64,000 nt of DNA, from positions 32,001 through 96,000 of IMG/VR virus record IMGVR_UViG_3300028920_000040. One strand, 5' to 3'. The notes below the pieces were generated by a model that had not been told where the DNA came from, searched no databases, and saw only the letters and a list, made by a program, of their open reading frames with translations. This DNA comes from a virus. Position 1 is the first letter of the stretch. Each line of letters begins with the position of its first letter. Positions 1-64,000 of this stretch are shown piece by piece. The position numbers and the translations under genes are program-made.

Positions 1-1
1 T

Positions 2-388
2 GCATCTGATACTTCAGACACACTACATACATTTTCTGATCTTGAAACCGTTAAATCAACAGGAGAACAATTAAGTAGAAATTTAATAGAAGGAGCTGAT
101 GATTTATTTACATTGAGAAGTGCTCCAACCCCGGTTGAAGTTCGTATTGGTCAGTTTTTTTATCATACAGATATGGTAATCGAAAGTATAACATGTAACT
201 TTTCTAAACAAATGACAAAATATGGTCCTCTATGGGTAGATATAGATTTAAAATTATCAAGCAGAAGACATATTGTTAGTCTTGAAGATTTAGGATTAAA
301 ATTACCATATTCAGAAAAGAGAGTTACTTTTAAATCGGCCGAAGCGGCTATTGCACCAAGAGGCCCGACATTTAATCAAGGATTTTAA
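2..388 (+). CDS. 5'-truncated tail tube initiator/baseplate (gp48/gp54-like) protein
   Basis: Frame is open from position 2 to the TAA at 388, so the gene starts upstream of the window. The PVEVRIG..VIESITCNF pattern and its position before a gp53-like gene suggest a tube-initiator fold. Confidence 0.45.
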   Translation, partial: ASDTSDTLHTFSDLETVKSTGEQLSRNLIEGADDLFTLRSAPTPVEVRIGQFFYHTDMVIESITCNFSKQMTKYGPLWVDIDLKLSSRRHIVSLEDLGLKLPYSEKRVTFKSAEAAIAPRGPTFNQGF

Positions 389-390
389 AA

Positions 391-717
391 ATGGCACTTT
401 TTAATAGAACGCTTTTTTATGAAAAAGAAACAATAGATAATATTTTAGAAAACGATTTAGTAAGAAATCATTTTGATCTTTTTAAAATTAAAAGACCAAC
501 AACTTTTTTTACTGTTTCTAGAAGTTATATACAACGTCCCGATCTTTTATCTTTGAAATTATATGGAAATACTCAATATTGGTGGATCGTTGCTAGGTTT
601 AATCAAATAGATGACTTTTGGAACGATTTAAATGTTGGTGATGTTATAAGAGTCCCAAATAAAGAAGATATAGAAGATTGGTATTTAGAGGTTAAAGCTT
701 CTTTAAATAGGGGATAA
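391..717 (+). CDS. gp53: baseplate wedge protein, gp53-like (LysM-like)
   Basis: RPDLLSLKLYGNTQYWWIVARFN matches the gp53/tail-X LysM-like signature; baseplate context. Confidence 0.75.
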   Translation: MALFNRTLFYEKETIDNILENDLVRNHFDLFKIKRPTTFFTVSRSYIQRPDLLSLKLYGNTQYWWIVARFNQIDDFWNDLNVGDVIRVPNKEDIEDWYLEVKASLNRG

Positions 718-718
718 T

Positions 719-1924
719 ATGTCCATTGGTCAACCAGCAGGACAACAATTTTATTGTAAAGTCAGAATTAAAGATAACGATTTTCCTTCTCCTAATATAG
801 TAAGTATTAATATAAGAGAATGGGCAGTCGATATTCTTCCTCGTTTAGAACTTACTATGTATGAGGATGGTTTTCTTATTGAATCATTTCCACTAGAAGA
901 TAACGAAGAAATATTTGTGACTCTTGCCAGACAAGAAGATTCTGAAAATAGAATAGAATTGACTTTTAATTTACTTGACTATGCAGTAGCACAAGCTGGT
1001 GATGGCGATAAAGCAAAACTCGTAACAATTACAGGATATCTTAAAAATAATGGAATTTTTAAATCTAAAAGTAGAAGATTTAAAAACAATAGCTCGATTG
1101 ATATTTTTAGAAGAATTGCTAGAGAAGAAGGAATCAAATTTAAAAATCCAAGAAATGTTAAAACTAAAGATAATATGACTTGGTATCAGGCAGGACTAAC
1201 TAACTATCAATTCATTCGTCACGTTCTTCAAAGAGCCAATGTAATAAATGATATTCCTTTCTTTTATGCAAATGTTGAAAATGAGTTTGTATTTACAAGT
1301 CTCGTTAAAGAAATGAAGAAAAAAGAATCTCGTATTGCAAAATATAATGTAGATAAATCTGAATACTTAGTTGAAGATAATAATGATAAGGATAAAACTA
1401 TATACTATAATTCTTATGATATAGTTAATGCTTCAGGATATATAAACAGAAAAATTGCATATGGAGCATCATATAGTTATTACGATTTAAGAAAAAATAA
1501 TGACGGAGAATATAATGATATTGACTTGATGACACAACTATCATTTAGAAATAAAGATTTAGTTGGAAAATCATCATATGATGGAAGAGGATGTTTTGGA
1601 GCATTTAATGATAATCTTTATAGTGAAAATTTTTATAAAGCAATGGTTAGAAATTGTCTTCTTAAACAAAACTTTTTTGCTTTTTCAATATCTATTAGTG
1701 TAAATGCTATAAATGATATTCGTTTATTTGATAAAATAAATTTGTCTTTTCCAACAGTGCTTCCAAATGGAACTGTAAATAATGAAGTAATGTCAGGAGA
1801 ATATTTAGTTGGTGGAATAGTTCATAGTGTTGCTGCGGGTGGTATATATACTAAACTGGTATCATTACATAGAAACGGAATGAATAGATCATCTAGTGTT
1901 AGATTTCCAATGGTGGATAGTTAA
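719..1924 (+). CDS. baseplate hub protein (gp27/GpD-like)
   Basis: Lies between gp53-like and gp5-like genes. C-terminal MSGEYLVGGIVHSV pattern is typical of hub proteins. Confidence 0.55.
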   Translation: MSIGQPAGQQFYCKVRIKDNDFPSPNIVSINIREWAVDILPRLELTMYEDGFLIESFPLEDNEEIFVTLARQEDSENRIELTFNLLDYAVAQAGDGDKAKLVTITGYLKNNGIFKSKSRRFKNNSSIDIFRRIAREEGIKFKNPRNVKTKDNMTWYQAGLTNYQFIRHVLQRANVINDIPFFYANVENEFVFTSLVKEMKKKESRIAKYNVDKSEYLVEDNNDKDKTIYYNSYDIVNASGYINRKIAYGASYSYYDLRKNNDGEYNDIDLMTQLSFRNKDLVGKSSYDGRGCFGAFNDNLYSENFYKAMVRNCLLKQNFFAFSISISVNAINDIRLFDKINLSFPTVLPNGTVNNEVMSGEYLVGGIVHSVAAGGIYTKLVSLHRNGMNRSSSVRFPMVDS

Positions 1925-1925
1925 T

Positions 1926-2639
1926 ATGAAAGAAGAAGACCTTAATATTCGAAAAACAATTGCTCAGGATATTACAAAGACCTTAAAAAATTTTCTTGAT
2001 GAAAATCTACCTGGTTCTTATGATAATAGTTATGTTGGTAAAGTAGTCAATAATAAAGACCCAGAGAAAATAGGTCGCTGTAAGATCAGAGTTTATGGTG
2101 TGTTTGGGGATGAGGTACCAGATAGGGATTTACCTTGGGCAACACCAGACTTTACGTTCGTTGGAAGTAAAAAAGGATCGTTTATTGTACCTCCTGAAGA
2201 TACAATAGTTAAGGTTTATTTTGATAATGGAGAACTGTATCTTCCTAAGTACAGTACTAAGATCGTTGATAAGAGCAATCTTCCTAGTGAGAGATTGAAA
2301 AATTATCCTGATAATATGGTTTTCTTTGAAACAGACGAGGGAGACTTCTTTACGATAAATAGAAAGACAGGGTTTGTTAAATTTTATCATGGAAGATCAA
2401 AGAGTTTTGTGACGATTGATAAATTGGGAAATATGATAATAGACGTGGAGGGATCGCCAATAGGAACAATTACAATTAATGCAAAGACTAAAGTAGAAGT
2501 AAATTCTCCATTAGTCACTATTCCTCATACTGCATTAGGTACAGTTGTACCAGACCCAACCGGAGGTCCTTTTAATTGTCTATTACTTGATCCTGTAACT
2601 GGAGCTGTACACCAAGGAACGGATAATTTTAATACTTAA
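1926..2639 (+). CDS. gp5: baseplate central spike, gp5/VgrG OB-fold (no lysozyme domain)
   Basis: GKVVNNKDPEKIGRCKIRVYG...LPWA..GSFIVP is the gp5 N-terminal OB-fold motif. ATG at 1926 preferred over the upstream track start. Confidence 0.75.
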   Translation: MKEEDLNIRKTIAQDITKTLKNFLDENLPGSYDNSYVGKVVNNKDPEKIGRCKIRVYGVFGDEVPDRDLPWATPDFTFVGSKKGSFIVPPEDTIVKVYFDNGELYLPKYSTKIVDKSNLPSERLKNYPDNMVFFETDEGDFFTINRKTGFVKFYHGRSKSFVTIDKLGNMIIDVEGSPIGTITINAKTKVEVNSPLVTIPHTALGTVVPDPTGGPFNCLLLDPVTGAVHQGTDNFNT

Positions 2640-2641
2640 AT

Positions 2642-5600
2642 ATGGCAATTAATAGAAGAATAAACAAACAAGATATTTGGACAGTCGTACAAATTTTTAA
2701 AAGGAACTTAGTAGATCAAAGTTCCGAAAAATTTATAGGACTTGATGCAGGTAATCTTAGAAGACAAGGAGTTCCTGAACAACAAATTGTTGGTACTTCT
2801 GCCAGCTTCTTTACGCCTTATTACGAGTCTGATGGTGCATATACAAATATTGCTTCTGCCGCTCCTCTTGAAGTATTAGCCGACCAGTTATTACAAGAAT
2901 GGACAGATTATATTCTTACCTCTGCTGATCTTATTCAGATTTATGTTGTAGATAGTCAACTAGAACAACTTGCTCTTTATTCTACTTCAGGAGTTAAAAG
3001 AGGCGACTTATGCATGAGAACTGATATCAGTGCTTCTTATGTAGCATTGAATAGAAGTGCGAGTGCAATGGACGATTGGCAAATCTTTCCTCAATGGTAT
3101 CACGACGATCGTTATTATACACAAGAACAAATCGATGCAATGTTTTCATCTAGTGGTACTGGAGGAAGTTTTACATTTAGAGGATTATGGGATACTCCAT
3201 CTAGTTATAATTCTCAAGGTGGAAAAGGAGTTCGTGTTAATACTGCCGAAACAGGACTTGAGTTTTATGAAATAACCTCAGCGGCATCTACGTCTAGTGT
3301 ATCTGCATTTACACAATTAAGTGATACACCATCAAATTATTCGGGAGAAGGTGGTAAGGGAGTACGAGTTAATACTGGAGAAAATGCTCTTGAGTTTTAT
3401 GTTTTATCTGCTGGTACTACTGATGAAAAGGTTGCTGTCGATTCTGGTGCTACACCGGGATATCTTGGCGCAACTTCTGCTGATGGTGTATTGAGAACTA
3501 GCGATCCAATGACATATAATGATGGTGGTGATTATGTAACTCTTGGTGTAGATAAATCGAAAATTAATTTATCTGATCTTGGTACTTCTGCACATACTCA
3601 TGTTGAAGCTGATATTACAGACTTGACTCATTATACTACTGCCGATTGGAATACAGATTTTGGTAATGCATCATTAAGCGGAATTGGTACTTCTGCACAT
3701 ATGCATTCGACGAGTGATATTATTGGATACTCCGACTCATGGACTTCTGTTAGTGGAAATTATTATACAAAGACAAGTGCTGATAATACATTCGCACCAA
3801 TAGTACATACTCATATATTTTCTGCTTTTACTGGACTATCAGATACACCATCGAGTTATTCTGGACAGACTGGCAAAGGATTGCGTGTTAATGGTGGAGA
3901 AACGGGATTAGAATTTTATACTCCAGTTACAGATACAGATGAAAAGGTTGCTGTTGTTAGTAGTGCGACTGCTGGTTATTTAGGAAATACAAGTGCTGAT
4001 GGAGTATTAAGAACTGCGGAACCATTAACATATAATGATGGTGGAGACTATATTACTATTGGTCTTAACAAGTCTGGAATCAATCTTTCTGATCTTGGAT
4101 CGTCTGCACACACTCATAGTGCAAGTGATATAACTCAAAATGGAACCCCATATTATATTCCAAGATATGATATATCCGGAACACAATTTGAAGATAGTAG
4201 TATTTCTACAAATGCGGCCGGAAATGTGTGTATAGGAGGAATAACATATACTGATATATTAACTATAGTAGACGGTAATTATCAAGGTACAGTATATGTT
4301 ACACAACAGAATAGTGCAACATACGATACTCAAAATACTTGTACATATAGACAACAAATTTATAATGAAACTCCTGCAATGAAATCTGCAATGGAGTTGA
4401 ATTCTAGATTAAACTTTAATACGCCAGGCAATGAGAATAGTACAGTATGGATCAATGTACTTGCTGGTGGTAGCCCATTAAATATTTTACAATTAGAATA
4501 TTCAAGCGCAAAAGCATTAATTACGGCTAGTAGTTATTTGAATATTAGTTCAATTGATAACTTAATTGCGGCTTCTAATGCTTATCTTGTTTCAGATAGT
4601 GGCGAAGTTAAATATAAAACGGCTGCACAAGTATTATCGGACATAGGTGCCGCTTCAGTTTCGGCAGTTGTTAGTGGAACTGGAACAATAAATTATATAC
4701 CTAAATGGAATTCTTCTACTGGATTAACCGATAGTAATGCATATGATAGTGGTTCAAAATTTATATTTGAAGAACCAATTGGGGTTGTTTCTACAGTTCA
4801 ACCACAAATTCAGCTTATATATACGAGTGGTTCAAGATTTGCAAATCTTGGTGTAGACTCTACTGGTCTTTTAACTTTTAGTGCAGCAGGAACAAATCCA
4901 AGATTTAAGTTTGAAAATAATATTGGTATTGGTGTAACTCCAAGTAATACACATCAAATCTATACTCGTGGTGCCTCTGCTCCACAATTAAAGTTTGAAT
5001 ATGATATTAATAACTTTTTTACTGTTTCCATTTCTAGTTTAGGATTTATTACATTTGATGCCCAGGGAGCAGGAACGACTGGATTTCAATTTAGTGATCC
5101 TCTTACATTGACATCGGTAGCTAATGCTACTTCAAATACAAATAAATTTTTGGTATTAGATTCTAATATTGTTAAGTACAGAACCTCGGCAGAAATGTTG
5201 AGTGATATTGGTGCTGCTTCTGTTACTGCTTTAAGTGGAGAAGCAAATACGGCATCCAATCAGGGTGGCGCCAATGAATTATTTATTCAAAAAACTGGAG
5301 ACGATTTAGAATTTAGAACATTATCGGCCGGTCCTGGTGTGAGTATTATAAGTGGTACTAATGTATTAACTTTCTCTGCTGATGTTAGTGCTTCTGAAAT
5401 TGCTGGTACTCCAAACTACTATGCTAGGTTCAATGGTACCGGAGACAATGTTGAAGACTCAATGTTAGTAGATGATGGGTCACAAACATTATCGGCTTAT
5501 GCAAAAATAGTGTTCCCATATGGTATCATTAACGCAAAAACAAGCGATTCGTGGTTTGATATTTTTCAAAATACAGAAGACGGTTCAGATACTAAAGCAA

Positions 5601-8600
5601 CTAGAATTGGTGGCGGTGGTGATGTTTCATCCAATCGTGGGGCTTATATTGCTTTATATGGAAATGAACGAGCAACTCTTAGTGGTGATCTTCAATTAGT
5701 TCCGGGCACTGCTGGTAATATTAAAATGGAAGGCATCGATGCTGGTGATGATTCATATACAGGAATTCTTATTATTGATTCCACAACTGTCCAACGTAGA
5801 AGCACTACACAATTAGCGAGTGATATTGAAGGAAGTATTGATCATACTGCATTGAGTAATTTGAATAGTTCAAGTTATTATCATCTTACATCAGCGAATC
5901 ATAATACATTAACAAATGGTTTATTAGCTGATAGTTTACATCATCATGATGGTTTGTGGGAATCAGATAATGGTCAACAAAAAGTATATGTTACTAGTAA
6001 TGGATGGGTTGGTATTGGAGCCAATGGAATTCAAAACGCACAATTATATGTTTATAGAAATTATATTAATGCTACAACATCTTATGGAATATACGAAGAT
6101 ACCGAAATTAATATAACAGAAGATGGTACATATTATAATATTGGAATTTATACCGATCCAACAACAATAATATCGGCTGGAGTTACAGATAGTGGATATT
6201 TAATTGGTACCAGAACATATGCTTTAAGAAATAGTTCTGCTGATAATGGAACTTTAAATACTTTATATGGTTTGGAAATGGCATATGGTCATTATACTGG
6301 TGCTGGAACATCAGCCCAAACAAATACAGCATACGGAATTTATATAAGACCATTTCAAGATGCTGGAAATATTACAACAAGATATGGATTGGCAATTGAT
6401 ACACCAACTGGAAGTAATGTAGAAAACGAATGGGGAATTTATGTCGCTGATGATGCTCCAAACTATTTTGCTGGTACTATAAAAATTAATACTATTGATA
6501 GTGCAAGTGCTGATTATGATAAGATACTTGTTTCAAATGGTGGAATAATAGAATATAGAACTGGTGCAGAAGTATTAAGCGACATTGGTGCCGCTCATAC
6601 ATCTGCTCTTTATACTTCTGCTGATTGGTACACCGAATTTGGTAATGCTTCATTAAGTCAAATTGGAACATCTGCTCATACTCACGTTGAAGCAGATATA
6701 ACTGATCTTACTCATTATACTAGTGCTAATTTCTATAATGATTTAGGAACAGCATCATTAAGCGATTTGGGATCAAGTGCCCATAATCATGTAAAATCAG
6801 AAATTACAGATTTTGGAAATTATGTTTCAGCAACAGCTTTAACAGGAACACAATATCGCATACCAAGGTTCGCCACCACATCAACTTTAGAAAACTCTCC
6901 AATTTACACAGATTCTAATAACAATGCCGTTGGTATTAATGTTAATGCTCAATGGACATCATCTTATCATTGGTATCTTAATGTTGAAACGGATATGGAT
7001 GTTCCTTCGGATGATACTTTGTATGTAATAGGACAATCTGTTTCAGATGGTTCAATTTCTATTCCATCAAGTGCTACAAATTCTGGTTATTTAATGGGTG
7101 TACAGTCATCTATGTTGATAGATGATGCTGAATTTGAAGGAACAATAGGTAGTGTTTATGGAGCAAGAATTGATGCAGGAACATATACTTCGGCTGTTTC
7201 TGGCACAATTGATGGTGTTTATGGTATTAGAATAAGAATATTTAAAGGGGATAATGCAACTCATAATAGTTCATATGGAATATATCAAGAGTCAGATTAT
7301 GATAGTGTTGTAAACTATTTTGAAGATTCAATAGGAATCGGTATTATACCACAATATTCTTTAGATGTTTCAGGAACATTAATAAGATTTCAAAGATCAA
7401 CTAAAGATTTATATATTAATCCTAATTATGGTGATGCTAATAATTATGCCGCTATTTATACCAAGTCTGATGAAAACATGGCACTAAGACTTGGGGCAAC
7501 TGAAAATGTTAATCAATTAGTTCTTAATACAAATGGTAATGTTGGTGTTGGTGCTGATCCATCAACACAAGCACATTTCTATGTTGCTGATACCACATTA
7601 AATATTTCAGCCGATTATTTTCCAATTTATTTTTATCATGTAAAAACAGATGGTGCATCCGATGAAAATACAGATTTATGGGGAATAAGAAATGATTTAA
7701 GATATAATCAATCATCTGGAATACTTGGTAACACAATAGTTAATTATAATTATTTTTCACATACAAATGGAGAAATTGGAACATCAGCGGTTGCAAGATA
7801 TCTTTATGGTCTTGATTATAAAGCATCATTACTTGGAGGTATAATTCATGGTGGAGTTCAAGGTACCCGTGGTGAAATCGATCAGGGTAGTGGACATATA
7901 ATTGAATCAGATGTAAGAGCAATTGGAGCTATTGTTTATGGTGGAGGACAAATTGATAGTCATGTTTATGGTGTAAGAGCAGAAGCTAGACTAGAAGCTA
8001 CTGGTTCTTGGGGTGGTACGGCTTATGGTGCATATAATTATGTTAATTTAGATGGTGGAACTGTTGGTGGTAATGTAGTTGGAACAAAATCATATGTAAA
8101 TCAAGTATCGGGAAATGATGTTAATAATAATATTTTTGGATCAGATGTAGAATTACATCTTTCTGGTACTTCTGTTGATGTTTATGGTCATCGTGATGTA
8201 ATATCAGTATTAGATAATTGTAATATATCTGACGATGTTTATGGAAAATATACTCGTATTAATTTGGAGTCTGGTAGTACTGTAGATGGTGTATTTGGAA
8301 ATTATATATTTCTTAATCAAGATGGTGGTACGATTAATACAAACGCATATGCGTTATGGGTAGAAGCTGATATGGATGGAACCGTTGGTTCTACAACGCT
8401 TGGTCGTTTTTATGCCAATAGTAACATAGATTATGGTGTGACAGTAAGAGGCGACATTGGCACACATTTTCAGCTTGAATATGATGGCTCCAATTACATG
8501 AATATCAAAATGGCTTTTAATGGAGCTACTACTTTTGATGCTGTTGGTAATGGAGCCATATTCAACTTTTTAGATCCTTTGTTTATTGATTCTGGAATTT

Positions 8601-10681
8601 ATGTTGGTGGAGAAAATGCTTTTCCATCCTCTGCCTACGATAGTTATGCGGTGATATTAAGAACGGCAGGTGCCGGTTTGGCTCCATTCGATCAAGCAGG
8701 ATCATTAGTATATAGACCAAGATTGAGCAACACCGCAGGAAGAAGTAACCATTACTTTTATACCGGAGCAACACCGTCATTGAGGTTTGAAATCGAAGAA
8801 GACGGTGATATTGATATTTATGGAGATTCTGGGCAATATGTTTGGTTTGATTCGGGGTATGAGAGTGTTGGAATTGGAATCGCCGCACAATCTGATACAT
8901 CGTTGGATGTATATCGTAATGTAGCAACATCAGTCACTCGTGGGTATGCAAGTGAAGCGAAGGTTGAACTGAATACCGGTGCTGATGTGTCTGATAAAAT
9001 AGCGGCATTTCGTGGTATTCTCGTACTCAATGATGGAGTTGTGAACGATGATGCCTACATATATTGGGGAAATTTTGATCACAATTCTAGCGCAACAATT
9101 GTTGGTGACGCCTATTTGTCATTTTTAAAGGCAAGTCTTGATGCAGATATTGGCGGCGATTTTTATGGTAGCTATATAGATATTGATCAGGGCGCAGGAA
9201 CCGTTTCTGGTAATGCTACGGGTCTTTATGTGCGGACTGATTTTGATGGTAATATTAGTGGTACTACTCGTCTGGGTTATTTTTATGGTAATAGTAATAC
9301 AGACATTGGTTTAGAAATTCGTGGGGCTATGAACGAAGCTTCATCGCTTCGTATATCAAGAAGTGATTCAGATTATGGAGATTTATATTGTAGTTCTGAT
9401 GGTAATTTATTTATGTATTCAACTGGTGGATATAATGGAGCAGGAAACACTTCATTTACTCCAGCAGCTCCTTGGCATGTTCACAAAGTAACATCTGCCA
9501 CTTCGGCTGTTCAAGAATTACTTAGACTTAGAGCAGATAGCGCAGGAGTAGCAACATCAGGTTTTGGAGCGGCTATAGCTTTTCATCTTGATAGTCCGGC
9601 TTATGCTGACGATTTTCAAACTGGTAGAATTGAAAATGTAATGACTAGTGTTAGTGGTACCGCATATTCAATGTATTTTAAAGTTTGGAATGCTCCTAAT
9701 TTTGATACTGCACTTTCACTTTATAATCCTCAAGGAGGAGTAACACAATCTTATGGTTCTGTTGGTATAAAATCAACTCCACAAGGACAGGCAATACATA
9801 TAGAAAGATATGGTGGATCGGATAGTTGGCAACTTGGTGTTGATACAGGTGTATTTACAGCTGGCGATTTTAATTTTAGTCAAAATGGTACTGATAGAAT
9901 AATATTTAAGAAAAGTGGATCGTTACAATTAAATACAATAAGTGCGGCTACAACTGATACAGATAAATTCTTAGTTTCTGATTCTGGTATAGTTAAGTTT
10001 AGAACGGGAGCAGAAGTATTAAGTGATATTGGCGCACAAGCTTCAGATGATGATTTGACAGCTTTGGCTGGTTTAACAGGAACAGGATTTGCAGTTAGAA
10101 CAGGAACAAATACATGGAATCAAAGAACTTTACAAACATCTGGAGATGCTATTGGAATAACATATGCAGATGGTGTTGCTAGTAATCCTGTTTTCTTTTT
10201 AGATATTGGTGGTGGAAGCACTCAAGTAGCTTCTGGAGATCATAATCATAATTCTACTTATGCAAATATTAGTCATACACATTCTTTTTTATATGATAAT
10301 GGTGTTGGAACCAAATTTGCTAATGCCATTACTATACCAACTTCGGCTGAAATTGAATTAGTAGGATCATCAGCTTTAAACATACCATCAATGCAGGGAG
10401 GTGCTGGTGGTAATCCAATTAACGGTATATTAATTATTAATACAACTAATCCAACAGGAGCATCTGGTTGGTATGGTATGATAAAATGTCATGGTAATTC
10501 AAATAATAATGAAATATGGATTGACGGTGGTGGATTGGCAATTTCAGATACAGCTTTAAAATTATGCGTATATAATAAATATGCTGGTTCATATCCAACA
10601 AATTATAATACTATATATATTAAAAATAATACTGGATTAAGTGTTACACTTACGTTAATGTGGATTGGTGTAATATTTTAA
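2642..10681 (+). CDS. long tail fibre protein, 2679 aa, modular repeats
   Basis: Gly/Ser/Thr-rich. Repeated modules: DTPSxYxxxxGKGxRVNxxExxLEFY x3; DEKVAV..TSADGVLRT x2; LVxxxxxxxxxTxAxxLSDIGA x4. HxH motifs (AHTH, HNH) and GNVGVG-type motifs typical of trimeric fibres. Confidence 0.8.
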   Translation: MAINRRINKQDIWTVVQIFKRNLVDQSSEKFIGLDAGNLRRQGVPEQQIVGTSASFFTPYYESDGAYTNIASAAPLEVLADQLLQEWTDYILTSADLIQIYVVDSQLEQLALYSTSGVKRGDLCMRTDISASYVALNRSASAMDDWQIFPQWYHDDRYYTQEQIDAMFSSSGTGGSFTFRGLWDTPSSYNSQGGKGVRVNTAETGLEFYEITSAASTSSVSAFTQLSDTPSNYSGEGGKGVRVNTGENALEFYVLSAGTTDEKVAVDSGATPGYLGATSADGVLRTSDPMTYNDGGDYVTLGVDKSKINLSDLGTSAHTHVEADITDLTHYTTADWNTDFGNASLSGIGTSAHMHSTSDIIGYSDSWTSVSGNYYTKTSADNTFAPIVHTHIFSAFTGLSDTPSSYSGQTGKGLRVNGGETGLEFYTPVTDTDEKVAVVSSATAGYLGNTSADGVLRTAEPLTYNDGGDYITIGLNKSGINLSDLGSSAHTHSASDITQNGTPYYIPRYDISGTQFEDSSISTNAAGNVCIGGITYTDILTIVDGNYQGTVYVTQQNSATYDTQNTCTYRQQIYNETPAMKSAMELNSRLNFNTPGNENSTVWINVLAGGSPLNILQLEYSSAKALITASSYLNISSIDNLIAASNAYLVSDSGEVKYKTAAQVLSDIGAASVSAVVSGTGTINYIPKWNSSTGLTDSNAYDSGSKFIFEEPIGVVSTVQPQIQLIYTSGSRFANLGVDSTGLLTFSAAGTNPRFKFENNIGIGVTPSNTHQIYTRGASAPQLKFEYDINNFFTVSISSLGFITFDAQGAGTTGFQFSDPLTLTSVANATSNTNKFLVLDSNIVKYRTSAEMLSDIGAASVTALSGEANTASNQGGANELFIQKTGDDLEFRTLSAGPGVSIISGTNVLTFSADVSASEIAGTPNYYARFNGTGDNVEDSMLVDDGSQTLSAYAKIVFPYGIINAKTSDSWFDIFQNTEDGSDTKATRIGGGGDVSSNRGAYIALYGNERATLSGDLQLVPGTAGNIKMEGIDAGDDSYTGILIIDSTTVQRRSTTQLASDIEGSIDHTALSNLNSSSYYHLTSANHNTLTNGLLADSLHHHDGLWESDNGQQKVYVTSNGWVGIGANGIQNAQLYVYRNYINATTSYGIYEDTEINITEDGTYYNIGIYTDPTTIISAGVTDSGYLIGTRTYALRNSSADNGTLNTLYGLEMAYGHYTGAGTSAQTNTAYGIYIRPFQDAGNITTRYGLAIDTPTGSNVENEWGIYVADDAPNYFAGTIKINTIDSASADYDKILVSNGGIIEYRTGAEVLSDIGAAHTSALYTSADWYTEFGNASLSQIGTSAHTHVEADITDLTHYTSANFYNDLGTASLSDLGSSAHNHVKSEITDFGNYVSATALTGTQYRIPRFATTSTLENSPIYTDSNNNAVGINVNAQWTSSYHWYLNVETDMDVPSDDTLYVIGQSVSDGSISIPSSATNSGYLMGVQSSMLIDDAEFEGTIGSVYGARIDAGTYTSAVSGTIDGVYGIRIRIFKGDNATHNSSYGIYQESDYDSVVNYFEDSIGIGIIPQYSLDVSGTLIRFQRSTKDLYINPNYGDANNYAAIYTKSDENMALRLGATENVNQLVLNTNGNVGVGADPSTQAHFYVADTTLNISADYFPIYFYHVKTDGASDENTDLWGIRNDLRYNQSSGILGNTIVNYNYFSHTNGEIGTSAVARYLYGLDYKASLLGGIIHGGVQGTRGEIDQGSGHIIESDVRAIGAIVYGGGQIDSHVYGVRAEARLEATGSWGGTAYGAYNYVNLDGGTVGGNVVGTKSYVNQVSGNDVNNNIFGSDVELHLSGTSVDVYGHRDVISVLDNCNISDDVYGKYTRINLESGSTVDGVFGNYIFLNQDGGTINTNAYALWVEADMDGTVGSTTLGRFYANSNIDYGVTVRGDIGTHFQLEYDGSNYMNIKMAFNGATTFDAVGNGAIFNFLDPLFIDSGIYVGGENAFPSSAYDSYAVILRTAGAGLAPFDQAGSLVYRPRLSNTAGRSNHYFYTGATPSLRFEIEEDGDIDIYGDSGQYVWFDSGYESVGIGIAAQSDTSLDVYRNVATSVTRGYASEAKVELNTGADVSDKIAAFRGILVLNDGVVNDDAYIYWGNFDHNSSATIVGDAYLSFLKASLDADIGGDFYGSYIDIDQGAGTVSGNATGLYVRTDFDGNISGTTRLGYFYGNSNTDIGLEIRGAMNEASSLRISRSDSDYGDLYCSSDGNLFMYSTGGYNGAGNTSFTPAAPWHVHKVTSATSAVQELLRLRADSAGVATSGFGAAIAFHLDSPAYADDFQTGRIENVMTSVSGTAYSMYFKVWNAPNFDTALSLYNPQGGVTQSYGSVGIKSTPQGQAIHIERYGGSDSWQLGVDTGVFTAGDFNFSQNGTDRIIFKKSGSLQLNTISAATTDTDKFLVSDSGIVKFRTGAEVLSDIGAQASDDDLTALAGLTGTGFAVRTGTNTWNQRTLQTSGDAIGITYADGVASNPVFFLDIGGGSTQVASGDHNHNSTYANISHTHSFLYDNGVGTKFANAITIPTSAEIELVGSSALNIPSMQGGAGGNPINGILIINTTNPTGASGWYGMIKCHGNSNNNEIWIDGGGLAISDTALKLCVYNKYAGSYPTNYNTIYIKNNTGLSVTLTLMWIGVIF

Positions 10682-10682
10682 T

Positions 10683-11138
10683 ATGAAAACAATAACTATT
10701 ATAATAGAAGGAACAGAATCTTTATATCCTAAATGTAAAGATGTTATTATTATACCGGATGAAAAAGGAGCAGATTCAAAAAGAAAAGCAGTATTAAAAG
10801 ACCTTTATCTTATGGATTATCTAGCTGAACATTCTGACGTTTTATATCACGATGCAGATTGTAGAGTCTATAAAAAGATATATAAATTTCTAGAGGGTAA
10901 AAAAATAGCATGTGGGAAGACTATAAATGTATTTGATTCCTTCTTGGTATATAGTAATGATACAAGATTTTGGCAAAGACTTAAGAAAGAATATATTAAG
11001 TTTAATTATGAAATACACGGTCCTATATATGGATTTTTAAGTAAATTATTGCGTAGAAAGGATTTAGTCAAAATTCCAAAAAATATGTATAAACATAGAA
11101 TGAGAACATATAAGAGTCTAACACGAAATAAAATATAA
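10683..11138 (+). CDS. small glycosyltransferase-like protein (DxD)
   Basis: VLYHDADC resembles a GT-A DxD motif. Lys-rich composition differs from the flanking fibre gene. Confidence 0.4.
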   Translation: MKTITIIIEGTESLYPKCKDVIIIPDEKGADSKRKAVLKDLYLMDYLAEHSDVLYHDADCRVYKKIYKFLEGKKIACGKTINVFDSFLVYSNDTRFWQRLKKEYIKFNYEIHGPIYGFLSKLLRRKDLVKIPKNMYKHRMRTYKSLTRNKI

Positions 11139-11141
11139 ATA
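11134..11141 (+). promoter_or_regulatory. T4-type late promoter TATAAATA
   Basis: Exact TATAAATA at the gene boundary upstream of the 11178 ORF (RBS AGGAGG). Confidence 0.6.
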
Positions 11142-11177
11142 ATTAACGTATAACACTTAAGCCTCAGGAGGTTTGAT

Positions 11178-11654
11178 ATGAAAAACGTAGAGATGATTCA
11201 GTTGGTACAGGTAATTGACAAAGTACTTCCGGTTTCTAAGAAGGTCAAATTTAACTATTTGTTGAACAAGAACAAGAGACTTATCGATGAAGAACAGAAG
11301 ACACTTGCCGAGATATCTAAGCCAAGTGACAAGATTGTTGAATTCGAAACAAAGAGACTTGAACTTTGTAGAACTCATTGTACTAAAGATGACGATGGAA
11401 ATCCGGTTTTAAACAAAGATACAAATAGGTTTGAAGGATTAGACAAGAGCGCAAAGTTTAAGAAGGCATTTGAAAAATTAGCTAAAGAATATGATGAAGC
11501 AATCAAAGAAAACCAGGAAAAAATGAACCAGTATGACGAACTTCTTCAGGAAGAATCTAAAGTAGAACTTGTAAAGATTCCTATTGATATTGTTCCTGAC
11601 GACGTTATTGCTGGAAACGATTTAGCAATATTAATGGAAATTATAGAGGAGTAA
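11178..11654 (+). CDS. coiled-coil hypothetical protein, possible tail assembly chaperone
   Basis: Strong RBS, charged helical protein in the tail module. Function is inferred only. Confidence 0.45.
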   Translation: MKNVEMIQLVQVIDKVLPVSKKVKFNYLLNKNKRLIDEEQKTLAEISKPSDKIVEFETKRLELCRTHCTKDDDGNPVLNKDTNRFEGLDKSAKFKKAFEKLAKEYDEAIKENQEKMNQYDELLQEESKVELVKIPIDIVPDDVIAGNDLAILMEIIEE

Positions 11655-11655
11655 T

Positions 11656-12042
11656 ATGGCAGTAAACAGAGAATTCGCCGATAGATGGGCATATGACATT
11701 TCTCAAAATGTTATATCCAAAGGAGAAATATGGGATGTCGATGTACTTAATCAATCGATAGAACTTATTCTCGGCACTGTCTATGGTGAAAGGCTGTTTA
11801 ATACCTCCTTTGGTTGTGGTCTTCAATTAAGAATTTTTGAATCTATGACTCCTGAAGCTGGCGAGGATATTCTCAATGAGATTGCTCGCCAGCTTAAATT
11901 GTGGGAGGATCGAATCATAGTATTGGAAGATGAAATGAGACTCAACTTTAATGGAGATAGTAATTCTATTACTATAACAATACCATATATTATAAGAGAT
12001 CGAAATCTTAGATCGGTTTTTAAGAAAAAGATAATCACATAG
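11656..12042 (+). CDS. gp25: baseplate wedge subunit gp25-like
   Basis: NQSIELILGTVYGERLFNTSFGC..WEDRI is the GPW/gp25 signature. Confidence 0.85.
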   Translation: MAVNREFADRWAYDISQNVISKGEIWDVDVLNQSIELILGTVYGERLFNTSFGCGLQLRIFESMTPEAGEDILNEIARQLKLWEDRIIVLEDEMRLNFNGDSNSITITIPYIIRDRNLRSVFKKKIIT

Positions 12043-12053
12043 CGGAGAGTTAG

Positions 12054-14636
12054 ATGGCTACTAATAACTTTTTAAAGTACTCTGGAATGACATATTCAGA
12101 GCTGATCAGTCAGATTAATGACAGACTATTGGCGGATAGTAGATTTGATAACTTCAGAGAATCAGCAATTGCACAAATGCTCATAGAGATTTTTGCTGGT
12201 GCTACTGATATTGTTAATTACTATCTAGATAGAAGAGCAGAAGAATGTTACTTTGATACGGCAAGACTTAGAAGTTCTGCCATACTTCTGTCCCGTCAAC
12301 TGGGCTATGTTGTAACGAGGGCGGTTCCTGCGTCTACAACTATAAAAACAAAAATTGCTGGTGACCTATCTACTCTATCAACACCAATAACTTCAGGAGA
12401 TAAACTTCAAGTTCCTGTTCACTCCGTTTTTAGTTATAATGGAAACGACTATATTTTAAAACAGACTTTTACTCATACATTTACCCAATCAGAAGTTGAT
12501 AATATTACTGTTCTCGGCGAAAATTTTGAGTTGGAAATTTCAACTGATGATAATGGAAATACAATATCTTTAGCTCAAGGAGAACTTAAAGAAAAAGTTA
12601 TTGATGGAAGCACAAATCCTTCCGTAGGTCAAATTTTTCAGGTATATAAAATTGAAGACGATACGTTTAGTAATATATATGGAACCAGTGATTATGATAT
12701 TCCGACGACAAGAGTTTGGGTAGGAAATAATAAAACAAACGCAACAGAATATGATATTGATAGAAGATCATTAATTAACTGGGAATCATTAGAAAGTCTA
12801 GCTGCAGGAACTTCTAAAGATGTATGTGTGATTAGAACTTCAACCGACGAAGATGTAGAAATTCTTTTTGGTGATAATCAATATGCAAGTGTTGGTGCGG
12901 CTACAAATCAAGACAATATTTTTATTCAGTATCTATCTACAGTTGGTTCTAAAGCAAATGAGGTTGGAGTCATTGGTCAGCAGATAGAATATGAAGGACA
13001 GATATTAGATCAGAATGGTCAGGACATAACCGAATTTATTACTTTTGAGTTTGTTACTAATATTACTGGTGGAGCAGATATGGAAAGTCTTGATTCAATC
13101 AAGAATAATGCTCCTGCAATTTATTATTCACTTGATAGACTTGTAACTAAAACAGACTATATTGCATATTTAAAATCATTAACAACTCCAATTAATATTC
13201 AGAATGCACTTGCTTGGGGCGAACAAGAAGAAGTTTTAAAACTTACAAACGGAGATGGTGTTATTGAAAAACTTTTTAATGTTGTTATGTTTAGTTGTCT
13301 TGGAGAATTATATAATATAAGCGTATCAGAATATTTTCCATATACTCAAGGAAATGGATTAGAAAATGTCGTCCTCGACGCGGATTTTGATGAAGATGCA
13401 ATTAATGCTCAAAGTTATTTCAATTTATATATTAGACAGGATGTAGTAAAACAATTAAACAGATATGAGGTTAGTGCATCATATTGGTGGTTAGCAAGTA
13501 GTAATCCAAGTACAAATGTGGGATCATATTATGAAGGGCAATATGGAGACTCTGCTGTATTAGAATTTGATTATACTTCAGATACTGCAGGAATAGGTTT
13601 GTCTGCTTCTGCAACATCGACTGTTGATATGACAACTCCTTCTTATAGTACATTTAATACTGTATCAGGAACTATGACTCAATATGCGACCGATCTTACA
13701 ACTGCTCTTACAGCAGTAACAGATAATAGAGGAGACTCCACAGCACAAAATTCAAATTATGGAAGTCCTGCATTTCCAGGAATAGAATGTACATATAATT
13801 CAATAGAAAACAGATTGGAAATTAGAACTGCAAACAGTGATGTTTGTTATATTTCAAATATAAGATATTCATCCGCAACAAATAATATTGCTTCTGATAC
13901 TGGTCTTAGTGCAAAATCAATGCAGAAGTTATACGAACAGACTTTTGAAGATATTAGTGATAATACATTAACGGTTATTAATAGTATTCAAGAAAGAAGT
14001 CAGGTAACAACAAGAGCAGTTTATATAAGTCCTATTATTCATAACCTTGTTGTTAGTGGAACTGTCTATGTTAATAATCTTTATGATAGAGAATCGTTAA
14101 GAACTGAATTAAATAATGATGTTTATGAATGGTTAAACATCAATGCAGATTTTAATGAAGATATTTATAAATCAAATATTATAGAAATTATTGAAGATAG
14201 TCCGGGTATAAGAAATGTCGATATGAACTTTGGTGCAGTAGCATTAACTCCTCCTGCAGGATATAGTACTTTTTCCACGGCGGCTATAGTTTCAGAAATT
14301 GATTCTTGGCCAGTTGTATCTGATAGATCAAGTATTGAAACTATTTTTATTGCTTATGTTAATTCTATAACTACTAATCCAACAGTAACTTCTGGGGGAG
14401 AAAGATGGTTCTTAGAAACTTGGGCAAAGGGATTTTATGATACATTGGTCGCACAAGGATATACAAGCTTTGCAGATAGTACTGCATTTATTAATTTAGT
14501 TACTGCAGTACATAAAGATTTTTCTGTTCAAATTAAAAATAGTTTAATTGATTCACAAGGTAATATTACAAACTATACAATTGGAAACGAAATTGTTAAA
14601 CTCACCATTACACTAAGTTATGTGTATGCGACGTAA
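12054..14636 (+). CDS. gp6: baseplate wedge subunit gp6-like
   Basis: Motifs ECYFDTARLRSSAILLSRQLGY, ILFGD, TGGADMESLDSIKNNAP, RLVTKTDY. Confidence 0.85.
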   Translation: MATNNFLKYSGMTYSELISQINDRLLADSRFDNFRESAIAQMLIEIFAGATDIVNYYLDRRAEECYFDTARLRSSAILLSRQLGYVVTRAVPASTTIKTKIAGDLSTLSTPITSGDKLQVPVHSVFSYNGNDYILKQTFTHTFTQSEVDNITVLGENFELEISTDDNGNTISLAQGELKEKVIDGSTNPSVGQIFQVYKIEDDTFSNIYGTSDYDIPTTRVWVGNNKTNATEYDIDRRSLINWESLESLAAGTSKDVCVIRTSTDEDVEILFGDNQYASVGAATNQDNIFIQYLSTVGSKANEVGVIGQQIEYEGQILDQNGQDITEFITFEFVTNITGGADMESLDSIKNNAPAIYYSLDRLVTKTDYIAYLKSLTTPINIQNALAWGEQEEVLKLTNGDGVIEKLFNVVMFSCLGELYNISVSEYFPYTQGNGLENVVLDADFDEDAINAQSYFNLYIRQDVVKQLNRYEVSASYWWLASSNPSTNVGSYYEGQYGDSAVLEFDYTSDTAGIGLSASATSTVDMTTPSYSTFNTVSGTMTQYATDLTTALTAVTDNRGDSTAQNSNYGSPAFPGIECTYNSIENRLEIRTANSDVCYISNIRYSSATNNIASDTGLSAKSMQKLYEQTFEDISDNTLTVINSIQERSQVTTRAVYISPIIHNLVVSGTVYVNNLYDRESLRTELNNDVYEWLNINADFNEDIYKSNIIEIIEDSPGIRNVDMNFGAVALTPPAGYSTFSTAAIVSEIDSWPVVSDRSSIETIFIAYVNSITTNPTVTSGGERWFLETWAKGFYDTLVAQGYTSFADSTAFINLVTAVHKDFSVQIKNSLIDSQGNITNYTIGNEIVKLTITLSYVYAT

Positions 14637-14643
14637 ATAAATT

Positions 14644-16977
14644 ATGGCATATTGGGTAGACATAAATAACTCTTATTCATCGACTGGTGCTGGTACTAGT
14701 GTATCTCCATTTAGTTGGTCTCAATTCATAACTGATTTAGCAGATGCTTCTTTAAGTACTAGAACATATTATGTATCTGGTACTAGAACATTATCAACCA
14801 ATACAACTATAACAATTGACTCTATTGATACGTCTACTACAGGCGCATCAGTCGTTACTATTAATGATTGGGATGGCGAGCCTTGGAGAATTATAGGAGA
14901 TGCTAGTGTAGGAATTATTAATATTAATTCTTCTTATGTTAGATATCTTTATTTGCGCGGAGGTATGATCCAAGGAACTAAAAGTGGATTTTTCTCCACT
15001 ATATATTGTGCATCTACTCCATCTTCTTTTTGCGATGTTACAATCGATTCGATGTGGATTAATTTTTATACTTCATTTGTAATTCGTAATTATGATGATG
15101 TATATGTTTATAATAGTTTACTTAGTGATACTAATCAAGGATTGGTTGGTTCTAATCCAGGATCGTTTGGAGTTTATAATAGCGATACCGCAACAATAAG
15201 AAATACTATATTGGCAATAGGAGCATTTAGTGCTCCAGATTCGACAAATACATTAGACAATGTTGTTTCTACAAGAGTGGCTTTTCCTATTACAATAGGA
15301 TCATCTATTGATACAAGTAGTTCTGTTCAACTTGATTGGGAATCAGACCCAATTGTTTCATCTGCGGTAAATTTATTAAGCGCTTCTAATATAAGTTATC
15401 TTACATCCTCTTTTGATGGAATATCTGCAACTGGAAATGCATCACCCGCATTATCATATACATGGTTTGATGGAACAAGAGATGGAGTCGGAGCACTTTA
15501 TTTTCCAACGATTACAGTAAGTGCTTCTGCTACTCCTTCATCTGCCGCCGCGGGTGATACTATAACGATTGATATAAATGATGTTTTTACAGAATTTAGT
15601 GCTTCGAGTGCAACATTTAATTTTGGCGATTCAACAAGTACGACTGTAAATGAACCATCAGCAACTCATGTTTATTCTGCTGTTGATGATTATAGTGTTA
15701 CTGTTTCTGTTCTTTCTAAGAATGAATGGTATAGTTCTGTATCTGATGCTATAACAGTTTCTATATCTGCTGGTGATGCATCGGCGACATTTGAATTTTT
15801 AGATTCTGATACTTCTGCAGTAACAACTTCTGCTGAAACATATACTGACGTTTTAATGTCAGCAACAATAGTTAGTGGTGATGTTGTTTCTTATATAATG
15901 GACTGGGGAGATGGTACATCTTCTACATATACAGGATCAGACCCGATAAGTACTATTCCAGTATTAACACACCAATATATTTCATCGGGAAGTCTTACAG
16001 GAACAATTAGTGTTAATAATAGAAATCCTTTTAATAAAAGTTTAAATACATATATTAGAACTCCGACGACATATTATGTAGATATTAATAATTCATATAC
16101 TTCTTCAGGTAATGGATTATTAGCAACCCCATTAAATTATTCTCAATTCAAGACTACAATTGAGGATGGTGGAGATGGAGAATTTGGAGATATATTTAAA
16201 TTAAAGGGATATAGAGAATTAACATATGGTACGGATTTTGTTAATAGTTTAATATTAATAGCCGATCCAACTCTTTCGTTTGTAATTGATGCTTGGGATT
16301 TATCTGCATATGGTCCTTGGATGATCTCGCCGGAAATTTATCCGGGCGCATTAACATCAATATTGTCATTTAAGAACAGTACTCTTAAAAATGGAATTTT
16401 ATATAATAGAGTTTACTTTGATAATAGAGGAGTTATTTTTTATCTTTCTTCAATGAAAGATACTTTCGTTGTTAATCAAGGAACAAATAGTAGAATTATT
16501 CTTTCTCCAAGTACACAATTAAGCGGTACTCCTATTAGTGGGTGTGATATTATTGGTTCGACATTATATTGTGAAAATGGATATAGAGATAATGCAGATC
16601 AAGCATACGATATAAATCTTACTGACTCTGTATTTGTTGGATTTGAAAATCAAGTTAGTGGAACATATTTTACTAGTGCAACAGTAAATATAACTAACAG
16701 TACTTTTACAGACGATGCTTCTTCATTATTATCAGGATTTAATATTGGTACGAGCGCGAGTTCACAATATGGATGGACTGCTCCAACAGATTATCCGTTT
16801 ACTCCTACTAATGAAGCATATGGACAATCACTAGATTGGCTATTACTAAATAAAAGAGCTTTAAGACCATTCTCTGGAATTACAACTCCTCCAAATCCTG
16901 GTGATGGATATGATACATATCCGGGTTATACAACTGGATTATTTGGAAATTCTAGAAAAGACTATGAGGCACCATAA
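14644..16977 (+). CDS. virion structural protein with PKD-like domains and repeated beta-rich units
   Basis: Two YxVDINNSY..G.G....P units; PKD-like FNFGDS..THVY and MDWGDG..THQY motifs. Confidence 0.6.
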   Translation: MAYWVDINNSYSSTGAGTSVSPFSWSQFITDLADASLSTRTYYVSGTRTLSTNTTITIDSIDTSTTGASVVTINDWDGEPWRIIGDASVGIININSSYVRYLYLRGGMIQGTKSGFFSTIYCASTPSSFCDVTIDSMWINFYTSFVIRNYDDVYVYNSLLSDTNQGLVGSNPGSFGVYNSDTATIRNTILAIGAFSAPDSTNTLDNVVSTRVAFPITIGSSIDTSSSVQLDWESDPIVSSAVNLLSASNISYLTSSFDGISATGNASPALSYTWFDGTRDGVGALYFPTITVSASATPSSAAAGDTITIDINDVFTEFSASSATFNFGDSTSTTVNEPSATHVYSAVDDYSVTVSVLSKNEWYSSVSDAITVSISAGDASATFEFLDSDTSAVTTSAETYTDVLMSATIVSGDVVSYIMDWGDGTSSTYTGSDPISTIPVLTHQYISSGSLTGTISVNNRNPFNKSLNTYIRTPTTYYVDINNSYTSSGNGLLATPLNYSQFKTTIEDGGDGEFGDIFKLKGYRELTYGTDFVNSLILIADPTLSFVIDAWDLSAYGPWMISPEIYPGALTSILSFKNSTLKNGILYNRVYFDNRGVIFYLSSMKDTFVVNQGTNSRIILSPSTQLSGTPISGCDIIGSTLYCENGYRDNADQAYDINLTDSVFVGFENQVSGTYFTSATVNITNSTFTDDASSLLSGFNIGTSASSQYGWTAPTDYPFTPTNEAYGQSLDWLLLNKRALRPFSGITTPPNPGDGYDTYPGYTTGLFGNSRKDYEAP

Positions 16978-17609
16978 TGAATTTTTTGCAGATTTGGATT
17001 GGTAAGAAACCTAATAAGAAAATTTTAAAATGTATGGAAACAGTTATTGATAAAGTAACTGATAATGATACTTATACATTGATATCAAATAAAAATTTTC
17101 TTAGTAAAATTAAGACAACAAATATAGATTGGATAAATATAGAAGAATATGAATTTAAAATGATGAAGTCGAATAAAATTATTAAAATGATAATAGAATT
17201 TTGTAGATTAAATGATAATCATTTTTATAGATCGTGTAGATCAGATTTAATAAGACTTTGGGAAGCTTCTCGTAAAAATAATTTATTTTATCTTGATACT
17301 GATGTAGAATTAAAAAAGATACCAGATTTTATTAATAATAAAATACCTTATATAGCAGGAATAAAAAGAAAAAGAAAAATTAAAAAAGATTATTTTATAA
17401 TATACAATAATAATAATAAGAAATTTTTTAAAGAACTTCTTAGTGAAATTGTTAATCAATGTTATTATCCTAGAAGAAAACGTCTTATTAGATGCGAAAT
17501 TAATAGAATGTGGATATATAATAAATTACAATATAAAGACAAAACAATGATTATAGACAATATTAATTTTAAACATTTAAATATGTATCAACAACGGAAA
17601 GATAAATGA
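16977..17609 (+). CDS. glycosyltransferase, GT32/DxD sugar-binding type
   Basis: N-terminal QIWIG, RSDLIRL and FYLDTDVE motifs. Confidence 0.65.
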   Translation: MNFLQIWIGKKPNKKILKCMETVIDKVTDNDTYTLISNKNFLSKIKTTNIDWINIEEYEFKMMKSNKIIKMIIEFCRLNDNHFYRSCRSDLIRLWEASRKNNLFYLDTDVELKKIPDFINNKIPYIAGIKRKRKIKKDYFIIYNNNNKKFFKELLSEIVNQCYYPRRKRLIRCEINRMWIYNKLQYKDKTMIIDNINFKHLNMYQQRKDK

Positions 17610-19333
17610 GTACATATTATTCAAATATAGATAATAGTTATAATACTACAAGCGGCGACGGTACTTTAGGCGATCCTTGGAATAAAGATCAACTTGAAGA
17701 TTTTTTTGATAAAGATTTATCTGCTAATCCTGGTGTATCTGTTTCGGATGGTGATATTATAAAATTAAGAGGAGAATGGATTGAACCAACGGGCAATGCT
17801 GTTTTATATACTGATGTTTCTGCTATTGACTTTACTATTGAGGCGTGGGATTTAGAAACATATGGTCCTTGGAAAATAGCAGGAGAAACGCCGTCCGACA
17901 GTGTGCGCATGTATATGTCTACTGATTTCATCTCCCCAGCAGTTAGTGGTACTGTTACAATTAAAGATGGTGTTATTCGAGGCCCAGAAATTGATGTAAT
18001 TACTCCACACATTATTATCGATTATATTATCAAAAATACAATATTTATAAATAATTTTAATATTCAGAAAGATAATACAATTGGAGGACAAGATTATATT
18101 TACGGCTGTACTTTTAGTAATGTCCCAGAAATTAATATGGTTAATTATAATGAGTCGGATAATATTATAAACTTTAACGATTCTGTTTTTTATAATAGTA
18201 TTGTATATAGTGGTGGTGATTATAATACTATGAATTATAATAGTTGTACTTTTTCTGGAACATCCGCAGATATTTTTAATGGTATAGATACTTCTGCAAT
18301 AAATATTTCATCATGTAATTTTGAATGGGTACCATCTACAACTATGCCATCTTTTAATAATATAACAATTGCTAATAAAGAAGCGTTAAGTTGTATGAAA
18401 ATGGGATTAGAATATTCTGTCAATCCAAGAAGAGGAATATGGACAACATTAAAGTCGCTGCCTTTTACATATGGAGATGATTATCCATATGGATTATTTG
18501 GATATAATAGACTTGGTCCCGGCGCATTATATTTTGGTGATGGGATGTATGTTGATTTAAGTGCCTCTGTCTCGGGAACTGGAACATCAGCTTCGCCATT
18601 TAATGGTACGGAAGTTCAAGAATTATATAATGGTACTATAGTATATTCGTGGGCCAATGGAGTTCATCCAAGAGATATTATAATTTTAAGAGGCAGTTTA
18701 GATCAGCCAACTAACATTGATTTTAATAAAGAATATACAAATATTTCGATGGCACCATGGGATTATGATTTATACGGACCGTGGAGAATGAAATCGGACG
18801 CGTCAATTCTTCTTGGTCCGACCGATTTCGGCGACGATACCCGGGGCGATTGTATAATTATAGGGGCTATTTTAAGTGCCGCTAATACTATATCTATAGG
18901 ATATGCTAATATAGCAAATGTATTTTTTAATGCAACAGATGCTACGTATGCTGTATCCATGTGGGGCAATACTCAAGTTCGTGGTATAAGTGGATGTACT
19001 ATTTTTACTAATGGAACTGTAATTAGTTTTAGTCATCATAGCGCAGGAGAAACCAATTGGATTTTTAAGGATACTATAATAGAAGGAGTATTAGATAATA
19101 ATGGGGTTATTTGTAATGTTTCTGCCGATAATATGGTGACAGATTCGGCCGATGCTAATTATTTTTCAGCAGCGGCTACACCTGTTACAACATATGTTGA
19201 AACAGGGGATGTAGAATACGGATGGACTCCTTTTACTGTTCCTGCCTGGGACGATCCAAAAGAATCATATTCATACCAATCACTAACATCCGGCGCGAGC
19301 TCGATATCAATTTCTGGTTCAGGAGAATGGTAA
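17606..19333 (+). CDS. structural repeat protein, paralogue of 14644 ORF
   Basis: Shares units with the 14644 ORF: YYSNIDNSY..GDGT..P, IIKLRG, AWDL..YGPW, GALYF. Confidence 0.6.
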   Translation: MSTYYSNIDNSYNTTSGDGTLGDPWNKDQLEDFFDKDLSANPGVSVSDGDIIKLRGEWIEPTGNAVLYTDVSAIDFTIEAWDLETYGPWKIAGETPSDSVRMYMSTDFISPAVSGTVTIKDGVIRGPEIDVITPHIIIDYIIKNTIFINNFNIQKDNTIGGQDYIYGCTFSNVPEINMVNYNESDNIINFNDSVFYNSIVYSGGDYNTMNYNSCTFSGTSADIFNGIDTSAINISSCNFEWVPSTTMPSFNNITIANKEALSCMKMGLEYSVNPRRGIWTTLKSLPFTYGDDYPYGLFGYNRLGPGALYFGDGMYVDLSASVSGTGTSASPFNGTEVQELYNGTIVYSWANGVHPRDIIILRGSLDQPTNIDFNKEYTNISMAPWDYDLYGPWRMKSDASILLGPTDFGDDTRGDCIIIGAILSAANTISIGYANIANVFFNATDATYAVSMWGNTQVRGISGCTIFTNGTVISFSHHSAGETNWIFKDTIIEGVLDNNGVICNVSADNMVTDSADANYFSAAATPVTTYVETGDVEYGWTPFTVPAWDDPKESYSYQSLTSGASSISISGSGEW

Positions 19334-19852
19334 ATGTCTTATTATAGTACTGGATTATGGGGAGAACCTAGAATTGGTGTAGGCGCGTTCTATTTTGATG
19401 CGTCTAGTACTGGTCATATTGGTGCATTCTACTTTGGTGACATAGAGGTTAATTTAAGCGCCGACGTTGCAGAGATAACTGTAACAGGATTAGAACCAAC
19501 GATAACTGCTGTTATTTCAACTCCTGCAACTGTTACTCCTCCTCCTGCATTAATAATAGTCACTGGAAATATTCCTGCACAAATAATTGCAATAAAATAT
19601 CTTGCAGTAGATTTTGTTGGAGTGCCTGTAAGAGGACCATCACCATTAGTCGTAAGATTTACAGCAACTACGACTTTAGATGGAGAGACTGCTTCTCTAT
19701 ATAATATAACTGGATATCGTTGGTATTTTGATTATGATAATTACCCAGCAGTTTATGAAACATCGACAACGAATGTGATTGAACATACATATACTGGAAC
19801 ATACGCACAAAAATTTACAGTAAAATGTTGTGTAGAATTAGAACTTAAGTAG
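19334..19852 (+). CDS. PKD-like domain structural protein (in frame with upstream gene)
   Basis: DFVGVPVRGPSPLVVRF..YRWYFD..HTY is PKD-like. Own AGGAG RBS. Confidence 0.55.
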   Translation: MSYYSTGLWGEPRIGVGAFYFDASSTGHIGAFYFGDIEVNLSADVAEITVTGLEPTITAVISTPATVTPPPALIIVTGNIPAQIIAIKYLAVDFVGVPVRGPSPLVVRFTATTTLDGETASLYNITGYRWYFDYDNYPAVYETSTTNVIEHTYTGTYAQKFTVKCCVELELK

Positions 19853-19861
19853 GAGATAATA

Positions 19862-20836
19862 ATGTCTGATCTTTCTGCATGTAAATCAAGAGAAGAATAT
19901 ATTAGTCTTTGCGGACCTGATGTAACCAGGTACGGCGACGATCGTTATATTAATCTTGTAGATTATCTTCCACTATATTTAAAAGGTTCTGATGTTGAAA
20001 CATTTACTCAATTCTTTCAAGATTTTCTTAATGAAATGTTTGATGGTGTTGGTGGATCGAGTATTTCTTCTACTGATCTTGATGTGACTACAACATATGG
20101 TGCCAGCGGAACCATGAGTGGATCATATACTTTTGATAGTAGTGCAATGCCTACAAGTGCTTCAGAAGTACAAGAATATGATATATCAGCATCAACTGTT
20201 GATAAAATATCTATACTTGAAAAAGTAAAGAGATTAACAGAGCTTCATGATCCTGATTTAATTGATATAGAGTATATACAATTTTTTGCAAAGAATTTAG
20301 GATATAATATTAATTTGACAAGAGATCAAATTGGAGTTGGTTCTGATGTAGGAAATTTAGCAACTCTTGATCCGACAGCATGTTCAGCAACAGATCAAAG
20401 TAAATATCTTAGATTTATGGTTAGAAATTTACCTAATTGGTATAAGATTAAGTCGACTAATAATGCAGTAAAGATAATGCTTTATTCGTTTGGGCTTATT
20501 GGAGATATAGTAGAATACTATACAAATCAATATAACACAAATGGAAATTGGGTATTGGATTATGATGGAAGCCTTACTGATATTCCAAATGATTATTTCC
20601 CAACTCCTCACTTTGCCGTAGTTGTTAATGTAGATGAAAGTGCGAATATTTCTTTAGATGCGGCTAGGAGAGAAAAAATTCTTGCCGCTATTGAATCAAT
20701 AAGACCTATTAATACAGTTTTTGAACAGTTGTCTGCATATATGTTAAGGACTATTACATTATATGCTGGATTAGTCACTAGGTTTAATAAGTATATTAAA
20801 ATAACCTCAAATGGTTATTCGGACTATTGGGTATAG
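19862..20836 (+). CDS. baseplate wedge protein (gp7/P2 gpI-like)
   Basis: DPDLIDIEYIQFFAKNLGY, WYKIKST and IRPIN motifs resemble tail protein I/gp7 cores. Confidence 0.6.
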   Translation: MSDLSACKSREEYISLCGPDVTRYGDDRYINLVDYLPLYLKGSDVETFTQFFQDFLNEMFDGVGGSSISSTDLDVTTTYGASGTMSGSYTFDSSAMPTSASEVQEYDISASTVDKISILEKVKRLTELHDPDLIDIEYIQFFAKNLGYNINLTRDQIGVGSDVGNLATLDPTACSATDQSKYLRFMVRNLPNWYKIKSTNNAVKIMLYSFGLIGDIVEYYTNQYNTNGNWVLDYDGSLTDIPNDYFPTPHFAVVVNVDESANISLDAARREKILAAIESIRPINTVFEQLSAYMLRTITLYAGLVTRFNKYIKITSNGYSDYWV

Positions 20837-20842
20837 TCTTAT

Positions 20843-20850
20843 TATAAATA
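20843..20850 (+). promoter_or_regulatory. T4-type late promoter TATAAATA
   Basis: Exact motif in the intergenic gap before the 20886 ORF. Confidence 0.65.
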
Positions 20851-20885
20851 ATTAAGATAGAACCAAATACAAGGAGATAGATAGA

Positions 20886-23375
20886 ATGCCTAACACTGTT
20901 GTTACCTCAGCCGGACTTGATTATATTACATGTGCTTCCGATGTAGGAACACTCATTGCAATTAAGTACTTTGTTCCTGTTTATGACTACCGATACGATC
21001 CTGAAGTCATAACGAGTGGGGCATACTCCGCCGTGTCTGATGAAGTAGAGGGTCTTAGTGCGCCCGTTGGTGAAATTATTTGGAATACATCTGCGGATGA
21101 TGGATATGCACTTCTACAAAATGCTATTTTATCTGCTGGTGATCCTCCGGTTGGAGATTTGGTTACTAATCATCCTTGGAATAACTGGCCAGGAGAAGGT
21201 GTCAACACATATAATGGCGTGCCTCTATCAGATAGTTATGTTGGCGATTCTATTTCTATGAGTGGTGCTAATAACTTCGTAGTAGAAAATATTCAATCTT
21301 CTGCCGGTAATAATGATCCTTATACTGCTACTAATGATAAGTTTTTCCCAGTTACAGATTATTATCCTGTAACAAGTGGTGGAAATATTCGCGGATCGTG
21401 GAAATGTAGACTTGGTAAAACTATTGGTAAATGTAAATTCAATAAGGTTGCTCTTTATGTTACAGCATTTATAAATGGTGTTCAGACAAGCGATCCTCCT
21501 GTTTTCTTTGCAGAAGCGTCAATAGATTCTCCTATTGTTAAAACCGACTTAGCACAACAGGGATATGATGATGTTGTCATGGATGTGCAGATAGATATAC
21601 AATCTGTTACATCCGCATTTGATAGTGTATTCTTTTCTACTTCAGGAGACTATTGGAGCAGAAGTCCCGACGGTTCTCTTTATTATCCTGAAAAGATTGG
21701 TGTTGGAAGTTTTGAAGGCGGATTAGAAAACCCACAGGCAACAGCACATCTTAGAAGAACAAGAAGTACTTCGGGTATTCCTCAAGTAAGAATAGATGAA
21801 GATTATGATTATTATGCAACAATTGATGTAAGTGATTATGCATTTGCGGCGAATAAACTAACATTTCTTGATATTAATTTAGAGAATGCTAATTCAGGAA
21901 CTTCTGCACTTAAAAATTTAGGAGCAATAAGACCAGATATAGATGCTTATTATTATTTGGGATATGATATTGGTGCTACTACTCCAACTAGAAGATGGCG
22001 CGGCGCATATTTTTCACATACAATAAATGTTGGTGATGGAGATGGTGCTTCAAATAGAGTATTAATTAGTTCGGCGTCTGGTGTTACATTGTATAATGGT
22101 ACTGATAATAATCTTAATTTTGTTGGTGGCGATCTTTATAGAGATGAAACAGAACTTCTTACATATACAAGAAGCAGTAGTACGTCTGGAAAAGATGTAT
22201 GGGCTATTGCTGGAGTAGATGAGACAGGAACATGGTATGATAATATTTCTCATAATGAAATATTAAGTGCGGCTACTGGTACTTCACCAACTGCGGCAAC
22301 ATATAAAGGAAGATTTAATAAGTATGCTTCATTAAATATGTTAGCTCGTAATGGAGCAAATGTTTATGGATATATTAATGTCGATTCTAGAGGAACTCCA
22401 GATGTAGGAACTACGCAGTTTGATCAGGGGCTTGTAATGTCTAATCAAAATGCATTGGTATTAATAGGAGGATTATCAGGAAATATTGGTACGACACTTA
22501 TAGTTGATAAAATTAACAACGGGCTTCCTAATGTATTTGATCCATATTTAAAAACAGATGCTAGACTTGATCTTATATCTAGAACCATTTATACATATGG
22601 AAATATTATTCCTTGGTCAACTTCGGCCCATGATATTGGAAGCCAATCTAGAGTTTATAATAATATTTATGCGAATAGTATTGGTACTGTTTCTAAAAAG
22701 ATTTCTAGTATATATGGAAATATAGTATATGGAGAAAAAATTTCTACTAACACAACATTTACATTAAATCCTTATTATACAGATACAGATGGTTTTTATG
22801 AATTAAGTAGAGGAGTACCGAACGGATATTGGTCTTATTTACCAAATCTTTCATATACTGCAGGTAGTACTATCTTTGGGTCTGAGGCAATAGGACTTCC
22901 GTCAATTGATGGAACAGCAAATCTTACAGTTGGAGAAGATAATCCTTCTATGAGTGATTTGGGACAGGTTTTCAAGAAATTTAAGGTTTATGATTTTAAA
23001 TATACATTTTTAGGAAAAACAATAATATTGTCATTTACTATTTACGTAGAGTTTCAAGAAAATAGTAATCCATTAAACGATATTGGAGGATCATCACTTG
23101 AATCATTTTTTCCATTTAATATAACATTTGATCCAACACATGCTGGTACACTAAATGCAGAAACATATGAAAGTTATGAAAGTCAAGTATGTAGTAATGG
23201 AAACTACAGTATTGAAACTCCTATATTTATTGGAGCATCGACTCCTACTTCAGAAGAAAATAAAATTATTTTTAAAGTATATAGTGAGGCATTAGTAACT
23301 GGTGGTGGATTTGGAGAAACTCCAGATGATCAAGGAAGTTATCTAAAATTTAATCTTATTCGTCAATTAAGATAA
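20886..23375 (+). CDS. baseplate-attached fibre/receptor-binding protein
   Basis: N-terminal TVVTSAGL resembles tail-fibre anchor domains. IIPWSTSAHDIGS..YNNIY repeats are typical of fibres. Confidence 0.55.
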   Translation: MPNTVVTSAGLDYITCASDVGTLIAIKYFVPVYDYRYDPEVITSGAYSAVSDEVEGLSAPVGEIIWNTSADDGYALLQNAILSAGDPPVGDLVTNHPWNNWPGEGVNTYNGVPLSDSYVGDSISMSGANNFVVENIQSSAGNNDPYTATNDKFFPVTDYYPVTSGGNIRGSWKCRLGKTIGKCKFNKVALYVTAFINGVQTSDPPVFFAEASIDSPIVKTDLAQQGYDDVVMDVQIDIQSVTSAFDSVFFSTSGDYWSRSPDGSLYYPEKIGVGSFEGGLENPQATAHLRRTRSTSGIPQVRIDEDYDYYATIDVSDYAFAANKLTFLDINLENANSGTSALKNLGAIRPDIDAYYYLGYDIGATTPTRRWRGAYFSHTINVGDGDGASNRVLISSASGVTLYNGTDNNLNFVGGDLYRDETELLTYTRSSSTSGKDVWAIAGVDETGTWYDNISHNEILSAATGTSPTAATYKGRFNKYASLNMLARNGANVYGYINVDSRGTPDVGTTQFDQGLVMSNQNALVLIGGLSGNIGTTLIVDKINNGLPNVFDPYLKTDARLDLISRTIYTYGNIIPWSTSAHDIGSQSRVYNNIYANSIGTVSKKISSIYGNIVYGEKISTNTTFTLNPYYTDTDGFYELSRGVPNGYWSYLPNLSYTAGSTIFGSEAIGLPSIDGTANLTVGEDNPSMSDLGQVFKKFKVYDFKYTFLGKTIILSFTIYVEFQENSNPLNDIGGSSLESFFPFNITFDPTHAGTLNAETYESYESQVCSNGNYSIETPIFIGASTPTSEENKIIFKVYSEALVTGGGFGETPDDQGSYLKFNLIRQLR

Positions 23376-23387
23376 TTGGAGTAATAA

Positions 23388-23918
23388 ATGTCTTTCAACT
23401 TTAACACTTTTCATTCAGATCGTTGGACTGCTACTTTCAGTAACATCCCCGGTCTTAATAATTTAAAGGAAATGCAATACTTTGATAACTTTGTTAAGAG
23501 TGTTGTTATTCCTGATTATAATGCAGTCGAAATATTTTCTGACTGGAATGGATTTAGAGTTAGACATCCTACTCCAAAAAGAAATGAAGACCTTTCTCAA
23601 ATACAATTTGAATTCAAACTTGCAGAGAATTTAAGAAATTATTTTGCATTTTTTAATTGGATGAGAAATATTAAATATGGTAATATGACAACAGACGACG
23701 AATTGTTTAGAAAATTTACAATAAAAACAATTGGTCTAAATATACTTGATAATCAAAAAAGAGAAGTGTCTAGATTAATATTTACACAATGTTTTCTTTT
23801 AACATTAAGTTCATTATCTCTTTCGACTGGTGAAAGTGAAGAAATTAGTTTTACCGCAAACTTTAGTTATGAAGAGGTAAATTACGAAGATAGAGAAGGA
23901 ATCTGTACACAAAGTTAA
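23388..23918 (+). CDS. gp3: tail completion/tube terminator, gp3-like (tube fold)
   Basis: SVVIP..ENLRNY..FNWM..LNILDN..LSSLSL..FTANFSY matches the gp3/tail-tube fold pattern. Confidence 0.6.
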   Translation: MSFNFNTFHSDRWTATFSNIPGLNNLKEMQYFDNFVKSVVIPDYNAVEIFSDWNGFRVRHPTPKRNEDLSQIQFEFKLAENLRNYFAFFNWMRNIKYGNMTTDDELFRKFTIKTIGLNILDNQKREVSRLIFTQCFLLTLSSLSLSTGESEEISFTANFSYEEVNYEDREGICTQS

Positions 23919-23959
23919 AATAATAAATAGAGATATAGCTAGCGTTGAGGAGGATTGAA

Positions 23960-24343
23960 ATGGAAGAATTGAAACTACTTGAAATTAAGCCACTTGTAGA
24001 TATAAAGATAATAAAAGAATCTTTAAACAGAATGGGAATCGCTAATAAGAAAAAGAGAGTATTATACCCTTCATGTTATTTGTATGAGAGAGAGAATGAA
24101 TTTTTTCTGGTACACTTTAAGGAGATGTTTCTTTTAACAAGAGAAAATGCTTATAATTCAATATGTGAAGACGATATTTTAAGGAAAAATGCTATTGCTT
24201 TTTGCCTTAAAAATTGGAATTTAATAGAAGTAAATGATGAAGATATTGAACCACACAATAAAATGGTGTTCGTTCTTCCGTTTAGTGAAAAGAAAAATTG
24301 GATCGTAAGCCACAAATTTAACACAAGGACTATAAATAGTTAA
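23960..24343 (+). CDS. regA: RegA translational repressor
   Basis: IKESLNRMGIANKKKRVLYPSCYL..LVHFKEMFLL..RKNAIA..LKNWNLI. GAGGAGG RBS before the ATG at 23960. Confidence 0.88.
   Translation: MEELKLLEIKPLVDIKIIKESLNRMGIANKKKRVLYPSCYLYERENEFFLVHFKEMFLLTRENAYNSICEDDILRKNAIAFCLKNWNLIEVNDEDIEPHNKMVFVLPFSEKKNWIVSHKFNTRTINS
24331..24338 (+). promoter_or_regulatory. T4-type late promoter TATAAATA
   Basis: Exact motif at the end of regA, upstream of the 24357 small ORF. Confidence 0.6.
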
Positions 24344-24356
24344 TAAGGAATAGATT

Positions 24357-24500
24357 ATGTTGAACGAGGATATTGAATACGATGAAAAATCTATGTCTAT
24401 GATGGATGAAAACGATCTTGAAGATTTTAGTGATTTCGAAGATTATTTTGGAATTGCTGATAATAGTGAAGAAGAAAATATAGAAGAACTTAATTTCTAA
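24357..24500 (+). CDS. 47-aa highly acidic peptide (not in ORF track)
   Basis: MLNEDIEYDEKSMSMMDENDLEDFSDFEDYFGIADNSEEENIEELNF*, with AAGGA RBS; fills the gap between genes. Confidence 0.65.
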   Translation: MLNEDIEYDEKSMSMMDENDLEDFSDFEDYFGIADNSEEENIEELNF

Positions 24501-24519
24501 TAACACAAGGAGAATTGTT

Positions 24520-25911
24520 ATGTCATTTGGATTTCTGGAATACCTAAAAGACTATCAAAACGAGGATGTCGATGGCGTCCAGAAGATTCTTGATGATAAG
24601 TACGAAAAGACTTACGAAATCATCAAGGAAGCCTTCTATGGTGATTTTGTTTCTAAGAACGAAGCTATCGATAAGATCAAGGAAGAATTTGTATCAAAAG
24701 ATGCACCAAAGAAAATTGATAAGGAATTTATCAAGGAAAATATGGATTACATCATTGAGCAAGTGAATGATCTTGACGAAGGCGAGATTCGTATTATTAT
24801 TAATAATGACGTTAATAAGGGTAAGAACGGTCCTGCGGCTCCGGTCATGGCTCCCGCAAATGTTGCCGTTATGCCTGATATGTCCGGTGACATAGAATAC
24901 GAATGTGATGAAAAAGGTAAGAAAGGCCCCGGCAGACCTAAGAAAAAAATTGTTGATGAAAAGAAAGAAGAAGAAGAAGTCGACGAGGCTTGTAGTAAAA
25001 AGAATAAGAAAGACAAGAAAGAAAAGATAGAAGAAGAAGCAGAGGCTCTTGAAGAGGCTAAGAAGAAGAAAAAGAAGAAGAAGAAAGAAGAAGAGCCAGA
25101 GGAAGAAGAAGTAACTGATATCGACGACGCAGATGCTGAGACTGCTGAAGAAGAAACTCCAGAGGAAGAAAATTCCGATGAAGATGCTTCGGAAGAGGAA
25201 GAAGAAAAGGCTGAAGACGAAGAAGAAGAAACCGACGAGGCTCCTGAAGGTTCTGAATCCGATGAAGAAGACAAAGAAGATTTCGATATGAGTATTGACG
25301 ATCTTGATTTGTATATGGACCCAGAAGAACTTGCTGGTGAAGAAAAGGGAGAAAAAGAGGAAGAGGAAGAAGAAGAAAAAGCAGACGAGCCTGAAGAAGA
25401 AGAAACTGAAGGCGAGGACGAGGAAGAAGAAACTGAAGGCGAGGACGAGGAAGAAGAAACTGAAGGCGAGGAAGAAGATACTGAGGACGAGGAAGAAGAC
25501 GAAGACGGCAAAAAGAAAAAGAAAAAGAAGAAAAAGAAGAAAGCCGATGCCGATGATGAAGAGGCTGAAGACGACGATGCAATAGAAGACTTCGAAGAGT
25601 CTGACGAAGTCAAGTTTGAAAAGTATCTTGAAAAAAAAAAGTTAACGGAGTCTGAAATTAAAGTTCAGGATATTTTTGCAGACAATGATGATATAAAAGA
25701 TTATCTCATGGATATAACTGAAGGCGATTATGATAGTATTGAATGGGGAGATTCTGAAATCGAATATGATGGAGAAGTCTTAGCCAGAAAATTAACTAAA
25801 GAAGAAGTTAAAGAAATATTATCTAAAGACGATGATCTTTCTGCGAAAGTATCATCTGCAATAGAAAATGCAGACGATCCAGATAATCCAGAACCTTGGT
25901 ATGTCAAATAA
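24520..25911 (+). CDS. very acidic low-complexity protein with poly-Lys tracts, possible head core/internal protein
   Basis: E/D-rich with two long poly-Lys runs; AGGAG RBS. Confidence 0.6.
   Translation: MSFGFLEYLKDYQNEDVDGVQKILDDKYEKTYEIIKEAFYGDFVSKNEAIDKIKEEFVSKDAPKKIDKEFIKENMDYIIEQVNDLDEGEIRIIINNDVNKGKNGPAAPVMAPANVAVMPDMSGDIEYECDEKGKKGPGRPKKKIVDEKKEEEEVDEACSKKNKKDKKEKIEEEAEALEEAKKKKKKKKKEEEPEEEEVTDIDDADAETAEEETPEEENSDEDASEEEEEKAEDEEEETDEAPEGSESDEEDKEDFDMSIDDLDLYMDPEELAGEEKGEKEEEEEEEKADEPEEEETEGEDEEEETEGEDEEEETEGEEEDTEDEEEDEDGKKKKKKKKKKKADADDEEAEDDDAIEDFEESDEVKFEKYLEKKKLTESEIKVQDIFADNDDIKDYLMDITEGDYDSIEWGDSEIEYDGEVLARKLTKEEVKEILSKDDDLSAKVSSAIENADDPDNPEPWYVK
25396..25470 (+). repeat. 27-bp tandem repeat (about 2.8 copies, EEETEGEDE)
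   Basis: gaagaagaaactgaaggcgaggacgag twice plus a partial third copy. Confidence 0.85.
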
Positions 25912-25923
25912 AAGGAGAAATAA

Positions 25924-26202
25924 ATGATAGAAAAAGAAATGGATAAAAAACAACTTCAAGAAGCTAATCGTTTTCTTAGCATGGATGAAGTCTATCAGAT
26001 GGACGATGAAGGTGAAATTGCCGTTGAGACTGCAAAAGAAACCATTTCAAGATTTCTTGCCAACTCCATAGTGAATGGTGCTCTTGAGAAGCAGATTAAG
26101 AAAGACGATCCTAGTCTTGATAGAGATCAGGTTGATTTCGTTATGACGGAGATTAGAAGTATTACGAAGAAGATCGATAAGCTTTTTATGAAGATTGATT
26201 AA
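25924..26202 (+). CDS. hypothetical protein
   Basis: AGGAG RBS, 92 aa. Confidence 0.6.
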   Translation: MIEKEMDKKQLQEANRFLSMDEVYQMDDEGEIAVETAKETISRFLANSIVNGALEKQIKKDDPSLDRDQVDFVMTEIRSITKKIDKLFMKID

Positions 26203-26211
26203 GGAGATAGT

Positions 26212-27486
26212 ATGAGATTTGCTTCTTATTACTATTTAAGAGAGGATACACGTCCTCTCTTTTTATTAGAAGGGGGTGCTTACGGGCACCTGACACATCC
26301 CTTCGAAGATATTGATCTTACATTTGAAGATGTTAAAAAGATGATCAAAGCAGGTCTTCGCGGTGAGTTAAAAACTACACAAGAAAAAACAGACGGGCAA
26401 AATTTACTTGTAACATGGAAAGACGGCCGTCTTCACGCCGCTAGAAATAAAGGACATCTTAGAAACTTTGGTAGAGATTCTTTAACAAGAGAAGAATTAG
26501 AAAGTTTCTTTGAAGGAAGAGGCGCAATTAAAGATGCTTTTTCTTTTGCAATGCGCGATCTTGAAAATGCTCTCAATGCACTACCAGACGAAAAGACAGA
26601 CGAAATGTTTGGTAATGGTAAAAAGTTTATGTCTATTGAGATCATTTATCCTGAAACAGAAAATGTTATTCCTTATGAAACAGAAATGATTATTCCTCAT
26701 GGTTTAATAGAATTTGATGAAGAGGGAAATTCTATTTCAGAAGATAAAGAATCTGCAAGAGAATTATTTAAAACAATACAGAAGACAAATGCAGACATAC
26801 AAAAGACATTTAAGCTTCGCCCTCCACATGATATTGAAGGACTTAAGGTTGTAAGGTCCGATGATACAGAAAAACAATTATTTGATATAATAAATAAACG
26901 TATTGCAAAATTTGGTCTTTCTGATAAGGATACTATTGGAAGATATGTAGAAGAATATTTTGAAAAGATAATAGAAGAAAAAGCAGATAGTTTTGATTAT
27001 GATATTCCAAGACATGTTGCAAACGAAATAGTAACAAGATGGGCTAGAAACGATAAGTCATATGGAATCTCTCAAATCAAAAAAGATATAGATAATAAAG
27101 AATTTAAAGAGTGGTTCTCCGCAAATGATAAACATGCTGGTGAAGAAGTTAATAATTCTTTATATTGGCTTAAGAAAATCTTTAGAATATTTGGTGTTGA
27201 GTTGTTAAAGAATATGACAAAATTCTTGGCATTAAATCCTCAAGATGCTTCTAAAAAGATTAAGGAAAAGTTAGATAAAGAAATTGAAGAAATTAAATCT
27301 AGTAATGATGAAGGAGCTATAAAGAAGCTTGAAGCTCTTTTGAAAAAATTAGATGATATTGGTGGTTTTGATTCTGTAATTCCTACTGAAGGAATAACAT
27401 TCTTTTATAATGGCAAACTTTATAAAATTACTGGTGGATTTGGTCCTATTAATCAAATTCTTGGAATAAGGAAGTTTGCAAGATGA
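26212..27486 (+). CDS. putative ligase-like covalent nucleotidyltransferase (KxDG)
   Basis: QEKTDGQN resembles ligase motif I, PTEGITF motif IV and LYK motif V. CTS-like N-terminus MRFASYYYLRE. Confidence 0.5.
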   Translation: MRFASYYYLREDTRPLFLLEGGAYGHLTHPFEDIDLTFEDVKKMIKAGLRGELKTTQEKTDGQNLLVTWKDGRLHAARNKGHLRNFGRDSLTREELESFFEGRGAIKDAFSFAMRDLENALNALPDEKTDEMFGNGKKFMSIEIIYPETENVIPYETEMIIPHGLIEFDEEGNSISEDKESARELFKTIQKTNADIQKTFKLRPPHDIEGLKVVRSDDTEKQLFDIINKRIAKFGLSDKDTIGRYVEEYFEKIIEEKADSFDYDIPRHVANEIVTRWARNDKSYGISQIKKDIDNKEFKEWFSANDKHAGEEVNNSLYWLKKIFRIFGVELLKNMTKFLALNPQDASKKIKEKLDKEIEEIKSSNDEGAIKKLEALLKKLDDIGGFDSVIPTEGITFFYNGKLYKITGGFGPINQILGIRKFAR

Positions 27487-27941
27487 CAATTTTAGAAAAC
27501 GTACAATTAATACTTGATAAGAAAAATGATCCTTTAAGAGACGATGGTATCATAGAAATTCGTGGTAAAAATATAATTGATGATGAAAATCTTGATTATA
27601 AAAAACTTGGAGGAAATGTTTCTTTCGATCCAATTGAAATAAAGTTTCTTGAAAAAGAATATCATTTTAAGCCAATAAAAATAGGTAAATCTTTTGCTGA
27701 ATGGGTTTGGTCAGACGAAGAAAACAAAAAAACGATTGTAAGAGTTACTAAAAAAAGTTGGAAAGGAAAGTCTGGAAAATACATATATGATGTATCTCAA
27801 TCCGGATCAGTTGAAAAGTGGCAAGATAAACATAAGAATAAGTTTCTTAGTGTAGATAGAGATGTATTTTCAACTCCATTTGATGAACCTAGTAAAAACG
27901 CATTTAGAAAATTTTTAAATACAGTAGGAATATTTGAATGA
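27483..27941 (+). CDS. hypothetical protein
   Basis: ATGA-coupled to its neighbours. Confidence 0.6.
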   Translation: MTILENVQLILDKKNDPLRDDGIIEIRGKNIIDDENLDYKKLGGNVSFDPIEIKFLEKEYHFKPIKIGKSFAEWVWSDEENKKTIVRVTKKSWKGKSGKYIYDVSQSGSVEKWQDKHKNKFLSVDRDVFSTPFDEPSKNAFRKFLNTVGIFE

Positions 27942-28528
27942 AATTTCAAAAGTTTTATGAATCAAAAAAGAAAACTCCTGTAGTAGTATTTGCAGGACGT
28001 TTTCAGCCTTTTCATGTCGGTCATAAAGAAACTTATGATAATTTAGTTGAAAAGTTTGGAAAGGATAATGTTTATATAGCAACTTCTAATAAAGTAGAAT
28101 TGCCAAAATCTCCTTTTAGATTTGCTGAAAAAAGAAAAATTATAAGGAAGATGTTTAAGATTCCTTCTGATAAAATAGTTCAGGTTAAAAATCCATATGC
28201 TCCTTTAGAAGTATTAGAAAAATATCCTAAAAATTCTGCATATGTTGCTGTTGTTGGAAAGAAAGATGCTGATCGATTGATGAAGGGCAAATATTTTGAT
28301 ATGTATAAGGACGATATTCCCCTTGATAAATACGAAGATAAAGGTTATATTTACGTGGCTCCACAAAATACAAAGTTCTTTAATGGAAAGCGTATCACAG
28401 GAACTCTTGTAAGAGAGGTATTGAAGGATGGTTCAGCCGAAGATAAGATGGATTTATTTAATGAACTATATCCAAAATTTAATCAGGAAATATTTGATTT
28501 AGTAATAAATAAAATTAGAGGAGAATAG
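27938..28528 (+). CDS. HIGH-family nucleotidyl(cytidylyl)transferase
   Basis: VVVFAGRFQPFHVGH; ITGTLVR is equivalent to the SSTxxR motif. Confidence 0.8.
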   Translation: MKFQKFYESKKKTPVVVFAGRFQPFHVGHKETYDNLVEKFGKDNVYIATSNKVELPKSPFRFAEKRKIIRKMFKIPSDKIVQVKNPYAPLEVLEKYPKNSAYVAVVGKKDADRLMKGKYFDMYKDDIPLDKYEDKGYIYVAPQNTKFFNGKRITGTLVREVLKDGSAEDKMDLFNELYPKFNQEIFDLVINKIRGE

Positions 28529-28529
28529 A

Positions 28530-29018
28530 ATGAGTTTCAAGGATTATTTCAGAAAGAAAATAGACGAAGTTAAATTAGGAAATATGTTTCCTGTTAGAAA
28601 AATTCCTGTTGACTTTAAGCAGTGGCAATACCCAAAGGAACACAAAACTCTTCCTTTTAATGACCATGAAATTTCTGTTATAAGGGAAATAATCAATCGA
28701 AGCGAAGATACTGTATATCCTGTTAATATAATGGTTTCAAAAGATAAGACGACTATTTTACTTCAATGGGAAGAGTATATGGACCCAGCTTCAGGAAATT
28801 CTGGAGCTTTATATAAAATTGATGGTGGAGATAAAAAATATTATTGGGCATCATTTCAAAGACCTGAAGAAATGGGTTGGGGACAAGAAACCGATCCTGA
28901 AAGGTCTACTTCAAAAGACGATATAAAAAATTATAGCTTCTCTCCTGAAAAGGAAGACGATATTCTTAAACTTCGTAAGCTTATAGTCATTCATGCAAGG
29001 CCTGGAAGAAATATATAA
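28530..29018 (+). CDS. hypothetical protein with CTS-like N-terminus
   Basis: Starts MSFKDYFRKKIDE. Confidence 0.6.
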   Translation: MSFKDYFRKKIDEVKLGNMFPVRKIPVDFKQWQYPKEHKTLPFNDHEISVIREIINRSEDTVYPVNIMVSKDKTTILLQWEEYMDPASGNSGALYKIDGGDKKYYWASFQRPEEMGWGQETDPERSTSKDDIKNYSFSPEKEDDILKLRKLIVIHARPGRNI

Positions 29019-29262
29019 TTCATTGACAAATATGATAAAAAATATTATTTTTAATGTAAAGAAGTGTTTTCATTTAACATTTTTAATGTTAATATTTTCT
29101 GCATTTTTAAAATGCGGACCTGTTATGACTTATTATACTTCTAACGAAAAAGAAATAGGAAATATACAGTACTTTCCAGAATTTGACAAAGTATTAGATA
29201 CAACGATATATAATAGTGGTGAAAATAAAATATACGGAGTTAGATACAGAATTAAAAAATAA
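28993..29262 (+). CDS. small hypothetical protein with hydrophobic segment (true start uncertain)
   Basis: FHLTFLMLIFSAFLKC hydrophobic stretch; the start is probably downstream of the track start. Confidence 0.4.
   Translation: MQGLEEIYNSLTNMIKNIIFNVKKCFHLTFLMLIFSAFLKCGPVMTYYTSNEKEIGNIQYFPEFDKVLDTTIYNSGENKIYGVRYRIKK
29023..29051 (+). promoter_or_regulatory. candidate sigma70-type promoter upstream of glycan cluster
   Basis: TTGACA (29023-29028), 17-nt spacer, TATTTT (29046-29051). The AT-rich background weakens the -10 call. Confidence 0.35.
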
Positions 29263-29287
29263 TAATTGAAATATTGAAGGAAAGTAT

Positions 29288-30076
29288 ATGATCAGAATAA
29301 TTTCTGGTTGGTCAAATCCCGGCGGATCGACCACCGCATTTATTAACCTCACAAACGCACTTAATGAAGTAGGATACGAAACTATATTTTGCGGTCCTCA
29401 TAATTGGCATTTAAACAAATGTCGTGCTGAACAAACTGTTCCCGGTACTAAACTTAAAATACACAAAGACGATTCCTTAATTATTCATTTCATGAATAAA
29501 TTTCAAGTCAGACCTCCTGTTAAAAAATTTATATTAAGTTCTCATGAACAAGATATACTTCCTATTAAAAATCTCAATTATAAAATATTTGATAAAATTC
29601 ATTTTGTAAGTACTCATCAAAAAGAATATCATGATGTAGACCATCCTCATTTTATATTACCAAATATATTGGACGATCTTAAACCAGGTAATAAACCAAA
29701 TAGCAAGGTCGGCGGCATCATAGGATCAATAGATGGAAATAAAAGAGTACATCAATCGATTAGAAATGCATTAAAAGATGGTTGTGAGAAGGTACTTATC
29801 TTTGGTAATATATCCGATCCTTGGTATTGGCAGAATAAAGTAAAGTGTTTAATTGATGGAAGCAAAGTTGTTTATTGTGGATATGTAGATGATAAACAAA
29901 AAATATATAATATGATAACAGATGTATATCATTCTTCTAAACTTGAAACATGGGGATATATTAAGGGAGAATGCAAACTTACAAATACAAATTATCATGG
30001 AAATAATTCGACTAATGGATATTGGGAAATGGATAAAGAAAAAATAATTGATTCTTGGACAAAGGAGCTGGCATGA
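29288..30076 (+). CDS. glycosyltransferase, GT-B (GT4-like)
   Basis: Motifs PGGSTT, IHFVS..Q, IIGSIDGNK, YHSSKLETWG. Confidence 0.7.
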   Translation: MIRIISGWSNPGGSTTAFINLTNALNEVGYETIFCGPHNWHLNKCRAEQTVPGTKLKIHKDDSLIIHFMNKFQVRPPVKKFILSSHEQDILPIKNLNYKIFDKIHFVSTHQKEYHDVDHPHFILPNILDDLKPGNKPNSKVGGIIGSIDGNKRVHQSIRNALKDGCEKVLIFGNISDPWYWQNKVKCLIDGSKVVYCGYVDDKQKIYNMITDVYHSSKLETWGYIKGECKLTNTNYHGNNSTNGYWEMDKEKIIDSWTKELA

Positions 30077-30804
30077 TAAGAATTCTTACCACTTTTTATA
30101 ATTCAGAATTATATTTTCCAAAAACGGTTATTAGTTTAAGAAATCAAACTATTAAAGATTGGAAATGTTATGTTACAGACGATATGTCTTCAAGAAGAGC
30201 CAGAACATTTTTAGAATCTACTGTTGGATGGGATGATAAATTTGAAATTATTTATAATGATAAAAAAATGTGGCAGTCTGGAAATTATTGGCAAGTTTTA
30301 CAGAAAGAAGAAATAGATGATAATGATATTTGTATAACACTTGATGGCGACGATTGGTTTCCGGACAATAAAGTTCTTGAAAGAGTGTTGAAGTATTATG
30401 AAGATAATAATACTTGGATGACATTTGGACAGTTTCTTTATTATGATAAGGGCGGAAAAACAAGAATGGGATTTTCTAGAAAACCAAATCTGTTTTCAGA
30501 AGCACGTAGACTTCCTTGGACATCTACTCATCTTAGAACATTTAAAGCTTTTCTATATAGAAAAGTTGATAAAAAAGATTTGATTGATCCATCGACAGGA
30601 TGTTTTTGGCAAATGGCAGGAGATGTTGTAACATTTAGTCCGATGCTAGAAATGGCTGGTGAAGACAGAGTTAAATATTATAACGATATTAATTATGTAT
30701 ATAATGTTGAGACAGATATGAATGAGTTTAAAACTGATCTTGGACTGTCTACTAGAATAACTAGAGACATTGCAAATATGAAAAAATATGAAAGGATTGA
30801 ATAA
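30073..30804 (+). CDS. glycosyltransferase family 2
   Basis: TTFYN..SLRNQT..VTDDMS..LDGDDW. ATG at 30073 follows an AGGAG. Confidence 0.8.
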   Translation: MIRILTTFYNSELYFPKTVISLRNQTIKDWKCYVTDDMSSRRARTFLESTVGWDDKFEIIYNDKKMWQSGNYWQVLQKEEIDDNDICITLDGDDWFPDNKVLERVLKYYEDNNTWMTFGQFLYYDKGGKTRMGFSRKPNLFSEARRLPWTSTHLRTFKAFLYRKVDKKDLIDPSTGCFWQMAGDVVTFSPMLEMAGEDRVKYYNDINYVYNVETDMNEFKTDLGLSTRITRDIANMKKYERIE

Positions 30805-30846
30805 TGATTGATAGTTTAATTTTTTCAAAGAAGGAAAGAAAATAAT

Positions 30847-31650
30847 ATGATTAGGGATGAAATATTTGATATAAGAATTTCAGATAACAATTGTGAAGTT
30901 GTTTATGTCAATAGAATTATTGATAATATAATTAGTTTGAGTGATTTAAATAAGTTAAAAGAATATAAATTCATTGTTACAGATTGTTTAACGGAGATTG
31001 ATAAAAATTCAGAAAAAATAATTGTTATATTGACTGGAGATGAACATTATAGAAATCCTAATTATTTAAATCGTGTCCATTCTGTGTTTAAAAATTATGT
31101 ATATAACGAACAAGATAATTTATTTGCTATTCCATTAGGATATAATAAATATCAATTAGATATACCACACAAACCAATTTCTGAAAGAAAAATAGATGTG
31201 TTTTTTTCTGGACAAGTTAAAATATTTAATAGATACGATTTAATGAATACATTTAGTAATCCATCTACATTACAATGCTATAATAATTTTATCAATAGGA
31301 CAAATGGTTTTCGTCAAGGATTATCTCCTAAAGATTATTCAAATACAATGATGAACTCAAAAATAGCATTATGTCCAGATGGTAATATAAGTTCAGAAAC
31401 TTTTAGATTTTTTGAAGCAATGAGATATGGTTGTGTGGTAGTGACAACTAAAAAGCCAAAAAATTATATTTACGAAAATATGCCAGCTATAGTAATTGAT
31501 AATTGGGAAAGTAGTGTTGAAATAATAAAAGATTTGCTTCAAGATGAAGATAGAATGTTAAATTTAAGTAATAAGTCTTTACGATATTGGAATGATATTT
31601 GTTCTGAGAAATCTGTAGCTAAATTTATACTATCAAAAATTAAATTTTGA
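30847..31650 (+). CDS. exostosin-like (GT47-type) glycosyltransferase
   Basis: DVFFSG..MMNSKIALCPDG..TFRFFEAMRYGCVVV. Confidence 0.7.
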   Translation: MIRDEIFDIRISDNNCEVVYVNRIIDNIISLSDLNKLKEYKFIVTDCLTEIDKNSEKIIVILTGDEHYRNPNYLNRVHSVFKNYVYNEQDNLFAIPLGYNKYQLDIPHKPISERKIDVFFSGQVKIFNRYDLMNTFSNPSTLQCYNNFINRTNGFRQGLSPKDYSNTMMNSKIALCPDGNISSETFRFFEAMRYGCVVVTTKKPKNYIYENMPAIVIDNWESSVEIIKDLLQDEDRMLNLSNKSLRYWNDICSEKSVAKFILSKIKF

Positions 31651-31659
31651 GGAGCTTCT

Positions 31660-32475
31660 ATGAAAATCGATTGTTTAATTTTTTCCAAAGACAGAGCTTG
31701 TCAATTAGATTTATTATTAAGAAGCATTAAGGATAATTTTGAAGAAATACATCCTATCATTTTGTTTAAACAAACGAATGAAAATTACAAGCTTGGATAT
31801 GAGAAAGTCAATTCTTATCATTCTGGTTATGAATGGATTGAAGAAGAATCTTTTGTTCCTGATTTAAGAAAAATTGTTTCTACATTTAGAAATCAATTTT
31901 TTTTGGTCTTAGTTGATGATGAAATTGTAATAAGAGATTATCCTATTAAGAATGCTATGTATGCATTAGAATTAAATAACGATCTTCATTGTGTTTCATT
32001 AAGAATGAATCCGTCGATTCATTATACATATACTGCAGACCTTGCTTCTCCACCACCAACATTTTTCGATGATTATAGATTTGATGATCTTTTATTTTGG
32101 AACTGGGAAAATTACGATGGAAGGACAGACTGGGGATATCCATCGTGTATAAATTCTCACATATACAGAAAAGAATTTATTATTCCTATGATACAAAATC
32201 TTCCTTTTAATAATGTTAATAGACTTGAAGGATTATTAAATCTTCAAAGAAGCAGTTTTAAAAAACAAATGGCTTGTTTCAATAAATCAAAAACTATTAA
32301 TATAGCAAATAATCTTATACAAACGGGAACAAATCGACACAGTAATAATCCAGAATATTCAGTAGAAAATCTTAATCGAAAATTTTTAGAAGGAAATAGA
32401 ATATCGACAGAAAATTTTTATAATTATGATAATAATTTAGCAACACTAGAAAGGGATTATATATGGTTGAAATAG
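31660..32475 (+). CDS. glycosyltransferase (GT-A fold)
   Basis: IFSKDRACQLDLLLRS, LVDDE, WGYP motifs; cluster context. Confidence 0.65.
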   Translation: MKIDCLIFSKDRACQLDLLLRSIKDNFEEIHPIILFKQTNENYKLGYEKVNSYHSGYEWIEEESFVPDLRKIVSTFRNQFFLVLVDDEIVIRDYPIKNAMYALELNNDLHCVSLRMNPSIHYTYTADLASPPPTFFDDYRFDDLLFWNWENYDGRTDWGYPSCINSHIYRKEFIIPMIQNLPFNNVNRLEGLLNLQRSSFKKQMACFNKSKTINIANNLIQTGTNRHSNNPEYSVENLNRKFLEGNRISTENFYNYDNNLATLERDYIWLK

Positions 32476-33296
32476 GTTTGATTGATAAAACTTTTATAAT
32501 GTGTGGTCCTTCTTGTGGAACTGGCCAGACAGGAATGGCTCCAAAACATATTAAATGGTATACTGGTGAAGACTATAGAAATATTACTGTATTAACTGAT
32601 ATGTGTCTTAATCAAGCTGATACTTGTTATAGTCGAATTAAAATCGCGTGGATAATAGAACCAAGAGCAATTGCTCCTTATGTATATAATGCAATTGAAA
32701 ATCCTGCACTATATAATAAATTTGATTTTGTAATGACACATGATAAGGAACTTCTTAATATTGATAATAATAAATTTCATTTTTGTCCTCTTGTTGGTCA
32801 TTGGATAATAGATGATGATAATAAAATTCATAAGAAGACAAAAAATATTTCTATGATTGCTTCAGGAAAGAAACAAACAATAGGACAAAAATTAAGGCAT
32901 TCTATAGTCGAATCTTGTAGAGACAATATAGATGGATTGTATGGTAAAGGATATCAGGCCGTTGATAATAAAATAGAAGGATTAAAAGATTATAGATTCC
33001 ATATAGTTGCTGAAAACGACAAGAAAGATTTTTGGTTTACTGAAAAAATTATAGATTGTTTTGCAACTGGTACAGTTCCTATATATTGGGGATGTCCGAG
33101 TATTGGTGCATTTTTTAATCCTGATGGAATATTATCATTTGATACGATAGACGAACTTAAAGAAATTTTAAAAACAACTGGAGAAGAACTTTATAGTAAT
33201 ATGCTTCCTGCTATAAAACAAAACTTCGAATTATCTAAAAAGTATTTTTATCCAGAAGATTTTATGTATAATGCATTAATCAAGGATTTTGTATAA
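32463..33296 (+). CDS. GT10-like (fucosyl/colitosyl) transferase
   Basis: YRFHIVAEN..WFTEKIIDCFATGTVPIYWG resembles the alpha-1,3-fucosyltransferase motif. Confidence 0.7.
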   Translation: MVEIGLIDKTFIMCGPSCGTGQTGMAPKHIKWYTGEDYRNITVLTDMCLNQADTCYSRIKIAWIIEPRAIAPYVYNAIENPALYNKFDFVMTHDKELLNIDNNKFHFCPLVGHWIIDDDNKIHKKTKNISMIASGKKQTIGQKLRHSIVESCRDNIDGLYGKGYQAVDNKIEGLKDYRFHIVAENDKKDFWFTEKIIDCFATGTVPIYWGCPSIGAFFNPDGILSFDTIDELKEILKTTGEELYSNMLPAIKQNFELSKKYFYPEDFMYNALIKDFV

Positions 33297-34333
33297 TGAT
33301 GGAAGTTGTAATTAATCGTTCTGGTTCTGAGTTACGCATACCGGAAATACAGAAAGTAATTCCGTGGGATGGAAAAAAATACATGCTTCATTCTGAATTT
33401 GTCAGAAGATATAGAGGATATTTAGAAGTAGTCGATGTTAAAGTAAAAGAAAAAGAAGAATTATTAAAACAAGCAGAAAAAGAATTGAAGATTGAGATTA
33501 ATAACTTTAATGCTGAAAAAACGAAGCTCGCCGACCGTGATTTTCTTCATGAATTGGTTGAACAACATTCTCCAAATAGAAGATGTTGTTTTTTATATTC
33601 TTTTGATTTTAAAGAAAAAGAAATAGACAATGCTATAAAAAGACTCAATATATCTATAAAATCAATAATCGATCAGAATGTTGATGTTTGTATTTGCAAT
33701 ACATCTAAGATTGATATTAAAAAATCTATAACTAATATTAATAAAATAAGGTATTTGTATTATCCTTTAAAACAAGAAAATTATTGTAAACCAAAAACGA
33801 TTAATATAGGCGTTAGAAAATTAGTAAATTCTGAATATTTCTTTTTATCAGATATCGACTTAATATATCCACCATCATTTGTTAAAAATATGTTATCATA
33901 TACGTTATATAAAGAACCAGTTAGAATTATATTTTTTAATTATAATCTTGGCAAATGTATAGATTATAAAAATTTTAAAACATATAAGAAACTTTTAGAA
34001 AGAGTTAAAGATTCACAAAGAACTACTATTGGTATAGCTCCTGGCAATGGTCTTGTTCATTTAAAATCGTTTCATAAAATAGGTGGATTTGATGAAAGAT
34101 ATATAGGATATGGTCCTGAAGATGCAGATTTTAATTTAAGAATATCAATTATCAATAAATATGTAGAAGTTAATTATGATAAAGTTAATACATATCATTT
34201 GTATCATCCTATTAATATAAACCAAGAATATAATAATAAAAATATAGAATTATATAATAAAGTATGTTCTAAAATAAAAAAATATAATAAAAAAGTTCCA
34301 TTAAAATGGACGGTTTCTGGAAATATTAAATAG
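33296..34333 (+). CDS. glycosyltransferase, GT2/GT7-C type
   Basis: FLSDIDLI; GGFDERYIGYGPEDADF; YHLYH. Confidence 0.75.
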   Translation: MMEVVINRSGSELRIPEIQKVIPWDGKKYMLHSEFVRRYRGYLEVVDVKVKEKEELLKQAEKELKIEINNFNAEKTKLADRDFLHELVEQHSPNRRCCFLYSFDFKEKEIDNAIKRLNISIKSIIDQNVDVCICNTSKIDIKKSITNINKIRYLYYPLKQENYCKPKTINIGVRKLVNSEYFFLSDIDLIYPPSFVKNMLSYTLYKEPVRIIFFNYNLGKCIDYKNFKTYKKLLERVKDSQRTTIGIAPGNGLVHLKSFHKIGGFDERYIGYGPEDADFNLRISIINKYVEVNYDKVNTYHLYHPININQEYNNKNIELYNKVCSKIKKYNKKVPLKWTVSGNIK

Positions 34334-34343
34334 GAGACAAATA

Positions 34344-34910
34344 ATGAATTTAGAAATGGAAAAGAAACGCTTATCATATTCTTTGTCAGAAGATAGTATT
34401 GTTATGGATGTTGGTGGATATGAAGGAAAATGGACATCTGATATATTTTCAAAATATAAATGTTTTGTGTATGTATTTGAACCGGTTCAATCTTTTTATA
34501 ATAATATAGTTAAAAAATTTAATGGAAAAGATAAAATAAAATTATTTAATTACGCTCTTTCTAATAAAAACGGCAACACTAAAATGTGTGTGAATAAAGA
34601 TCGTTCAAGTATGTTTGTTGGAAAACTTAATAGTGAAATTAATATGAGGGATATATCAGAAGTAATCGAAGAATTGAATTTAAATACGATAGACCTTATT
34701 AAAATAAACATTGAAGGAGCAGAATATGATTTGTTAGATCATATCATAGAGAAGAATATATTAACAAAATTTAAAAATATACAAGTTCAATTTCATAATT
34801 TTTATCCAAATGCTAAAGAAAGACGAGACACAATAAGAAAATTTCTTAATGAAACTCATGAGATATCTTTTGATTATCCATTTATTTGGGAAAGCTGGAA
34901 ATTAAAATAA
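34344..34910 (+). CDS. FkbM-family methyltransferase
   Basis: MDVGGYEG, FEPV, IDLIKINIEGAEY, QVQFH. Confidence 0.85.
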   Translation: MNLEMEKKRLSYSLSEDSIVMDVGGYEGKWTSDIFSKYKCFVYVFEPVQSFYNNIVKKFNGKDKIKLFNYALSNKNGNTKMCVNKDRSSMFVGKLNSEINMRDISEVIEELNLNTIDLIKINIEGAEYDLLDHIIEKNILTKFKNIQVQFHNFYPNAKERRDTIRKFLNETHEISFDYPFIWESWKLK

Positions 34911-35560
34911 TGAAAAAATTATATCTTTTATCTTATCCGAAAAGTGGTAGTAACTGGTTGACATATTGTATTGAAAATATTTTTAAAACAAATGTTGTAG
35001 GTGCTACAAAAGAGTATACTGTATTTGGACATTCTCATAATATTAATTTTATAGATGATCTTGTTGTATGTAAAGGCCATGGTCATATGAAGAATGAGTG
35101 GATAGAATACGATGGATTAATTTTTTTGATTAGGGATTATAAAAATAGTGTAGTTCCATTTAGTAATTTCAATATGAGTCTCGTCTTGAGCTGTTTATCG
35201 GGAGTAAGAAAAAATATTCCTGATTATATACACGGATTAAAATATTTTGATTCGTTTAATAAACCAAAAGTAATGATAATATACGAGCAATTAATAAAAT
35301 CTCCTGAAACAGAATTAAATAAAATATCAACATTTTTTTCAAATTTTAATATAGACACAAGTAATATTCAGAATTTTATTGATAATATTGAAAACCATAA
35401 AATAAATTCTATGAAAAAATATCGACCTGGTAAACGTAAGAATAATAAATCGTGTTCAGAAAATCAATTAGAAAAAATTAGAACATATCTTAAAAAGAAT
35501 TTTTTATCGATATATGAAAAGTATTTGTTAGTGTATGATGATAAAAATACAGATAGATAG
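34910..35560 (+). CDS. sulfotransferase-domain protein 1
   Basis: LSYPKSGSNWL (5'-PSB loop), IRDYK, YEQL. ATG at 34910 overlaps the upstream TAA. Confidence 0.7.
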   Translation: MKKLYLLSYPKSGSNWLTYCIENIFKTNVVGATKEYTVFGHSHNINFIDDLVVCKGHGHMKNEWIEYDGLIFLIRDYKNSVVPFSNFNMSLVLSCLSGVRKNIPDYIHGLKYFDSFNKPKVMIIYEQLIKSPETELNKISTFFSNFNIDTSNIQNFIDNIENHKINSMKKYRPGKRKNNKSCSENQLEKIRTYLKKNFLSIYEKYLLVYDDKNTDR

Positions 35561-35562
35561 TA

Positions 35563-36234
35563 ATGAAAAATTTAAATCAAAAATGTAGACTGGTAGCACA
35601 TCCTCGGTGTGGCGGCCATTGGGTAAATTGCCTTATTAATCTCTATATACACAAAATTGATTTTAAAGATTATATCCATAATGGAAAAAATAATGTGTGT
35701 ATTCATACGCACGATGCAAAACTTTTGGAGAAGTATAAGAATATAATTTATTTATATAGAAACCCTGTGGATAAGATTTATTCTACATGTTGTTTCTATG
35801 TTAAGAATCCAGAATATACTTATGGATTTCAAAAGAGGTATTATGTTGATGATATCTTTGATAAAGGAACCATTATCAAACACATTAATTTTTATATTGA
35901 TAATATAAATAAATGGATTTTTCAAGATAATTTTACTGATAAAAAGACTGTAATATCATATGATTTATTGGTAAATAATTTTGATTCAGAATTTTTAAAG
36001 ATATTAAATCATTTTGAGAAACAATTTGATGCAGATAATATTGTAAGAATAAAAGAAATATCAAAATTAGATATTAAGAAAAAAGATAATCAAAAAAGAA
36101 TTATTAATACATCTAGTAATTATAATGATAATAAAAAAATTTTTAGAAATAAAATGACATCATTTATTTGGGAAAATATAAAAAATAAGAACGAGAACGT
36201 TTTTAAATTTTTGCAGGGAGAAATTTTATTATGA
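35563..36234 (+). CDS. sulfotransferase-domain protein 2
   Basis: AHPRCGGHW, IHTH, YLYRNPVDKIYS (3'-PB motif), SYDLL. Confidence 0.7.
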   Translation: MKNLNQKCRLVAHPRCGGHWVNCLINLYIHKIDFKDYIHNGKNNVCIHTHDAKLLEKYKNIIYLYRNPVDKIYSTCCFYVKNPEYTYGFQKRYYVDDIFDKGTIIKHINFYIDNINKWIFQDNFTDKKTVISYDLLVNNFDSEFLKILNHFEKQFDADNIVRIKEISKLDIKKKDNQKRIINTSSNYNDNKKIFRNKMTSFIWENIKNKNENVFKFLQGEILL

Positions 36235-36268
36235 ATTGTTTAATTTATTTTGTTAAGAAGGAGTGTAT

Positions 36269-37081
36269 ATGAAAAATTGCATAATGTATACTGTTAAGAA
36301 TACACCAACATATTTTTCAATGTTGCAGAGAAGTTTATCATTGTTTAAAAATAACTTGAATCCTTGGATTGATAATCCTGATTTGATTATGATTCCTGAC
36401 CCAGGCGCTGAACAAACTATTGAAAATATTGTTAGAAGTCTTGGACTAACTAATAAACTTATATTTAGAAAATTTCCAAATGTTATTCCTGAATATCCTG
36501 AAGAAATTAGAAACAAAATTGAGAGTGTTTTGAATGACCCTACGATTCATGGTTCTGAAAAGCCAGGTTATAAACATATGTGTAGATACTGGGCCGGTTT
36601 AGTATTTAAAGAAGATATCATTCAAGAATATGATTATTTCCTAAGATTAGACCCAGACTCATATATTATGTCGCCTGTTGAATATAATATATTTGAAGCA
36701 GTTAAGAATGAAAATAAAACATGTGCATACATAAAAGGAAGTAAGAAAATGGATAATCCTAAGATGGCATTGGGATTAAACGCAGAATTATTGAGGTTTG
36801 AAAATTCGTATGAAGGGAAAATAGTGGAATCAATAAATACAATCCCTGAAGGTTTATATTTTAATACTAATTTTGAAATTTGTAATATTAAAACTTTTGT
36901 CAATTCAGATTACTTGAAAGTGTTTGACCATGTTGACAAAAGTGGGGGGATATACATACATAGATGGGGAGATCATATCATACGAACTGCAATAGTGACG
37001 ATGCTTTTTGGTCAATCTGCAAGGAAAGAATTTGAAAATATTCATTATATGCATAATATTGAACATGTGGGGGCAAAATGA
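36269..37081 (+). CDS. GT15 (Kre2/Ktr-like) alpha-1,2-mannosyltransferase-like protein
   Basis: GYKHMCRY, YDYFLRLDPD, FNTNFEI and SGGIYIHRWGD are GT15 signatures. Confidence 0.8.
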   Translation: MKNCIMYTVKNTPTYFSMLQRSLSLFKNNLNPWIDNPDLIMIPDPGAEQTIENIVRSLGLTNKLIFRKFPNVIPEYPEEIRNKIESVLNDPTIHGSEKPGYKHMCRYWAGLVFKEDIIQEYDYFLRLDPDSYIMSPVEYNIFEAVKNENKTCAYIKGSKKMDNPKMALGLNAELLRFENSYEGKIVESINTIPEGLYFNTNFEICNIKTFVNSDYLKVFDHVDKSGGIYIHRWGDHIIRTAIVTMLFGQSARKEFENIHYMHNIEHVGAK

Positions 37082-37995
37082 AAGTTTATGTAACAGGCCA
37101 TGACGGTTTTGTAGGTACTCATCTTTGCAGAAAATTAAAAGAATTAAATTATGATATTATAACTGCTTCAATCGACGAATTAGATTTGAAGAATCAACCA
37201 GCAACATCAGAATTTTTTAATCTACATAAGCCAGATATGGTTTTCCATTGCGCTGCAATTGTTGGTGGTATTGGAGCTAATATAAAATACCCATATAAAT
37301 TCCTTTATGATAATCTTCAAATTCAAAATAATGTTATTAATTCTTGTTTAAATCATAACGTGAAAAAAGTTTTATTTTTAGGTTCGTCATGTATATATCC
37401 AAAAGATTATCGCCAGCCTTTGGTTGAAGAAGATTTATTACAGGCCGATCTTGAACCAACAAACGAAGGATATGCTTTAGCGAAGATAGCAGGATTAAAA
37501 CTATGTGAATATGCCAATAGAACTCAAGACACAACTAAATTTATTTGTCTTATGCCTTCTAATCTTTATGGGCCTGGTGATAATTTTAATTTAGAAACTG
37601 CTCATGTAATTCCAAGTCTAATTAAAAAAATATCTGATGCTAAAAAAATAGGAAATGAAACTGTTGGTATTTGGGGAAGTGGTAATACACTAAGAGAATT
37701 TTTATTCGTCAAAGATGTTGTTGATGGAATGGTATGGGCTATTACCAACTTAGAAAAGACAGAAACATTTTTGAACATTGGAACTGGTATAGATACAAGT
37801 ATTAAAGAAATAATATATATGATTGCTGATGCTGTTGGATACGAAGGAGAATTTATTTTTGATACAACTAAGCCTGATGGCATGATGCGAAGATGCCTAG
37901 ATGTTAGTAAGATAAATAAATTGGGATGGAAATATAAAACGTCATTGAAAGAAGGAATTAAAAAAACAATCGAATGGTATTATGAAAATTATTGA
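37078..37995 (+). CDS. fcl: GDP-L-fucose synthase / GDP-colitose synthase (Fcl/ColC)
   Basis: VTGHDGFVG, AAIVGGI, FLGSSCIYPK, YALAK, PSNLYGPGDNF, KPDG. Confidence 0.9.
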   Translation: MKVYVTGHDGFVGTHLCRKLKELNYDIITASIDELDLKNQPATSEFFNLHKPDMVFHCAAIVGGIGANIKYPYKFLYDNLQIQNNVINSCLNHNVKKVLFLGSSCIYPKDYRQPLVEEDLLQADLEPTNEGYALAKIAGLKLCEYANRTQDTTKFICLMPSNLYGPGDNFNLETAHVIPSLIKKISDAKKIGNETVGIWGSGNTLREFLFVKDVVDGMVWAITNLEKTETFLNIGTGIDTSIKEIIYMIADAVGYEGEFIFDTTKPDGMMRRCLDVSKINKLGWKYKTSLKEGIKKTIEWYYENY

Positions 37996-38620
37996 AAGTA
38001 TTATAGGATATCCTAGAAGTGGAAATCATTGGTTATGTTATTGTATTAGTTGTATATCTAATTGTAAAATAGGCCAAGAAAGTTATGCTCATGGAAATAC
38101 AATACAATATTGGAATAAATTTAATGATCAAAATAATTTTGTTTTTATTTTTAGAAACTATAAGGAATCCATTGTTAGACACTTAAGAGAAAATATTAGT
38201 ATTGATAATATTATCGAACAATTATCAGGAATATCAGCAAAAGAAATTAATAAAGATAAAACGGACTATATTGCATTGCTTAAAATGTATGATGAATATC
38301 CGCCTGATAAAAAATTTTTAATTTTTTATGAAGACTTAATTAAAAATCCTGAAAAAGAACTTAAAAGATTTTTAGAATTTACAGGAGAAGATTTATCAAG
38401 AGCCGATGAGTTTATTAAAAAAATAGATTATCATAAACGACAATCATTAATGTATTATAAAAATAATGTTCAATCGCCAATTACTAATGGAAATAAAAAT
38501 AATCTTATTTTTCATTCTTTAAAATTAAATAAACAAGACAGAATATGTATAGATAATTATTTGAAAGAAAAATTTCCAATTTTATTTGAAAAATATTTAA
38601 CCAGATATAGTGAGAATTAA
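37982..38620 (+). CDS. sulfotransferase-domain protein 3
   Basis: GYPRSGNHWL, FRNYKES, YEDL; paralogue of the 34910 ORF. Confidence 0.7.
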   Translation: MKIIESIIGYPRSGNHWLCYCISCISNCKIGQESYAHGNTIQYWNKFNDQNNFVFIFRNYKESIVRHLRENISIDNIIEQLSGISAKEINKDKTDYIALLKMYDEYPPDKKFLIFYEDLIKNPEKELKRFLEFTGEDLSRADEFIKKIDYHKRQSLMYYKNNVQSPITNGNKNNLIFHSLKLNKQDRICIDNYLKEKFPILFEKYLTRYSEN

Positions 38621-38621
38621 C

Positions 38622-39779
38622 ATGATACCTCTAGTTCGCGACACAATCAATAATGAAGACATTGACAAACTTATTGAATGGTTGAAGACATATCCTAAAC
38701 TTACCAAAGGAAAATTGACAACTGATTTTGAAGATATGTGGAGCCGTTTCCAAAAACGAAAATATTCTACATATGTTAATTCAGGATCATCAGCAAACCT
38801 TGCTATGGTCTATGCCTTCAAATTAAGCAAAAGAAACATTAATAAGAATAAAAGAATTGTTGTTCCTACTTTGTCGTGGGTAACTACAGTATCTCCTGTA
38901 ATTCAACTTGGATATGATCCCATCCTATGTGAAGTAGACAAACAGACTCTTGGTCTTGATCCAGACTATTTTGAAATGTTGTGTGAAAAGTATAAACCTG
39001 AAGCGGCCATAGTTACACACATACTTGGTATTCCTTGCAACATGAAAAGAATTATGGAAACTGCTGAAAAGTATGATGTAGTAGTTCTTGAAGATTCTTG
39101 TGAGGCAGTCGGTTCGACAAGTAACGGTACCATGACAGGAAACTTTGGTTTGATGAGTACTTTCTCATATTACTTCGGTCACCATATGTCAACAATAGAA
39201 GGCGGAATGGTTTGTACTGATGATAAAGAAATGGACGATCTTTTAAAGATGATCAGAAGTCATGGATGGTCCCGTGATCTTGACGATGAGAAAAAAGAAG
39301 AGTTAAGTTTGAAATATAAGATATCAGAATTTAATGATATGTTTACTTTTTATGTTCCGTCTTTTAATTTAAGAGCCACCGATCTTCAGGCATTTATTGG
39401 AATAAAACAGATTCCAAGACTCTATGAAAACTGCGAAAAAAGATATCAAAATTTTAAACAGTATCAATTACAAATTGAAAATGATTATTGGAAACTTCCT
39501 TATCAATATGATATGGTTTCTAATTTTGCATATCCAATCATTCATCCAAAAAGAAATGATATAGTTAAAAGACTAAAAGAAAATGATATTGAAGTTCGTC
39601 CTTTGGTTTGTGGATCGATTGCGAGACAACCATTTTATAGAGACCTGTACGGACTGGCAGACCTTAAGTTTGGAGACGAGGTTCATTTACATGGATGCTA
39701 TGTACCAAATAATCCTGAATTGACCAAAGAAGAAATAAATAAAATTTGTTCGATCATAAATATGGAGATTAAAAAATGA
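38622..39779 (+). CDS. DegT/DnrJ-family PLP enzyme, His-type (ColD-like GDP-4-keto-6-deoxymannose 3-dehydratase)
   Basis: VNSGSSANL, LEDSCEA and FSYYFGHHMSTIEGG, with His where DegT aminotransferases have the Schiff-base Lys. Confidence 0.75.
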   Translation: MIPLVRDTINNEDIDKLIEWLKTYPKLTKGKLTTDFEDMWSRFQKRKYSTYVNSGSSANLAMVYAFKLSKRNINKNKRIVVPTLSWVTTVSPVIQLGYDPILCEVDKQTLGLDPDYFEMLCEKYKPEAAIVTHILGIPCNMKRIMETAEKYDVVVLEDSCEAVGSTSNGTMTGNFGLMSTFSYYFGHHMSTIEGGMVCTDDKEMDDLLKMIRSHGWSRDLDDEKKEELSLKYKISEFNDMFTFYVPSFNLRATDLQAFIGIKQIPRLYENCEKRYQNFKQYQLQIENDYWKLPYQYDMVSNFAYPIIHPKRNDIVKRLKENDIEVRPLVCGSIARQPFYRDLYGLADLKFGDEVHLHGCYVPNNPELTKEEINKICSIINMEIKK

Positions 39780-40264
39780 TTCCACAAGACTTATATAATA
39801 AATTTCTTGATAATATGGTTCTTGCTTGTGTTGATTGTTGTGTAGTGCATGATGATAAAATGTTGCTTGTTAAAAGAAAATCAGAACCAGCGAGTGGATT
39901 ATGGTGGTTTCCAGGCGGTAGAATAATAAAAGGAGAACCTATTAAAGAAGCTTCATTAAGAAAAGTTAAGGAAGAAACTGGAATAGATTCTGAGTTTGTT
40001 AAAATATTAGGTGTAGAAGAAACTATGTTTGAAAAAGGACCTCACGGAGGAGATATTCATAGTATTAATGTTGTAAGCATTTTAAATGCAAAAAATACTG
40101 AAGTTATTCTTGATAATTATAGTTCTGAATATCAATGGGTAAAAGGAATTTATGAATACGATCATATTCATTCTTATGTATCTAAATTCATGGAACTAGC
40201 TGGATTTCAACACAAAAGAAAATTTGGACAGATTACAGACCCCACTGATCATGTATATCTATAA
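39776..40264 (+). CDS. gmm: Nudix hydrolase, GDP-mannose mannosyl hydrolase-like
   Basis: KRKSEPASGLWWFPGGRIIKGE..RKVKEETG; GDP-sugar cluster context. Confidence 0.7.
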   Translation: MIPQDLYNKFLDNMVLACVDCCVVHDDKMLLVKRKSEPASGLWWFPGGRIIKGEPIKEASLRKVKEETGIDSEFVKILGVEETMFEKGPHGGDIHSINVVSILNAKNTEVILDNYSSEYQWVKGIYEYDHIHSYVSKFMELAGFQHKRKFGQITDPTDHVYL

Positions 40265-40290
40265 ATACTCCTAGAAACCCATTCTAGGAG
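40260..40290 (+). promoter_or_regulatory. late promoter TATAAATA plus RBS-sequestering hairpin
   Basis: TATAAATA at 40260-40267. Perfect 9-bp inverted repeat CTCCTAGAA (40268-76) / TTCTAGGAG (40282-90) covers the AGGAG Shine-Dalgarno. Confidence 0.75.
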
Positions 40291-40299
40291 GAAAATTAC

Positions 40300-40467
40300 A
40301 TGAACGTAACTGCTACTTTAGACGGCGAATCCGTAACTATTGTTGATATCGACGTTAACGGATCACAAATTTACATCACATATGTAGACGCAAGCTCAAA
40401 TCTTAAAACCAAAATTAAGTACTTTGAGGAAAACGAAACTATAGCTTCATCCGCAGTCGTCAACTAA
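40300..40467 (+). CDS. 55-aa beta-rich protein, homologous to C-terminus of the downstream 1532-aa protein (not in ORF track)
   Basis: MNVTATLDGESVTIVDIDVNGSQIYITYVDASSNLKTKIKYFEENETIASSAVVN*, with AGGAGG RBS. Confidence 0.8.
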   Translation: MNVTATLDGESVTIVDIDVNGSQIYITYVDASSNLKTKIKYFEENETIASSAVVN

Positions 40468-40500
40468 GATTAAATAAAATTAGAAATATAGGAGATAAGT

Positions 40501-43500
40501 ATGTCCAATAATTTCCATTGGGTAGGTACAGATACTAGTTTTAATACATCGGCAAACTGGTCTTCAGCTACAAGTGGTGCAGGAGGATATGGTGTTCCTA
40601 CATCTGCCGATAATATAATATTTGATTATGGTTCTCAGGATTGTAATTTGAGCAGTGCAATTATTTGTCATTCTATTTCATCCACACCAACCTATTCTGG
40701 TGATTTAAATCTAAGTGGAAATAACATTACATGTGTTAGTGGTGGTGGAATATCACTAGATCATAATGGAACAATTAATACTGGAGGTTCTGTTGACTTA
40801 ACTACAGATTCAGATGTTTATGTATCAACATTATTAACAGGATTACTTTTTGGATCGGCTAGATTTATATTTACTTCTGATGGAACATTTGATGTTCGTG
40901 GTAATAGATATTTAGACGGAATAAAATTAGACGGAGATAATCTTACTGTTACATATGCATCTACTAATGGTGTTCATGAAAATGGTTTTGGCAACTATCC
41001 ATTAGAAGCCGGTAATAATTGTACTTTTATACCAAACCAAAGATTTATTATGCGTCGTAGTAGTGAGCCTGTAGAAACTACGCTTGCTTTTTTCTCTGCT
41101 GGTTCTAATTTTACTGTTGGTGGTACTGGTATATTTGAATTTTATGCTTTATTTGCAATTAATGAAACCAGACAAATTCCAGCTTTTACTTATACAGGAT
41201 CAAATCAAGTTAGATATATTTGTACGTCTGAAAACACCACACTTGAAATTACTGGAGATTTAGATTTAGGAACAGCTACAATCAATCTTGGTGCTGATAG
41301 TAGAATGTATGATCATACTTTAGATTTAAATGGTCATACTATTAATTGTGGTACATTTGCTGGCCCTATGATTCGTTATCTTAATGGCCCTACACCAAGT
41401 TGTGATTTTACTAGTGCTACAATAAACTGTAATAATTTTGTATTAGGAACTCAGTATGCAGTAACATCGGCCCATGCTGGTAATTGGAATCTTGAAGGAT
41501 TTACACTCAATACAAGTGGTGATATAACATATCCAGCATATCAAAATATTTCTGGTGATTATAATATTAATATTTTTGATGATTGTGATATTACAAGTAA
41601 TAGTGCAACATTAGGAAATATTAATGTTAATACATCAGGTACTGTTAATCTTCAAGATGCATTAACTTGTAGTACTGTAACAATTACAGATGGTAATTGG
41701 TATTATAACAGTAATACTTTAGATTGTGTTTCTGGTGGATTTTCTATGGACGGTGGTGTTAGAACGCTTTCCGCAGATGGAGAAACTTTTATTGCTGGAG
41801 ATTTTCATGTGGGAGGAAGTGTAGATGTTAATATTGATAAACGTATAACATTTACCGATAATGGAAATCTTGATATTGATCGTTCAGCATATGATATAAA
41901 CGGAATAACAATAAACGCAGGTGTTACCGTGACCCGTATTTGTGGGGCAACTGGTCAATCTCATATAAATGACGGTGATGGCGTACCGCTTATCATGGGT
42001 GATAATAGCACCTTCACAGTCAACGGTTCCGGCGATCTTGGATTATGGCTTGGGAGTGCTGGAGCGTCAATGACATTCGGAAGCGGTGCAGTAATAAACG
42101 GGAGCAGAAATATTGTTGCCTGTCTCACAAATGCGGCGGTTACGGGTACTTGTCCGGCCTTTACCTATTCGGGTACGGGCGGCGTATACTTCCAAACCTT
42201 GAGCAATAGTAGCTCAATACAGCTCACGGGTGCGCTAAATGTTACAAGTGGAACCGGGATTAATTTCAATCTCATTGGATCAAGCACATCAATTGACCTG
42301 AACGAGCAGACAATAACTGCCCCTGCGTTTTCTTATACTGGTACAGGCACCTTTGATTTCGACAACACAACGCAGAATACAGACGGGAATTATTCTATTG
42401 CCGCCACGTCAACTATCAGCAACCCGTCAACGTCAACTATCAACATCACTGGAACCTGTGACTTAACTTCCAATGGAAAAACTTTAGGAGCCATAGTGTT
42501 TCCGTCTGGTAGTTCTGGTACAACAACCCTCCAAGATGATTTAACTTGTGCATCTATTGCCATGAACTCTGGTAATACAAATTCATTCGTTGCTAACGGA
42601 AACGACATTACCTGTATTTCTGGTGGAATGAATTTGGTTGACGGTAGAATTACTATTACTAATCCTAGCAATGTATCACTTGCTGGTGATTTAACATATA
42701 AAGCTACAATGTTAAATCAGGGTAGCCGTATAAATGTATTCACTTTTACTGCGAACGCAACAATTACATGGAATGATACGGGGAGTAATTGGGATATTGA
42801 TGGTGGCCTTGTAATAGCTGATGGTGTAACTCTAATAAAAGCAGGTAGTGTTGGTACAGCTTTTCAGCCGCACGGCAACGGATCGAACGCGGCTATTACA
42901 ATGACAAATGCTACTTTAACATTAAATTCTGGTATTCAGGTAAAGATGGATGCTACTGGAAGTGTCTTTAATCTTACTGGTAGTAATACCTTTAATGGTA
43001 GTGATACGATGGAGTTAAGAATAAATGGAGGTAATAATAAAATTGCAACAATAGATGCGTTTACATTGGGCGGTACTGTAAATCTATATCTTAATACTAC
43101 TGCTGGTACAGGACATTCGTTCCTTTTTGATGGTGATGTTGCGGTTTCTGGTGGAACATTTACGCATAATATTCTTGACGGAAATAAAATAGACTTTAAT
43201 GGAAATATATTAACAGTAGGCGATTATACTGAACAGCTTAATGGAACTGAAAGAATAGAACTTAATGGTGGTTCATTTGTTTGTGATTCTTTTGATCTTA
43301 CAGGAACCGGGGGAACATTTGATGTTTCTGCTGGTAATATTGTTTGTACTAGTGCTTTCACAGCAGGTTCTAATTTAACATTTGGAAATGCTAATACTGG
43401 AAATTTATTAAACCCAACTGGAGTAACTTTTAATACTAATGGTGTTGAAATTCCTGTATTATACTTTAGTGGAACCTCTGCTGACTTTACTTTAAATGAA

Positions 43501-45099
43501 TCCATTAAGTGTGCTGGTGTTACTACTATTGCTGATTATAGTGGAGATTTTTCATACGGTGGTTATGAATTAAGTTCTAATGGAGATATGAATTTCGATC
43601 ATACTGGAGCGTTAGCCGCTAATGCTACAACACATGTAAATGGTAATCTTCATGCTGGTAATACTATAGCAGGATATGATATTTTCTCTAGAATACATTT
43701 TACTGGTTCTGGTAATTTAGATATTGATGATGTTGTAATTGGTACTGGTATAACCAATGGACTTGAATTAGACGATGATGTAACCGTACCTGTAATAGGC
43801 GCATCACAAACAAGTATAACAGATGGTACTCCTATAATCATATTAGGTGATAATGCTACTCTTACGGTCAATAATACTGTTAAATTGCGTAATACTGTTA
43901 ATGCTAACTCGGCGTTTTCTCTTGGTGCTGGTGCTCAGATTAATGGAAGTGGAACAGTTATTATAGAAATGGCATCAACAAGTATTAAAACATGTAAGGT
44001 TGGAAATCTTAATTATACAGGAACTGGAAGTGTTCAATGTGGAGCTTCTATTGTTGTTGGTATAGTTGAATTAGATAATGATACAAATATTGATGGAGAG
44101 TTGAGAGTATTAGATAATGCTCAATTTAATATGAATTCTCAAACATTAGATTGTGGAAGTTTCAGATTTGGTAATGGAATACTTGATATGACAAGTGGAA
44201 CCATAAATTGTGATGGCGATTTTTACATGGATGATCCAACAGCTACAATTCAAAATATTTCTGATTCTATTATAAACATTTTGGGAACTTGCACATTTAC
44301 TTCCAATGGAATTACTTTCCAAGATATTAATGCAAATACAGCCGCACAAATTTTAACATTTGTGGATGGATTAACTTGTGATAATCTTAAAGCAAATCCA
44401 GCCGCAAGATTAAGATTTAAGGGTGGAGAAACTTATACTTGGTCAACATTCAATGAACTTGATTGGGCAGGAGAAACGATAAACAAAATTACTATTGATA
44501 CTGATGGTGGAGTTGCTTTCTGGGATAATCCATCAAGTATGAAGTTATTTAACTGTAATGTTTCTGGTATTTCTGCTCTTGAAGAAGTCGATGCGTTTGT
44601 TACAGACGGAAATACAGATAATGGTAGTAATACAAACTTCGACTTTACAGAAACATATCCTGCTATTTTTAATGTAACATGGAATAATAGTACAAGTACT
44701 ATTGGTGTCGAGTGTAGTGGAGCAGAACCAGTACAGCTCGATGGTAAAGTTGAAGTGTCTGAAACAGGCGAAGCGAACTGGGTAGAACTAGATGTATATC
44801 TTGGTTGGAGTGATAATTTAGTTTCGGGCACAATAGGAAATCTATCGGCAGATTCTTACGATGTTAAACTAACTAATGATGATGGACAATCTACTATTAG
44901 TATTGGCGGACTTTCTCTTGGAGGAGAAACTGTTGTTCAAGCAACATATAATGGAGAATCTGTAAGTATAGTTGGATATAGTAAGTCGGGAGATTCGACA
45001 TATCCAATATATGTTGACGGATCATATAATCTAATAATATCAAAGGACTATACTATTTCTGCAGGAACCATTGTTGCGACAGGAGCATCTATAGCTTAA
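40501..45099 (+). CDS. 1532-aa repetitive beta-helix/adhesin-like virion protein
   Basis: N-terminal W.G..TSANWS..VPTSADNIIFD. About four long internal repeats (C.SGG, TSNG.T, LTC); G/T/N/S-rich. Confidence 0.7.
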   Translation: MSNNFHWVGTDTSFNTSANWSSATSGAGGYGVPTSADNIIFDYGSQDCNLSSAIICHSISSTPTYSGDLNLSGNNITCVSGGGISLDHNGTINTGGSVDLTTDSDVYVSTLLTGLLFGSARFIFTSDGTFDVRGNRYLDGIKLDGDNLTVTYASTNGVHENGFGNYPLEAGNNCTFIPNQRFIMRRSSEPVETTLAFFSAGSNFTVGGTGIFEFYALFAINETRQIPAFTYTGSNQVRYICTSENTTLEITGDLDLGTATINLGADSRMYDHTLDLNGHTINCGTFAGPMIRYLNGPTPSCDFTSATINCNNFVLGTQYAVTSAHAGNWNLEGFTLNTSGDITYPAYQNISGDYNINIFDDCDITSNSATLGNINVNTSGTVNLQDALTCSTVTITDGNWYYNSNTLDCVSGGFSMDGGVRTLSADGETFIAGDFHVGGSVDVNIDKRITFTDNGNLDIDRSAYDINGITINAGVTVTRICGATGQSHINDGDGVPLIMGDNSTFTVNGSGDLGLWLGSAGASMTFGSGAVINGSRNIVACLTNAAVTGTCPAFTYSGTGGVYFQTLSNSSSIQLTGALNVTSGTGINFNLIGSSTSIDLNEQTITAPAFSYTGTGTFDFDNTTQNTDGNYSIAATSTISNPSTSTINITGTCDLTSNGKTLGAIVFPSGSSGTTTLQDDLTCASIAMNSGNTNSFVANGNDITCISGGMNLVDGRITITNPSNVSLAGDLTYKATMLNQGSRINVFTFTANATITWNDTGSNWDIDGGLVIADGVTLIKAGSVGTAFQPHGNGSNAAITMTNATLTLNSGIQVKMDATGSVFNLTGSNTFNGSDTMELRINGGNNKIATIDAFTLGGTVNLYLNTTAGTGHSFLFDGDVAVSGGTFTHNILDGNKIDFNGNILTVGDYTEQLNGTERIELNGGSFVCDSFDLTGTGGTFDVSAGNIVCTSAFTAGSNLTFGNANTGNLLNPTGVTFNTNGVEIPVLYFSGTSADFTLNESIKCAGVTTIADYSGDFSYGGYELSSNGDMNFDHTGALAANATTHVNGNLHAGNTIAGYDIFSRIHFTGSGNLDIDDVVIGTGITNGLELDDDVTVPVIGASQTSITDGTPIIILGDNATLTVNNTVKLRNTVNANSAFSLGAGAQINGSGTVIIEMASTSIKTCKVGNLNYTGTGSVQCGASIVVGIVELDNDTNIDGELRVLDNAQFNMNSQTLDCGSFRFGNGILDMTSGTINCDGDFYMDDPTATIQNISDSIINILGTCTFTSNGITFQDINANTAAQILTFVDGLTCDNLKANPAARLRFKGGETYTWSTFNELDWAGETINKITIDTDGGVAFWDNPSSMKLFNCNVSGISALEEVDAFVTDGNTDNGSNTNFDFTETYPAIFNVTWNNSTSTIGVECSGAEPVQLDGKVEVSETGEANWVELDVYLGWSDNLVSGTIGNLSADSYDVKLTNDDGQSTISIGGLSLGGETVVQATYNGESVSIVGYSKSGDSTYPIYVDGSYNLIISKDYTISAGTIVATGASIA

Positions 45100-45100
45100 T

Positions 45101-45247
45101 ATGATTACTGAAATGAAACATACTGAAAGATTTGGCATCAAGTGGCCAAGAAGAAAATTAGAAGTTAAGAAACTTTCTGAAGTATATAAATCAGGAAACA
45201 ATAATCGTCGCAAGGACGATACGAATAAGGTGGATATACTTATATGA
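45101..45247 (+). CDS. 48-aa basic hypothetical protein (not in ORF track)
   Basis: MITEMKHTERFGIKWPRRK...; ATGA overlap with the 45244 ORF. Confidence 0.4.
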   Translation: MITEMKHTERFGIKWPRRKLEVKKLSEVYKSGNNNRRKDDTNKVDILI

Positions 45248-45516
45248 CTAATCTTATTTTAATAGGAGCAGCCATTTTAATTTTGGTTGTTTGGAAAGGA
45301 TATAATCCTCCAAACGAATATGATGTTAAATATTATGATGGAAGTCATCTCATTTGGAATGTCGTATCAACTAAAAAGCCAAAAAGAACAAAAAAATATA
45401 TAAAGGTATATAATCCCGAAACAGAAACTTGGATGGAGATTAATATTAAAGATTCGGCTAGTGTTAAAATAGAAAAGATAGATTATATATTAAGAAAGGA
45501 AAAAGTACCGAAATAA
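45244..45516 (+). CDS. small membrane-anchored hypothetical protein
   Basis: N-terminal hydrophobic segment LILIGAAILILVVW. Confidence 0.6.
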   Translation: MTNLILIGAAILILVVWKGYNPPNEYDVKYYDGSHLIWNVVSTKKPKRTKKYIKVYNPETETWMEINIKDSASVKIEKIDYILRKEKVPK

Positions 45517-45863
45517 GGGCCTGACTTGGATTTCGACTTAATGATCTTTGACAGGTAGTTGCATGTAGGAGTTGATCGATGGCTCCTTAAAAATCGATCA
45601 AAATATAAATGCAGAAGAATACTCTTATGCAATGGCTGCTTAATTAAAAAGCGGCGATCCAATGATCTGATGCTTCTAGGATCATTGGTTAATCAGAAGC
45701 TGGATGGTATGTAATCCCTGACATATCATTAAGATATTGGGATGCTTTTGTAATAAGTTTGTATAGTTTTTTATTACAAAATAAGATATTAAATTATACT
45801 AAACATGTGAACGAAACTATTTGGCGGATATTAAGGACTCGGGTTCGATCCCCGACAGGTCCA
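45517..45863 (+). ncRNA. ssrA: tmRNA (ssrA), tag (A)AEEYSYAMAA
   Basis: 5' GGGCCTGACTTGGATTTCGAC. 3' T-arm TCGGGTTCGATCCCCGA then CAGGTCCA gives a 7-bp acceptor stem with G3:U and discriminator A. PK1-like pairings GGAG/CTCC and TTGATCGAT/ATCGATCAA. Tag ORF 45611-45643 ends in AA-stop. Confidence 0.95.
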
Positions 45864-45888
45864 TTATTTTTGTTATAAAGGATTTAAA

Positions 45889-45896
45889 TATAAATA
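45889..45896 (+). promoter_or_regulatory. T4-type late promoter TATAAATA heading the CTS-gene block
   Basis: Exact motif 38 nt upstream of the ATG at 45934. Overlaps an AT-only inverted repeat (45890-99 / 45911-20). Confidence 0.65.
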
Positions 45897-45933
45897 ATTA
45901 TGATATATTCAATTATTTATCGAGGACTGCCAA

Positions 45934-46959
45934 ATGAATTTTAGAGATTATTATTTTACAGAATCTAAAAAATACGATCATATAGATTTTAAACCCCCGA
46001 ATGGAGTCGCATCTGAAGCAAAAAAAGGATTAGAGTTTCGTCAAAAAGCGGGAGATAAAGGCGGATTATCTGTTAAACAAGCCAAAAAAGAGGGTGTTGG
46101 ATCAGGAGTTCAAAGAGCAGTCAATCTTAAAAATAGAGATACAATGTCTCCAAAGACTGTTAAAAGAATGAAAGCATTTTTTGATAGACATGAAAAAAAT
46201 GCAAAAATAGATTCGAAATATAAAGGAACTCCTTGGAAAGATAAAGGCTATGTCGCATGGCTACTTTGGGGAGGAGATGCAGGAAGATCGTGGGCAAATA
46301 AGATAGTTCGTCAAATGGAATCTGCTGATAAAAAAATTAATGAAGGATTTGAAGATGTTGAAAAAGCATTAGAAAGAGGCAGAAATAGCGATCCGGCCGA
46401 TCCCGATCTTTGGGAAAAAATTAAAAAAGAAGCAGACAAAAAATATGGAAAAAAGTCTTCTGCATATAAAAGTGGAAAATATATCATCAAAGAAAATGAT
46501 TTACCGGAGTTAGTTCTCCCAATAGGAATTTCGGGCTCGGGTAAAAGTACATGGATTAAGGAATTTAACAAAGATAACAAATACAGAGTTGTCGAGCCGG
46601 ATGGAATTCGCAGAGAAGTAACTGGTGATGTATCTGATGCAAGTCAGGATAAACAAGTTTGGAAGATTGCAAAACAGAGGACTATAAATTCGTTAAGAGG
46701 CGACCAGAGTGTTATTTTGGATGCCACCAACATTGATCCTGACCACCGAGCAGAATTTATAGAAGGTCTTCCTGAATGTGAATTAAAAGCAAAAATATTT
46801 AGACTTGATCCTGAAGAAGCAAAGAAAAGAATTAAATCTGATATAGAATCTGGAAAAGATAGATCGAATGTACCTGAAGAAATTGTCGATAAGATGTTTG
46901 ATAGATTTCAGGATAGTATTTCAAAATTAGAAGATCAAGGATTTCAAATTATTAAATAA
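45934..46959 (+). CDS. fusion: basic phage domain + short LWEK..SAYKSG module + P-loop kinase (AAA_33/PNK-like)
   Basis: GISGSGKST, DGIRRE and VILDATN..R are PNK-like kinase motifs. N-terminal GYVAWLLWGGDAG domain; CTS-like start. Confidence 0.75.
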   Translation: MNFRDYYFTESKKYDHIDFKPPNGVASEAKKGLEFRQKAGDKGGLSVKQAKKEGVGSGVQRAVNLKNRDTMSPKTVKRMKAFFDRHEKNAKIDSKYKGTPWKDKGYVAWLLWGGDAGRSWANKIVRQMESADKKINEGFEDVEKALERGRNSDPADPDLWEKIKKEADKKYGKKSSAYKSGKYIIKENDLPELVLPIGISGSGKSTWIKEFNKDNKYRVVEPDGIRREVTGDVSDASQDKQVWKIAKQRTINSLRGDQSVILDATNIDPDHRAEFIEGLPECELKAKIFRLDPEEAKKRIKSDIESGKDRSNVPEEIVDKMFDRFQDSISKLEDQGFQIIK

Positions 46960-47320
46960 GGAGAGTAAAATGAATTTTAAAGATTATTTAGATGAAGTTA
47001 TAATGAGGCAGTTGAATGAATCTGGTGGCAAAACTAAAACAATAGTTACATATAAAGTAAAAGCTAAGAAAAAGATTGAAGACCCGAAATACAAAGAACC
47101 AGGTGCGTTTGTTAAAAAGGGATTAACTAAGGAAATCAAAAAAAATGAAATAGATTTTATTAAGAAGAATGGTTATACTTTTGATATTCCAATGAGAGAT
47201 TATTCCGCCAAGATTAAAGTGAGTCCAGAAGATTTGGATATTTTAGAAGTAACACAAACAATTACAACAAGTACATCTTCTAAAAAAATATAATCTAAAT
47301 TAGAAGATCAAGGATTTCAA
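46924..47320 (+). repeat. 24-bp direct repeat flanking the 46970 gene
   Basis: aaattagaagatcaaggatttcaa at 46924-46947 and 47297-47320. Confidence 0.9.
46970..47293 (+). CDS. hypothetical protein with CTS-like N-terminus
   Basis: Starts MNFKDYLDE..QLNE. Confidence 0.65.
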   Translation: MNFKDYLDEVIMRQLNESGGKTKTIVTYKVKAKKKIEDPKYKEPGAFVKKGLTKEIKKNEIDFIKKNGYTFDIPMRDYSAKIKVSPEDLDILEVTQTITTSTSSKKI

Positions 47321-47340
47321 GTAATCGATTAGGAGAAAAA

Positions 47341-48738
47341 ATGAATTTTAGAGAACATTATTTTACTCTTATAGAAAGATTTGGTCTTGACGCAATGTAC
47401 GTTCCTCCAAAGGATAAGCAGTATCAATTATATGACTTCTATGCATTGTCTTTAATTAATCCAAATGCTTTTATGGATGAAGAAGCACAAGACTATTTTA
47501 AGCAGGCTAAAGAAACTATCGTTAATCATATCTATAATGACTTTATGTATGCTGTATATTTTGCATTAGCGTCTGAACTATATCATACAAATGATGCGTC
47601 TGATTTTGAAAGTTTTAATTATAAAAATGAAAAAGATAGAGCAGATTTAAAAAAAGAAGTTGGTCTTACCGATAAAGAAATTGATATTCTAGGAAAATTA
47701 GGGTCTAATATTCCAAGTAGAAAAGTAAGATATAATAAGCTCAAAAAATTACTTTCTCCTGATGAGATGGCTAATATAGCAATAAAAGTTTTTGGAAAAC
47801 ATAAATGGTGGAATTCTGCATATGGCGGCGAAGCATGGGCAAATATTGCTAAGGGATATAAAAGATTAATTAATGCAAAAACTATTGGAGATAAAATGGT
47901 TGCTATCGATCACGTTTACGATCTTCAACATAATTCAGATACTGTATTCGATAAGGTACAAGAATATTATAAAGGAGGCGACCTTTATTGGTTAAAGAAT
48001 GCTCTTGATGATAAGGCACAAATCAAAGAACCTCATGTTTATCTAGATAAAACATCTCCTCAATTATTCAGACCCCTTGCATATGCTTTTAAACAGCTAT
48101 ATGGAAAAACTCTTGAATCTTTTAAAACAGAAAAAGAAGAAAAAATTAAACAAATATTAGGAAAGTATAATGTTGATATTAATGATCCTCTCGTACAAGA
48201 ATTTTTAAATGCTATTCAACCATTATTAGCCGTTTATGAAAAATTAGATAATTATACTAAAACTGAAATTATTAGTATTATTAAAATTATAAAACAGAAA
48301 GATTATAATCAATTGAGTGACGATGATACATATGATGATTTAAGAGACGCTATAGACACCGAAGAAACATATGATGTTATTGATTATAAAACCGAAGTTA
48401 ATATTAGAAAAGCAATATCAAAGTTTATTAATAGAATAGAAAATTATAAAACAAAACAATTTTCTAATTATCTTATAAAAGCTGGTTCTGAATTATTTGA
48501 TTATATTATTAAAAATAGTTATAATGCAGATAAAATAATGAAGACATATGATAAATTTCTTAAATTGGCCGAAAAAATTTCTACAGCATATAATATAGAT
48601 TTAATACAAGATATATTTCAGAATATAGTAGAAAACATTGAAAACGATAAGATTAAATTTAAAAACGAACAGCAAAAAGAAAAAGCAAAAAAGTTAGTAA
48701 CAACATTATTAATGGATATCGAAGATTGGGGATTATAA
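47341..48738 (+). CDS. paralogue array member 1 (subfamily A)
   Basis: ERFGLDAMYVPPKDKQYQLYDFYAL..SELYH..YGGEAW..IDHVYDLQHN core with a unique C-terminus. Confidence 0.8.
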   Translation: MNFREHYFTLIERFGLDAMYVPPKDKQYQLYDFYALSLINPNAFMDEEAQDYFKQAKETIVNHIYNDFMYAVYFALASELYHTNDASDFESFNYKNEKDRADLKKEVGLTDKEIDILGKLGSNIPSRKVRYNKLKKLLSPDEMANIAIKVFGKHKWWNSAYGGEAWANIAKGYKRLINAKTIGDKMVAIDHVYDLQHNSDTVFDKVQEYYKGGDLYWLKNALDDKAQIKEPHVYLDKTSPQLFRPLAYAFKQLYGKTLESFKTEKEEKIKQILGKYNVDINDPLVQEFLNAIQPLLAVYEKLDNYTKTEIISIIKIIKQKDYNQLSDDDTYDDLRDAIDTEETYDVIDYKTEVNIRKAISKFINRIENYKTKQFSNYLIKAGSELFDYIIKNSYNADKIMKTYDKFLKLAEKISTAYNIDLIQDIFQNIVENIENDKIKFKNEQQKEKAKKLVTTLLMDIEDWGL

Positions 48739-50066
48739 TGAATTTTAGAGAACATTACTTTATAGAAAAGTTTGGTATGGAATCAATTTACACCATACCA
48801 AAAGACAAAGAACAACAGCTCTTTGACTTTTATGCTTTAACAATGTTCAATCCTAATGCATTAATGGATGAAGAAGCCCAGATGTTTTTTTCAGAAGCTA
48901 AAGAAAAAATTATTGACAGCCTTCAAAAATCTTTTATAGATGCTTTATATACGGCCATTGCTGCTGAACTTACTCATACATTAATGCAGGCTTATCCTTT
49001 CTATTATGCATATCGTAATGATCATGACATTAAATCAAAAAAATCTAAAGCAGAAGTTGAAGAAAAATTTACTCCTGAAGAAATAAAGGTACTTAAAAAC
49101 TCTCATAATATTAGATCATATAATTATGATCAAAGAGCAAATTTCTTTAAAGAAAAAGGATACACTCCTGAAAAATTATATATTCTAGCTAAAAAAGTTT
49201 TTGATTTAAATTGGAGTTCTTCATTTGGTGGAAAGAAATGGAAAGAAATAGCGGTGGGATTAGAAAGATTAATTAATGCAAAATCTATGGGTGATAAAAT
49301 GGTCGCTATAGATCATGCTTATGATCTTCAACACAACAACGATACAGTCTTCAATAAAGTAAAAGAATTCGCTAAGCACGGAAGTTACGAGTGGCTCAAA
49401 AGAGCATTGGATTTAAAAGCACAAATTAAAGAGCCTCATGTTTATCTTGATAATATTTCTTCACAATTATATAGACCAATGGCTTACGCATTAAAACAAA
49501 TATATGGAAAAACATTGGAAAGTTTTCTAAAACAAAAAGAAGAAGAAAAACAAAAATTTAAAGAAGAAATTTTAGAAAAGTGGCCAAACATTTTTAATGG
49601 AATTCGTCTTGAACACCAGGCAAAGAGATCATCAATACAATATAATGTTCCAGTTAGTATATTTATACAATATGATTTTGATAAAAATAAATTAATAGAT
49701 TCTTTTTATGTTCGACATAGTAACAAATCAATGTTAAATGATTATAGAAATAGTCCAGATACTATAGAAGTTAAAGTAATAAAACCAGAAGAAGCAAAAC
49801 AGTTTATAATAAAAAAAGCAACAGACGCAAAAAAATACAATTCAAGTGATTATAATAAATTTTTAAAAGGAGCAATTCAAGCAGCTAGGTCAAGAAATTC
49901 TTTTATGGCTCTTTATTATAATACATCATATAATAATTTTGGATTTTCTAGTATAGGCGATTTTGGATATAATAATGAAAAAGATATAAAACCAGGATTT
50001 ATAGCACTTGGTAATTATGTAATAATAGCCATTGTTAATCCAGACGGGAGTATAGATGAAATTTAG
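48738..50066 (+). CDS. paralogue array member 2 (subfamily B)
   Basis: ATG at 48738 (TAATG overlap); EKFGMESIY..IDHAYDLQHNNDTVF. Confidence 0.8.
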   Translation: MNFREHYFIEKFGMESIYTIPKDKEQQLFDFYALTMFNPNALMDEEAQMFFSEAKEKIIDSLQKSFIDALYTAIAAELTHTLMQAYPFYYAYRNDHDIKSKKSKAEVEEKFTPEEIKVLKNSHNIRSYNYDQRANFFKEKGYTPEKLYILAKKVFDLNWSSSFGGKKWKEIAVGLERLINAKSMGDKMVAIDHAYDLQHNNDTVFNKVKEFAKHGSYEWLKRALDLKAQIKEPHVYLDNISSQLYRPMAYALKQIYGKTLESFLKQKEEEKQKFKEEILEKWPNIFNGIRLEHQAKRSSIQYNVPVSIFIQYDFDKNKLIDSFYVRHSNKSMLNDYRNSPDTIEVKVIKPEEAKQFIIKKATDAKKYNSSDYNKFLKGAIQAARSRNSFMALYYNTSYNNFGFSSIGDFGYNNEKDIKPGFIALGNYVIIAIVNPDGSIDEI

Positions 50067-51372
50067 AGAACATTATTTTACAGAGAAGTTTGGTATGGAA
50101 TCTATATATTCTCTGCCAAAAGACAAAGAACAACAGCTCTTTGACTTTTATGCTTTAACAATGTTCAATCCTAGTGCTTTGATGGACGAAGAAGCCGAAA
50201 TGTTTTTTAATGAAGCAAAAGAAACAGTAATAAATGGTCTTCAAAAATCTTTTATAGATGCTTTATATACAGCCATTGCTGCTGAACTTTTTCATACAAA
50301 AGATCAAGCAAAACCATTTCATGAATATGAACATTCTTTTTCTATAAAAAATAGAAAAAATGCAAAAAGTATTATCGAGTCTCAATTTACTCCAGAAGAA
50401 ATAGCTTTAATAGATGATATTTCTAATGAATATGACTATTCTAGAGGCGAATTGGATTATGATCAAAGAGCAAAAATTTTTAAAGAAGGTGGATATTCTC
50501 CTGAAAAATTATATAAATTTGCTAAAAAAGTTTTTAATCTTGATTGGTATGGTGGATATGGCGGCAAGAAATGGAAACAAATTGCAGATGGATTAGAAAG
50601 ATTAATAGATTCAAAATCTCTTGGTGATAAAATGGTCGCTATAGATCATGCTTATGATCTTCAACATAACAACGATACAGTCTTTAATAAAGTAAAAAAA
50701 TTCGCTAAGCACGGAAGTTATAGTTGGCTTAAGAGAGCTTTAGATTTAAAAGCCAAAATTAAAGAGCCTCATGTTTATCTTAATAATATTTCTTCACAAT
50801 TATATAGGCCTCTTGCTTATGCATTTAAAAAACTTTATAATAAAACTCTTGAAGACTTTACTAGACAACAAGCAGAAAATAGAGAAACAAATAAAAAAAG
50901 AGTTTTAGAATTGTGGGCAAAATCAGATGATTTAGATTATATTAAAAGACGTATGATTTATTCTTCACTGAGGGATAACTCTAACGTATCATCTTTTGCA
51001 AGATATGATAGTGAAAACGATGAGATAATAAATACTTTTTATATATCACACGATAATAATGGAATACAAAGATATAGAAACGATCCAGAATATTTTGAAT
51101 TGGAAACGATAACACCAGAAAAAGCAAAAGAAGAAGCAGTAAAAATAGCAAATGATGCAAAAAAATTGAAACCACAAAAATATAAAAATGAATTAAAAGA
51201 TGTACAATATTATGCAAATGTGTTTAATAAAAATGGTGCAATATACTATGATATAGAAGATGATACTTTTGAAAATACTTTTTATTCTAATGCTTTTATT
51301 AATAAAAACCCTGGAGATATATTTAGTTCGACGTTTGTATTGATGAAAATAGTTACTCCAAAAAAAGATTAA
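50056..51372 (+). CDS. paralogue array member 3 (subfamily B)
   Basis: Same core as members 2 and 4. Confidence 0.8.
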   Translation: MKFREHYFTEKFGMESIYSLPKDKEQQLFDFYALTMFNPSALMDEEAEMFFNEAKETVINGLQKSFIDALYTAIAAELFHTKDQAKPFHEYEHSFSIKNRKNAKSIIESQFTPEEIALIDDISNEYDYSRGELDYDQRAKIFKEGGYSPEKLYKFAKKVFNLDWYGGYGGKKWKQIADGLERLIDSKSLGDKMVAIDHAYDLQHNNDTVFNKVKKFAKHGSYSWLKRALDLKAKIKEPHVYLNNISSQLYRPLAYAFKKLYNKTLEDFTRQQAENRETNKKRVLELWAKSDDLDYIKRRMIYSSLRDNSNVSSFARYDSENDEIINTFYISHDNNGIQRYRNDPEYFELETITPEKAKEEAVKIANDAKKLKPQKYKNELKDVQYYANVFNKNGAIYYDIEDDTFENTFYSNAFINKNPGDIFSSTFVLMKIVTPKKD

Positions 51373-51394
51373 ATATAAAATATGGAGAATAATT

Positions 51395-51550
51395 GTGAAA
51401 AAAATTAAATCTTATTTAGACGAAAAACTTTTTGGTGGAAAAAAGTCAGATGTTGAAGTTATTGCTAAGGCAATATCTAAAATAATTAAAGATAAAGCTA
51501 AGGATGCGGGAATTGATCCTAAGGAAATACTTCATTATATCAAGGTATAA
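51395..51550 (+). CDS. 51-aa protein inside the array (not in ORF track)
   Basis: GTG start after GGAG; (M)KKIKSYLDEKLFGG...ILHYIKV*. Confidence 0.55.
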   Translation: MKKIKSYLDEKLFGGKKSDVEVIAKAISKIIKDKAKDAGIDPKEILHYIKV

Positions 51551-51554
51551 TTAT

Positions 51555-52880
51555 ATGAATTTTAGAGAATATTACTTTGTAGAAAAATTTGGTATGGAAT
51601 CAATTTATTCTTTACCGGAAGACAAAGAACAACAGCTCTTTGACTTTTATGCATTGTCATTAATTAATCCTAATGCATTAATGGATGAAGAAGCTCAAAT
51701 GTTTTTTAATGAAGCAAAAGAAACAGTAATAAATGGTCTTCAAAAATCTTTTATAGGTGCTTTATATACAGCCGTTGCCGCAGAACTTTTCCATACACAA
51801 GCACAAGCAATTCCTTTCTATAAGGCTAAATGGGGAAGTTCTAAACAAAGAATAAACGCAATAAATAAAATTGAAAAAATTTTTACTCCTGAAGAAATAA
51901 AATTAGTAGAAGACATGCGTAATTTTGGTTTAAAGAGTTATGATAAAAGAGCAAACTTTTTAAAAGAAAAAGGATATACTCCTGAAAAATTATATAAACT
52001 AGGACAAAAAATATTTGGTTTATCTTGGTCTTCAGGATATGGCGGTAAGAAATGGAAGCAGATAGCCGATGCATTAGAAAGACTGATTAATGCAACTTCT
52101 CCCGGTGAGAAAATGGTTGCTATAGATCATGCTTATGATCTTCAACATAACAACGATACAGTCTTTAATAAAGTAAAAGAGTTTGCAAAACACGGTAGTT
52201 ATAGTTGGCTTAAGAGAGCTTTAGATTTAAAAGCCAAAATTAAAGAACCTCATATTTATCTTCAAAATATATCTGCTCAGCTTTATAGACCTCTTGCTTA
52301 CGCATTAAAACAAATATATGGAAAAACATTAGAAGATTTTATAAGACAAAAAGAAGAACAAAAACAAAAAATTATAGATGATATTTTAAAGAATTGGCCA
52401 GAAAATGAAAGTCAAAAAGGCGTAGATCAATCTGCAAAATTTCGTTCGGTTCAAGATAATGCTCCGGTTAGTATATTTATAAAATATGATTTTGATGAAC
52501 ACAAAATAATCGATGATTCTTTTGTTTCACATCTTCGCGACAATCTTTTAAAATCTTATAAAAATAGCGATGATTATATCGAAATCAAAATAATAAATCC
52601 TAAAGATGCAAAGAAAGAAATACTTGAAAAAGCAAAATTAGCAAGAGAAAAATCTGATGATTATAATGAGCAGATAGAAGTGACACAACAAGACGCAGAA
52701 CAAACAAAAATGGAATATATAATTTATTATGATCCATTGGAAAAATATGAAAATTTTGGTCATACTGGAAGAAAAAATTTAAGATCGGAGTATCAAAGAA
52801 GTAAACCAGGCGATATGATATATGATAGATATGTATTAATGGCAATTATTAAATCGGATGGAAGTGTAGATGAACTTTAA
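51555..52880 (+). CDS. paralogue array member 4 (subfamily B)
   Basis: Start moved to the ATG at 51555 (MNFREYYFVEK) by homology with the other members. Confidence 0.8.
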   Translation: MNFREYYFVEKFGMESIYSLPEDKEQQLFDFYALSLINPNALMDEEAQMFFNEAKETVINGLQKSFIGALYTAVAAELFHTQAQAIPFYKAKWGSSKQRINAINKIEKIFTPEEIKLVEDMRNFGLKSYDKRANFLKEKGYTPEKLYKLGQKIFGLSWSSGYGGKKWKQIADALERLINATSPGEKMVAIDHAYDLQHNNDTVFNKVKEFAKHGSYSWLKRALDLKAKIKEPHIYLQNISAQLYRPLAYALKQIYGKTLEDFIRQKEEQKQKIIDDILKNWPENESQKGVDQSAKFRSVQDNAPVSIFIKYDFDEHKIIDDSFVSHLRDNLLKSYKNSDDYIEIKIINPKDAKKEILEKAKLAREKSDDYNEQIEVTQQDAEQTKMEYIIYYDPLEKYENFGHTGRKNLRSEYQRSKPGDMIYDRYVLMAIIKSDGSVDEL

Positions 52881-54021
52881 AGAATACTATAATTTAAACG
52901 AAAGATTTGGTCTTGATGCGATGTACGTTCCTCCAAAGGATAAGCAGTATCAATTATATGACTTCTATGCATTATCATTAATTAATCCAAATGCTTTTAT
53001 GGATGAAGAAGCTAAGGATTATTTTAAACAAGCCAAAGAATCAATCATAGATGCAACATATAAAGACTTTGTTAATGCTTTATTCTTTTCTATTGCATCA
53101 GAGATTTTTCATATGGAAGACTCTGCATACTTTTCTCGATTGAATCGAAAAGATATAAAAGATTTTTATAATCTTACTGATAAAGAAATGAAATTTGTAG
53201 AAAAAATGTTTGAAGACAACAGTGCAAAATCTAGAGAAGAAAGAAATAAAATAGTAAGACATGAATTTTCCCCACAAGAACTTGCTAACTTTGCAACGAA
53301 AATATTTGCTGGTAATCCAAAAGCATCTCACGAAGTTGGAGAAAATGATATGTGGGAAGAAGGGTATGGTGGAAAAGCATGGTGGAATATTGCTAAAGGA
53401 TATAATAGACTGCTTAATGCAAAATCCATACCAGATAAAATGGTTGCTATAGATCATGTATATGATTTACAACACAACTCTAATACTGTATTTGATAAGG
53501 TACGAGATTATTATAAGAGCGGGTATTCTTGGCTAAAAGATTCATTAGACGATAAAGCACAAATTAAAGACCCACACGTTTATATTGATAAAACATCTCC
53601 TCAATTGTTTAGACCTTTAGCTTACGCTTTTAAACAGTTATATGGAAAGACTATTGAATCTTTTAAAAAAGAACAATCAGAAAAATATGAAAAAGATATT
53701 ATAGAGTTTATGGATAAAAACGGAATTGATCATTCGCTTTCGTTTTTAGTTGATGGTTTTTTTGACGCACTAGAATTTTTAAATAAATATAAAACAGAAA
53801 TGGGACTTTCAAAAGAATGGATTGAAAATCGAAAATTTAGGTTTAAATATAGTTTAATAGATCAAAATCAAAACAATATAGAAGGTGGTATAAACTTTAT
53901 AATAGATTTAATTGAACAACATGTTAATATGGCTAATATACCATCGTCAGAATCAAAGATAATTATTGATAAATTAGAAGATATTATTAATAAGTTATCA
54001 AATTTAAATTATTTTAAATAA
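52870..54021 (+). CDS. paralogue array member 5 (subfamily A)
   Basis: ERFGLDAMYVPP..IDHVYDLQHN core. Confidence 0.8.
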   Translation: MNFKEYYNLNERFGLDAMYVPPKDKQYQLYDFYALSLINPNAFMDEEAKDYFKQAKESIIDATYKDFVNALFFSIASEIFHMEDSAYFSRLNRKDIKDFYNLTDKEMKFVEKMFEDNSAKSREERNKIVRHEFSPQELANFATKIFAGNPKASHEVGENDMWEEGYGGKAWWNIAKGYNRLLNAKSIPDKMVAIDHVYDLQHNSNTVFDKVRDYYKSGYSWLKDSLDDKAQIKDPHVYIDKTSPQLFRPLAYAFKQLYGKTIESFKKEQSEKYEKDIIEFMDKNGIDHSLSFLVDGFFDALEFLNKYKTEMGLSKEWIENRKFRFKYSLIDQNQNNIEGGINFIIDLIEQHVNMANIPSSESKIIIDKLEDIINKLSNLNYFK

Positions 54022-54042
54022 TAAAATTAAAGGTATAATTAT

Positions 54043-55206
54043 ATGAATTTTAGAGAACATTACTTTACTCTTTTGGAAAGATTTGGTCTTGATGCCATGT
54101 ATGTTCCTCCAAAGGATAAGCAGTATCAATTATATGACTTCTATGCATTATCATTAATAAATCCATATGCTTTTTTGGATGAAGAAGCACAAGACTATTT
54201 TAAGCAGGCTAAAGAAGCAATTATAAATGAGACATATAAAGATTTTATTGACGCAGTATACTTTTCTCTTGCTTCTGAATTATATCATATAGGTGATGCC
54301 AGTACATTTCCTGATATGACAGACTCAGAAATAAAAGATGCAGGAATTAATCTTACTCCTAAAGAAAAAAATACTCTAATTAAATTAAAATATATTGATG
54401 ACTTCATTGATGATATTCCAGATAGAGTAACAAGAAATGATGAAATGAGAAATATATTTTCTCCAATAGAAATGGCTAATTTTGCAATAAAAATTTTTCA
54501 AGAGAATATATGGGAAGACGGTTTCGGCGGTAAAGCTTGGCAGGATATTGCTAAGGGATATAAAAGATTAGTTAATGCAAAATCCATGCCAGATAAAATG
54601 GTTGCAATTGATCATGTTTACGATCTTCAACATAATAATGATACTGTATTTGATAAGGTACAAGAATATTATAACGCCGATAAGGGCGGATATAGATGGT
54701 TAAAGAATGCTCTTGATGATAAAGCACGAATTAAAGAACCTCATGTTTATCTAGATAAAACATCTCCTCAATTATATAGACCTCTTGCATATGCTTTTAA
54801 AGAACTTTATGGAAAAACTCTTGAGGGGTTTAAATATGAGCAAGAGCAAGAGCATAAAAAAAGAACATCTGATTATATGAAAAAATGGAATGTCGAACCA
54901 GAATATAAAAATATCATTGAAAAATATTTAAATGCTTTAGATATACTTAAAAAATATAATGTTGTTAATGATTCTTGGGCAAAAGATAGATTAGATATAC
55001 TTGGTATTAATTTAAAAAATCTAAACATTTTTAAAGATAAATTAACTACATTAGAGAAAGATCGCACTATTAGAAATATTAATGGTATTATTGAAAGTAC
55101 AATATCTATGTTTATTATGGAACAAAATGACTCTATACCAGATAGAGTAGCACAAGAACAAATTAATATATTAAAATCTTTAGTCTTAGAAATACCAGAC
55201 GAATAA
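54043..55206 (+). CDS. paralogue array member 6 (subfamily A)
   Basis: ERFGLDAMYVPP..IDHVYDLQHN core. Confidence 0.8.
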   Translation: MNFREHYFTLLERFGLDAMYVPPKDKQYQLYDFYALSLINPYAFLDEEAQDYFKQAKEAIINETYKDFIDAVYFSLASELYHIGDASTFPDMTDSEIKDAGINLTPKEKNTLIKLKYIDDFIDDIPDRVTRNDEMRNIFSPIEMANFAIKIFQENIWEDGFGGKAWQDIAKGYKRLVNAKSMPDKMVAIDHVYDLQHNNDTVFDKVQEYYNADKGGYRWLKNALDDKARIKEPHVYLDKTSPQLYRPLAYAFKELYGKTLEGFKYEQEQEHKKRTSDYMKKWNVEPEYKNIIEKYLNALDILKKYNVVNDSWAKDRLDILGINLKNLNIFKDKLTTLEKDRTIRNINGIIESTISMFIMEQNDSIPDRVAQEQINILKSLVLEIPDE

Positions 55207-55220
55207 ATTGGAGATGTAAT

Positions 55221-56753
55221 ATGAATTTTAGAGAACACTACTATAAAGACGGTAGATTTATGATGCCGATCTGGTATGACATTGCAACTATTAATGAAGA
55301 TGGTTGTATTGAGATGTCTATACCTCATCATTTCTTTCCTGTACTTGTTGAGAATAAAGTTATTAGACTTCGTATAAAAGATCAAGAATTTAATAACATG
55401 GACGAGGCTATTCAATATCACGATAGTCTTATGGAAAAGAAAGGATCAAAAACAAAGAGTGGTGTAGTGTGGGTAGACTCTAAAGGTAATAAAAGAAGCT
55501 TTGAAGTAGTTGCTGACAATATTAAAATAGGTGCTGACACGATTATTCTTAATATGTCTACTGCTCATAAGTGTATGTCTGCTATGCTTGGTATGTGTCC
55601 TTTGGGCGGGAAGTGTTATGCAATTTCTAAAGAAAAAAGATTTGACGCCGCTTTAGCTGGAGATAAAAGACAGGAAGAACAATGGTCCTGTATGACTCCC
55701 GAAGCTATTGCACAAGGTATTAAAGACCTTGCCGCGGCCGATCCCGGTATTAAATATGTAAGATTAAATGAAGCTGGCGAATTTAGAAATTTACCAAAAG
55801 GAAAAGAACTTCTTTCCAAGATGGATAAACAGGCACAAGGACAAGTTGCTAAGGCCGCTTGGGCAGATGTTGATGATATTTCCAAGTTAAAAAAGATTGC
55901 TTCATTAGTTCCCGAATTAAAATTTTATACATATACGCATAGAAAAGATTTACAGGAAGAACTAAAAGGACTTGGAAAAAATATTGTTATTAATGGATCG
56001 GGATTCATGGTAGATAATGCGTTCATGCCTATTGAACTTAATGAATATCTTCCTATTATTGATGGTATTCTTGCTAACAGATATAAAGTTGTTAATGGAG
56101 AAAAAGTTTCTCCTAACAAGGCAACAGAGTGTATTGGAGACTGTAGAGTATGTGATAAATGCAAAGTTGCAAGAGAAATGAATATCTATCTTCCTATTCA
56201 TGGTGCTGGTACAGAAAAACAAAAAGCATTGGATAAAATTAAGAAAAAAGTTATTGGAAATCCTGCTTTTAATAAAATATTAATGGCTGATATTACAGAC
56301 GATGAAAAGGTTGAACAATTGCTTGATATAGTTGGAATAGAAGATAAAGAAATGATTAATAAACTTAAACCTCTTGTAAGACAAAGGAAAGGATTCTTTA
56401 AGAAACTTCTCAATTCAGAAAAATCAAAAGTAGATTTTATTAGTGCAATTGCTTCATATATAGAATCAGACGACGAACCAACAGCCGCCGAAGTTGCAAA
56501 AGAACCTTCTCAATTAGAAAAACAAAAAGCATTAGCCGCTTCTGTTGACGCTCTTATGGGAAGACTAAGATCAAATCTTGAGGCAGCGAGATCAAAAGGA
56601 CAGACAACCGGTGCAAAGAAATGGCAGAATTTTATAAAGACAATAGATAATATTATAGACAAAGCCAGGTCTGGCGAAGATATTAAACCTACTGGTGCAA
56701 TTGCAAAAGAACTTGGAAAAGATATCAAAAGAACTTTTAAGGGAGTTTCATAA
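55221..56753 (+). CDS. GP88-like Cys-rich protein (radical-SAM-like Fe-S motifs)
   Basis: C..C..CYA, YVRLNEAGEF, FYTYT and CIGDCRVCDKC resemble the phage gene-88 family. Confidence 0.55.
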   Translation: MNFREHYYKDGRFMMPIWYDIATINEDGCIEMSIPHHFFPVLVENKVIRLRIKDQEFNNMDEAIQYHDSLMEKKGSKTKSGVVWVDSKGNKRSFEVVADNIKIGADTIILNMSTAHKCMSAMLGMCPLGGKCYAISKEKRFDAALAGDKRQEEQWSCMTPEAIAQGIKDLAAADPGIKYVRLNEAGEFRNLPKGKELLSKMDKQAQGQVAKAAWADVDDISKLKKIASLVPELKFYTYTHRKDLQEELKGLGKNIVINGSGFMVDNAFMPIELNEYLPIIDGILANRYKVVNGEKVSPNKATECIGDCRVCDKCKVAREMNIYLPIHGAGTEKQKALDKIKKKVIGNPAFNKILMADITDDEKVEQLLDIVGIEDKEMINKLKPLVRQRKGFFKKLLNSEKSKVDFISAIASYIESDDEPTAAEVAKEPSQLEKQKALAASVDALMGRLRSNLEAARSKGQTTGAKKWQNFIKTIDNIIDKARSGEDIKPTGAIAKELGKDIKRTFKGVS

Positions 56754-57175
56754 TGTCATTTAAAGATTATTTAAAGAAAAAATTAAATGAAGGCAAATAT
56801 GATAATACTAATTTAGCCGATCCAAATAGTTATTATAAAGTAATAGACTCCTTTGATGTATTTGTAAAAACCGGGTCAAGTCATGCTAATACTTATTATG
56901 GAAGTGGAGAAATTCTTAAGTCTGTTTGGAAGAAAATGTCAGCAGAACCCGGATATGAAATTCATAATCTCATGGGAGGTACATATATAATTCCAACAGA
57001 TACGGACGACTTGGTTGCATGGAAAGTTTTAATAAAAGAACCAGAGTTTGCTCCTTTTGTAAAAAAGTATTATCCAGACCAACAGGTATTTCCTCTTGAT
57101 AAATTAGAACAAATATCTAAAGAAGAAGCATTATCAGGAGTTGATTATATTGATAAAATGGAGATTACAAAATGA
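56753..57175 (+). CDS. hypothetical protein with CTS-like N-terminus
   Basis: Starts MSFKDYLKKKLNE. Confidence 0.65.
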   Translation: MSFKDYLKKKLNEGKYDNTNLADPNSYYKVIDSFDVFVKTGSSHANTYYGSGEILKSVWKKMSAEPGYEIHNLMGGTYIIPTDTDDLVAWKVLIKEPEFAPFVKKYYPDQQVFPLDKLEQISKEEALSGVDYIDKMEITK

Positions 57176-57750
57176 AATTTGCTATGTTCTACGAACAGGA
57201 AATTGACGACTGGCGTGAGAGAAAAGTGTGGCACATCACACCAACAGGCCAAAGAAATCATGTTAAGATAAAAAGTCTTTCTCCAGAAGAACAAGAAAAA
57301 TATAAGCCGGCTTTACTCGATCTTCATGTTAAAAAGAAAAAGAAAAGTGCTGAAAATAAAAATCCTGAGAAAAAGGAAAAGGAGAAAAAAGCTTCAGCCG
57401 GAGAAATTTTAGACCCGGACCTTCTAGATTTTTATTATATTATAAATAGTCCTGAAGATATCGATAAGATAGAAAAAGGAAAATTAATTAAGGCTACTGA
57501 TCTTTCAAGTAAAGCAATAGAATGGTCTGGCGACGATAAATACATAGTTAGTGTATCAAATGTTCCTATTAAGGCTGTTGTGCTTTATAAGAATGATGAA
57601 GGAGAAATGGTACATTTTCCTGAGAATATGAAGACGCACGACAAATATGAATTTATTAAGTTTCAAGAAAACGACGAGTTTCTTTTAAACTTATTTCCAT
57701 TTTTAGAACAAATAACAATTAAACTTTCAGATAAGGAAGAAAAAAAATGA
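57172..57750 (+). CDS. hypothetical protein with CTS-like N-terminus
   Basis: Starts MKFAMFYEQE; coupled overlaps with neighbours. Confidence 0.6.
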   Translation: MKFAMFYEQEIDDWRERKVWHITPTGQRNHVKIKSLSPEEQEKYKPALLDLHVKKKKKSAENKNPEKKEKEKKASAGEILDPDLLDFYYIINSPEDIDKIEKGKLIKATDLSSKAIEWSGDDKYIVSVSNVPIKAVVLYKNDEGEMVHFPENMKTHDKYEFIKFQENDEFLLNLFPFLEQITIKLSDKEEKK

Positions 57751-57956
57751 GCTTAAAAAATTTTCTTATTCAAAAATTAAATGAAGATGATGGCATACCA
57801 AGACCACCAACAGAAAGTGAAAAAGGTTCTATGCAAGCATTATTTAATACTTGGCGTAATATAGGAAGAGGTCTAGCAGATGATCACATGCCTCTTGATA
57901 TTGTAGAAACAGTTGTAAGATATTTAGAAGATTGTGGTTATATTAAAGGAGAATAA
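57747..57956 (+). CDS. small hypothetical protein with CTS-like N-terminus
   Basis: Starts MSLKNFLIQKLNE. Confidence 0.6.
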   Translation: MSLKNFLIQKLNEDDGIPRPPTESEKGSMQALFNTWRNIGRGLADDHMPLDIVETVVRYLEDCGYIKGE

Positions 57957-57957
57957 A

Positions 57958-58233
57958 ATGAATAGCAAATCTTTTCAGCAGTATTTAAACGAAGACATTT
58001 ATGCAAATGCACTTAGAAAAAAATTAACCCCAGAAGAAATTAAAAGGATTGACAGTTTTGTTGATAGTGAAGGAGAAGAGTGGGACGATCTTGAAGGCGA
58101 TCTTTATGATAAACTCATGGATTTCTTTGCTGATGAAATGCCATATGGTGTTATGAAAGCAAGAACTGGTGATCCTATGGAATGGATGTACGATAAATTC
58201 ATATCAATGGGATTTGGAACAAGAGTAAAATAA
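57958..58233 (+). CDS. small hypothetical protein with CTS-like N-terminus
   Basis: ATG at 57958 after AGGAG; starts MNSKSFQQYLNE. Confidence 0.6.
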   Translation: MNSKSFQQYLNEDIYANALRKKLTPEEIKRIDSFVDSEGEEWDDLEGDLYDKLMDFFADEMPYGVMKARTGDPMEWMYDKFISMGFGTRVK

Positions 58234-58234
58234 T

Positions 58235-58798
58235 ATGACTTTCAAAGATTTTTATCTTGACGAAAAGATGGCGAGGTGGAACCTACCTAAAAAGAAATGG
58301 GTATCTTTACCATTGGAAGAACTTAATGATGATATGAAACAACTTCTTTGGAGAATGTATTCGGATTCATATAGTCGTCAAGGACTTGCTTTGAATACAA
58401 AAAATATTAATGAATTGGTTGATAAATATAAAGTTTCCTGGTTCATTGATGTTGATACAGATACTACACCAGAAGCATTTATAATTTATAGAGAATCACC
58501 AGTAGGCAATAAAATTGCTCTTTTAGGAACAGACGATAACCGTCTTTCAAAAAGACTTCTTGTAAGAAAGTTAATTTCTCTTTTAAGAAAGCCAGGTTGG
58601 TATATAGAAGCCTCCCATAAGATTGCAGACATTATTGAGAATAAGGGTGGCAAATGGATTGACGACGAAGAAAAGGTTAAAAAGATTCTTGCTCCTGCGG
58701 AAATAGATGAATGGCTTGGTGATGGAAGATATAAAAGAACACTTAAAGGAACAAATATAGAAGTTACAAAAAGACTCTATGGTAATCCAAGAGGATAA
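58235..58798 (+). CDS. hypothetical protein with CTS-like N-terminus (possible GNAT-like fold)
   Basis: Starts MTFKDFYLDE. The fold guess is weak. Confidence 0.55.
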   Translation: MTFKDFYLDEKMARWNLPKKKWVSLPLEELNDDMKQLLWRMYSDSYSRQGLALNTKNINELVDKYKVSWFIDVDTDTTPEAFIIYRESPVGNKIALLGTDDNRLSKRLLVRKLISLLRKPGWYIEASHKIADIIENKGGKWIDDEEKVKKILAPAEIDEWLGDGRYKRTLKGTNIEVTKRLYGNPRG

Positions 58799-58807
58799 GG
58801 AGTAGAT

Positions 58808-59074
58808 ATGAAATATCAAGATTATTTGACAAAACTATTAAAAGAACAATCAAAAGAAGAAACTAAAATTAATGAGCTTGAAGAAGAAATTTCTGATTTG
58901 ATTTGGAGATATGATCCTGAAGGAGAGGATAATTTTTTTGATGACGACTTAGATAAAATCAAAAAGATTAAAAATCCAAAATCAAAAATTAAAGCACTTG
59001 AAAGATTAATTTCAGATATCAAATGGCGATATGATCCTGAAGGGGAAGACGAAAATAATTTTTTTGATGATTAA
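58808..59074 (+). CDS. small protein with internal duplication
   Basis: ISDxxWRYDPEGED..NFFDD occurs twice; starts MKYQDYL. Confidence 0.65.
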   Translation: MKYQDYLTKLLKEQSKEETKINELEEEISDLIWRYDPEGEDNFFDDDLDKIKKIKNPKSKIKALERLISDIKWRYDPEGEDENNFFDD

Positions 59075-59094
59075 ATATAGTAAAGAAAAATATA

Positions 59095-59223
59095 ATGTCA
59101 TTTAAAAAATATTATAATACAGATATAAATTATAAAATAAATTTAGAAAATGCTCAACGATTATATGGAAATTTAGTTCCTTGGGAGTTAGATAAAAAAG
59201 TTGCTAATAAATTAAGAGGATGA
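59095..59223 (+). CDS. 42-aa ORF with CTS-like N-terminus (not in ORF track)
   Basis: MSFKKYYNTDINYKINLENAQRLYGNLVPWELDKKVANKLRG*. Confidence 0.5.
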   Translation: MSFKKYYNTDINYKINLENAQRLYGNLVPWELDKKVANKLRG

Positions 59224-59239
59224 TGAAAGGAGAATTGTT

Positions 59240-59449
59240 ATGAATTTTGTTAAAAAGTTTTTTAAGAAATTGGCTAAAAAAATTCTTATTAAAAAGATTG
59301 AAGACGAGAAATTTCAAGAAGAAATTACTAAGAAGATTAGAGAAAAGATTGAAATTCCTAATGTAGATGAGAAAGAAGAAGAAAAATTTGTCAATCAGAT
59401 TTATGATGCATTACAGGAATTGCTTGTAGGTATTGTAGAGGATATTTAA
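59240..59449 (+). CDS. small hypothetical protein
   Basis: AGGAG RBS; amphipathic N-terminus MNFVKKFFKKLAKK. Confidence 0.6.
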   Translation: MNFVKKFFKKLAKKILIKKIEDEKFQEEITKKIREKIEIPNVDEKEEEKFVNQIYDALQELLVGIVEDI

Positions 59450-59451
59450 TA

Positions 59452-59853
59452 ATGTCATTTAAAGCTTATTTAAAAGAAAGAGTATTACTTGAAGGTATTA
59501 AACCTATAAAGAATGCTGTTATGAAAAGAACTCATAAGATTGTTAATGCTTTAAATGATTCTGATGAAGAACAGAAACTTAGATGGAATGTCGGTAAGAT
59601 AGATTTTGGTGGAGTTCCTACAGAATTTCTTTTTACTACTGCAGATATAAATGGTAAAGACTATACTTTCTTTTCATATAATGCAGGCGGTGGATCAAGC
59701 ATTGTTGCATGGAATTATATAACTCCAAGTTCTTCTCCCTCTTTTGATGGAACTGAAGGACAGTTACCAGCAACAGATAAATATCAAGACGATCTTTCGG
59801 ATGATGATTTAGAAGAAATTAAAAAAGTGTTTGAAAAAATAAAGAGCAAATAA
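59452..59853 (+). CDS. hypothetical protein with CTS-like N-terminus
   Basis: Starts MSFKAYLKERVLLE. Confidence 0.65.
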   Translation: MSFKAYLKERVLLEGIKPIKNAVMKRTHKIVNALNDSDEEQKLRWNVGKIDFGGVPTEFLFTTADINGKDYTFFSYNAGGGSSIVAWNYITPSSSPSFDGTEGQLPATDKYQDDLSDDDLEEIKKVFEKIKSK

Positions 59854-59854
59854 A

Positions 59855-59908
59855 ATGAAGTTTGAGGAATTTTACATGAAAGAAAATAAAAAGGAGAATC
59901 AAAAATGA
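59855..59908 (+). pseudogene. 17-codon remnant consisting of a CTS-like leader only
   Basis: MKFEEFYMKENKKENQK*; ATGA overlap with the 59905 ORF. Confidence 0.4.
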
Positions 59909-60276
59909 GCTTTAAAAAGTATTTAAATGAAAAAAATCATTTAAAAGAATCCAGATTTTATAAGAGTCAAAAAGTTATATATAAAGACGAGCCATATATT
60001 ATAACTAAAACTATTGCGCCGCCCGAGGGACATGGTTGGTATCATAGTGAACTATATGTCATAATTCAACCAGAAGCTGGCGGTGAAGAAATTAAAGTAG
60101 ATACTGATGAGCTAACTCCTATTGAATCAGATGATAAAGATTTATTATCTAAAAAGGAATTAGTCAAAAAAATATCTTCATTGGCTGCCAAATCAAGATA
60201 TGAGTTAGAAAAAAAATCATTAGGTATTGATATAGACATGATTAATTTTAATGAACTTATGAGTATGATGAAATAA
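59905..60276 (+). CDS. hypothetical protein with CTS-like N-terminus
   Basis: Starts MSFKKYLNE; AGGAG RBS. Confidence 0.65.
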   Translation: MSFKKYLNEKNHLKESRFYKSQKVIYKDEPYIITKTIAPPEGHGWYHSELYVIIQPEAGGEEIKVDTDELTPIESDDKDLLSKKELVKKISSLAAKSRYELEKKSLGIDIDMINFNELMSMMK

Positions 60277-60280
60277 TATT

Positions 60281-60433
60281 ATGAACTTTAAAGACCATTA
60301 TTTAAAAGAAGCTGGTGAGAAAAATGATATATTATATCATACCACCCTTGCTGCGACCGTCCCAAAGATATTAGAAGACGGAATAATTTATCCAACACCA
60401 GAAACATTTAAGGCATTAGCACAAAGACATTAA
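60281..60433 (+). pseudogene. 50-aa CTS-bearing ORF resembling a truncated ART-fold N-terminus
   Basis: MNFKDHYLKEAGEKNDILYHTTLAATVPKILEDGIIYP...; LYHxT...IL..G resembles ADP-ribosyltransferase strand 1. TAATG overlap with cca. Confidence 0.45.
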
Positions 60434-61872
60434 TGAGATTCTCAACATTTTATACAACACACTTCTTACTTGAAGCTGGTACCTTCTCCGATTGGAAAGG
60501 CTACGTGGAGAGAACTCCCGAGCTTAAAAATGCGGTAGAAGTAATGCAGAAGATAGATGCGAAAGGAAAAGACATTCGCAGCTATGTTGTGGGTGGTGCT
60601 GTTCGTGATATCGTTATGGGTAGAGATTTTAATGATGTTGATATCGCAACCAATCTTCCTATATCAGAAATCGAAAAGATGTTCAAGACTCATGATATTG
60701 GAAAGAATAAAGACTTTGGTATTGTTGTTGTTGATTACAAAGGCGATGTATTTGAAATTGCAAACTTCCGTCAGGATGGTGCATACCTTGATGGTCGCAG
60801 ACCAGAAGATGTAAAGATCGTTATGAGTTTCGAAGACGATGCCGGCCGCAGAGACTTTACTGTCAATGCAATGGGTATCGACAAAGACGGAAATGTTATA
60901 GACTTCTTTGACGGAAAGAAAGATATCAAAGACAAAGTAATTAAAACTGTTGGTGATCCTAATAAAAGATTCGCAGAAGATTATTTAAGAATGTTAAGAG
61001 CCATTCGTTTTGGTTCTAAACTTGGTTTCCGTATTGACGATGATACCATGAAGGCTATCAAATCCAAATCGCATAAGATAAAAGATATTGCTGTCGAAAG
61101 AGTTATGAAAGAAGTCATTAAGATGGCAGAACAGGAAGGATCAAAGTTTGCAGATGCAATCATAACATTGAAAGATGCAGGACTTCTTCAATATATCTTT
61201 CCTGAAATTATAGAAATGGATTCTTTCGAACATTCAGTAGAACATCATCCAGAAGGAAATGTTCTTCAACATACATTGGCCGCACTTAAATCAAGCAATA
61301 GTAAAGACCCATTGGTTAATCTTTCTATTCTGTTTCATGATGTGGGCAAACTAAAGACACATGAAGTAGATGAAAAAGGTCTGCATAGATATTTTGGTCA
61401 TGCTGAAGAGGCTAGAGAAATCATTGAGAATCTTGCAAAGAGACTTAAGCTCGACAATGAAACCAAGAATGCAATGCTATATTCAGCAATCAATCATATG
61501 AAGTTCCACGACTTCCTGAAGATGAGCAACTCCAAGATAATGAGTTTGATGGGAGATGATAACTGGGATTTACTTTATCAAGTTGCATTGGCCGATGCTA
61601 AGGCTCGTGGAGAGGCATTTGATGAGGAAGAATGGAAAAAGATTACTGATAAGATAGATGATCTTACCGCCAAATATAAATCCAAAAAGGCTATAGATAA
61701 TATAAGAAAGATAGTTAATGGCAGAATGGTCATGGACTTATTGAATATGAAAGGTGGTCCTGAGCTTGGTAGAATTATAAATACTACTATTGAATGGATA
61801 TTGGACAACAATATAGACCTTAATGATATAGACAAAATAAAGGAATTTATAATATCGCAAAGGGGCGAATGA
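60433..61872 (+). CDS. cca: CCA-adding tRNA nucleotidyltransferase with HD domain
   Basis: YVVGGAVRD, DVDIAT, RRDFTVNAM, EDYLRMLRAIRF; HD domain HHPEG..HT..FHDVGK. Confidence 0.88.
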   Translation: MRFSTFYTTHFLLEAGTFSDWKGYVERTPELKNAVEVMQKIDAKGKDIRSYVVGGAVRDIVMGRDFNDVDIATNLPISEIEKMFKTHDIGKNKDFGIVVVDYKGDVFEIANFRQDGAYLDGRRPEDVKIVMSFEDDAGRRDFTVNAMGIDKDGNVIDFFDGKKDIKDKVIKTVGDPNKRFAEDYLRMLRAIRFGSKLGFRIDDDTMKAIKSKSHKIKDIAVERVMKEVIKMAEQEGSKFADAIITLKDAGLLQYIFPEIIEMDSFEHSVEHHPEGNVLQHTLAALKSSNSKDPLVNLSILFHDVGKLKTHEVDEKGLHRYFGHAEEAREIIENLAKRLKLDNETKNAMLYSAINHMKFHDFLKMSNSKIMSLMGDDNWDLLYQVALADAKARGEAFDEEEWKKITDKIDDLTAKYKSKKAIDNIRKIVNGRMVMDLLNMKGGPELGRIINTTIEWILDNNIDLNDIDKIKEFIISQRGE

Positions 61873-62129
61873 TGGATAAATTTAAAAAATATCTTGACAA
61901 GAAGATCAACGAGGCTTCAAAATATTCTAAGAAATCAGATGCATATAAAACAGTTGGTAACATTACAGAAACAATTGAAAATATGGTTAGATGTGTTGAA
62001 TATGGCGATGGTACTACTGATATGGACGGACAAGTCCAGTGTGCTAAAGAAATATACGAAAAATTTATAGAACCTCTTGAACAAGAAATAAAACTATTAC
62101 GTAGTCCATCATCTCCCTCACATGGATGA
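61869..62129 (+). CDS. small protein with CTS-like N-terminus
   Basis: MDKFKKYLDKKINE near the start. Confidence 0.65.
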   Translation: MMDKFKKYLDKKINEASKYSKKSDAYKTVGNITETIENMVRCVEYGDGTTDMDGQVQCAKEIYEKFIEPLEQEIKLLRSPSSPSHG

Positions 62130-62142
62130 TAAGGAGTAAACA

Positions 62143-62463
62143 ATGAACAAATTTAAAGACTATCTTGATAATAAACTTAATGAAGATTACGCACAAGACA
62201 AATTTAATCTTGCTCTACAAAAAGGCGTAAGTGCATTTTGGCAGGCAATGTGGGAAGTTTTTGGTAAGGAAGTCAGTACCGATCCTGTAACAGAAAAAGA
62301 ATTAAGAGATGCAATGGCCCGTACAATTGCAAGAATTCAAAATCCTTTAGACGATGATCCAGAAAAGGATGATGAAGACGATACTAATAAAATTATTAAT
62401 ACTATTTATAAGTCCGATGACGACGATGATGACGAAGTTATTAGAATAGTCCCTGATAAATAA
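62143..62463 (+). CDS. small protein with CTS-like N-terminus, paralogue of 62487
   Basis: Starts MNKFKDYLDNKLNE; shares AFW and LR.AM with 62487. Confidence 0.65.
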   Translation: MNKFKDYLDNKLNEDYAQDKFNLALQKGVSAFWQAMWEVFGKEVSTDPVTEKELRDAMARTIARIQNPLDDDPEKDDEDDTNKIINTIYKSDDDDDDEVIRIVPDK

Positions 62464-62486
62464 GAATAAATAATTAGGAGCGAACA

Positions 62487-62813
62487 ATGAACAAATTTAA
62501 AGACTATCTTGATAAGAAGATTAATGAAGAATCTTTACAAGACATAATTGAAAATACTACTGAAAAAGCAGAAATGGCTTTTTGGGCTTCTGTTGAAGAA
62601 TCTCTTGCCATGGCGAAGGTTCCAGCTAGTATAATTCCAACAAAAAAACTTAGAATGGCAATGAAGGATGCTGTTAATTCTTCTGTCTACAGCGACGGTT
62701 CCGAAGAATCCCGTGCATTCGAAAAAGAATTTCGTCCTGAGCCACGCAGACCAAGAGAACCATCACCAGAAGAAAAAGCTTTTGAAAAGGAATTTGGTCC
62801 GGAGGAAGTATGA
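62487..62813 (+). CDS. small protein with CTS-like N-terminus, paralogue of 62143
   Basis: Starts MNKFKDYLDKKINE; AFEKEF occurs twice. Confidence 0.65.
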   Translation: MNKFKDYLDKKINEESLQDIIENTTEKAEMAFWASVEESLAMAKVPASIIPTKKLRMAMKDAVNSSVYSDGSEESRAFEKEFRPEPRRPREPSPEEKAFEKEFGPEEV

Positions 62814-63247
62814 GCATTATAGATCATCTAGATAAACATATCAAAGGCCAATTTAATGAAGAGGCAACTCTTACTGAGTTGTTTAAAATTAAAAAGTTTG
62901 TCGAATTTATAAAAGATAAAGGCGTTCAAGAATTGGACGACGAACATCTTGAAGAATTGATTGCAGACTTTCATATTAATTCTGATCTTGTTTATCAAAA
63001 TATAGAAGACTTCAAAGAAATGTTACGCAATGCCGGTGTTAGTTATGACGACGATGAAGGATCAACTGGGCCCATAAGAGCATTTGTAATGTTCCTTCAG
63101 GACAAGGGAGTAACAGAAGTCAACAATGAAAACTGGAATGCTTTACTAGATGAATTTGGTATGCTTGACTCTGATGTATTAGATGCCAACTGGGAATTCC
63201 TTATGTCTTTATTAGATGAAGTTGGTATAACAAACAATTTAAAATAA
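62810..63247 (+). CDS. acidic protein with internal duplication
   Basis: FVxFxxDKGVxE occurs twice. Confidence 0.6.
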   Translation: MSIIDHLDKHIKGQFNEEATLTELFKIKKFVEFIKDKGVQELDDEHLEELIADFHINSDLVYQNIEDFKEMLRNAGVSYDDDEGSTGPIRAFVMFLQDKGVTEVNNENWNALLDEFGMLDSDVLDANWEFLMSLLDEVGITNNLK

Positions 63248-63265
63248 ATTGAACAAGGAGGCAAT

Positions 63266-63391
63266 ATGTCTTTTTTTGACTATCTATCACAAAATCTTGG
63301 AATTGAAATTCATAATGATCAACCAGAAAATATTGATACACAAGAAACTGTAACTGAAGAAGAAATCTCTGAGGAAACTAAGGAGGATTAA
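63266..63391 (+). CDS. 41-aa acidic peptide (not in ORF track)
   Basis: AAGGAGG RBS; MSFFDYLSQNLGIE...; TAATG overlap. Confidence 0.6.
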   Translation: MSFFDYLSQNLGIEIHNDQPENIDTQETVTEEEISEETKED

Positions 63392-63714
63392 TGTCTATTT
63401 TAGAACATATTCAAAAATCTATTGATAAGACCATTGTAGAAAAGAAGTCTTCTGAAGAAGAAGAAAAAGGCGTATCTTGGTACATTAACAAATTTAAAGA
63501 TAAAATGTCAGGATCAACATTTGCTACATCAATTGGTTGGGTAGATGGTATCGGTAAGGCGATTACGGATAAAGAAAAAGCAAAGGTTCTCAAAGGTATT
63601 ATGAAGTATATAGATATACCTAAGAGTTCGGATGCTAAAAAGTACGAAAAATACAAAGAAGAAGTACAAAGAAAAATAAAAGAATATCCTTGGTGTAAAT
63701 CAGTATTGAAATAA
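63391..63714 (+). CDS. hypothetical protein
   Basis: AGGAGG RBS; starts MSILEHIQKSID. Confidence 0.6.
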   Translation: MSILEHIQKSIDKTIVEKKSSEEEEKGVSWYINKFKDKMSGSTFATSIGWVDGIGKAITDKEKAKVLKGIMKYIDIPKSSDAKKYEKYKEEVQRKIKEYPWCKSVLK

Positions 63715-63726
63715 TAGGAGGAACAG

Positions 63727-64000
63727 ATGACATTTTTAGAAGGCATTCAAGAAATTCTTGATAAGAGTCAAAAAATAATAATTGAAAAGAAATTATCGAC
63801 TAAAGAGAAGAAGGCTCTTCCTAAGAAATCATTTGCTCTTCCAAAGGAACATGCAAAGGTTGCTGATAATAAAAATCACTTTCCAATTAATGACGAATCA
63901 CACGCACGAAACGCACTTGCTCGTGCCAATCAGTATAAGAAATCTCCACGATGGTTTAAAGGAAATTTAGATCAGCTCAAGAAGATTGTTGCTGATTCTG
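63727..64000 (+). CDS. 3'-truncated protein with LPxxxFALP..FPIxDxxHARNALAR motif (DUF6582-like)
   Basis: AGGAGG RBS, ATG at 63727, frame open to the window end. Confidence 0.65.
   Translation, partial: MTFLEGIQEILDKSQKIIIEKKLSTKEKKALPKKSFALPKEHAKVADNKNHFPINDESHARNALARANQYKKSPRWFKGNLDQLKKIVADS

What the first reader, a model, noticed from the sequence alone, without database searches (positions are those of the whole stretch)
26212..61872. Possible pre-packaged RNA/translation repair kit: ligase-like enzyme, PNK-like kinase, CCA/HD enzyme and tmRNA
Seen: a KxDG ligase-like protein (26212), a PNK-type P-loop kinase (C-terminus of 45934) and a CCA-adding enzyme with HD domain (60433) all carry the CTS-like leader, and a tmRNA lies at 45517. 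Known: T4 Pnk plus Rnl1 repair tRNA cut by PrrC; CCA-enzyme HD domains can remove 2',3'-cyclic phosphates; tmRNA rescues ribosomes on broken mRNA. Inference: healing, sealing and CCA-repair enzymes may be delivered from the virion, so repair can start even when host anticodon nucleases or toxins block translation. The ligase call is the weakest link.
Basis: inference. Interest (0 to 1): 0.7.

Follow-up and report, generated by a model that had tools for sequence, protein, structure and literature searches.

The report
Capsid-tagged RNA repair enzymes in phage
An uncultured T4-like phage puts a copy of T4's "load me into the head, then cut me off" tag on about thirty proteins, including an RNA-ligase-shaped enzyme, an RNA 5'-kinase and a tRNA CCA-repair enzyme, so it may inject a ready-made RNA repair kit, but no experiment has tested this.

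Summary
All four features are present at the stated coordinates. The tmRNA is certain (Rfam 132.7 bits). The protein at 60433 is a CCA-adding enzyme with an HD domain. The C-terminus of the protein at 45934 is a Pnkp/T4-Pnk-type polynucleotide kinase. Its model nevertheless matches RNA ligases best, and the KxDG, E and EG...K motifs are invariant.

The leader is a protein-level signal. It occurs on 29 of 175 genes, against a mean of 1.9 after shuffling. It resembles T4's capsid targeting sequence, and the genome encodes a T4-type prohead protease.

The strongest new evidence comes from relatives. Single leader-tagged ORFs join kinase + NMNAT-like transferase + ligase-like domain in 13 of 80 loci, or CCA/HD + NMNAT-like + ligase-like in 1-2 of 80. 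This links the enzymes functionally.

Packaging, cleavage, injection and RNA repair are all inferred. The tmRNA is a neighbouring gene, not virion cargo. Earlier notes of this scan describe the same enzyme triad in other marine T4-like phages.

The parts
24520..25911 (+). 463-aa highly acidic/lysine-rich low-complexity protein with a leader-like start (MSFGFLEYLKDYQNE). It is the first large gene of the first leader block.
   Evidence: no Pfam family above cut-off
26212..27486 (+). Ligase-like covalent nucleotidyltransferase of an undescribed family. It has the leader MRFASYYYLRE and a second h-x-E site (LLE20) just before the conserved GGAYGH. Motifs: KxDG at K59, E143, E393-G394, K402/K405. 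A helical insertion of about 185 residues (~200-385) sits between the N-terminal and C-terminal strands of the nucleotidyltransferase fold.
   Evidence: no Pfam/PHROG/NCBIfam hit; AF2 pLDDT 83.6 with residues 1-24 disordered; best structural matches are RNA ligases; invariant columns
27483..27941 (+). 152-aa protein of unknown function between the ligase-like and NMNAT-like genes.
   Evidence: no family
27938..28528 (+). NMNAT-like HxGH nucleotidyltransferase with a short leader (MKFQKFYE). It is the counterpart of the domain fused N-terminally to the ligase-like domain in relatives.
   Evidence: CTP_transf_like 2e-7; phrog_395 2.2e-15; NMNAT NCBIfam models 2.9e-8 to 1e-7, below cut-offs; phmmer 8.8e-27 to the L035 fusion segment
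28530..29018 (+). 162-aa leader-bearing protein (MSFKDYFRKKIDE), function unknown.
45517..45866 (+). tmRNA gene, tag AEEYSYAMAA. The 3' end reads ...CAGGTCC-A-TTA, so the CCA is not encoded and must be added after transcription.
45889..45896 (+). TATAAATA, a T4-late-promoter-like motif 38 nt upstream of the kinase gene, at the head of the large leader block.
   Evidence: that T4 late promoters have this consensus is recalled
45934..46959 (+). Three-part protein: leader MNFRDYYFTE; a conserved ~125-aa module (residues ~12-133) that in other phages is joined to portal, MuF and prohead-protease proteins and to varied enzymes; and a Pnkp-type polynucleotide 5'-kinase domain (residues ~189-340).
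46970..47293 (+). 107-aa leader-bearing protein (MNFKDYLDE).
47341..55206 (+). Six tandem paralogs (383-465 aa) of unknown function, all starting with the leader (MNFREHYFT.. type). A seventh paralog outside the window (genome 113180-114496) lacks the leader.
   Evidence: (phrog_20946)
55221..56753 (+). 510-aa GP88-like protein with the leader core (MNFREHYY) but no h-x-E site within 20 residues.
56753..60433 (+). Run of about 12 small leader-bearing ORFs (42-192 aa), functions unknown.
60433..61872 (+). CCA-adding enzyme (class II head + RNA-binding domain) with a C-terminal HD/HDIG domain, preceded by a ~28-residue extension holding the leader MRFSTFYTTHFLLE.
   Evidence: 78 of its 120 best homologs carry the leader pattern
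61872..64000 (+). Further small leader-bearing ORFs (MDKFKKYLDKKINE, MNKFKDYLDNKLNE, MNKFKDYLDKKINE and looser variants). The block runs on to about window 64050.

Best explanation
The window belongs to a distant T4-like myovirus (a 124-kb fragment, about half complete). About thirty mostly unrelated proteins begin with a 9-14-residue propeptide of the T4 capsid-targeting-sequence type.

The most likely mechanism is as follows. The propeptide docks each protein into the scaffolding core of the prohead. The T4-type prohead serine protease (Peptidase_S77) then cuts after the Glu of the hydrophobic-x-Glu site. The mature proteins stay in the DNA-filled head and enter the cell with the DNA.

The cargo includes four nucleic-acid end-processing enzymes that work together:
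- a new-family RNA-ligase-fold lysine nucleotidyltransferase (26212);
- its NMNAT-like HxGH nucleotidyltransferase partner (27938);
- a Pnkp-type polynucleotide 5'-kinase (45934);
- a CCA-adding enzyme with an HD phosphoesterase domain (60433).

The proposed job is to heal and reseal tRNA or other RNA ends. The kinase would phosphorylate 5'-OH ends. The HD domain would open 2',3'-cyclic or 3'-phosphate ends. The CCA enzyme would rebuild 3' ends. The ligase would seal. All of this could start at the first moment of infection, before phage genes are expressed.

Shown here: the folds and families, the leader statistics, the presence of the protease, and the domain fusions in relatives.

Inferred: packaging, cleavage, injection, RNA as the substrate, and the role of the NMNAT-like enzyme.

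The tmRNA is a separate, ordinarily transcribed phage gene. Its only concrete link to the set is that its gene lacks an encoded CCA end.
For: T4-type head module: Portal_T4 2.6e-100, Peptidase_S77 3.7e-22, T4_CASP 5.5e-19, Gp23 5e-84.

The leader:
- It is found on 29 of 175 genes, 25 of them in two blocks of 37 genes (p 2.5e-17). Shuffled N-termini gave a mean of 1.9 and a maximum of 7.
- Conservation is at the protein level. Ser2 is coded by AGT, AGC, TCA and TCT. TAT/TAC, GAT/GAC and TTA/CTT all vary, and the upstream DNA differs between genes.
- In T4 the first 10 residues of IPIII are sufficient for targeting. Residues 4 and 7 matter for targeting and residues 8 and 10 for processing (PMC9026906, passages of section 2.6). 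The window's MNKFKDYL...E and MNFREHYFTE types put aromatic/hydrophobic residues and a Glu in a matching arrangement.
- The leader is an add-on. Residues 1-24 of the ligase model are disordered. CCA-enzyme alignments start at residue 29-30. One paralog (genome 113180) and a few CCA homologs lack it.
- It is conserved on relatives: 78 of the 120 best CCA homologs, and 29 of 47 ligase-containing ORFs with a defined N-terminus.

Late-promoter-like TATAAATA motifs head both leader blocks. Nine of 19 genomic copies end within 40 nt upstream of a start codon, all in the structural/leader part of the genome.

Ligase fold:
- Foldseek's top rows are RNA ligases (best E 2.1e-3, probability up to 0.96).
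- VIA-align gives Trl1-LIG 6n67 Z 8.7 (rmsd 4.6, 203 aligned) and T4 Rnl1 Z 8.0.
- In an unbiased search of 48,161 chains, ranks 1-10 are all polynucleotide ligases, 9 of them RNA ligases (Z 8.4-6.7, 175-196 residues aligned).

Functional linkage through fusion:
- Of the 24 longest ligase ORFs, 8 are leader + AAA_33 kinase + CTP_transf_like + ligase-like, 1 is PolyA_pol + RNA-binding + HD + CTP_transf_like + ligase-like, and 1 is HD + CTP_transf_like + ligase-like.
- Across the 80 loci, the kinase segment lies in the same ORF as the ligase in 13. It is a separate nearby ORF in 7 loci; in 4 of these the match is strong and the ORF carries a leader.
- The CCA and HD segments of the L072 fusion hit the window's 60433 protein at 1.9e-29 and 8.9e-13.

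Kinase: see the observation check. Its N-terminal module resembles, by predicted structure, modules on portal, MuF and prohead-protease proteins (TM 0.72-0.84).

In print: NMNAT-like/cytidylyltransferase proteins were detected in CsCl-purified virions of four cyanomyoviruses (PMC10665884 and PMC9602691 passages, PMC9146016 Table 1). My translation of the S-SZBM1 protein starts MRFRQFIIE. It matches 27938 at E 2e-7 over the HxGH region.
Against: - There are no proteomic, cleavage or injection data for this phage or for any carrier of the ligase-like family.
- The papers that found NMNAT-like proteins in virions themselves note that abundant soluble proteins may survive CsCl purification.
- The structural Z scores (about 8) are in the range that the tool says can arise without true kinship. 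The case rests on the uniformity of the hit list together with the invariant motifs.
- The lysines of the presumed motif V are spaced K-x-x-K (K402, K405). Known ligases, as I recall, have K-x-K.
- In the window the three enzymes lie 19 and 34 kb apart and are only 3 of about 30 tagged proteins.
- Within 10 kb of the ligase-like gene in 80 related loci, a homolog of the window's own kinase was found in 0 and of its CCA enzyme in 2.
- The fused kinase shows no pairwise similarity to the window's kinase.
- An NMNAT-like enzyme has no known role in RNA healing and sealing.
- No 2H or DxDxT end-healing domain was found in the held half of the genome.
- The HD domain's phosphoesterase activity is assumed from the E. 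coli enzyme (recalled). The match to the 'multifunctional CCA addition/repair' model scores 154.8 bits against a cut-off of 451.
- The overall count of TATAAATA (19) is about what base composition predicts.
Confidence: 0.45

Rival explanations
1. The tagged enzymes are packaged and injected, but the core module (P-loop kinase + NMNAT-like transferase + ligase-like enzyme) acts on NAD or nucleotide pools rather than on broken RNA. One example would be NadR-style salvage (kinase then adenylyltransferase) to rebuild NAD+ against NAD-depleting defences. In that case the ligase-like enzyme would use NAD+ or adenylylate a non-RNA target.
For: - The HxGH domain's best named matches are NMN adenylyltransferases: NCBIfam models at 2.9e-8 to 1e-7 for 27938, and PDB NMNATs at 0.013-0.015 for the fusion.
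- It is fused to the ligase-like domain in 49 of 79 relatives, far more often than the kinase (13) or CCA/HD (1-2).
- The same contig encodes NAD synthase, a phosphoribosyltransferase and a Nudix protein.
- The cyanophage papers interpret virion NMNAT-like proteins as NAD regulators.
Against: - The ligase-like fold matches RNA ligases best, not NAD-dependent DNA ligases.
- The fused kinase and the window kinase both match phrog_505 'polynucleotide kinase'. The window kinase's PDB hits are all polynucleotide kinases.
- A CCA-adding/HD module fused to the same NMNAT-ligase pair (L072) points to tRNA ends.
- All NMNAT matches are below the family cut-offs.
Confidence: 0.2
2. The leader is not a capsid address. 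The enzymes act in the cytoplasm during infection, maturing and maintaining phage and host tRNA and tmRNA and keeping translation running. The shared N-terminus would serve another common purpose, such as timed proteolysis or assembly into some other complex.
For: - The tmRNA gene lacks an encoded CCA, which gives the CCA enzyme an ordinary maturation job.
- The contig also encodes untagged RNA and translation enzymes: Thg1-like, PTH2 and RlaP-like.
- CCA-adding enzymes and tmRNAs in huge phages are read in print as translation support (PMC7162821 passages).
- In T4 itself, Pnk and Rnl1 are not virion proteins (recalled).
Against: - The leader's pattern and its h-x-E end match the T4 targeting and processing rules.
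- The leader genes sit beside structural genes, behind late-promoter-like motifs.
- A leader-bearing 131-aa protein lies in the head gene cluster (genome 13134).
- The kinase carries a module otherwise seen on portal, MuF and prohead-protease proteins.
- A homologous superfamily member with the same kind of leader has been detected in virions.
Confidence: 0.25
3. The shared N-termini are a by-product of recent gene duplication or chance, and carry no common function.
For: Six of the tagged genes are tandem paralogs, and several small tagged ORFs resemble each other (62143 and 62487).
Against: - The tag sits on proteins of unrelated folds: ligase-like, HxGH transferase, P-loop kinase, CCA/HD and GP88-like.
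- Its frequency far exceeds shuffled controls.
- It is kept on homologs in other contigs at 48-66% identity.
- One paralog lacks it.
Confidence: 0.03

Closest known systems
Phage T4 capsid targeting sequence (CTS) and internal proteins IPI-III and Alt, processed by prohead protease gp21
   Same: Both have a short N-terminal propeptide shared by otherwise unrelated proteins. Both have aromatic/hydrophobic positions followed by a hydrophobic-x-Glu processing site. The genome encodes T4-type portal, protease, scaffold and capsid proteins.
   Different: This phage has about 30 tagged genes, against a handful in T4. The cargo includes large enzymes (up to 510 aa here, and 1,469-aa multi-enzyme fusions in relatives). 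The leader sequence itself differs from T4's. No packaging data exist.
T4 Pnkp + Rnl1 tRNA repair (counter to the PrrC anticodon nuclease), and bacterial Pnkp-Hen1 / Pnkp1-Rnl-Hen1 systems
   Same: A polynucleotide 5'-kinase domain whose only PDB sequence hits are Pnkp1, CthPnkp and T4 Pnk, plus an OB-less RNA-ligase-fold enzyme.
   Different: There is no DxDxT or metallophosphoesterase healing domain and no Hen1. The ligase belongs to no described family and has a ~185-residue helical insertion inside the nucleotidyltransferase fold. The enzymes carry capsid-type leaders, whereas T4's are ordinary cytoplasmic gene products (recalled).
Fungal/plant tRNA ligase Trl1 (ligase + kinase + cyclic phosphodiesterase in one chain)
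   Same: It gives the best structural match to the ligase-like domain (6n67 Z 8.7; 9qw7 Z 8.4). Relatives of the window protein likewise join a P-loop kinase and a ligase domain in one polypeptide.
   Different: The domain order is reversed (kinase first, ligase last). An NMNAT-like domain lies in between. There is no 2H phosphodiesterase. Sequence identity is 11-12%.
Multifunctional CCA addition/repair enzyme (E. coli type, with HD domain)
   Same: Class II head, RNA-binding and HD/HDIG domains. NCBIfam PRK10885 matches over profile positions 2-329 of 409.
   Different: The score is below the family cut-offs (154.8 against 451 bits; best model PRK13299 scores 252 against 290). It carries a 28-residue leader extension that is shared by 78 of its 120 closest homologs.
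Virion-associated NMNAT-like/cytidylyltransferase proteins of cyanomyoviruses (S-CBWM1, S-SZBM1, S-SCSM1, S-CREM2)
   Same: HxGH nucleotidyltransferase of a T4-like phage. The S-SZBM1 protein starts with a CTS-like leader and was detected in virions.
   Different: Similarity to 27938 is limited to the HxGH region (E 2e-7, 67 residues). In the window's lineage the domain is usually fused to the ligase-like domain.
Phage-encoded tmRNAs (huge phages; marine methylophage)
   Same: A standard one-piece tmRNA that matches RF00023 end to end.
   Different: Nothing unusual apart from the missing encoded CCA. No SmpB was found in the held 124 kb.

Membership tests
T4-type CTS cargo (internal/ejected head proteins) | The genome encodes a T4-type prohead core protease and scaffold. 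| tested here: met
   Peptidase_S77 3.7e-22, T4_CASP 5.5e-19, Portal_T4 2.6e-100, Gp23 5e-84
T4-type CTS cargo (internal/ejected head proteins) | A ~10-residue N-terminal propeptide, shared by unrelated proteins, that ends in a protease site (hydrophobic-x-Glu). | tested here: met
   29 of 175 genes against a shuffled mean of 1.9; protein-level conservation; T4 rules from PMC9026906 passages
T4-type CTS cargo (internal/ejected head proteins) | The protein is present in virions with the propeptide removed, and is ejected into the host. | not testable with these tools
   The only indirect support is in print: NMNAT-like proteins in cyanomyovirus virions.
ATP-dependent RNA ligase (covalent lysine nucleotidyltransferase superfamily) | Nucleotidyltransferase fold. 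| tested here: met
   Ranks 1-10 of 48,161 chains are ligases, Z 8.4-6.7 with 175-196 residues aligned. Foldseek's best E is 2.1e-3. The Z values are modest.
ATP-dependent RNA ligase (covalent lysine nucleotidyltransferase superfamily) | Motifs I (KxDG), III, IV (EG) and V (lysines) in order and conserved. | tested here: inconclusive
   K59-x-D61-G62, E143, E393-G394 and K405 are invariant, and K402 is at least 90% conserved. Assigning them to motifs III-V is by order and pattern only. K402/K405 are spaced K-x-x-K.
ATP-dependent RNA ligase (covalent lysine nucleotidyltransferase superfamily) | Membership of a described sequence family (Rnl1, Rnl2, Rnl3, Rnl5, Trl1). | tested here: not met
   No Pfam, PHROG or NCBIfam hit. 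No PDB sequence or profile hit to any ligase.
ATP-dependent RNA ligase (covalent lysine nucleotidyltransferase superfamily) | Lysyl-AMP formation and RNA end joining. | not testable with these tools
   Requires a biochemical assay.
Polynucleotide 5'-hydroxyl kinase (T4 Pnk / bacterial Pnkp kinase domain) | A P-loop kinase domain with sequence similarity to characterised polynucleotide kinases. | tested here: met
   PDB: 4xrp 3.2e-6, 4gp6 3.5e-6, 1ly1 8.4e-3; all 6 hits are PNKs. TIGR04075 1.3e-11 over profile 10-152 of 851, below the whole-protein cut-off. phrog_505 3.9e-17.
Polynucleotide 5'-hydroxyl kinase (T4 Pnk / bacterial Pnkp kinase domain) | A linked 3'-end-healing phosphatase domain (DxDxT or metallophosphoesterase). 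| tested here: not met
   The rest of the 45934 protein is a non-catalytic-looking conserved module. The only HAD protein on the contig matches 5'(3')-deoxyribonucleotidases.
CCA-adding enzyme with HD domain | Class II nucleotidyltransferase head + RNA-binding domain + HD motif. | tested here: met
   PF01743 9e-31, PF12627 7e-13, PF01966 5e-4; HDIG 1.5e-4; PDB CCA enzymes 1e-48
CCA-adding enzyme with HD domain | Scores above a curated equivalog cut-off. | tested here: not met
   The best, PRK13299, scores 252.3 bits against a cut-off of 290. CCA-adding, A-adding or poly(A) specificity therefore cannot be told apart from sequence here.
tmRNA (RF00023) | A full-length match above the gathering score, with a tag reading frame. 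| tested here: met
   132.7 bits against 47, model positions 1-374; tag AEEYSYAMAA
Healing-and-sealing RNA repair system (as an operon or fusion) | Kinase, end-healing phosphoesterase and ligase genetically linked. | tested here: inconclusive
   In the window they are 19-34 kb apart. In relatives, kinase + ligase share one ORF in 13 of 80 loci and CCA/HD + ligase in 1-2 of 80. The fused kinase is not the window kinase's close homolog.

The most novel reading that the evidence does not exclude
A large group of uncultured T4-like and huge phages may package a complete tRNA/RNA end-repair pathway in the capsid. The pathway would comprise a polynucleotide kinase, a CCA-adding/HD enzyme, an NMNAT-like transferase and a new family of RNA ligase. 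In some lineages it is made as one CTS-tagged polyprotein of up to 1,469 residues. The prohead protease might cut this into separate enzymes: a hydrophobic-x-Glu site sits directly before the ligase domain in 53 of 75 ORFs. The phage would then inject the enzymes with its DNA, so that tRNA-cutting host defences are neutralised before any phage gene is expressed.
Probability: 0.3. Interest if true: 0.85.

Novelty: new variant of a known kind. Interest (0 to 1): 0.65.

Why it matters
T4's capsid targeting sequence is known for a few small anti-restriction proteins and Alt. RNA repair by Pnkp and Rnl1 is known as a response made after infection has begun. If enzymes of this kind are loaded into the head and injected, counter-defence against tRNA-cleaving abortive-infection nucleases would start at time zero. 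That is a different strategy from any described.

It would also:
- give a sequence rule for reading a phage's injected proteome from its genome;
- explain why nucleotidyltransferases keep appearing in cyanophage virion proteomes;
- define a widespread, uncharacterised ligase family (at least 1,376 database proteins, and 590 of 600 candidate stretches in viral contigs that encode a relative) with a fixed NMNAT-like partner whose chemistry is unknown.

Tried and rejected
- Megablast of window 45000-62000 against the phage collection found no match.
- Sequence (phmmer) and profile searches of the 26212 protein against PDB sequences found no ligase. The best hits were unrelated, at E 0.03-0.2.
- The search for related loci with the single CCA protein in viral contigs confirmed no relative.
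- tblastn of the ligase-like protein in the phage collection found only 3 records: two uncultured huge phages and Microcystis phage Mel-JY01. No paper mentions Mel-JY01.
- I suspected that S-SZBM1_141, which lies next to the virion-detected cytidylyltransferase and has KWDG and EG...K.K motifs, is the cyanophage counterpart of the ligase-like protein. Neither hhalign (probability 0.14) nor BLASTP (E 1.9) supports this, and the protein is not in that paper's virion table. I dropped the idea.
- The window kinase showed no significant pairwise or phmmer match to the kinase domain of the fusions. The only link is shared PHROG families.
- I considered the HAD protein at genome 20992 as a Pnkp-like 3'-phosphatase. 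It matches 5'(3')-deoxyribonucleotidases instead, and its N-terminus adds only about 4 residues.
- The ESM Atlas gave nothing usable on a member of the six-paralog family.
- SmpB was not found in the held contig, which is only about 48% complete.
- Look-ups of this scan's notes by place and by sequence returned nothing, as did one word look-up.
- A literature search for 'capsid targeting sequence' together with 'RNA ligase' and 'polynucleotide kinase' found only one unrelated T4 omics paper holding all three terms.
- I did not use complex prediction or the second structure job.

Full report
WHAT THE WINDOW IS. The window is bases 32001-96000 of a single 123,835-bp viral contig. CheckV estimates the contig at about 48% complete. 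It has 32.7% G+C, and essentially all coding is on the + strand. Pfam finds T4-type baseplate proteins (gp53, gp5 OB domain, gp25) and a RegA translational repressor inside the window. Upstream lies a complete T4-type head module: Portal_T4 2.6e-100, prohead protease Peptidase_S77 3.7e-22, scaffold T4_CASP 5.5e-19, major capsid Gp23 5e-84, plus terminase, sheath, tube and gp15. The capsid protein is only about 33% identical to its nearest cultured relatives, the T4-like cyanophages, and megablast finds nothing in the phage collection. This is therefore a distant, uncultured T4-like myovirus.

The tmRNA matches Rfam RF00023 over the whole model (132.7 bits, E 1.1e-51). Its tag is AEEYSYAMAA. 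Its 3' end reads acceptor stem, then A, then TTA, so the CCA is not encoded.

The 60433 protein has the class II nucleotidyltransferase head, the RNA-binding domain and an HD/HDIG domain. Its best solved relatives are CCA-adding enzymes (1e-48). Their alignment begins at its residue 29-30, which leaves a 28-residue N-terminal extension. It falls just below NCBIfam's CCA equivalog cut-off (252 against 290 bits), so I take CCA specificity as likely but not proven.

The C-terminal 150 residues of the 45934 protein are a polynucleotide-kinase-type P-loop domain. All six PDB sequence hits at E<=0.01 are polynucleotide kinases of RNA repair systems or T4 Pnk. The best NCBIfam model is bacterial Pnkp (1.3e-11), and phrog_505 'polynucleotide kinase' scores 3.9e-17.

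THE LIGASE CALL. It has no hit in Pfam, PHROGs or NCBIfam and no sequence or profile hit to any solved ligase. It does belong to a very large uncharacterised family: 1,376 proteins at E<=1e-3 among 8,000 scored, and 590 of 600 candidate stretches in viral contigs encode a relative.

In 24 aligned members the columns E58-K59-x-D61-G62-Q63, R78-N79, F139, E143, N151, P154-Y155, H163, E393-G394, F397 and Y404-K405 are invariant. An AlphaFold2 model built on that alignment is confident (mean pLDDT 83.6, pTM 0.75) except for residues 1-24.

Foldseek found no match at E<=1e-3, but its top rows are RNA ligases: archaeal Rnl3 at 2.1e-3, T4 Rnl1 at 4.5e-3, and fungal Trl1. Re-alignment gave the Trl1 ligase domain Z 8.7 (rmsd 4.6, 203 residues), Naegleria RNA ligase Z 8.4, T4 Rnl1 Z 8.0 and Rnl2 Z 7.9. 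All 50 listed rows were ligases or capping enzymes. An independent search of 48,161 representative chains put polynucleotide ligases at ranks 1-10, nine of them RNA ligases (Z 8.4-6.7, 175-196 residues aligned). Unrelated short helical matches begin at Z 6.5.

The Z values alone are modest. The uniform hit list, the invariant KxDG lysine and the downstream acidic and EG...K motifs together make a ligase-type lysine nucleotidyltransferase the clear reading. There is no OB domain. Instead, about 185 mostly helical residues (~200-385) are inserted between the N-terminal strands and the two C-terminal strands that carry the EG and lysine motifs. I know of no such arrangement in described ligases (recalled).

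THE LEADER. I scored every called gene for an N-terminal core (M, 1-2 residues, F/L/Y/I, two residues, Y/F/H/L, Y/F/L/I/Q) followed within 20 residues by hydrophobic-x-Glu. This finds 29 of 175 genes. Twenty-five of them lie in two blocks (window 24357-29018 and 45934-64100) that hold 37 genes (hypergeometric p 2.5e-17). Shuffling residues 2-20 of every protein 1,000 times gave a mean of 1.9 and a maximum of 7.

The tag sits on unrelated folds: the ligase-like protein, the HxGH transferase, the kinase, the CCA/HD enzyme, a GP88-like protein, six tandem paralogs and many small ORFs.

Conservation is at the protein level. Ser at position 2 uses AGT, AGC, TCA and TCT. Tyr, Asp and Leu codons vary, substitutions are conservative, and the upstream ribosome-binding regions differ. 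This argues against an RNA element such as a RegA operator.

The tag is modular. One paralog outside the window starts a few residues after the predicted cut site, with no leader. A few CCA homologs start directly at the enzyme core.

The tag is also conserved across genomes. Seventy-eight of the 120 best homologs of the CCA enzyme (48-66% identical, many on contigs of 160-430 kb) match the same pattern. So do 29 of 47 ligase-containing ORFs whose N-terminus is defined.

COMPARISON WITH T4. A review of T4 head assembly states that the internal proteins have 10-19-residue N-terminal propeptides that target them to the core. It states that the first 10 residues of IPIII suffice, that residues 4 and 7 matter most for targeting and residues 8 and 10 for processing, and that foreign proteins fused to this sequence are packaged, at 20-200 copies, and delivered into cells (PMC9026906, passages of sections 2.6-2.7). 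Rao and Black describe the T-even internal proteins as diverse defence proteins that share only the CTS (PMC3012670, passages).

The window's MNKFKDYL...INE class has aromatic residues at positions 4 and 7, an aliphatic residue at 8, and a later I/L-x-E. The MNFREHYFTE class has aromatic residues at 3 and 7, a hydrophobic residue at 8 and Glu at 10. The genome encodes the matching protease family. The protease's own N-terminus fits the pattern. The capsid protein has an L-A-E site at residue 52, upstream of where the Gp23 profile begins. A leader-bearing 131-aa protein lies inside the head gene cluster.

TATAAATA occurs 19 times in the genome, about the number composition predicts. I recall this as the T4 late-promoter consensus. 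Nine copies end within 40 nt upstream of a start codon. All nine are in the structural and leader region, and they include the heads of both leader blocks.

One copy of each of the 29 tagged proteins adds up to 6,318 residues. Against the roughly 1,000 internal protein molecules of a T4 head, that is a modest load.

FUSIONS IN RELATIVES: THE MAIN NEW EVIDENCE. I fetched 80 viral-contig loci that encode the ligase-like protein and called ATG-initiated ORFs.

In 49 of 79 loci the ligase-like domain is preceded in the same ORF by an HxGH nucleotidyltransferase motif. Twenty-three have other long N-terminal regions, and 32 of the 79 frames run open to a contig edge. Seven are short like the window's.

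Pfam on the 24 longest ORFs gave the following:
- 8 with leader + AAA_33 kinase + CTP_transf_like + ligase-like (1,214-1,469 aa);
- 1 (L072, 1,442 aa) with leader + PolyA_pol head + RNA-binding + HD + CTP_transf_like + ligase-like;
- 1 with HD + CTP_transf_like + ligase-like, cut by the contig end;
- 12 with CTP_transf_like only;
- 2 with no Pfam family.

Using segments of two fusions as phmmer queries, the kinase segment lies in the ligase ORF in 13 of 80 loci. It is a separate nearby ORF in 7; in 4 of these the match is strong and the ORF starts MIKL[KI]DLLNE. The CCA and HD segments of L072 hit the window's 60433 protein at 1.9e-29 and 8.9e-13. The HxGH segment hits the window's 27938 protein at 8.8e-27.

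Enzymes that are separate genes in the window are therefore domains of one leader-tagged polypeptide elsewhere, which is good evidence that they act together and in the same place.

Two cautions apply. The fused kinase has no significant pairwise similarity to the window's kinase; the two share only PHROG families 505 ('polynucleotide kinase') and 2071. CCA/HD fusions are rare (1-2 of 80).

Within 10 kb of the ligase gene, homologs of the window's own kinase and CCA enzyme were found in 0 and 2 of 80 loci.

THE OVERLOOKED PARTNER. The gene at 27938-28528 encodes a 196-aa HxGH nucleotidyltransferase with its own short leader (MKFQKFYE). Its best named matches are NMN adenylyltransferases, all below cut-offs. 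It is the ligase-like domain's constant companion.

Proteins of this kind are in print as virion-associated. NMNAT-like or cytidylyltransferase proteins were detected by mass spectrometry in purified particles of cyanomyoviruses S-CBWM1, S-SZBM1, S-SCSM1 and S-CREM2. The authors suggest they are carried into the host, and they caution that abundant soluble proteins might co-purify (PMC10665884 and PMC9602691 passages; PMC9146016 passages and Table 1).

I translated the S-SZBM1 gene. It begins MRFRQFIIE, a CTS-like leader, and it matches 27938 at E 2e-7 over the HxGH region only. This supports the leader-to-virion logic for one member of the set. It says nothing direct about the ligase, kinase or CCA proteins. 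I did not read those papers' supplements.

A SECOND HINT THAT THE KINASE IS A HEAD PROTEIN. Residues ~12-133 of the 45934 protein form a module conserved at 60-80% identity in at least 621 database proteins. There it is joined to very different partners. By precomputed Pfam these include rubrerythrin/ferritin-like domains, DUF5661, S78-type prohead proteases, DUF5824, 2H (LigT-type) phosphoesterases and AAA_33 kinases. Only 5 of the 120 best hits carry a T4-like leader.

By predicted structure the module resembles domains attached to portal, MuF and prohead-protease proteins (TM 0.72-0.84 by query). Both sides of that comparison are predicted models, so it is a lead only. My inference is that this is a head-interior attachment module used by many phage types.

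WHAT THE SET PROBABLY DOES. I commit to the following reading. The leaders are capsid-targeting propeptides (about 0.65). The four enzymes form one functional group acting on nucleic-acid ends (about 0.6, given the fusions). The substrate is broken or CCA-less tRNA or other RNA, repaired immediately on injection (about 0.35-0.4 overall).

The kinase and ligase-fold matches and the CCA/HD fusion point to RNA ends. The contig also encodes untagged Thg1-like, RlaP-like and PTH2 enzymes (RlaP begins MNYTEKFCTE, which is leader-like). The phage therefore invests heavily in tRNA maintenance.

The main rival keeps packaging but makes the kinase + NMNAT-like + ligase-like core an NAD or nucleotide module. 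NAD synthase, a phosphoribosyltransferase and a Nudix protein are on the contig.

A second rival denies packaging and sees ordinary cytoplasmic maturation enzymes. The tmRNA's missing CCA gives the CCA enzyme a routine job under that view.

The tmRNA is not part of any virion kit. It is an RNA gene lying between the stop codon of ORF 45244-45516 and the late-promoter-like motif before the kinase gene. Phage tmRNAs and CCA enzymes are already in print (PMC7162821 passages).

RELATION TO EARLIER NOTES OF THIS SCAN. A word look-up returned follow-up notes on other genomes that describe T4-CTS-like leaders on 9-24 proteins of uncultured T4-like and giant phages. Three of them (e1-5324518, e1-6006006, e1-5798442) name the same triad of ligase-like enzyme, nucleotidyltransferase and kinase. 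Later checks mark part of e1-5324518 and e1-5468953 as having fallen, but which part is not shown.

I used these notes only as leads. The pointer to virion proteomes led me to the papers, which I read myself. The scan has therefore seen this phenomenon before on other DNA. What this window adds is the tagged CCA/HD enzyme, the multi-enzyme fusion ORFs, the portal/MuF-type module on the kinase, and the neighbouring CCA-less tmRNA.

NOVELTY. The CTS mechanism, RNA healing-and-sealing, HD-bearing CCA enzymes and phage tmRNAs are each known. The following do not appear in the literature I could search: a CTS-type tag on a whole set of RNA-end enzymes, their fusion into tagged polyproteins, and the ligase-like family itself. 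I file this as a new variant of a known kind.

Noticed in passing
window 45934-46332 (residues ~12-133 of the kinase protein): This ~125-aa module (KYDHIDFKPPxSVAxxAxKGLEYR...) is conserved at 60-80% identity. In at least 621 database proteins it is joined to very different partners: rubrerythrin/ferritin-like domains, DUF5661, S78 prohead proteases, 2H phosphoesterases and kinases. By predicted structure it resembles domains on portal and MuF proteins. It may be a general head-interior attachment module.
   Followed up: partly
window 47341-55206, and genome 113180-114496 (L003:17180-18496): Six tandem leader-bearing paralogs of 383-465 aa match only phrog_20946 (unknown function). A seventh copy 26 kb downstream has no leader. 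The ESM Atlas gave no usable hit.
   Followed up: partly
L035:3142-7551, L072:706-5034 and 11 further viral-contig loci: Single ORFs of 1,101-1,469 aa (two cut short at the contig edge) chain together a leader, a kinase or CCA/HD module, an NMNAT-like domain and a ligase-like domain, with 190-470-residue stretches of unknown function in between. A repeated linker motif (..SVPYGSGYKK..) occurs in both fusion types. A hydrophobic-x-Glu site sits directly before the ligase domain in 53 of 75 ORFs, so the prohead protease might cut these as polyproteins.
   Followed up: partly
window 29288-40264: About 14 genes for glycosyltransferases, sulfotransferases, an FkbM methyltransferase, an NAD-dependent epimerase, a DegT aminotransferase and a Nudix protein split the two leader blocks. 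A second sugar-modification cluster lies at genome 5.4-12.6 kb. None of these genes carries the leader.
   Followed up: no
window 24520-25911: A 463-aa protein made largely of Glu/Asp and Lys runs has a leader-like start. It may be a polyelectrolyte internal head protein.
   Followed up: no
genome 100616-103759 and 120127-120573 (L003:4616-7759; L004:4127-4573): Further RNA and translation maintenance genes lie outside the window: an RlaP-like nucleotidyltransferase (starts MNYTEKFCTE, leader-like), NAD synthase, a Thg1-like tRNA 5'-end enzyme and PTH2 peptidyl-tRNA hydrolase. A patatin, a phosphoribosyltransferase and an IMPDH/GMP-reductase gene are nearby.
   Followed up: partly
window 62810-64050, and 27483: A looser second N-terminal pattern recurs on small ORFs at the end of the block and on the 152-aa protein between the ligase-like and NMNAT-like genes: MSIIDHLDKHIK, MSILEHIQKSIDK, MTFLEGIQEILDK and MTILENVQLILDK.
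   Followed up: no
window 2642-10681 and 40501-45099: Two very large proteins (2,679 and 1,532 aa) have no Pfam family. The second is Gly/Thr/Asn-rich and repetitive, which looks fibre-like.
   Followed up: no
L007:7478-8671 (Synechococcus phage S-SZBM1, gene 141): A 397-aa protein next to the virion-detected cytidylyltransferase has KWDG and EG...K.K motifs and an HLEHLED start reminiscent of the window's GHLTHPFED. No significant similarity could be shown.
   Followed up: yes

Follow-up and report, generated by a model that had tools for sequence, protein, structure and literature searches.

Organisation of the array

The genes described here belong to an uncultured T4-like myovirus from marine sediment, represented by a 48%-complete record of 123,835 b; the window is the whole 64,000-nt stretch of that record that was analysed. 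Six ORFs of 383-465 aa stand head-to-tail on the + strand in the type order A,B,B,B,A,A (Table 1), and the record as a whole holds seven family matches, and hence at least seven diverged copies. Auxiliary genes surround the block, including those for a CCA-adding enzyme and for a polynucleotide kinase (PNK)-like kinase; the latter, at 45934, encodes a P-loop kinase preceded by an N-terminal domain of unknown function. Identity to copy 1 is 53-55% for the A copies and 37-41% for the B copies, while the remaining B copies are 55-59% identical to copy 4. In the family tree the A clade has a support of 0.998 and the B clade of 0.996, and the six copies fall into a single clade (support 0.962) together with P0014, P0018 (which is copy 7), P0003 and P0022. 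ORFs, identities and tree thus agree on the six-gene tandem array of two subfamilies reported in a preliminary description made from the sequence, and the alignment bears out the layout given there: the leader is followed by a DFYAL..ExxH block, then by an insert that varies (alignment columns about 89-190), a GGxxW..DHxYDLQHN..K block and a divergent C-terminus. The array may best be seen as the product of an expansion, specific to this lineage, of a three-module family that is large, unnamed and mainly viral, though for the explanation as a whole, with leader, core and variable parts included, we would put the chances slightly below even.

Table 1. Positions of the array genes, their neighbours and the seventh copy
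Feature	Position	Strand	Remarks
TATAAATA, T4-late-promoter-like octamer	45889..45896	+	45 nt upstream of first leader-tagged gene
Leader-tagged P-loop kinase (AAA_33 / polynucleotide-kinase-like)	45934..46959	+	leader MNFRDYYFTE; PF13671 E 3.9e-21; phrog_505
Leader-tagged 107-aa gene	46970..47293	+	function unknown
Copy 1, A type, 465 aa	47341..48738	+	leader MNFREHYFTLIE, core, long C-terminus
Copy 2, B type, 442 aa from ATG	48738..50066	+	leader MNFREHYFIE; listed ORF begins at TTG 48726
Copy 3, B type, 438 aa	50056..51372	+	leader MKFREHYFTE
51-aa ORF between copies 3 and 4	51395..51550	+	GTG start; leader-like start VKKIKSYLDE
Copy 4, B type, 441 aa from leader ATG	51555..52880	+	leader MNFREYYFVE; listed ORF begins 51504
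Copy 5, A type, 383 aa	52870..54021	+	leader MNFKEYYNLNE
Copy 6, A type, 387 aa	54043..55206	+	leader MNFREHYFTLLE
Neighbour starting MNFREHYY, then no [LIFV]xE	55221..56753	+	weak GP88 match (PF17338 E 1.7e-6); repeat D7
Copy 7, without leader, outside the window	G000:C1:113180-114496

It is scarcely credible that the array arose as an artefact of assembly or consists of decaying pseudogenes. Short-read contigs do break at repeated blocks, but all six frames are open, the conserved blocks show a dN/dS of 0.10-0.25 in within-subfamily pairs, which speaks against pseudogene decay, and similar arrays of 2, 3 and 5 copies are found in other viral contigs. Contig pieces of every copy have a read depth of 10-15 in run X1, matching the 12-13 of the flanks, and identical array pieces recur in a second study, X2; an assembly artefact, which had already been called unlikely, is thereby ruled out. 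The earlier statement that the conserved blocks are near-identical at the DNA level within subfamilies proved too strong, however: in 30-codon windows they are only 73-94% identical, with a dS of 0.49-1.24, and the copies are therefore old duplicates. The recombination at conserved blocks proposed as the source of their diversity is seen in footprints only, namely a 32-nt repeat (D12) at cassette borders, where 47294-47325 repeats the 3' end of gene 45934 with 91% identity, a 31-nt leader repeat common to the array and to the non-family genes 45934 and 55221, and one X2 contig in which copy 1 is joined to copy 6. Most of the short read-contig joints, with sides of 21-47 letters, probably come from repeats or from other phages. 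A six-copy profile search for close relatives gave only 3 distant loci in the viral_contigs set and only 1 in metagenome_contigs, and a tblastn search of 50,697 phage records yielded 4 matches, three of them weak and none with a query coverage of at least 80%.

The TATAAATA octamer is a weak hint only, because it is not enriched over the whole window (17 found vs. 17.9 expected). Scans for sigma-70 promoters and for terminators gave no excess over shuffles, and no terminator-like sites were found on the + strand in 45000-58500.

The shared leader and the question of head loading

The leader is a portable peptide of 10-12 residues, present on at least 15 genes. The start M-[NSTK]-F-[KR]-[DE]-[HYF]-[YFL] occurs in 15 non-nested ORFs, 10 of them outside the array, and in 14 of these 15 it is accompanied by [LIFV]xE, the Glu falling at position 8-15, the share in other ORFs being 25 of 144 (Fisher p 4.5e-9, with five array copies that are non-independent). 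The strict T4 motif L/I-x-E is found in only 11 of the 15 leaders, copies 2, 3 and 4 having F-x-E. Upstream DNA differs among these genes and synonymous codons vary, so that the leader is conserved at the peptide level; a DNA-level regulatory cassette as the origin of the shared gene start was rejected on the same grounds. In the model of copy 4, residues 1-10 have a pLDDT of 48. On another T4-like contig (L012) the leader type of the family, M-[KR]-F-x-x-L-Y...E, is common to more than 10 unrelated small genes, and leader-like starts abound on small genes of both strands.

Across the wider family, [LIVFM]xE lies no more than 14 residues before the core in 121 of the 138 representatives with an N-terminal core, and a Glu precedes the core in at least 90% of 82 sequences. 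That Glu is also kept in 8 of 11 cores lying inside giant proteins, so it may be a residue of the domain rather than a cutting site. Cellular cores align from profile column 21-32 onward and carry no leader.

The phage encodes a gp21-type protease (phrog_207, E 2.6e-56) and a gp22-type scaffold (phrog_237, E 8.3e-21), next to the genes for the portal and the major head protein. The scaffold has 17 [LI]xE sites in 266 aa, and LAE occurs at residue 52 of the capsid protein. An excerpt of PMC9026906 gives the T4 capsid targeting sequence (CTS) as the first 10 residues of IPIII, with gp21 cleaving after L/I-X-E, and part of PMC3012670 describes the internal proteins of the T-even phages as diverse anti-defence proteins with the CTS alone in common. 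The likeness to T4 IPI, IPII, IPIII and Alt, which are CTS-loaded and trimmed by gp21, lies in a short leader spread across unrelated proteins and ending in hydrophobic-x-Glu, and T4 and the array phage alike have a gp21-type protease, a gp22-type scaffold and diverse, fast-evolving protein bodies. There are differences as well. The array proteins are 4-6 times larger than T4 IPI (76 residues when mature, as given in a portion of PMC3012670) and, unlike the T4 internal proteins, are multi-domain and form at least seven paralogues; their pI values of 5.1-8.7 are not basic like those of classical DNA-bound internal proteins. Their mature parts match none of the PHROG families annotated as internal protein, and a literature search for a capsid targeting sequence in cyanophages gave only the T4 review.

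By analogy with T4, the leader may be a capsid-targeting propeptide cut by the gp21-type prohead protease. The protease-type motif and the gp21-type protease in the same phage would further point to packaging and to injection of the proteins into the host; a counter-defence role is conjectural. Against head loading stand copy 7, which has no leader, and gene 55221, which has the leader start with no motif.

The array proteins could instead be cytoplasmic enzymes or binders that are never packaged, their shared N-terminus being an amphipathic start that the accessory genes of this phage favour and that serves translation, folding or partner docking, a serious though unlikely alternative. It would fit with copy 7 doing without a leader, with the position of the block among auxiliary genes such as those for the CCA-adding enzyme and the PNK-like kinase, with promoter scans that gave no sign of late expression, and with proteins that are not basic; the leader-like starts in L012, moreover, sit on so many small genes that perhaps not all of them can mark cargo. 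Against it weigh the enrichment of the protease-type motif in the leaders over other ORFs (14/15 vs. 25/144), the preservation of the leader as peptide rather than as DNA, its poor order in the model, its absence from the cellular homologues and the matching protease encoded by the phage.

The core and its cellular relatives

All copies share a conserved core of ~260 aa. No family in Pfam, NCBIfam or PADLOC matches the seven copies, and the sole match in PHROGs, for copies 1-6 and copy 7 alike (E 3.5e-11 to 1.8e-6), is phrog_20946, of unknown function, which covers just ~50-85 residues of the GGxxW..DHxYDLQHN block (profile positions ~153-237 of 336). At E<=1e-3 the core family has 1157 representative clusters (50% identity), against 620 at the stricter E<=1e-10, and its members are almost entirely viral. 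The core is also found inside giant proteins of 1300-3900 aa on viral contigs of 40-66 kb; the gene context of these contigs and of the other arrays is mostly uninformative. A relationship to the PcfJ-like family (PF14284) was rejected, there being no match in the six copies at E<=0.1 or in the record at E<=10, and PF14284 is likewise unmatched in five further phage records carrying the core family.

The full-length model of copy 4 (pLDDT 93.8, pTM 0.84) has an all-alpha core to about residue 300 and an alpha/beta C-terminal domain at 305-441, and the core of copy 6, modelled alone as residues 1-280, reaches pLDDT 94.0 and pTM 0.89. As modelled, the core is a confidently folded all-helical domain with no detectable solved relative. 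The core profile gave 0 matches at E<=1 against PDB sequences, Foldseek found nothing in the PDB at E<=1e-3, and with VIA-align the top Z scores were 5.2 and 4.8, the core model having 0 of 48,161 chains at Z>=5. As regards known metal-dependent helical enzymes (HD domain, ferritin-like di-iron, HEPN/NTase-associated bundles), the low-scoring chains include HI0074, at Z 4.5, and one HEPN toxin, at Z 3.9, below the background of helical proteins. A fold search of BFVD gave four viral proteins, none of them named, at E 0.014-0.042, which is not convincing, and the ESM Atlas gave no usable match by features and a structural TM of at most 0.32.

A clue to function comes from cells. In 12 of 14 cellular MAG loci (genome_contigs), the core makes up the C-terminal domain of a protein resembling pyruvate, phosphate dikinase (PPDK), in the order ATP-grasp, phospho-histidine swivel, core, the last replacing the catalytic PEP/pyruvate TIM barrel. 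Residues 1 to ~460 of one such protein (L083) match PPDK at E 5.9e-105 (phmmer vs. PDB), and hhalign of the core profile against two cellular C-termini gave probabilities of 98.1% and 98.5% (E 7.7e-14 and 2e-15, columns 24-245). Homologues of the L083 C-terminus have PF01326 plus PF00391 in 29 of 29 cases, their C-terminal part having no recorded Pfam family. Within the PPDK / PEP synthase family, which has ATP-grasp (PF01326), swivel (PF00391) and TIM barrel, there is thus one subfamily (29 clusters; 12 MAG loci) with the core as third domain in the TIM-barrel position. The array proteins share the core domain only: PF01326 gave no Pfam match in the six copies and none anywhere in the record at E<=1, and the PF00391 swivel is absent from the six copies and from the 48%-complete record. 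Since the core is all-helical and not a TIM barrel as in PPDK, the annotation of the fusions as 'pyruvate, phosphate dikinase' is likely wrong with regard to substrate.

Phage and cellular cores have 21 conserved positions in common (at least 85% of 82 phage and at least 80% of 12 cellular cores), and every conserved polar residue is common to both sets. E79, G162, W166, D190 and H197 are invariant across the 82 phage and 12 cellular cores; H191, D194 and N198 occur in 74, 76 and 80 of the 82 phage cores, respectively, and in each of the 12 cellular ones. The metal or catalytic site that had been proposed from ExxH and DHxxDxxHN gains indirect support from this conservation and from the position in PPDK. 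The place of the core at the catalytic position of PPDK, together with the shared polar residues, suggests that it is probably a phosphoryl-transfer or substrate site. Two observations count against the best explanation developed below: a free core has neither ATP-grasp nor swivel, which makes the source of any phosphoryl group puzzling, and there is no match to a known catalytic fold.

The cellular fusion genes are followed by a gene for a CX5R phosphatase-like protein in 4 of the 12 loci and by one for a small protein (F1) in 5. Glucan water dikinase, working with a SEX4-type dual-specificity phosphatase, is a His-swivel dikinase paired with a CX5R phosphatase. The cellular arrangement resembles this pairing in its gene content.

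The small conserved operon suggests a regulated phospho-mark, and the free cores of the phage might then be decoys or sponges, binding or hydrolysing the product or substrate of a bacterial enzyme with a PPDK-like core and so cancelling a host pathway, possibly one of defence, with paralogues matched to host variants. The ligand-site residues are the same in phage and cellular cores, and the phage copies have no kinase modules, both of which would suit such a role. We nevertheless consider it quite improbable: only 12 loci in 185,579 species genomes have the cellular fusion, their phyla need not include hosts of this phage, and the viral family is by comparison vast; PADLOC models match 0 of the 7 copies, and a literature search (titles and abstracts) brought up no relevant paper tying a dikinase to anti-phage defence.

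Variable parts and a possible mode of action

In within-subfamily pairs dN/dS is 0.61-1.58 for the insert and 0.75-1.33 for the C-terminus, values that are rough, the divergent segments aligning poorly; the earlier suggestion that the variable parts set specificity is plausible on these figures, to the extent that such values allow. Where C-termini are recognisable in the family they are repeats of the binder type (ankyrin, SH3, beta-solenoid, DUF4116). Pfam toxin families were found neither in the six copies nor in 73 representatives, of which 4 had any Pfam match, all to repeats, nor in 16 long members, of which 3 had any Pfam match. The array genes abut or overlap, and a check for immunity genes found the 51-aa ORF at 51395 as the lone ORF between copies.

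These proteins could also serve the virion as structural or scaffolding components with no enzymatic activity, in the head interior or on its surface, with the polar residues making protein-protein contacts. The giant family proteins of 1300-3900 aa do resemble large internal virion proteins, and binder repeats are what the recognisable C-termini contain. A group of invariant polar residues (His, Asp, Glu, Asn, Lys) that is shared with enzyme fusions is, however, more typical of an active site, and at least seven diverged copies would be unusual for a stoichiometric structural part; we think a structural role doubtful.

More probably, the array encodes a set of enzyme-like cargo proteins directed at different targets. 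In the explanation that we favor, the array genes would be co-transcribed, and the leader would load their products into the prohead and then be clipped, so that the proteins enter the host together with the DNA. The D-F-Y, E-x-x-H, G-G-x-x-W and D-H-x-x-D-L-Q-H-N residues of the core and two Lys would form a substrate or phosphoryl-transfer site, the fast-evolving helical insert within the core and the variable C-terminal domain would choose the target, and each paralogue would act on or bind a different variant of a phosphorylated or phosphorylatable substrate. As a whole, this picture of a leader-loaded, injected array with a phospho-substrate core and variable targeting is held tentatively, as a little less than evenly balanced.

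A bolder version, which we regard as a long shot, would have the core serve as acceptor-site domain in a class of His-swivel dikinases, so far unrecognised, that phosphorylate a substrate other than pyruvate, with the free phage copies loaded into the head, injected and each aimed at its own target. Once injected, they might take phosphate from a phospho-His enzyme of the host (PEP synthase, PPDK or PTS enzyme I) or, alternatively, strip the corresponding phospho-mark, the variable cap and C-terminal binder directing each paralogue to a different target. If true, the array would be a programmable, virion-delivered toolkit for phosphotransfer.

The core belongs among the larger unnamed virus-borne families, with a confident fold, no solved relative and, until now, no clue to its function. 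Its fusion to the ATP-grasp and phospho-histidine modules of PPDK provides a concrete, bench-testable hypothesis, that the core is the acceptor site of a phosphoryl transfer, and flags a group of bacterial proteins annotated as 'pyruvate, phosphate dikinase' as probably misannotated. If the leader is truly a head-loading tag, the array would extend what is known of the large, diversifying injected repertoires of T4-like phages, with cargo built on an enzyme-like constant module rather than consisting of a pure binder.

The array and its genomic setting

The viral record that carries the window at its bases 32001-96000 (123,835 b in all, with completeness rated at about 48%) encodes a T4-type portal, a gp21-type head maturation protease, scaffold, major head protein, sheath, tube and baseplate proteins, and every gene of the array region lies on the plus strand. 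The six-copy, two-subfamily array of the preliminary description is borne out: the ORFs follow one another in the order A,B,B,B,A,A and are alignable over their first ~270 residues, the other A copies (5 and 6) being 53-55% and the B copies (2 to 4) 37-41% identical to copy 1, and the remaining B copies 55-59% identical to copy 4. In a tree of 94 cores, the core being the shared helical domain of about 260 residues, the three A copies are monophyletic (support 0.998), with P0003, a fragment from another sample, nested within them, and the three B copies form a clade of their own (0.996). All six fall together with copy 7, which begins directly at the core 26 kb downstream of the array and outside the window, in a clade of ten (0.962) that also takes in two or three other proteins, which makes the array an expansion within the phage lineage. 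For two further family proteins, P0014 and P0017, the longest contig on record measures 226,364 b, a length also listed for four of the array proteins, so the complete genome may hold eight or nine copies.

Coordinates of the array and of other features discussed (window positions unless a contig is named; G000:C1 is the whole record)
Feature	Position	Strand	Details
Protein following the baseplate hub	2642-10681	+	2679 aa; no family match
Sugar-nucleotide gene cluster, within structural region	27938-40264	+	cytidylyltransferase, methyltransferase, nucleotide-sugar epimerase, aminotransferase, NUDIX
Separate leader-bearing ORF	28530-29018		
Gly/Thr/Asn-rich repeat protein following the sugar genes	40501-45099	+	1532 aa; no family match
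Complete tmRNA gene, just upstream of the tagged block	45517-45866	+	Rfam RF00023, 132.7 bits
PNK-like kinase, leader-bearing	45934-46959		
Block holding 14 leader-bearing ORFs	45934-62813		
Six array ORFs, abutting or overlapping	47341-55206	+	383-465 aa
GP88-like protein, leader-bearing	55221		
CCA-adding enzyme	60433-61872		phrog_2244, E 1.4e-78
Paralogue pair, leader-bearing	62143, 62487		start MNKFKDYLD
tRNA-His guanylyltransferase	G000:C1:102968-103759 (= L010:7968-8759)		phrog_4717, E 1.5e-98
Large terminase, related T4-like contig	L012:4140-6519	-	seemingly in two ORFs
Five-copy array, 106-140 kb contigs	L023, L024, L025, L027: 6456-14579		leader MIKIIRVKPKIKE
Cellular fusion operon, examples	L074:2015-4989; L076:1820-6022		

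The conserved blocks had been described as near-identical at the DNA level within subfamilies; in 30-codon windows the identity is actually 73-94% in the two blocks and 33-83% in the insert and C-terminus, and the blocks' dS of 0.49-1.24 indicates that the copies are old. Within-subfamily dN/dS is 0.10-0.25 for the conserved blocks, 0.61-1.58 for the insert and 0.75-1.33 for the C-terminus. The insert's dS (0.39-0.78) is no higher than that of the blocks and its dN is about four times higher, a pattern that fits relaxed or diversifying selection, with alignment of such divergent segments being unreliable.

The recombination proposed earlier has left apparent traces at gene borders. A 31-nt leader-coding stretch recurs at seven gene starts, including those of the kinase and the GP88-like protein, neither of which belongs to the family; 32 nt of the kinase gene's 3' end are repeated (91%) immediately upstream of copy 1; and copies 4 and 6 have in common the 13 nt preceding the ATG. 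These repeats are footprints of cassette-wise duplication or exchange, but they do not prove that recombination is ongoing. The array was also sought in Logan contigs from two runs on marine sediment, each belonging to a different study. One run (X1) holds pieces of every copy at depth 10-15, with flanks at 12-13, and the other (X2) identical pieces of copies 2, 4, 5 and 6 and the copy 3-4 junction. A 526-letter X2 contig joins window 47306-47400 to 54103-54533, skipping 6702 b and so linking the start of copy 1 to copy 6; the shorter side is 95 letters, and 47 letters are ambiguous. The joint may mean that a contracted form of the array exists, or it may have arisen artefactually from a shared repeat of 47 letters.

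Among the other genes of the phage, the tmRNA, whose tag peptide is given by ARAGORN as AEEYSYAMAA, forms a tRNA/RNA maintenance set with the CCA-adding enzyme, the tRNA-His guanylyltransferase and the PNK-like kinase. The 1532-aa and 2679-aa proteins are probably fibre or baseplate parts.

A widespread, mainly viral family

The copies have no match among Pfam, NCBIfam and PADLOC models, and their constant domain is not PcfJ-like, PF14284 being without a hit across the record at E<=10; phrog_20946, a family with no annotated function, matches the GGxxW..DHxYDLQHN block in all seven. A six-copy profile run against 1.84 billion proteins gave 1157 representative clusters at E<=1e-3, of which 620 also pass E<=1e-10. 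Cultured phages are nearly devoid of the family, with four hits among 50,697 records: one in an uncultured phage of 595 kb, and three in Vibrio siphophages that are weak and partial. The 82 aligned members all have Y, E, G, W, D, H, W and L at the invariant positions; residues kept in at least 90% of them include the ExxH His, two Lys and, within DHxYDLQHN, H, D, Q and N.

At 54 viral-contig loci the family takes three forms: single genes, tandem arrays, and segments of giant proteins of 1300-3936 aa, some of which hold two or three cores. Arrays elsewhere have five copies (on four near-identical contigs, across which no variation was seen), three (contig L012) or two (L042/L043). The L012 contig also shows, in its seemingly split large terminase, a downstream ORF with an additional N-terminal segment, a possible intein or intron-like insertion. 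Eleven contigs of 33-66 kb (L030, L034, L036, L039, L048, L060-L063, L066 and L067) each carry one giant ORF, 2751-3936 aa long, in which the core occurs once or twice, with no recognisable parts beyond the GNAT acetyltransferase domains of L036 and a beta-solenoid in L030; the giant protein of L051 has an N-terminus of the polynucleotide-kinase family (phrog_415). C-termini are mostly unrecognisable: Pfam matches were obtained for 4 of 73 mid-sized representatives (beta-solenoid, SH3_15, DUF4116, ankyrin), 3 of 16 long ones and one of nine close ones (DUF5661), and several others contain five-residue G-x-W repeats.

In the model of copy 4, built from the 82-sequence alignment (pLDDT 93.8, pTM 0.84), helices alone make up the core as far as about residue 300, an alpha/beta domain follows at 305-441, and residues 1-10 have pLDDT 48; the core of copy 6 modelled alone reached pLDDT 94.0 and pTM 0.89. 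The insert is predicted to be a helical subdomain between the long helix ending in ExxH and the helix starting at GGxxW. Foldseek against the PDB gave nothing at E<=1e-3 for either model. Against 48,161 chains the best VIA-align Z was 5.2 for the full model (78 residues of the filovirus VP30 C-terminal domain) and 4.8 for the core, where no chain reached Z>=5, values that lie under the tool's stated background for helical proteins; in BFVD four unnamed viral proteins matched at TM 0.35-0.39. The predicted core fold is thus left unplaced by these searches, which does not in itself prove it new.

The shared leader peptide

Fifteen non-nested ORFs of the record open with M-[NSTK]-F-[KR]-[DE]-[HYF]-[YFL] or a close variant. 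Five of them are array copies (all but copy 4, which the use of an earlier ATG left out), and the other ten are genes unrelated to the array; the block in which all but one of the fifteen lie has the look of an entire set of accessory genes bearing the tag. Leader codons vary synonymously (TTT/TTC, AAT/AAC, TAT/TAC, GAT/GAC) and the upstream DNA is unconserved, so it is the peptide that is conserved.

The leader typically ends in [LIFV]-x-E. With Glu at position 8-15 this motif is present in 14 of 15 leaders vs. 25 of 144 other ORFs (Fisher p 4.5e-9, the paralogues not being independent), and the strict L/I-x-E in 11 of 15 vs. 16 of 144; nine of the ten non-array genes have a site. Family-wide, [LIVFM]-x-E lies no more than 14 residues ahead of the core in 121 of 138 representatives with an N-terminal core, and the Glu is present in at least 90% of the 82 aligned members and in 8 of 11 internal cores of giant proteins, where its retention fits polyprotein processing or, equally, a role of the Glu in the domain. 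Cellular cores have no leader-like segment. Comparable starts ending in hydrophobic-x-E are found in L012, where one that differs from the leader type described here is common to the three family copies and to over ten small, unrelated genes lying on both strands, and in L042, a 511-kb phage, where two copies and two small neighbours share one.

In T4 the capsid targeting sequence comprises residues 1-10 of IPIII, and gp21 cleaves following L/I-X-E (PMC9026906). A passage on the internal proteins of T-even phages (PMC3012670) portrays them as a diverse defence-countering set with only the capsid targeting sequence in common. The leader fits the same description, as a putative shared tag. The scaffold of the present phage contains 17 [LI]xE sites within its 266 residues; LAE occurs at residue 52 of the capsid protein, and the head protease, encoded at G000:C1:16456-17124, carries sites of [LI]xE type near both ends. 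Against reading the leader as a head-loading tag, copy 7 is without one, the GP88-like gene has the leader start without the motif, in copies 2-4 Phe takes the place of the Leu or Ile of T4, and the proteins have pI values of 5.1-8.7. Nor does a late-promoter signal stand out; the first tagged gene is preceded at 45 nt by one TATAAATA, and the octamer is not enriched across the window. Loading into the head by way of the leader is plausible, with about an even chance.

Relationship of the core to dikinase-like enzymes

Running the family profile on one genome per species (185,579 species) yielded 14 cellular loci, all in metagenome-assembled genomes (MAGs). L071 has two phage-type copies in tandem and L072 a core within a 1322-aa protein. 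The other 12 belong to six Obscuribacter/Obscuribacterales MAGs, one Planktothrix MAG (two contigs), one further cyanobacterial MAG, two CPR MAGs and one gammaproteobacterial MAG, and in all 12 the core is the C-terminal domain of a fusion protein, complete at 724-992 aa in 11 and cut by the contig end in L080. Residues 1 to ~460 of the 724-aa L083 protein match structures of pyruvate, phosphate dikinase (PPDK; E 5.9e-105) over the ATP-grasp and central phospho-histidine domains (chain residues to ~490 of 874); the C-terminal PEP/pyruvate domain of PPDK lies outside the match. In profile-sequence comparison the core alignment matched the two fusion C-termini compared over columns 24-245, the whole core, with probabilities of 98.1% and 98.5% (E 7.7e-14 and 2e-15). 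Searching with a fusion C-terminus retrieved 29 proteins, named at source 'pyruvate, phosphate dikinase' or 'phosphohistidine swiveling domain-containing protein', all with precomputed PF01326 and PF00391 and none with a Pfam family recorded on the C-terminal part. The same fusion occurs at one of the 54 viral loci (L069).

Conservation extends across both settings, with 21 positions shared by the 82 phage and 12 cellular cores, including (copy 6 numbering) D32, F33, Y34, E79, G162, G163, W166, D190, H191, D194, Q196, H197, N198, K205 and K227. In the PPDK family the phospho-histidine hands its phosphate to the substrate at the third domain. As the core replaces that domain and keeps an invariant acid/His/Lys set, it is best read, from the domain architecture, as a putative substrate-binding, phosphoryl-transfer site. 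Neither the ATP-grasp nor the swivel domain is found in the window's record.

The cellular fusion is followed on the same strand by a CX5R (PTP/DSP-like) phosphatase-like gene in four loci and/or by a small conserved protein (motifs FMAGTEGTG and RVRVEP) in five. This small operon, spread over L073-L084 in MAGs of Melainabacteria, Cyanobacteria, CPR and Gammaproteobacteria, has a first gene that is publicly called pyruvate, phosphate dikinase though it is without the PEP/pyruvate domain, and its composition is a hint of a writer paired with an eraser, perhaps accompanied by a substrate.

The array is a lineage-specific set drawn from a widespread, unnamed, mainly viral family that combines a leader, a helical core and a variable insert and C-terminus. 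Tagged cargo repertoires of T4-like phages are of a kind already known from T4; the constant domain and the dikinase link are new as far as our literature searches reach. The best-supported new point is the homology, drawn from sequence comparison, between the core and the third domain of a PPDK-like enzyme subfamily, and from this homology a function of the core in phosphoryl transfer or substrate binding would be rather probable.
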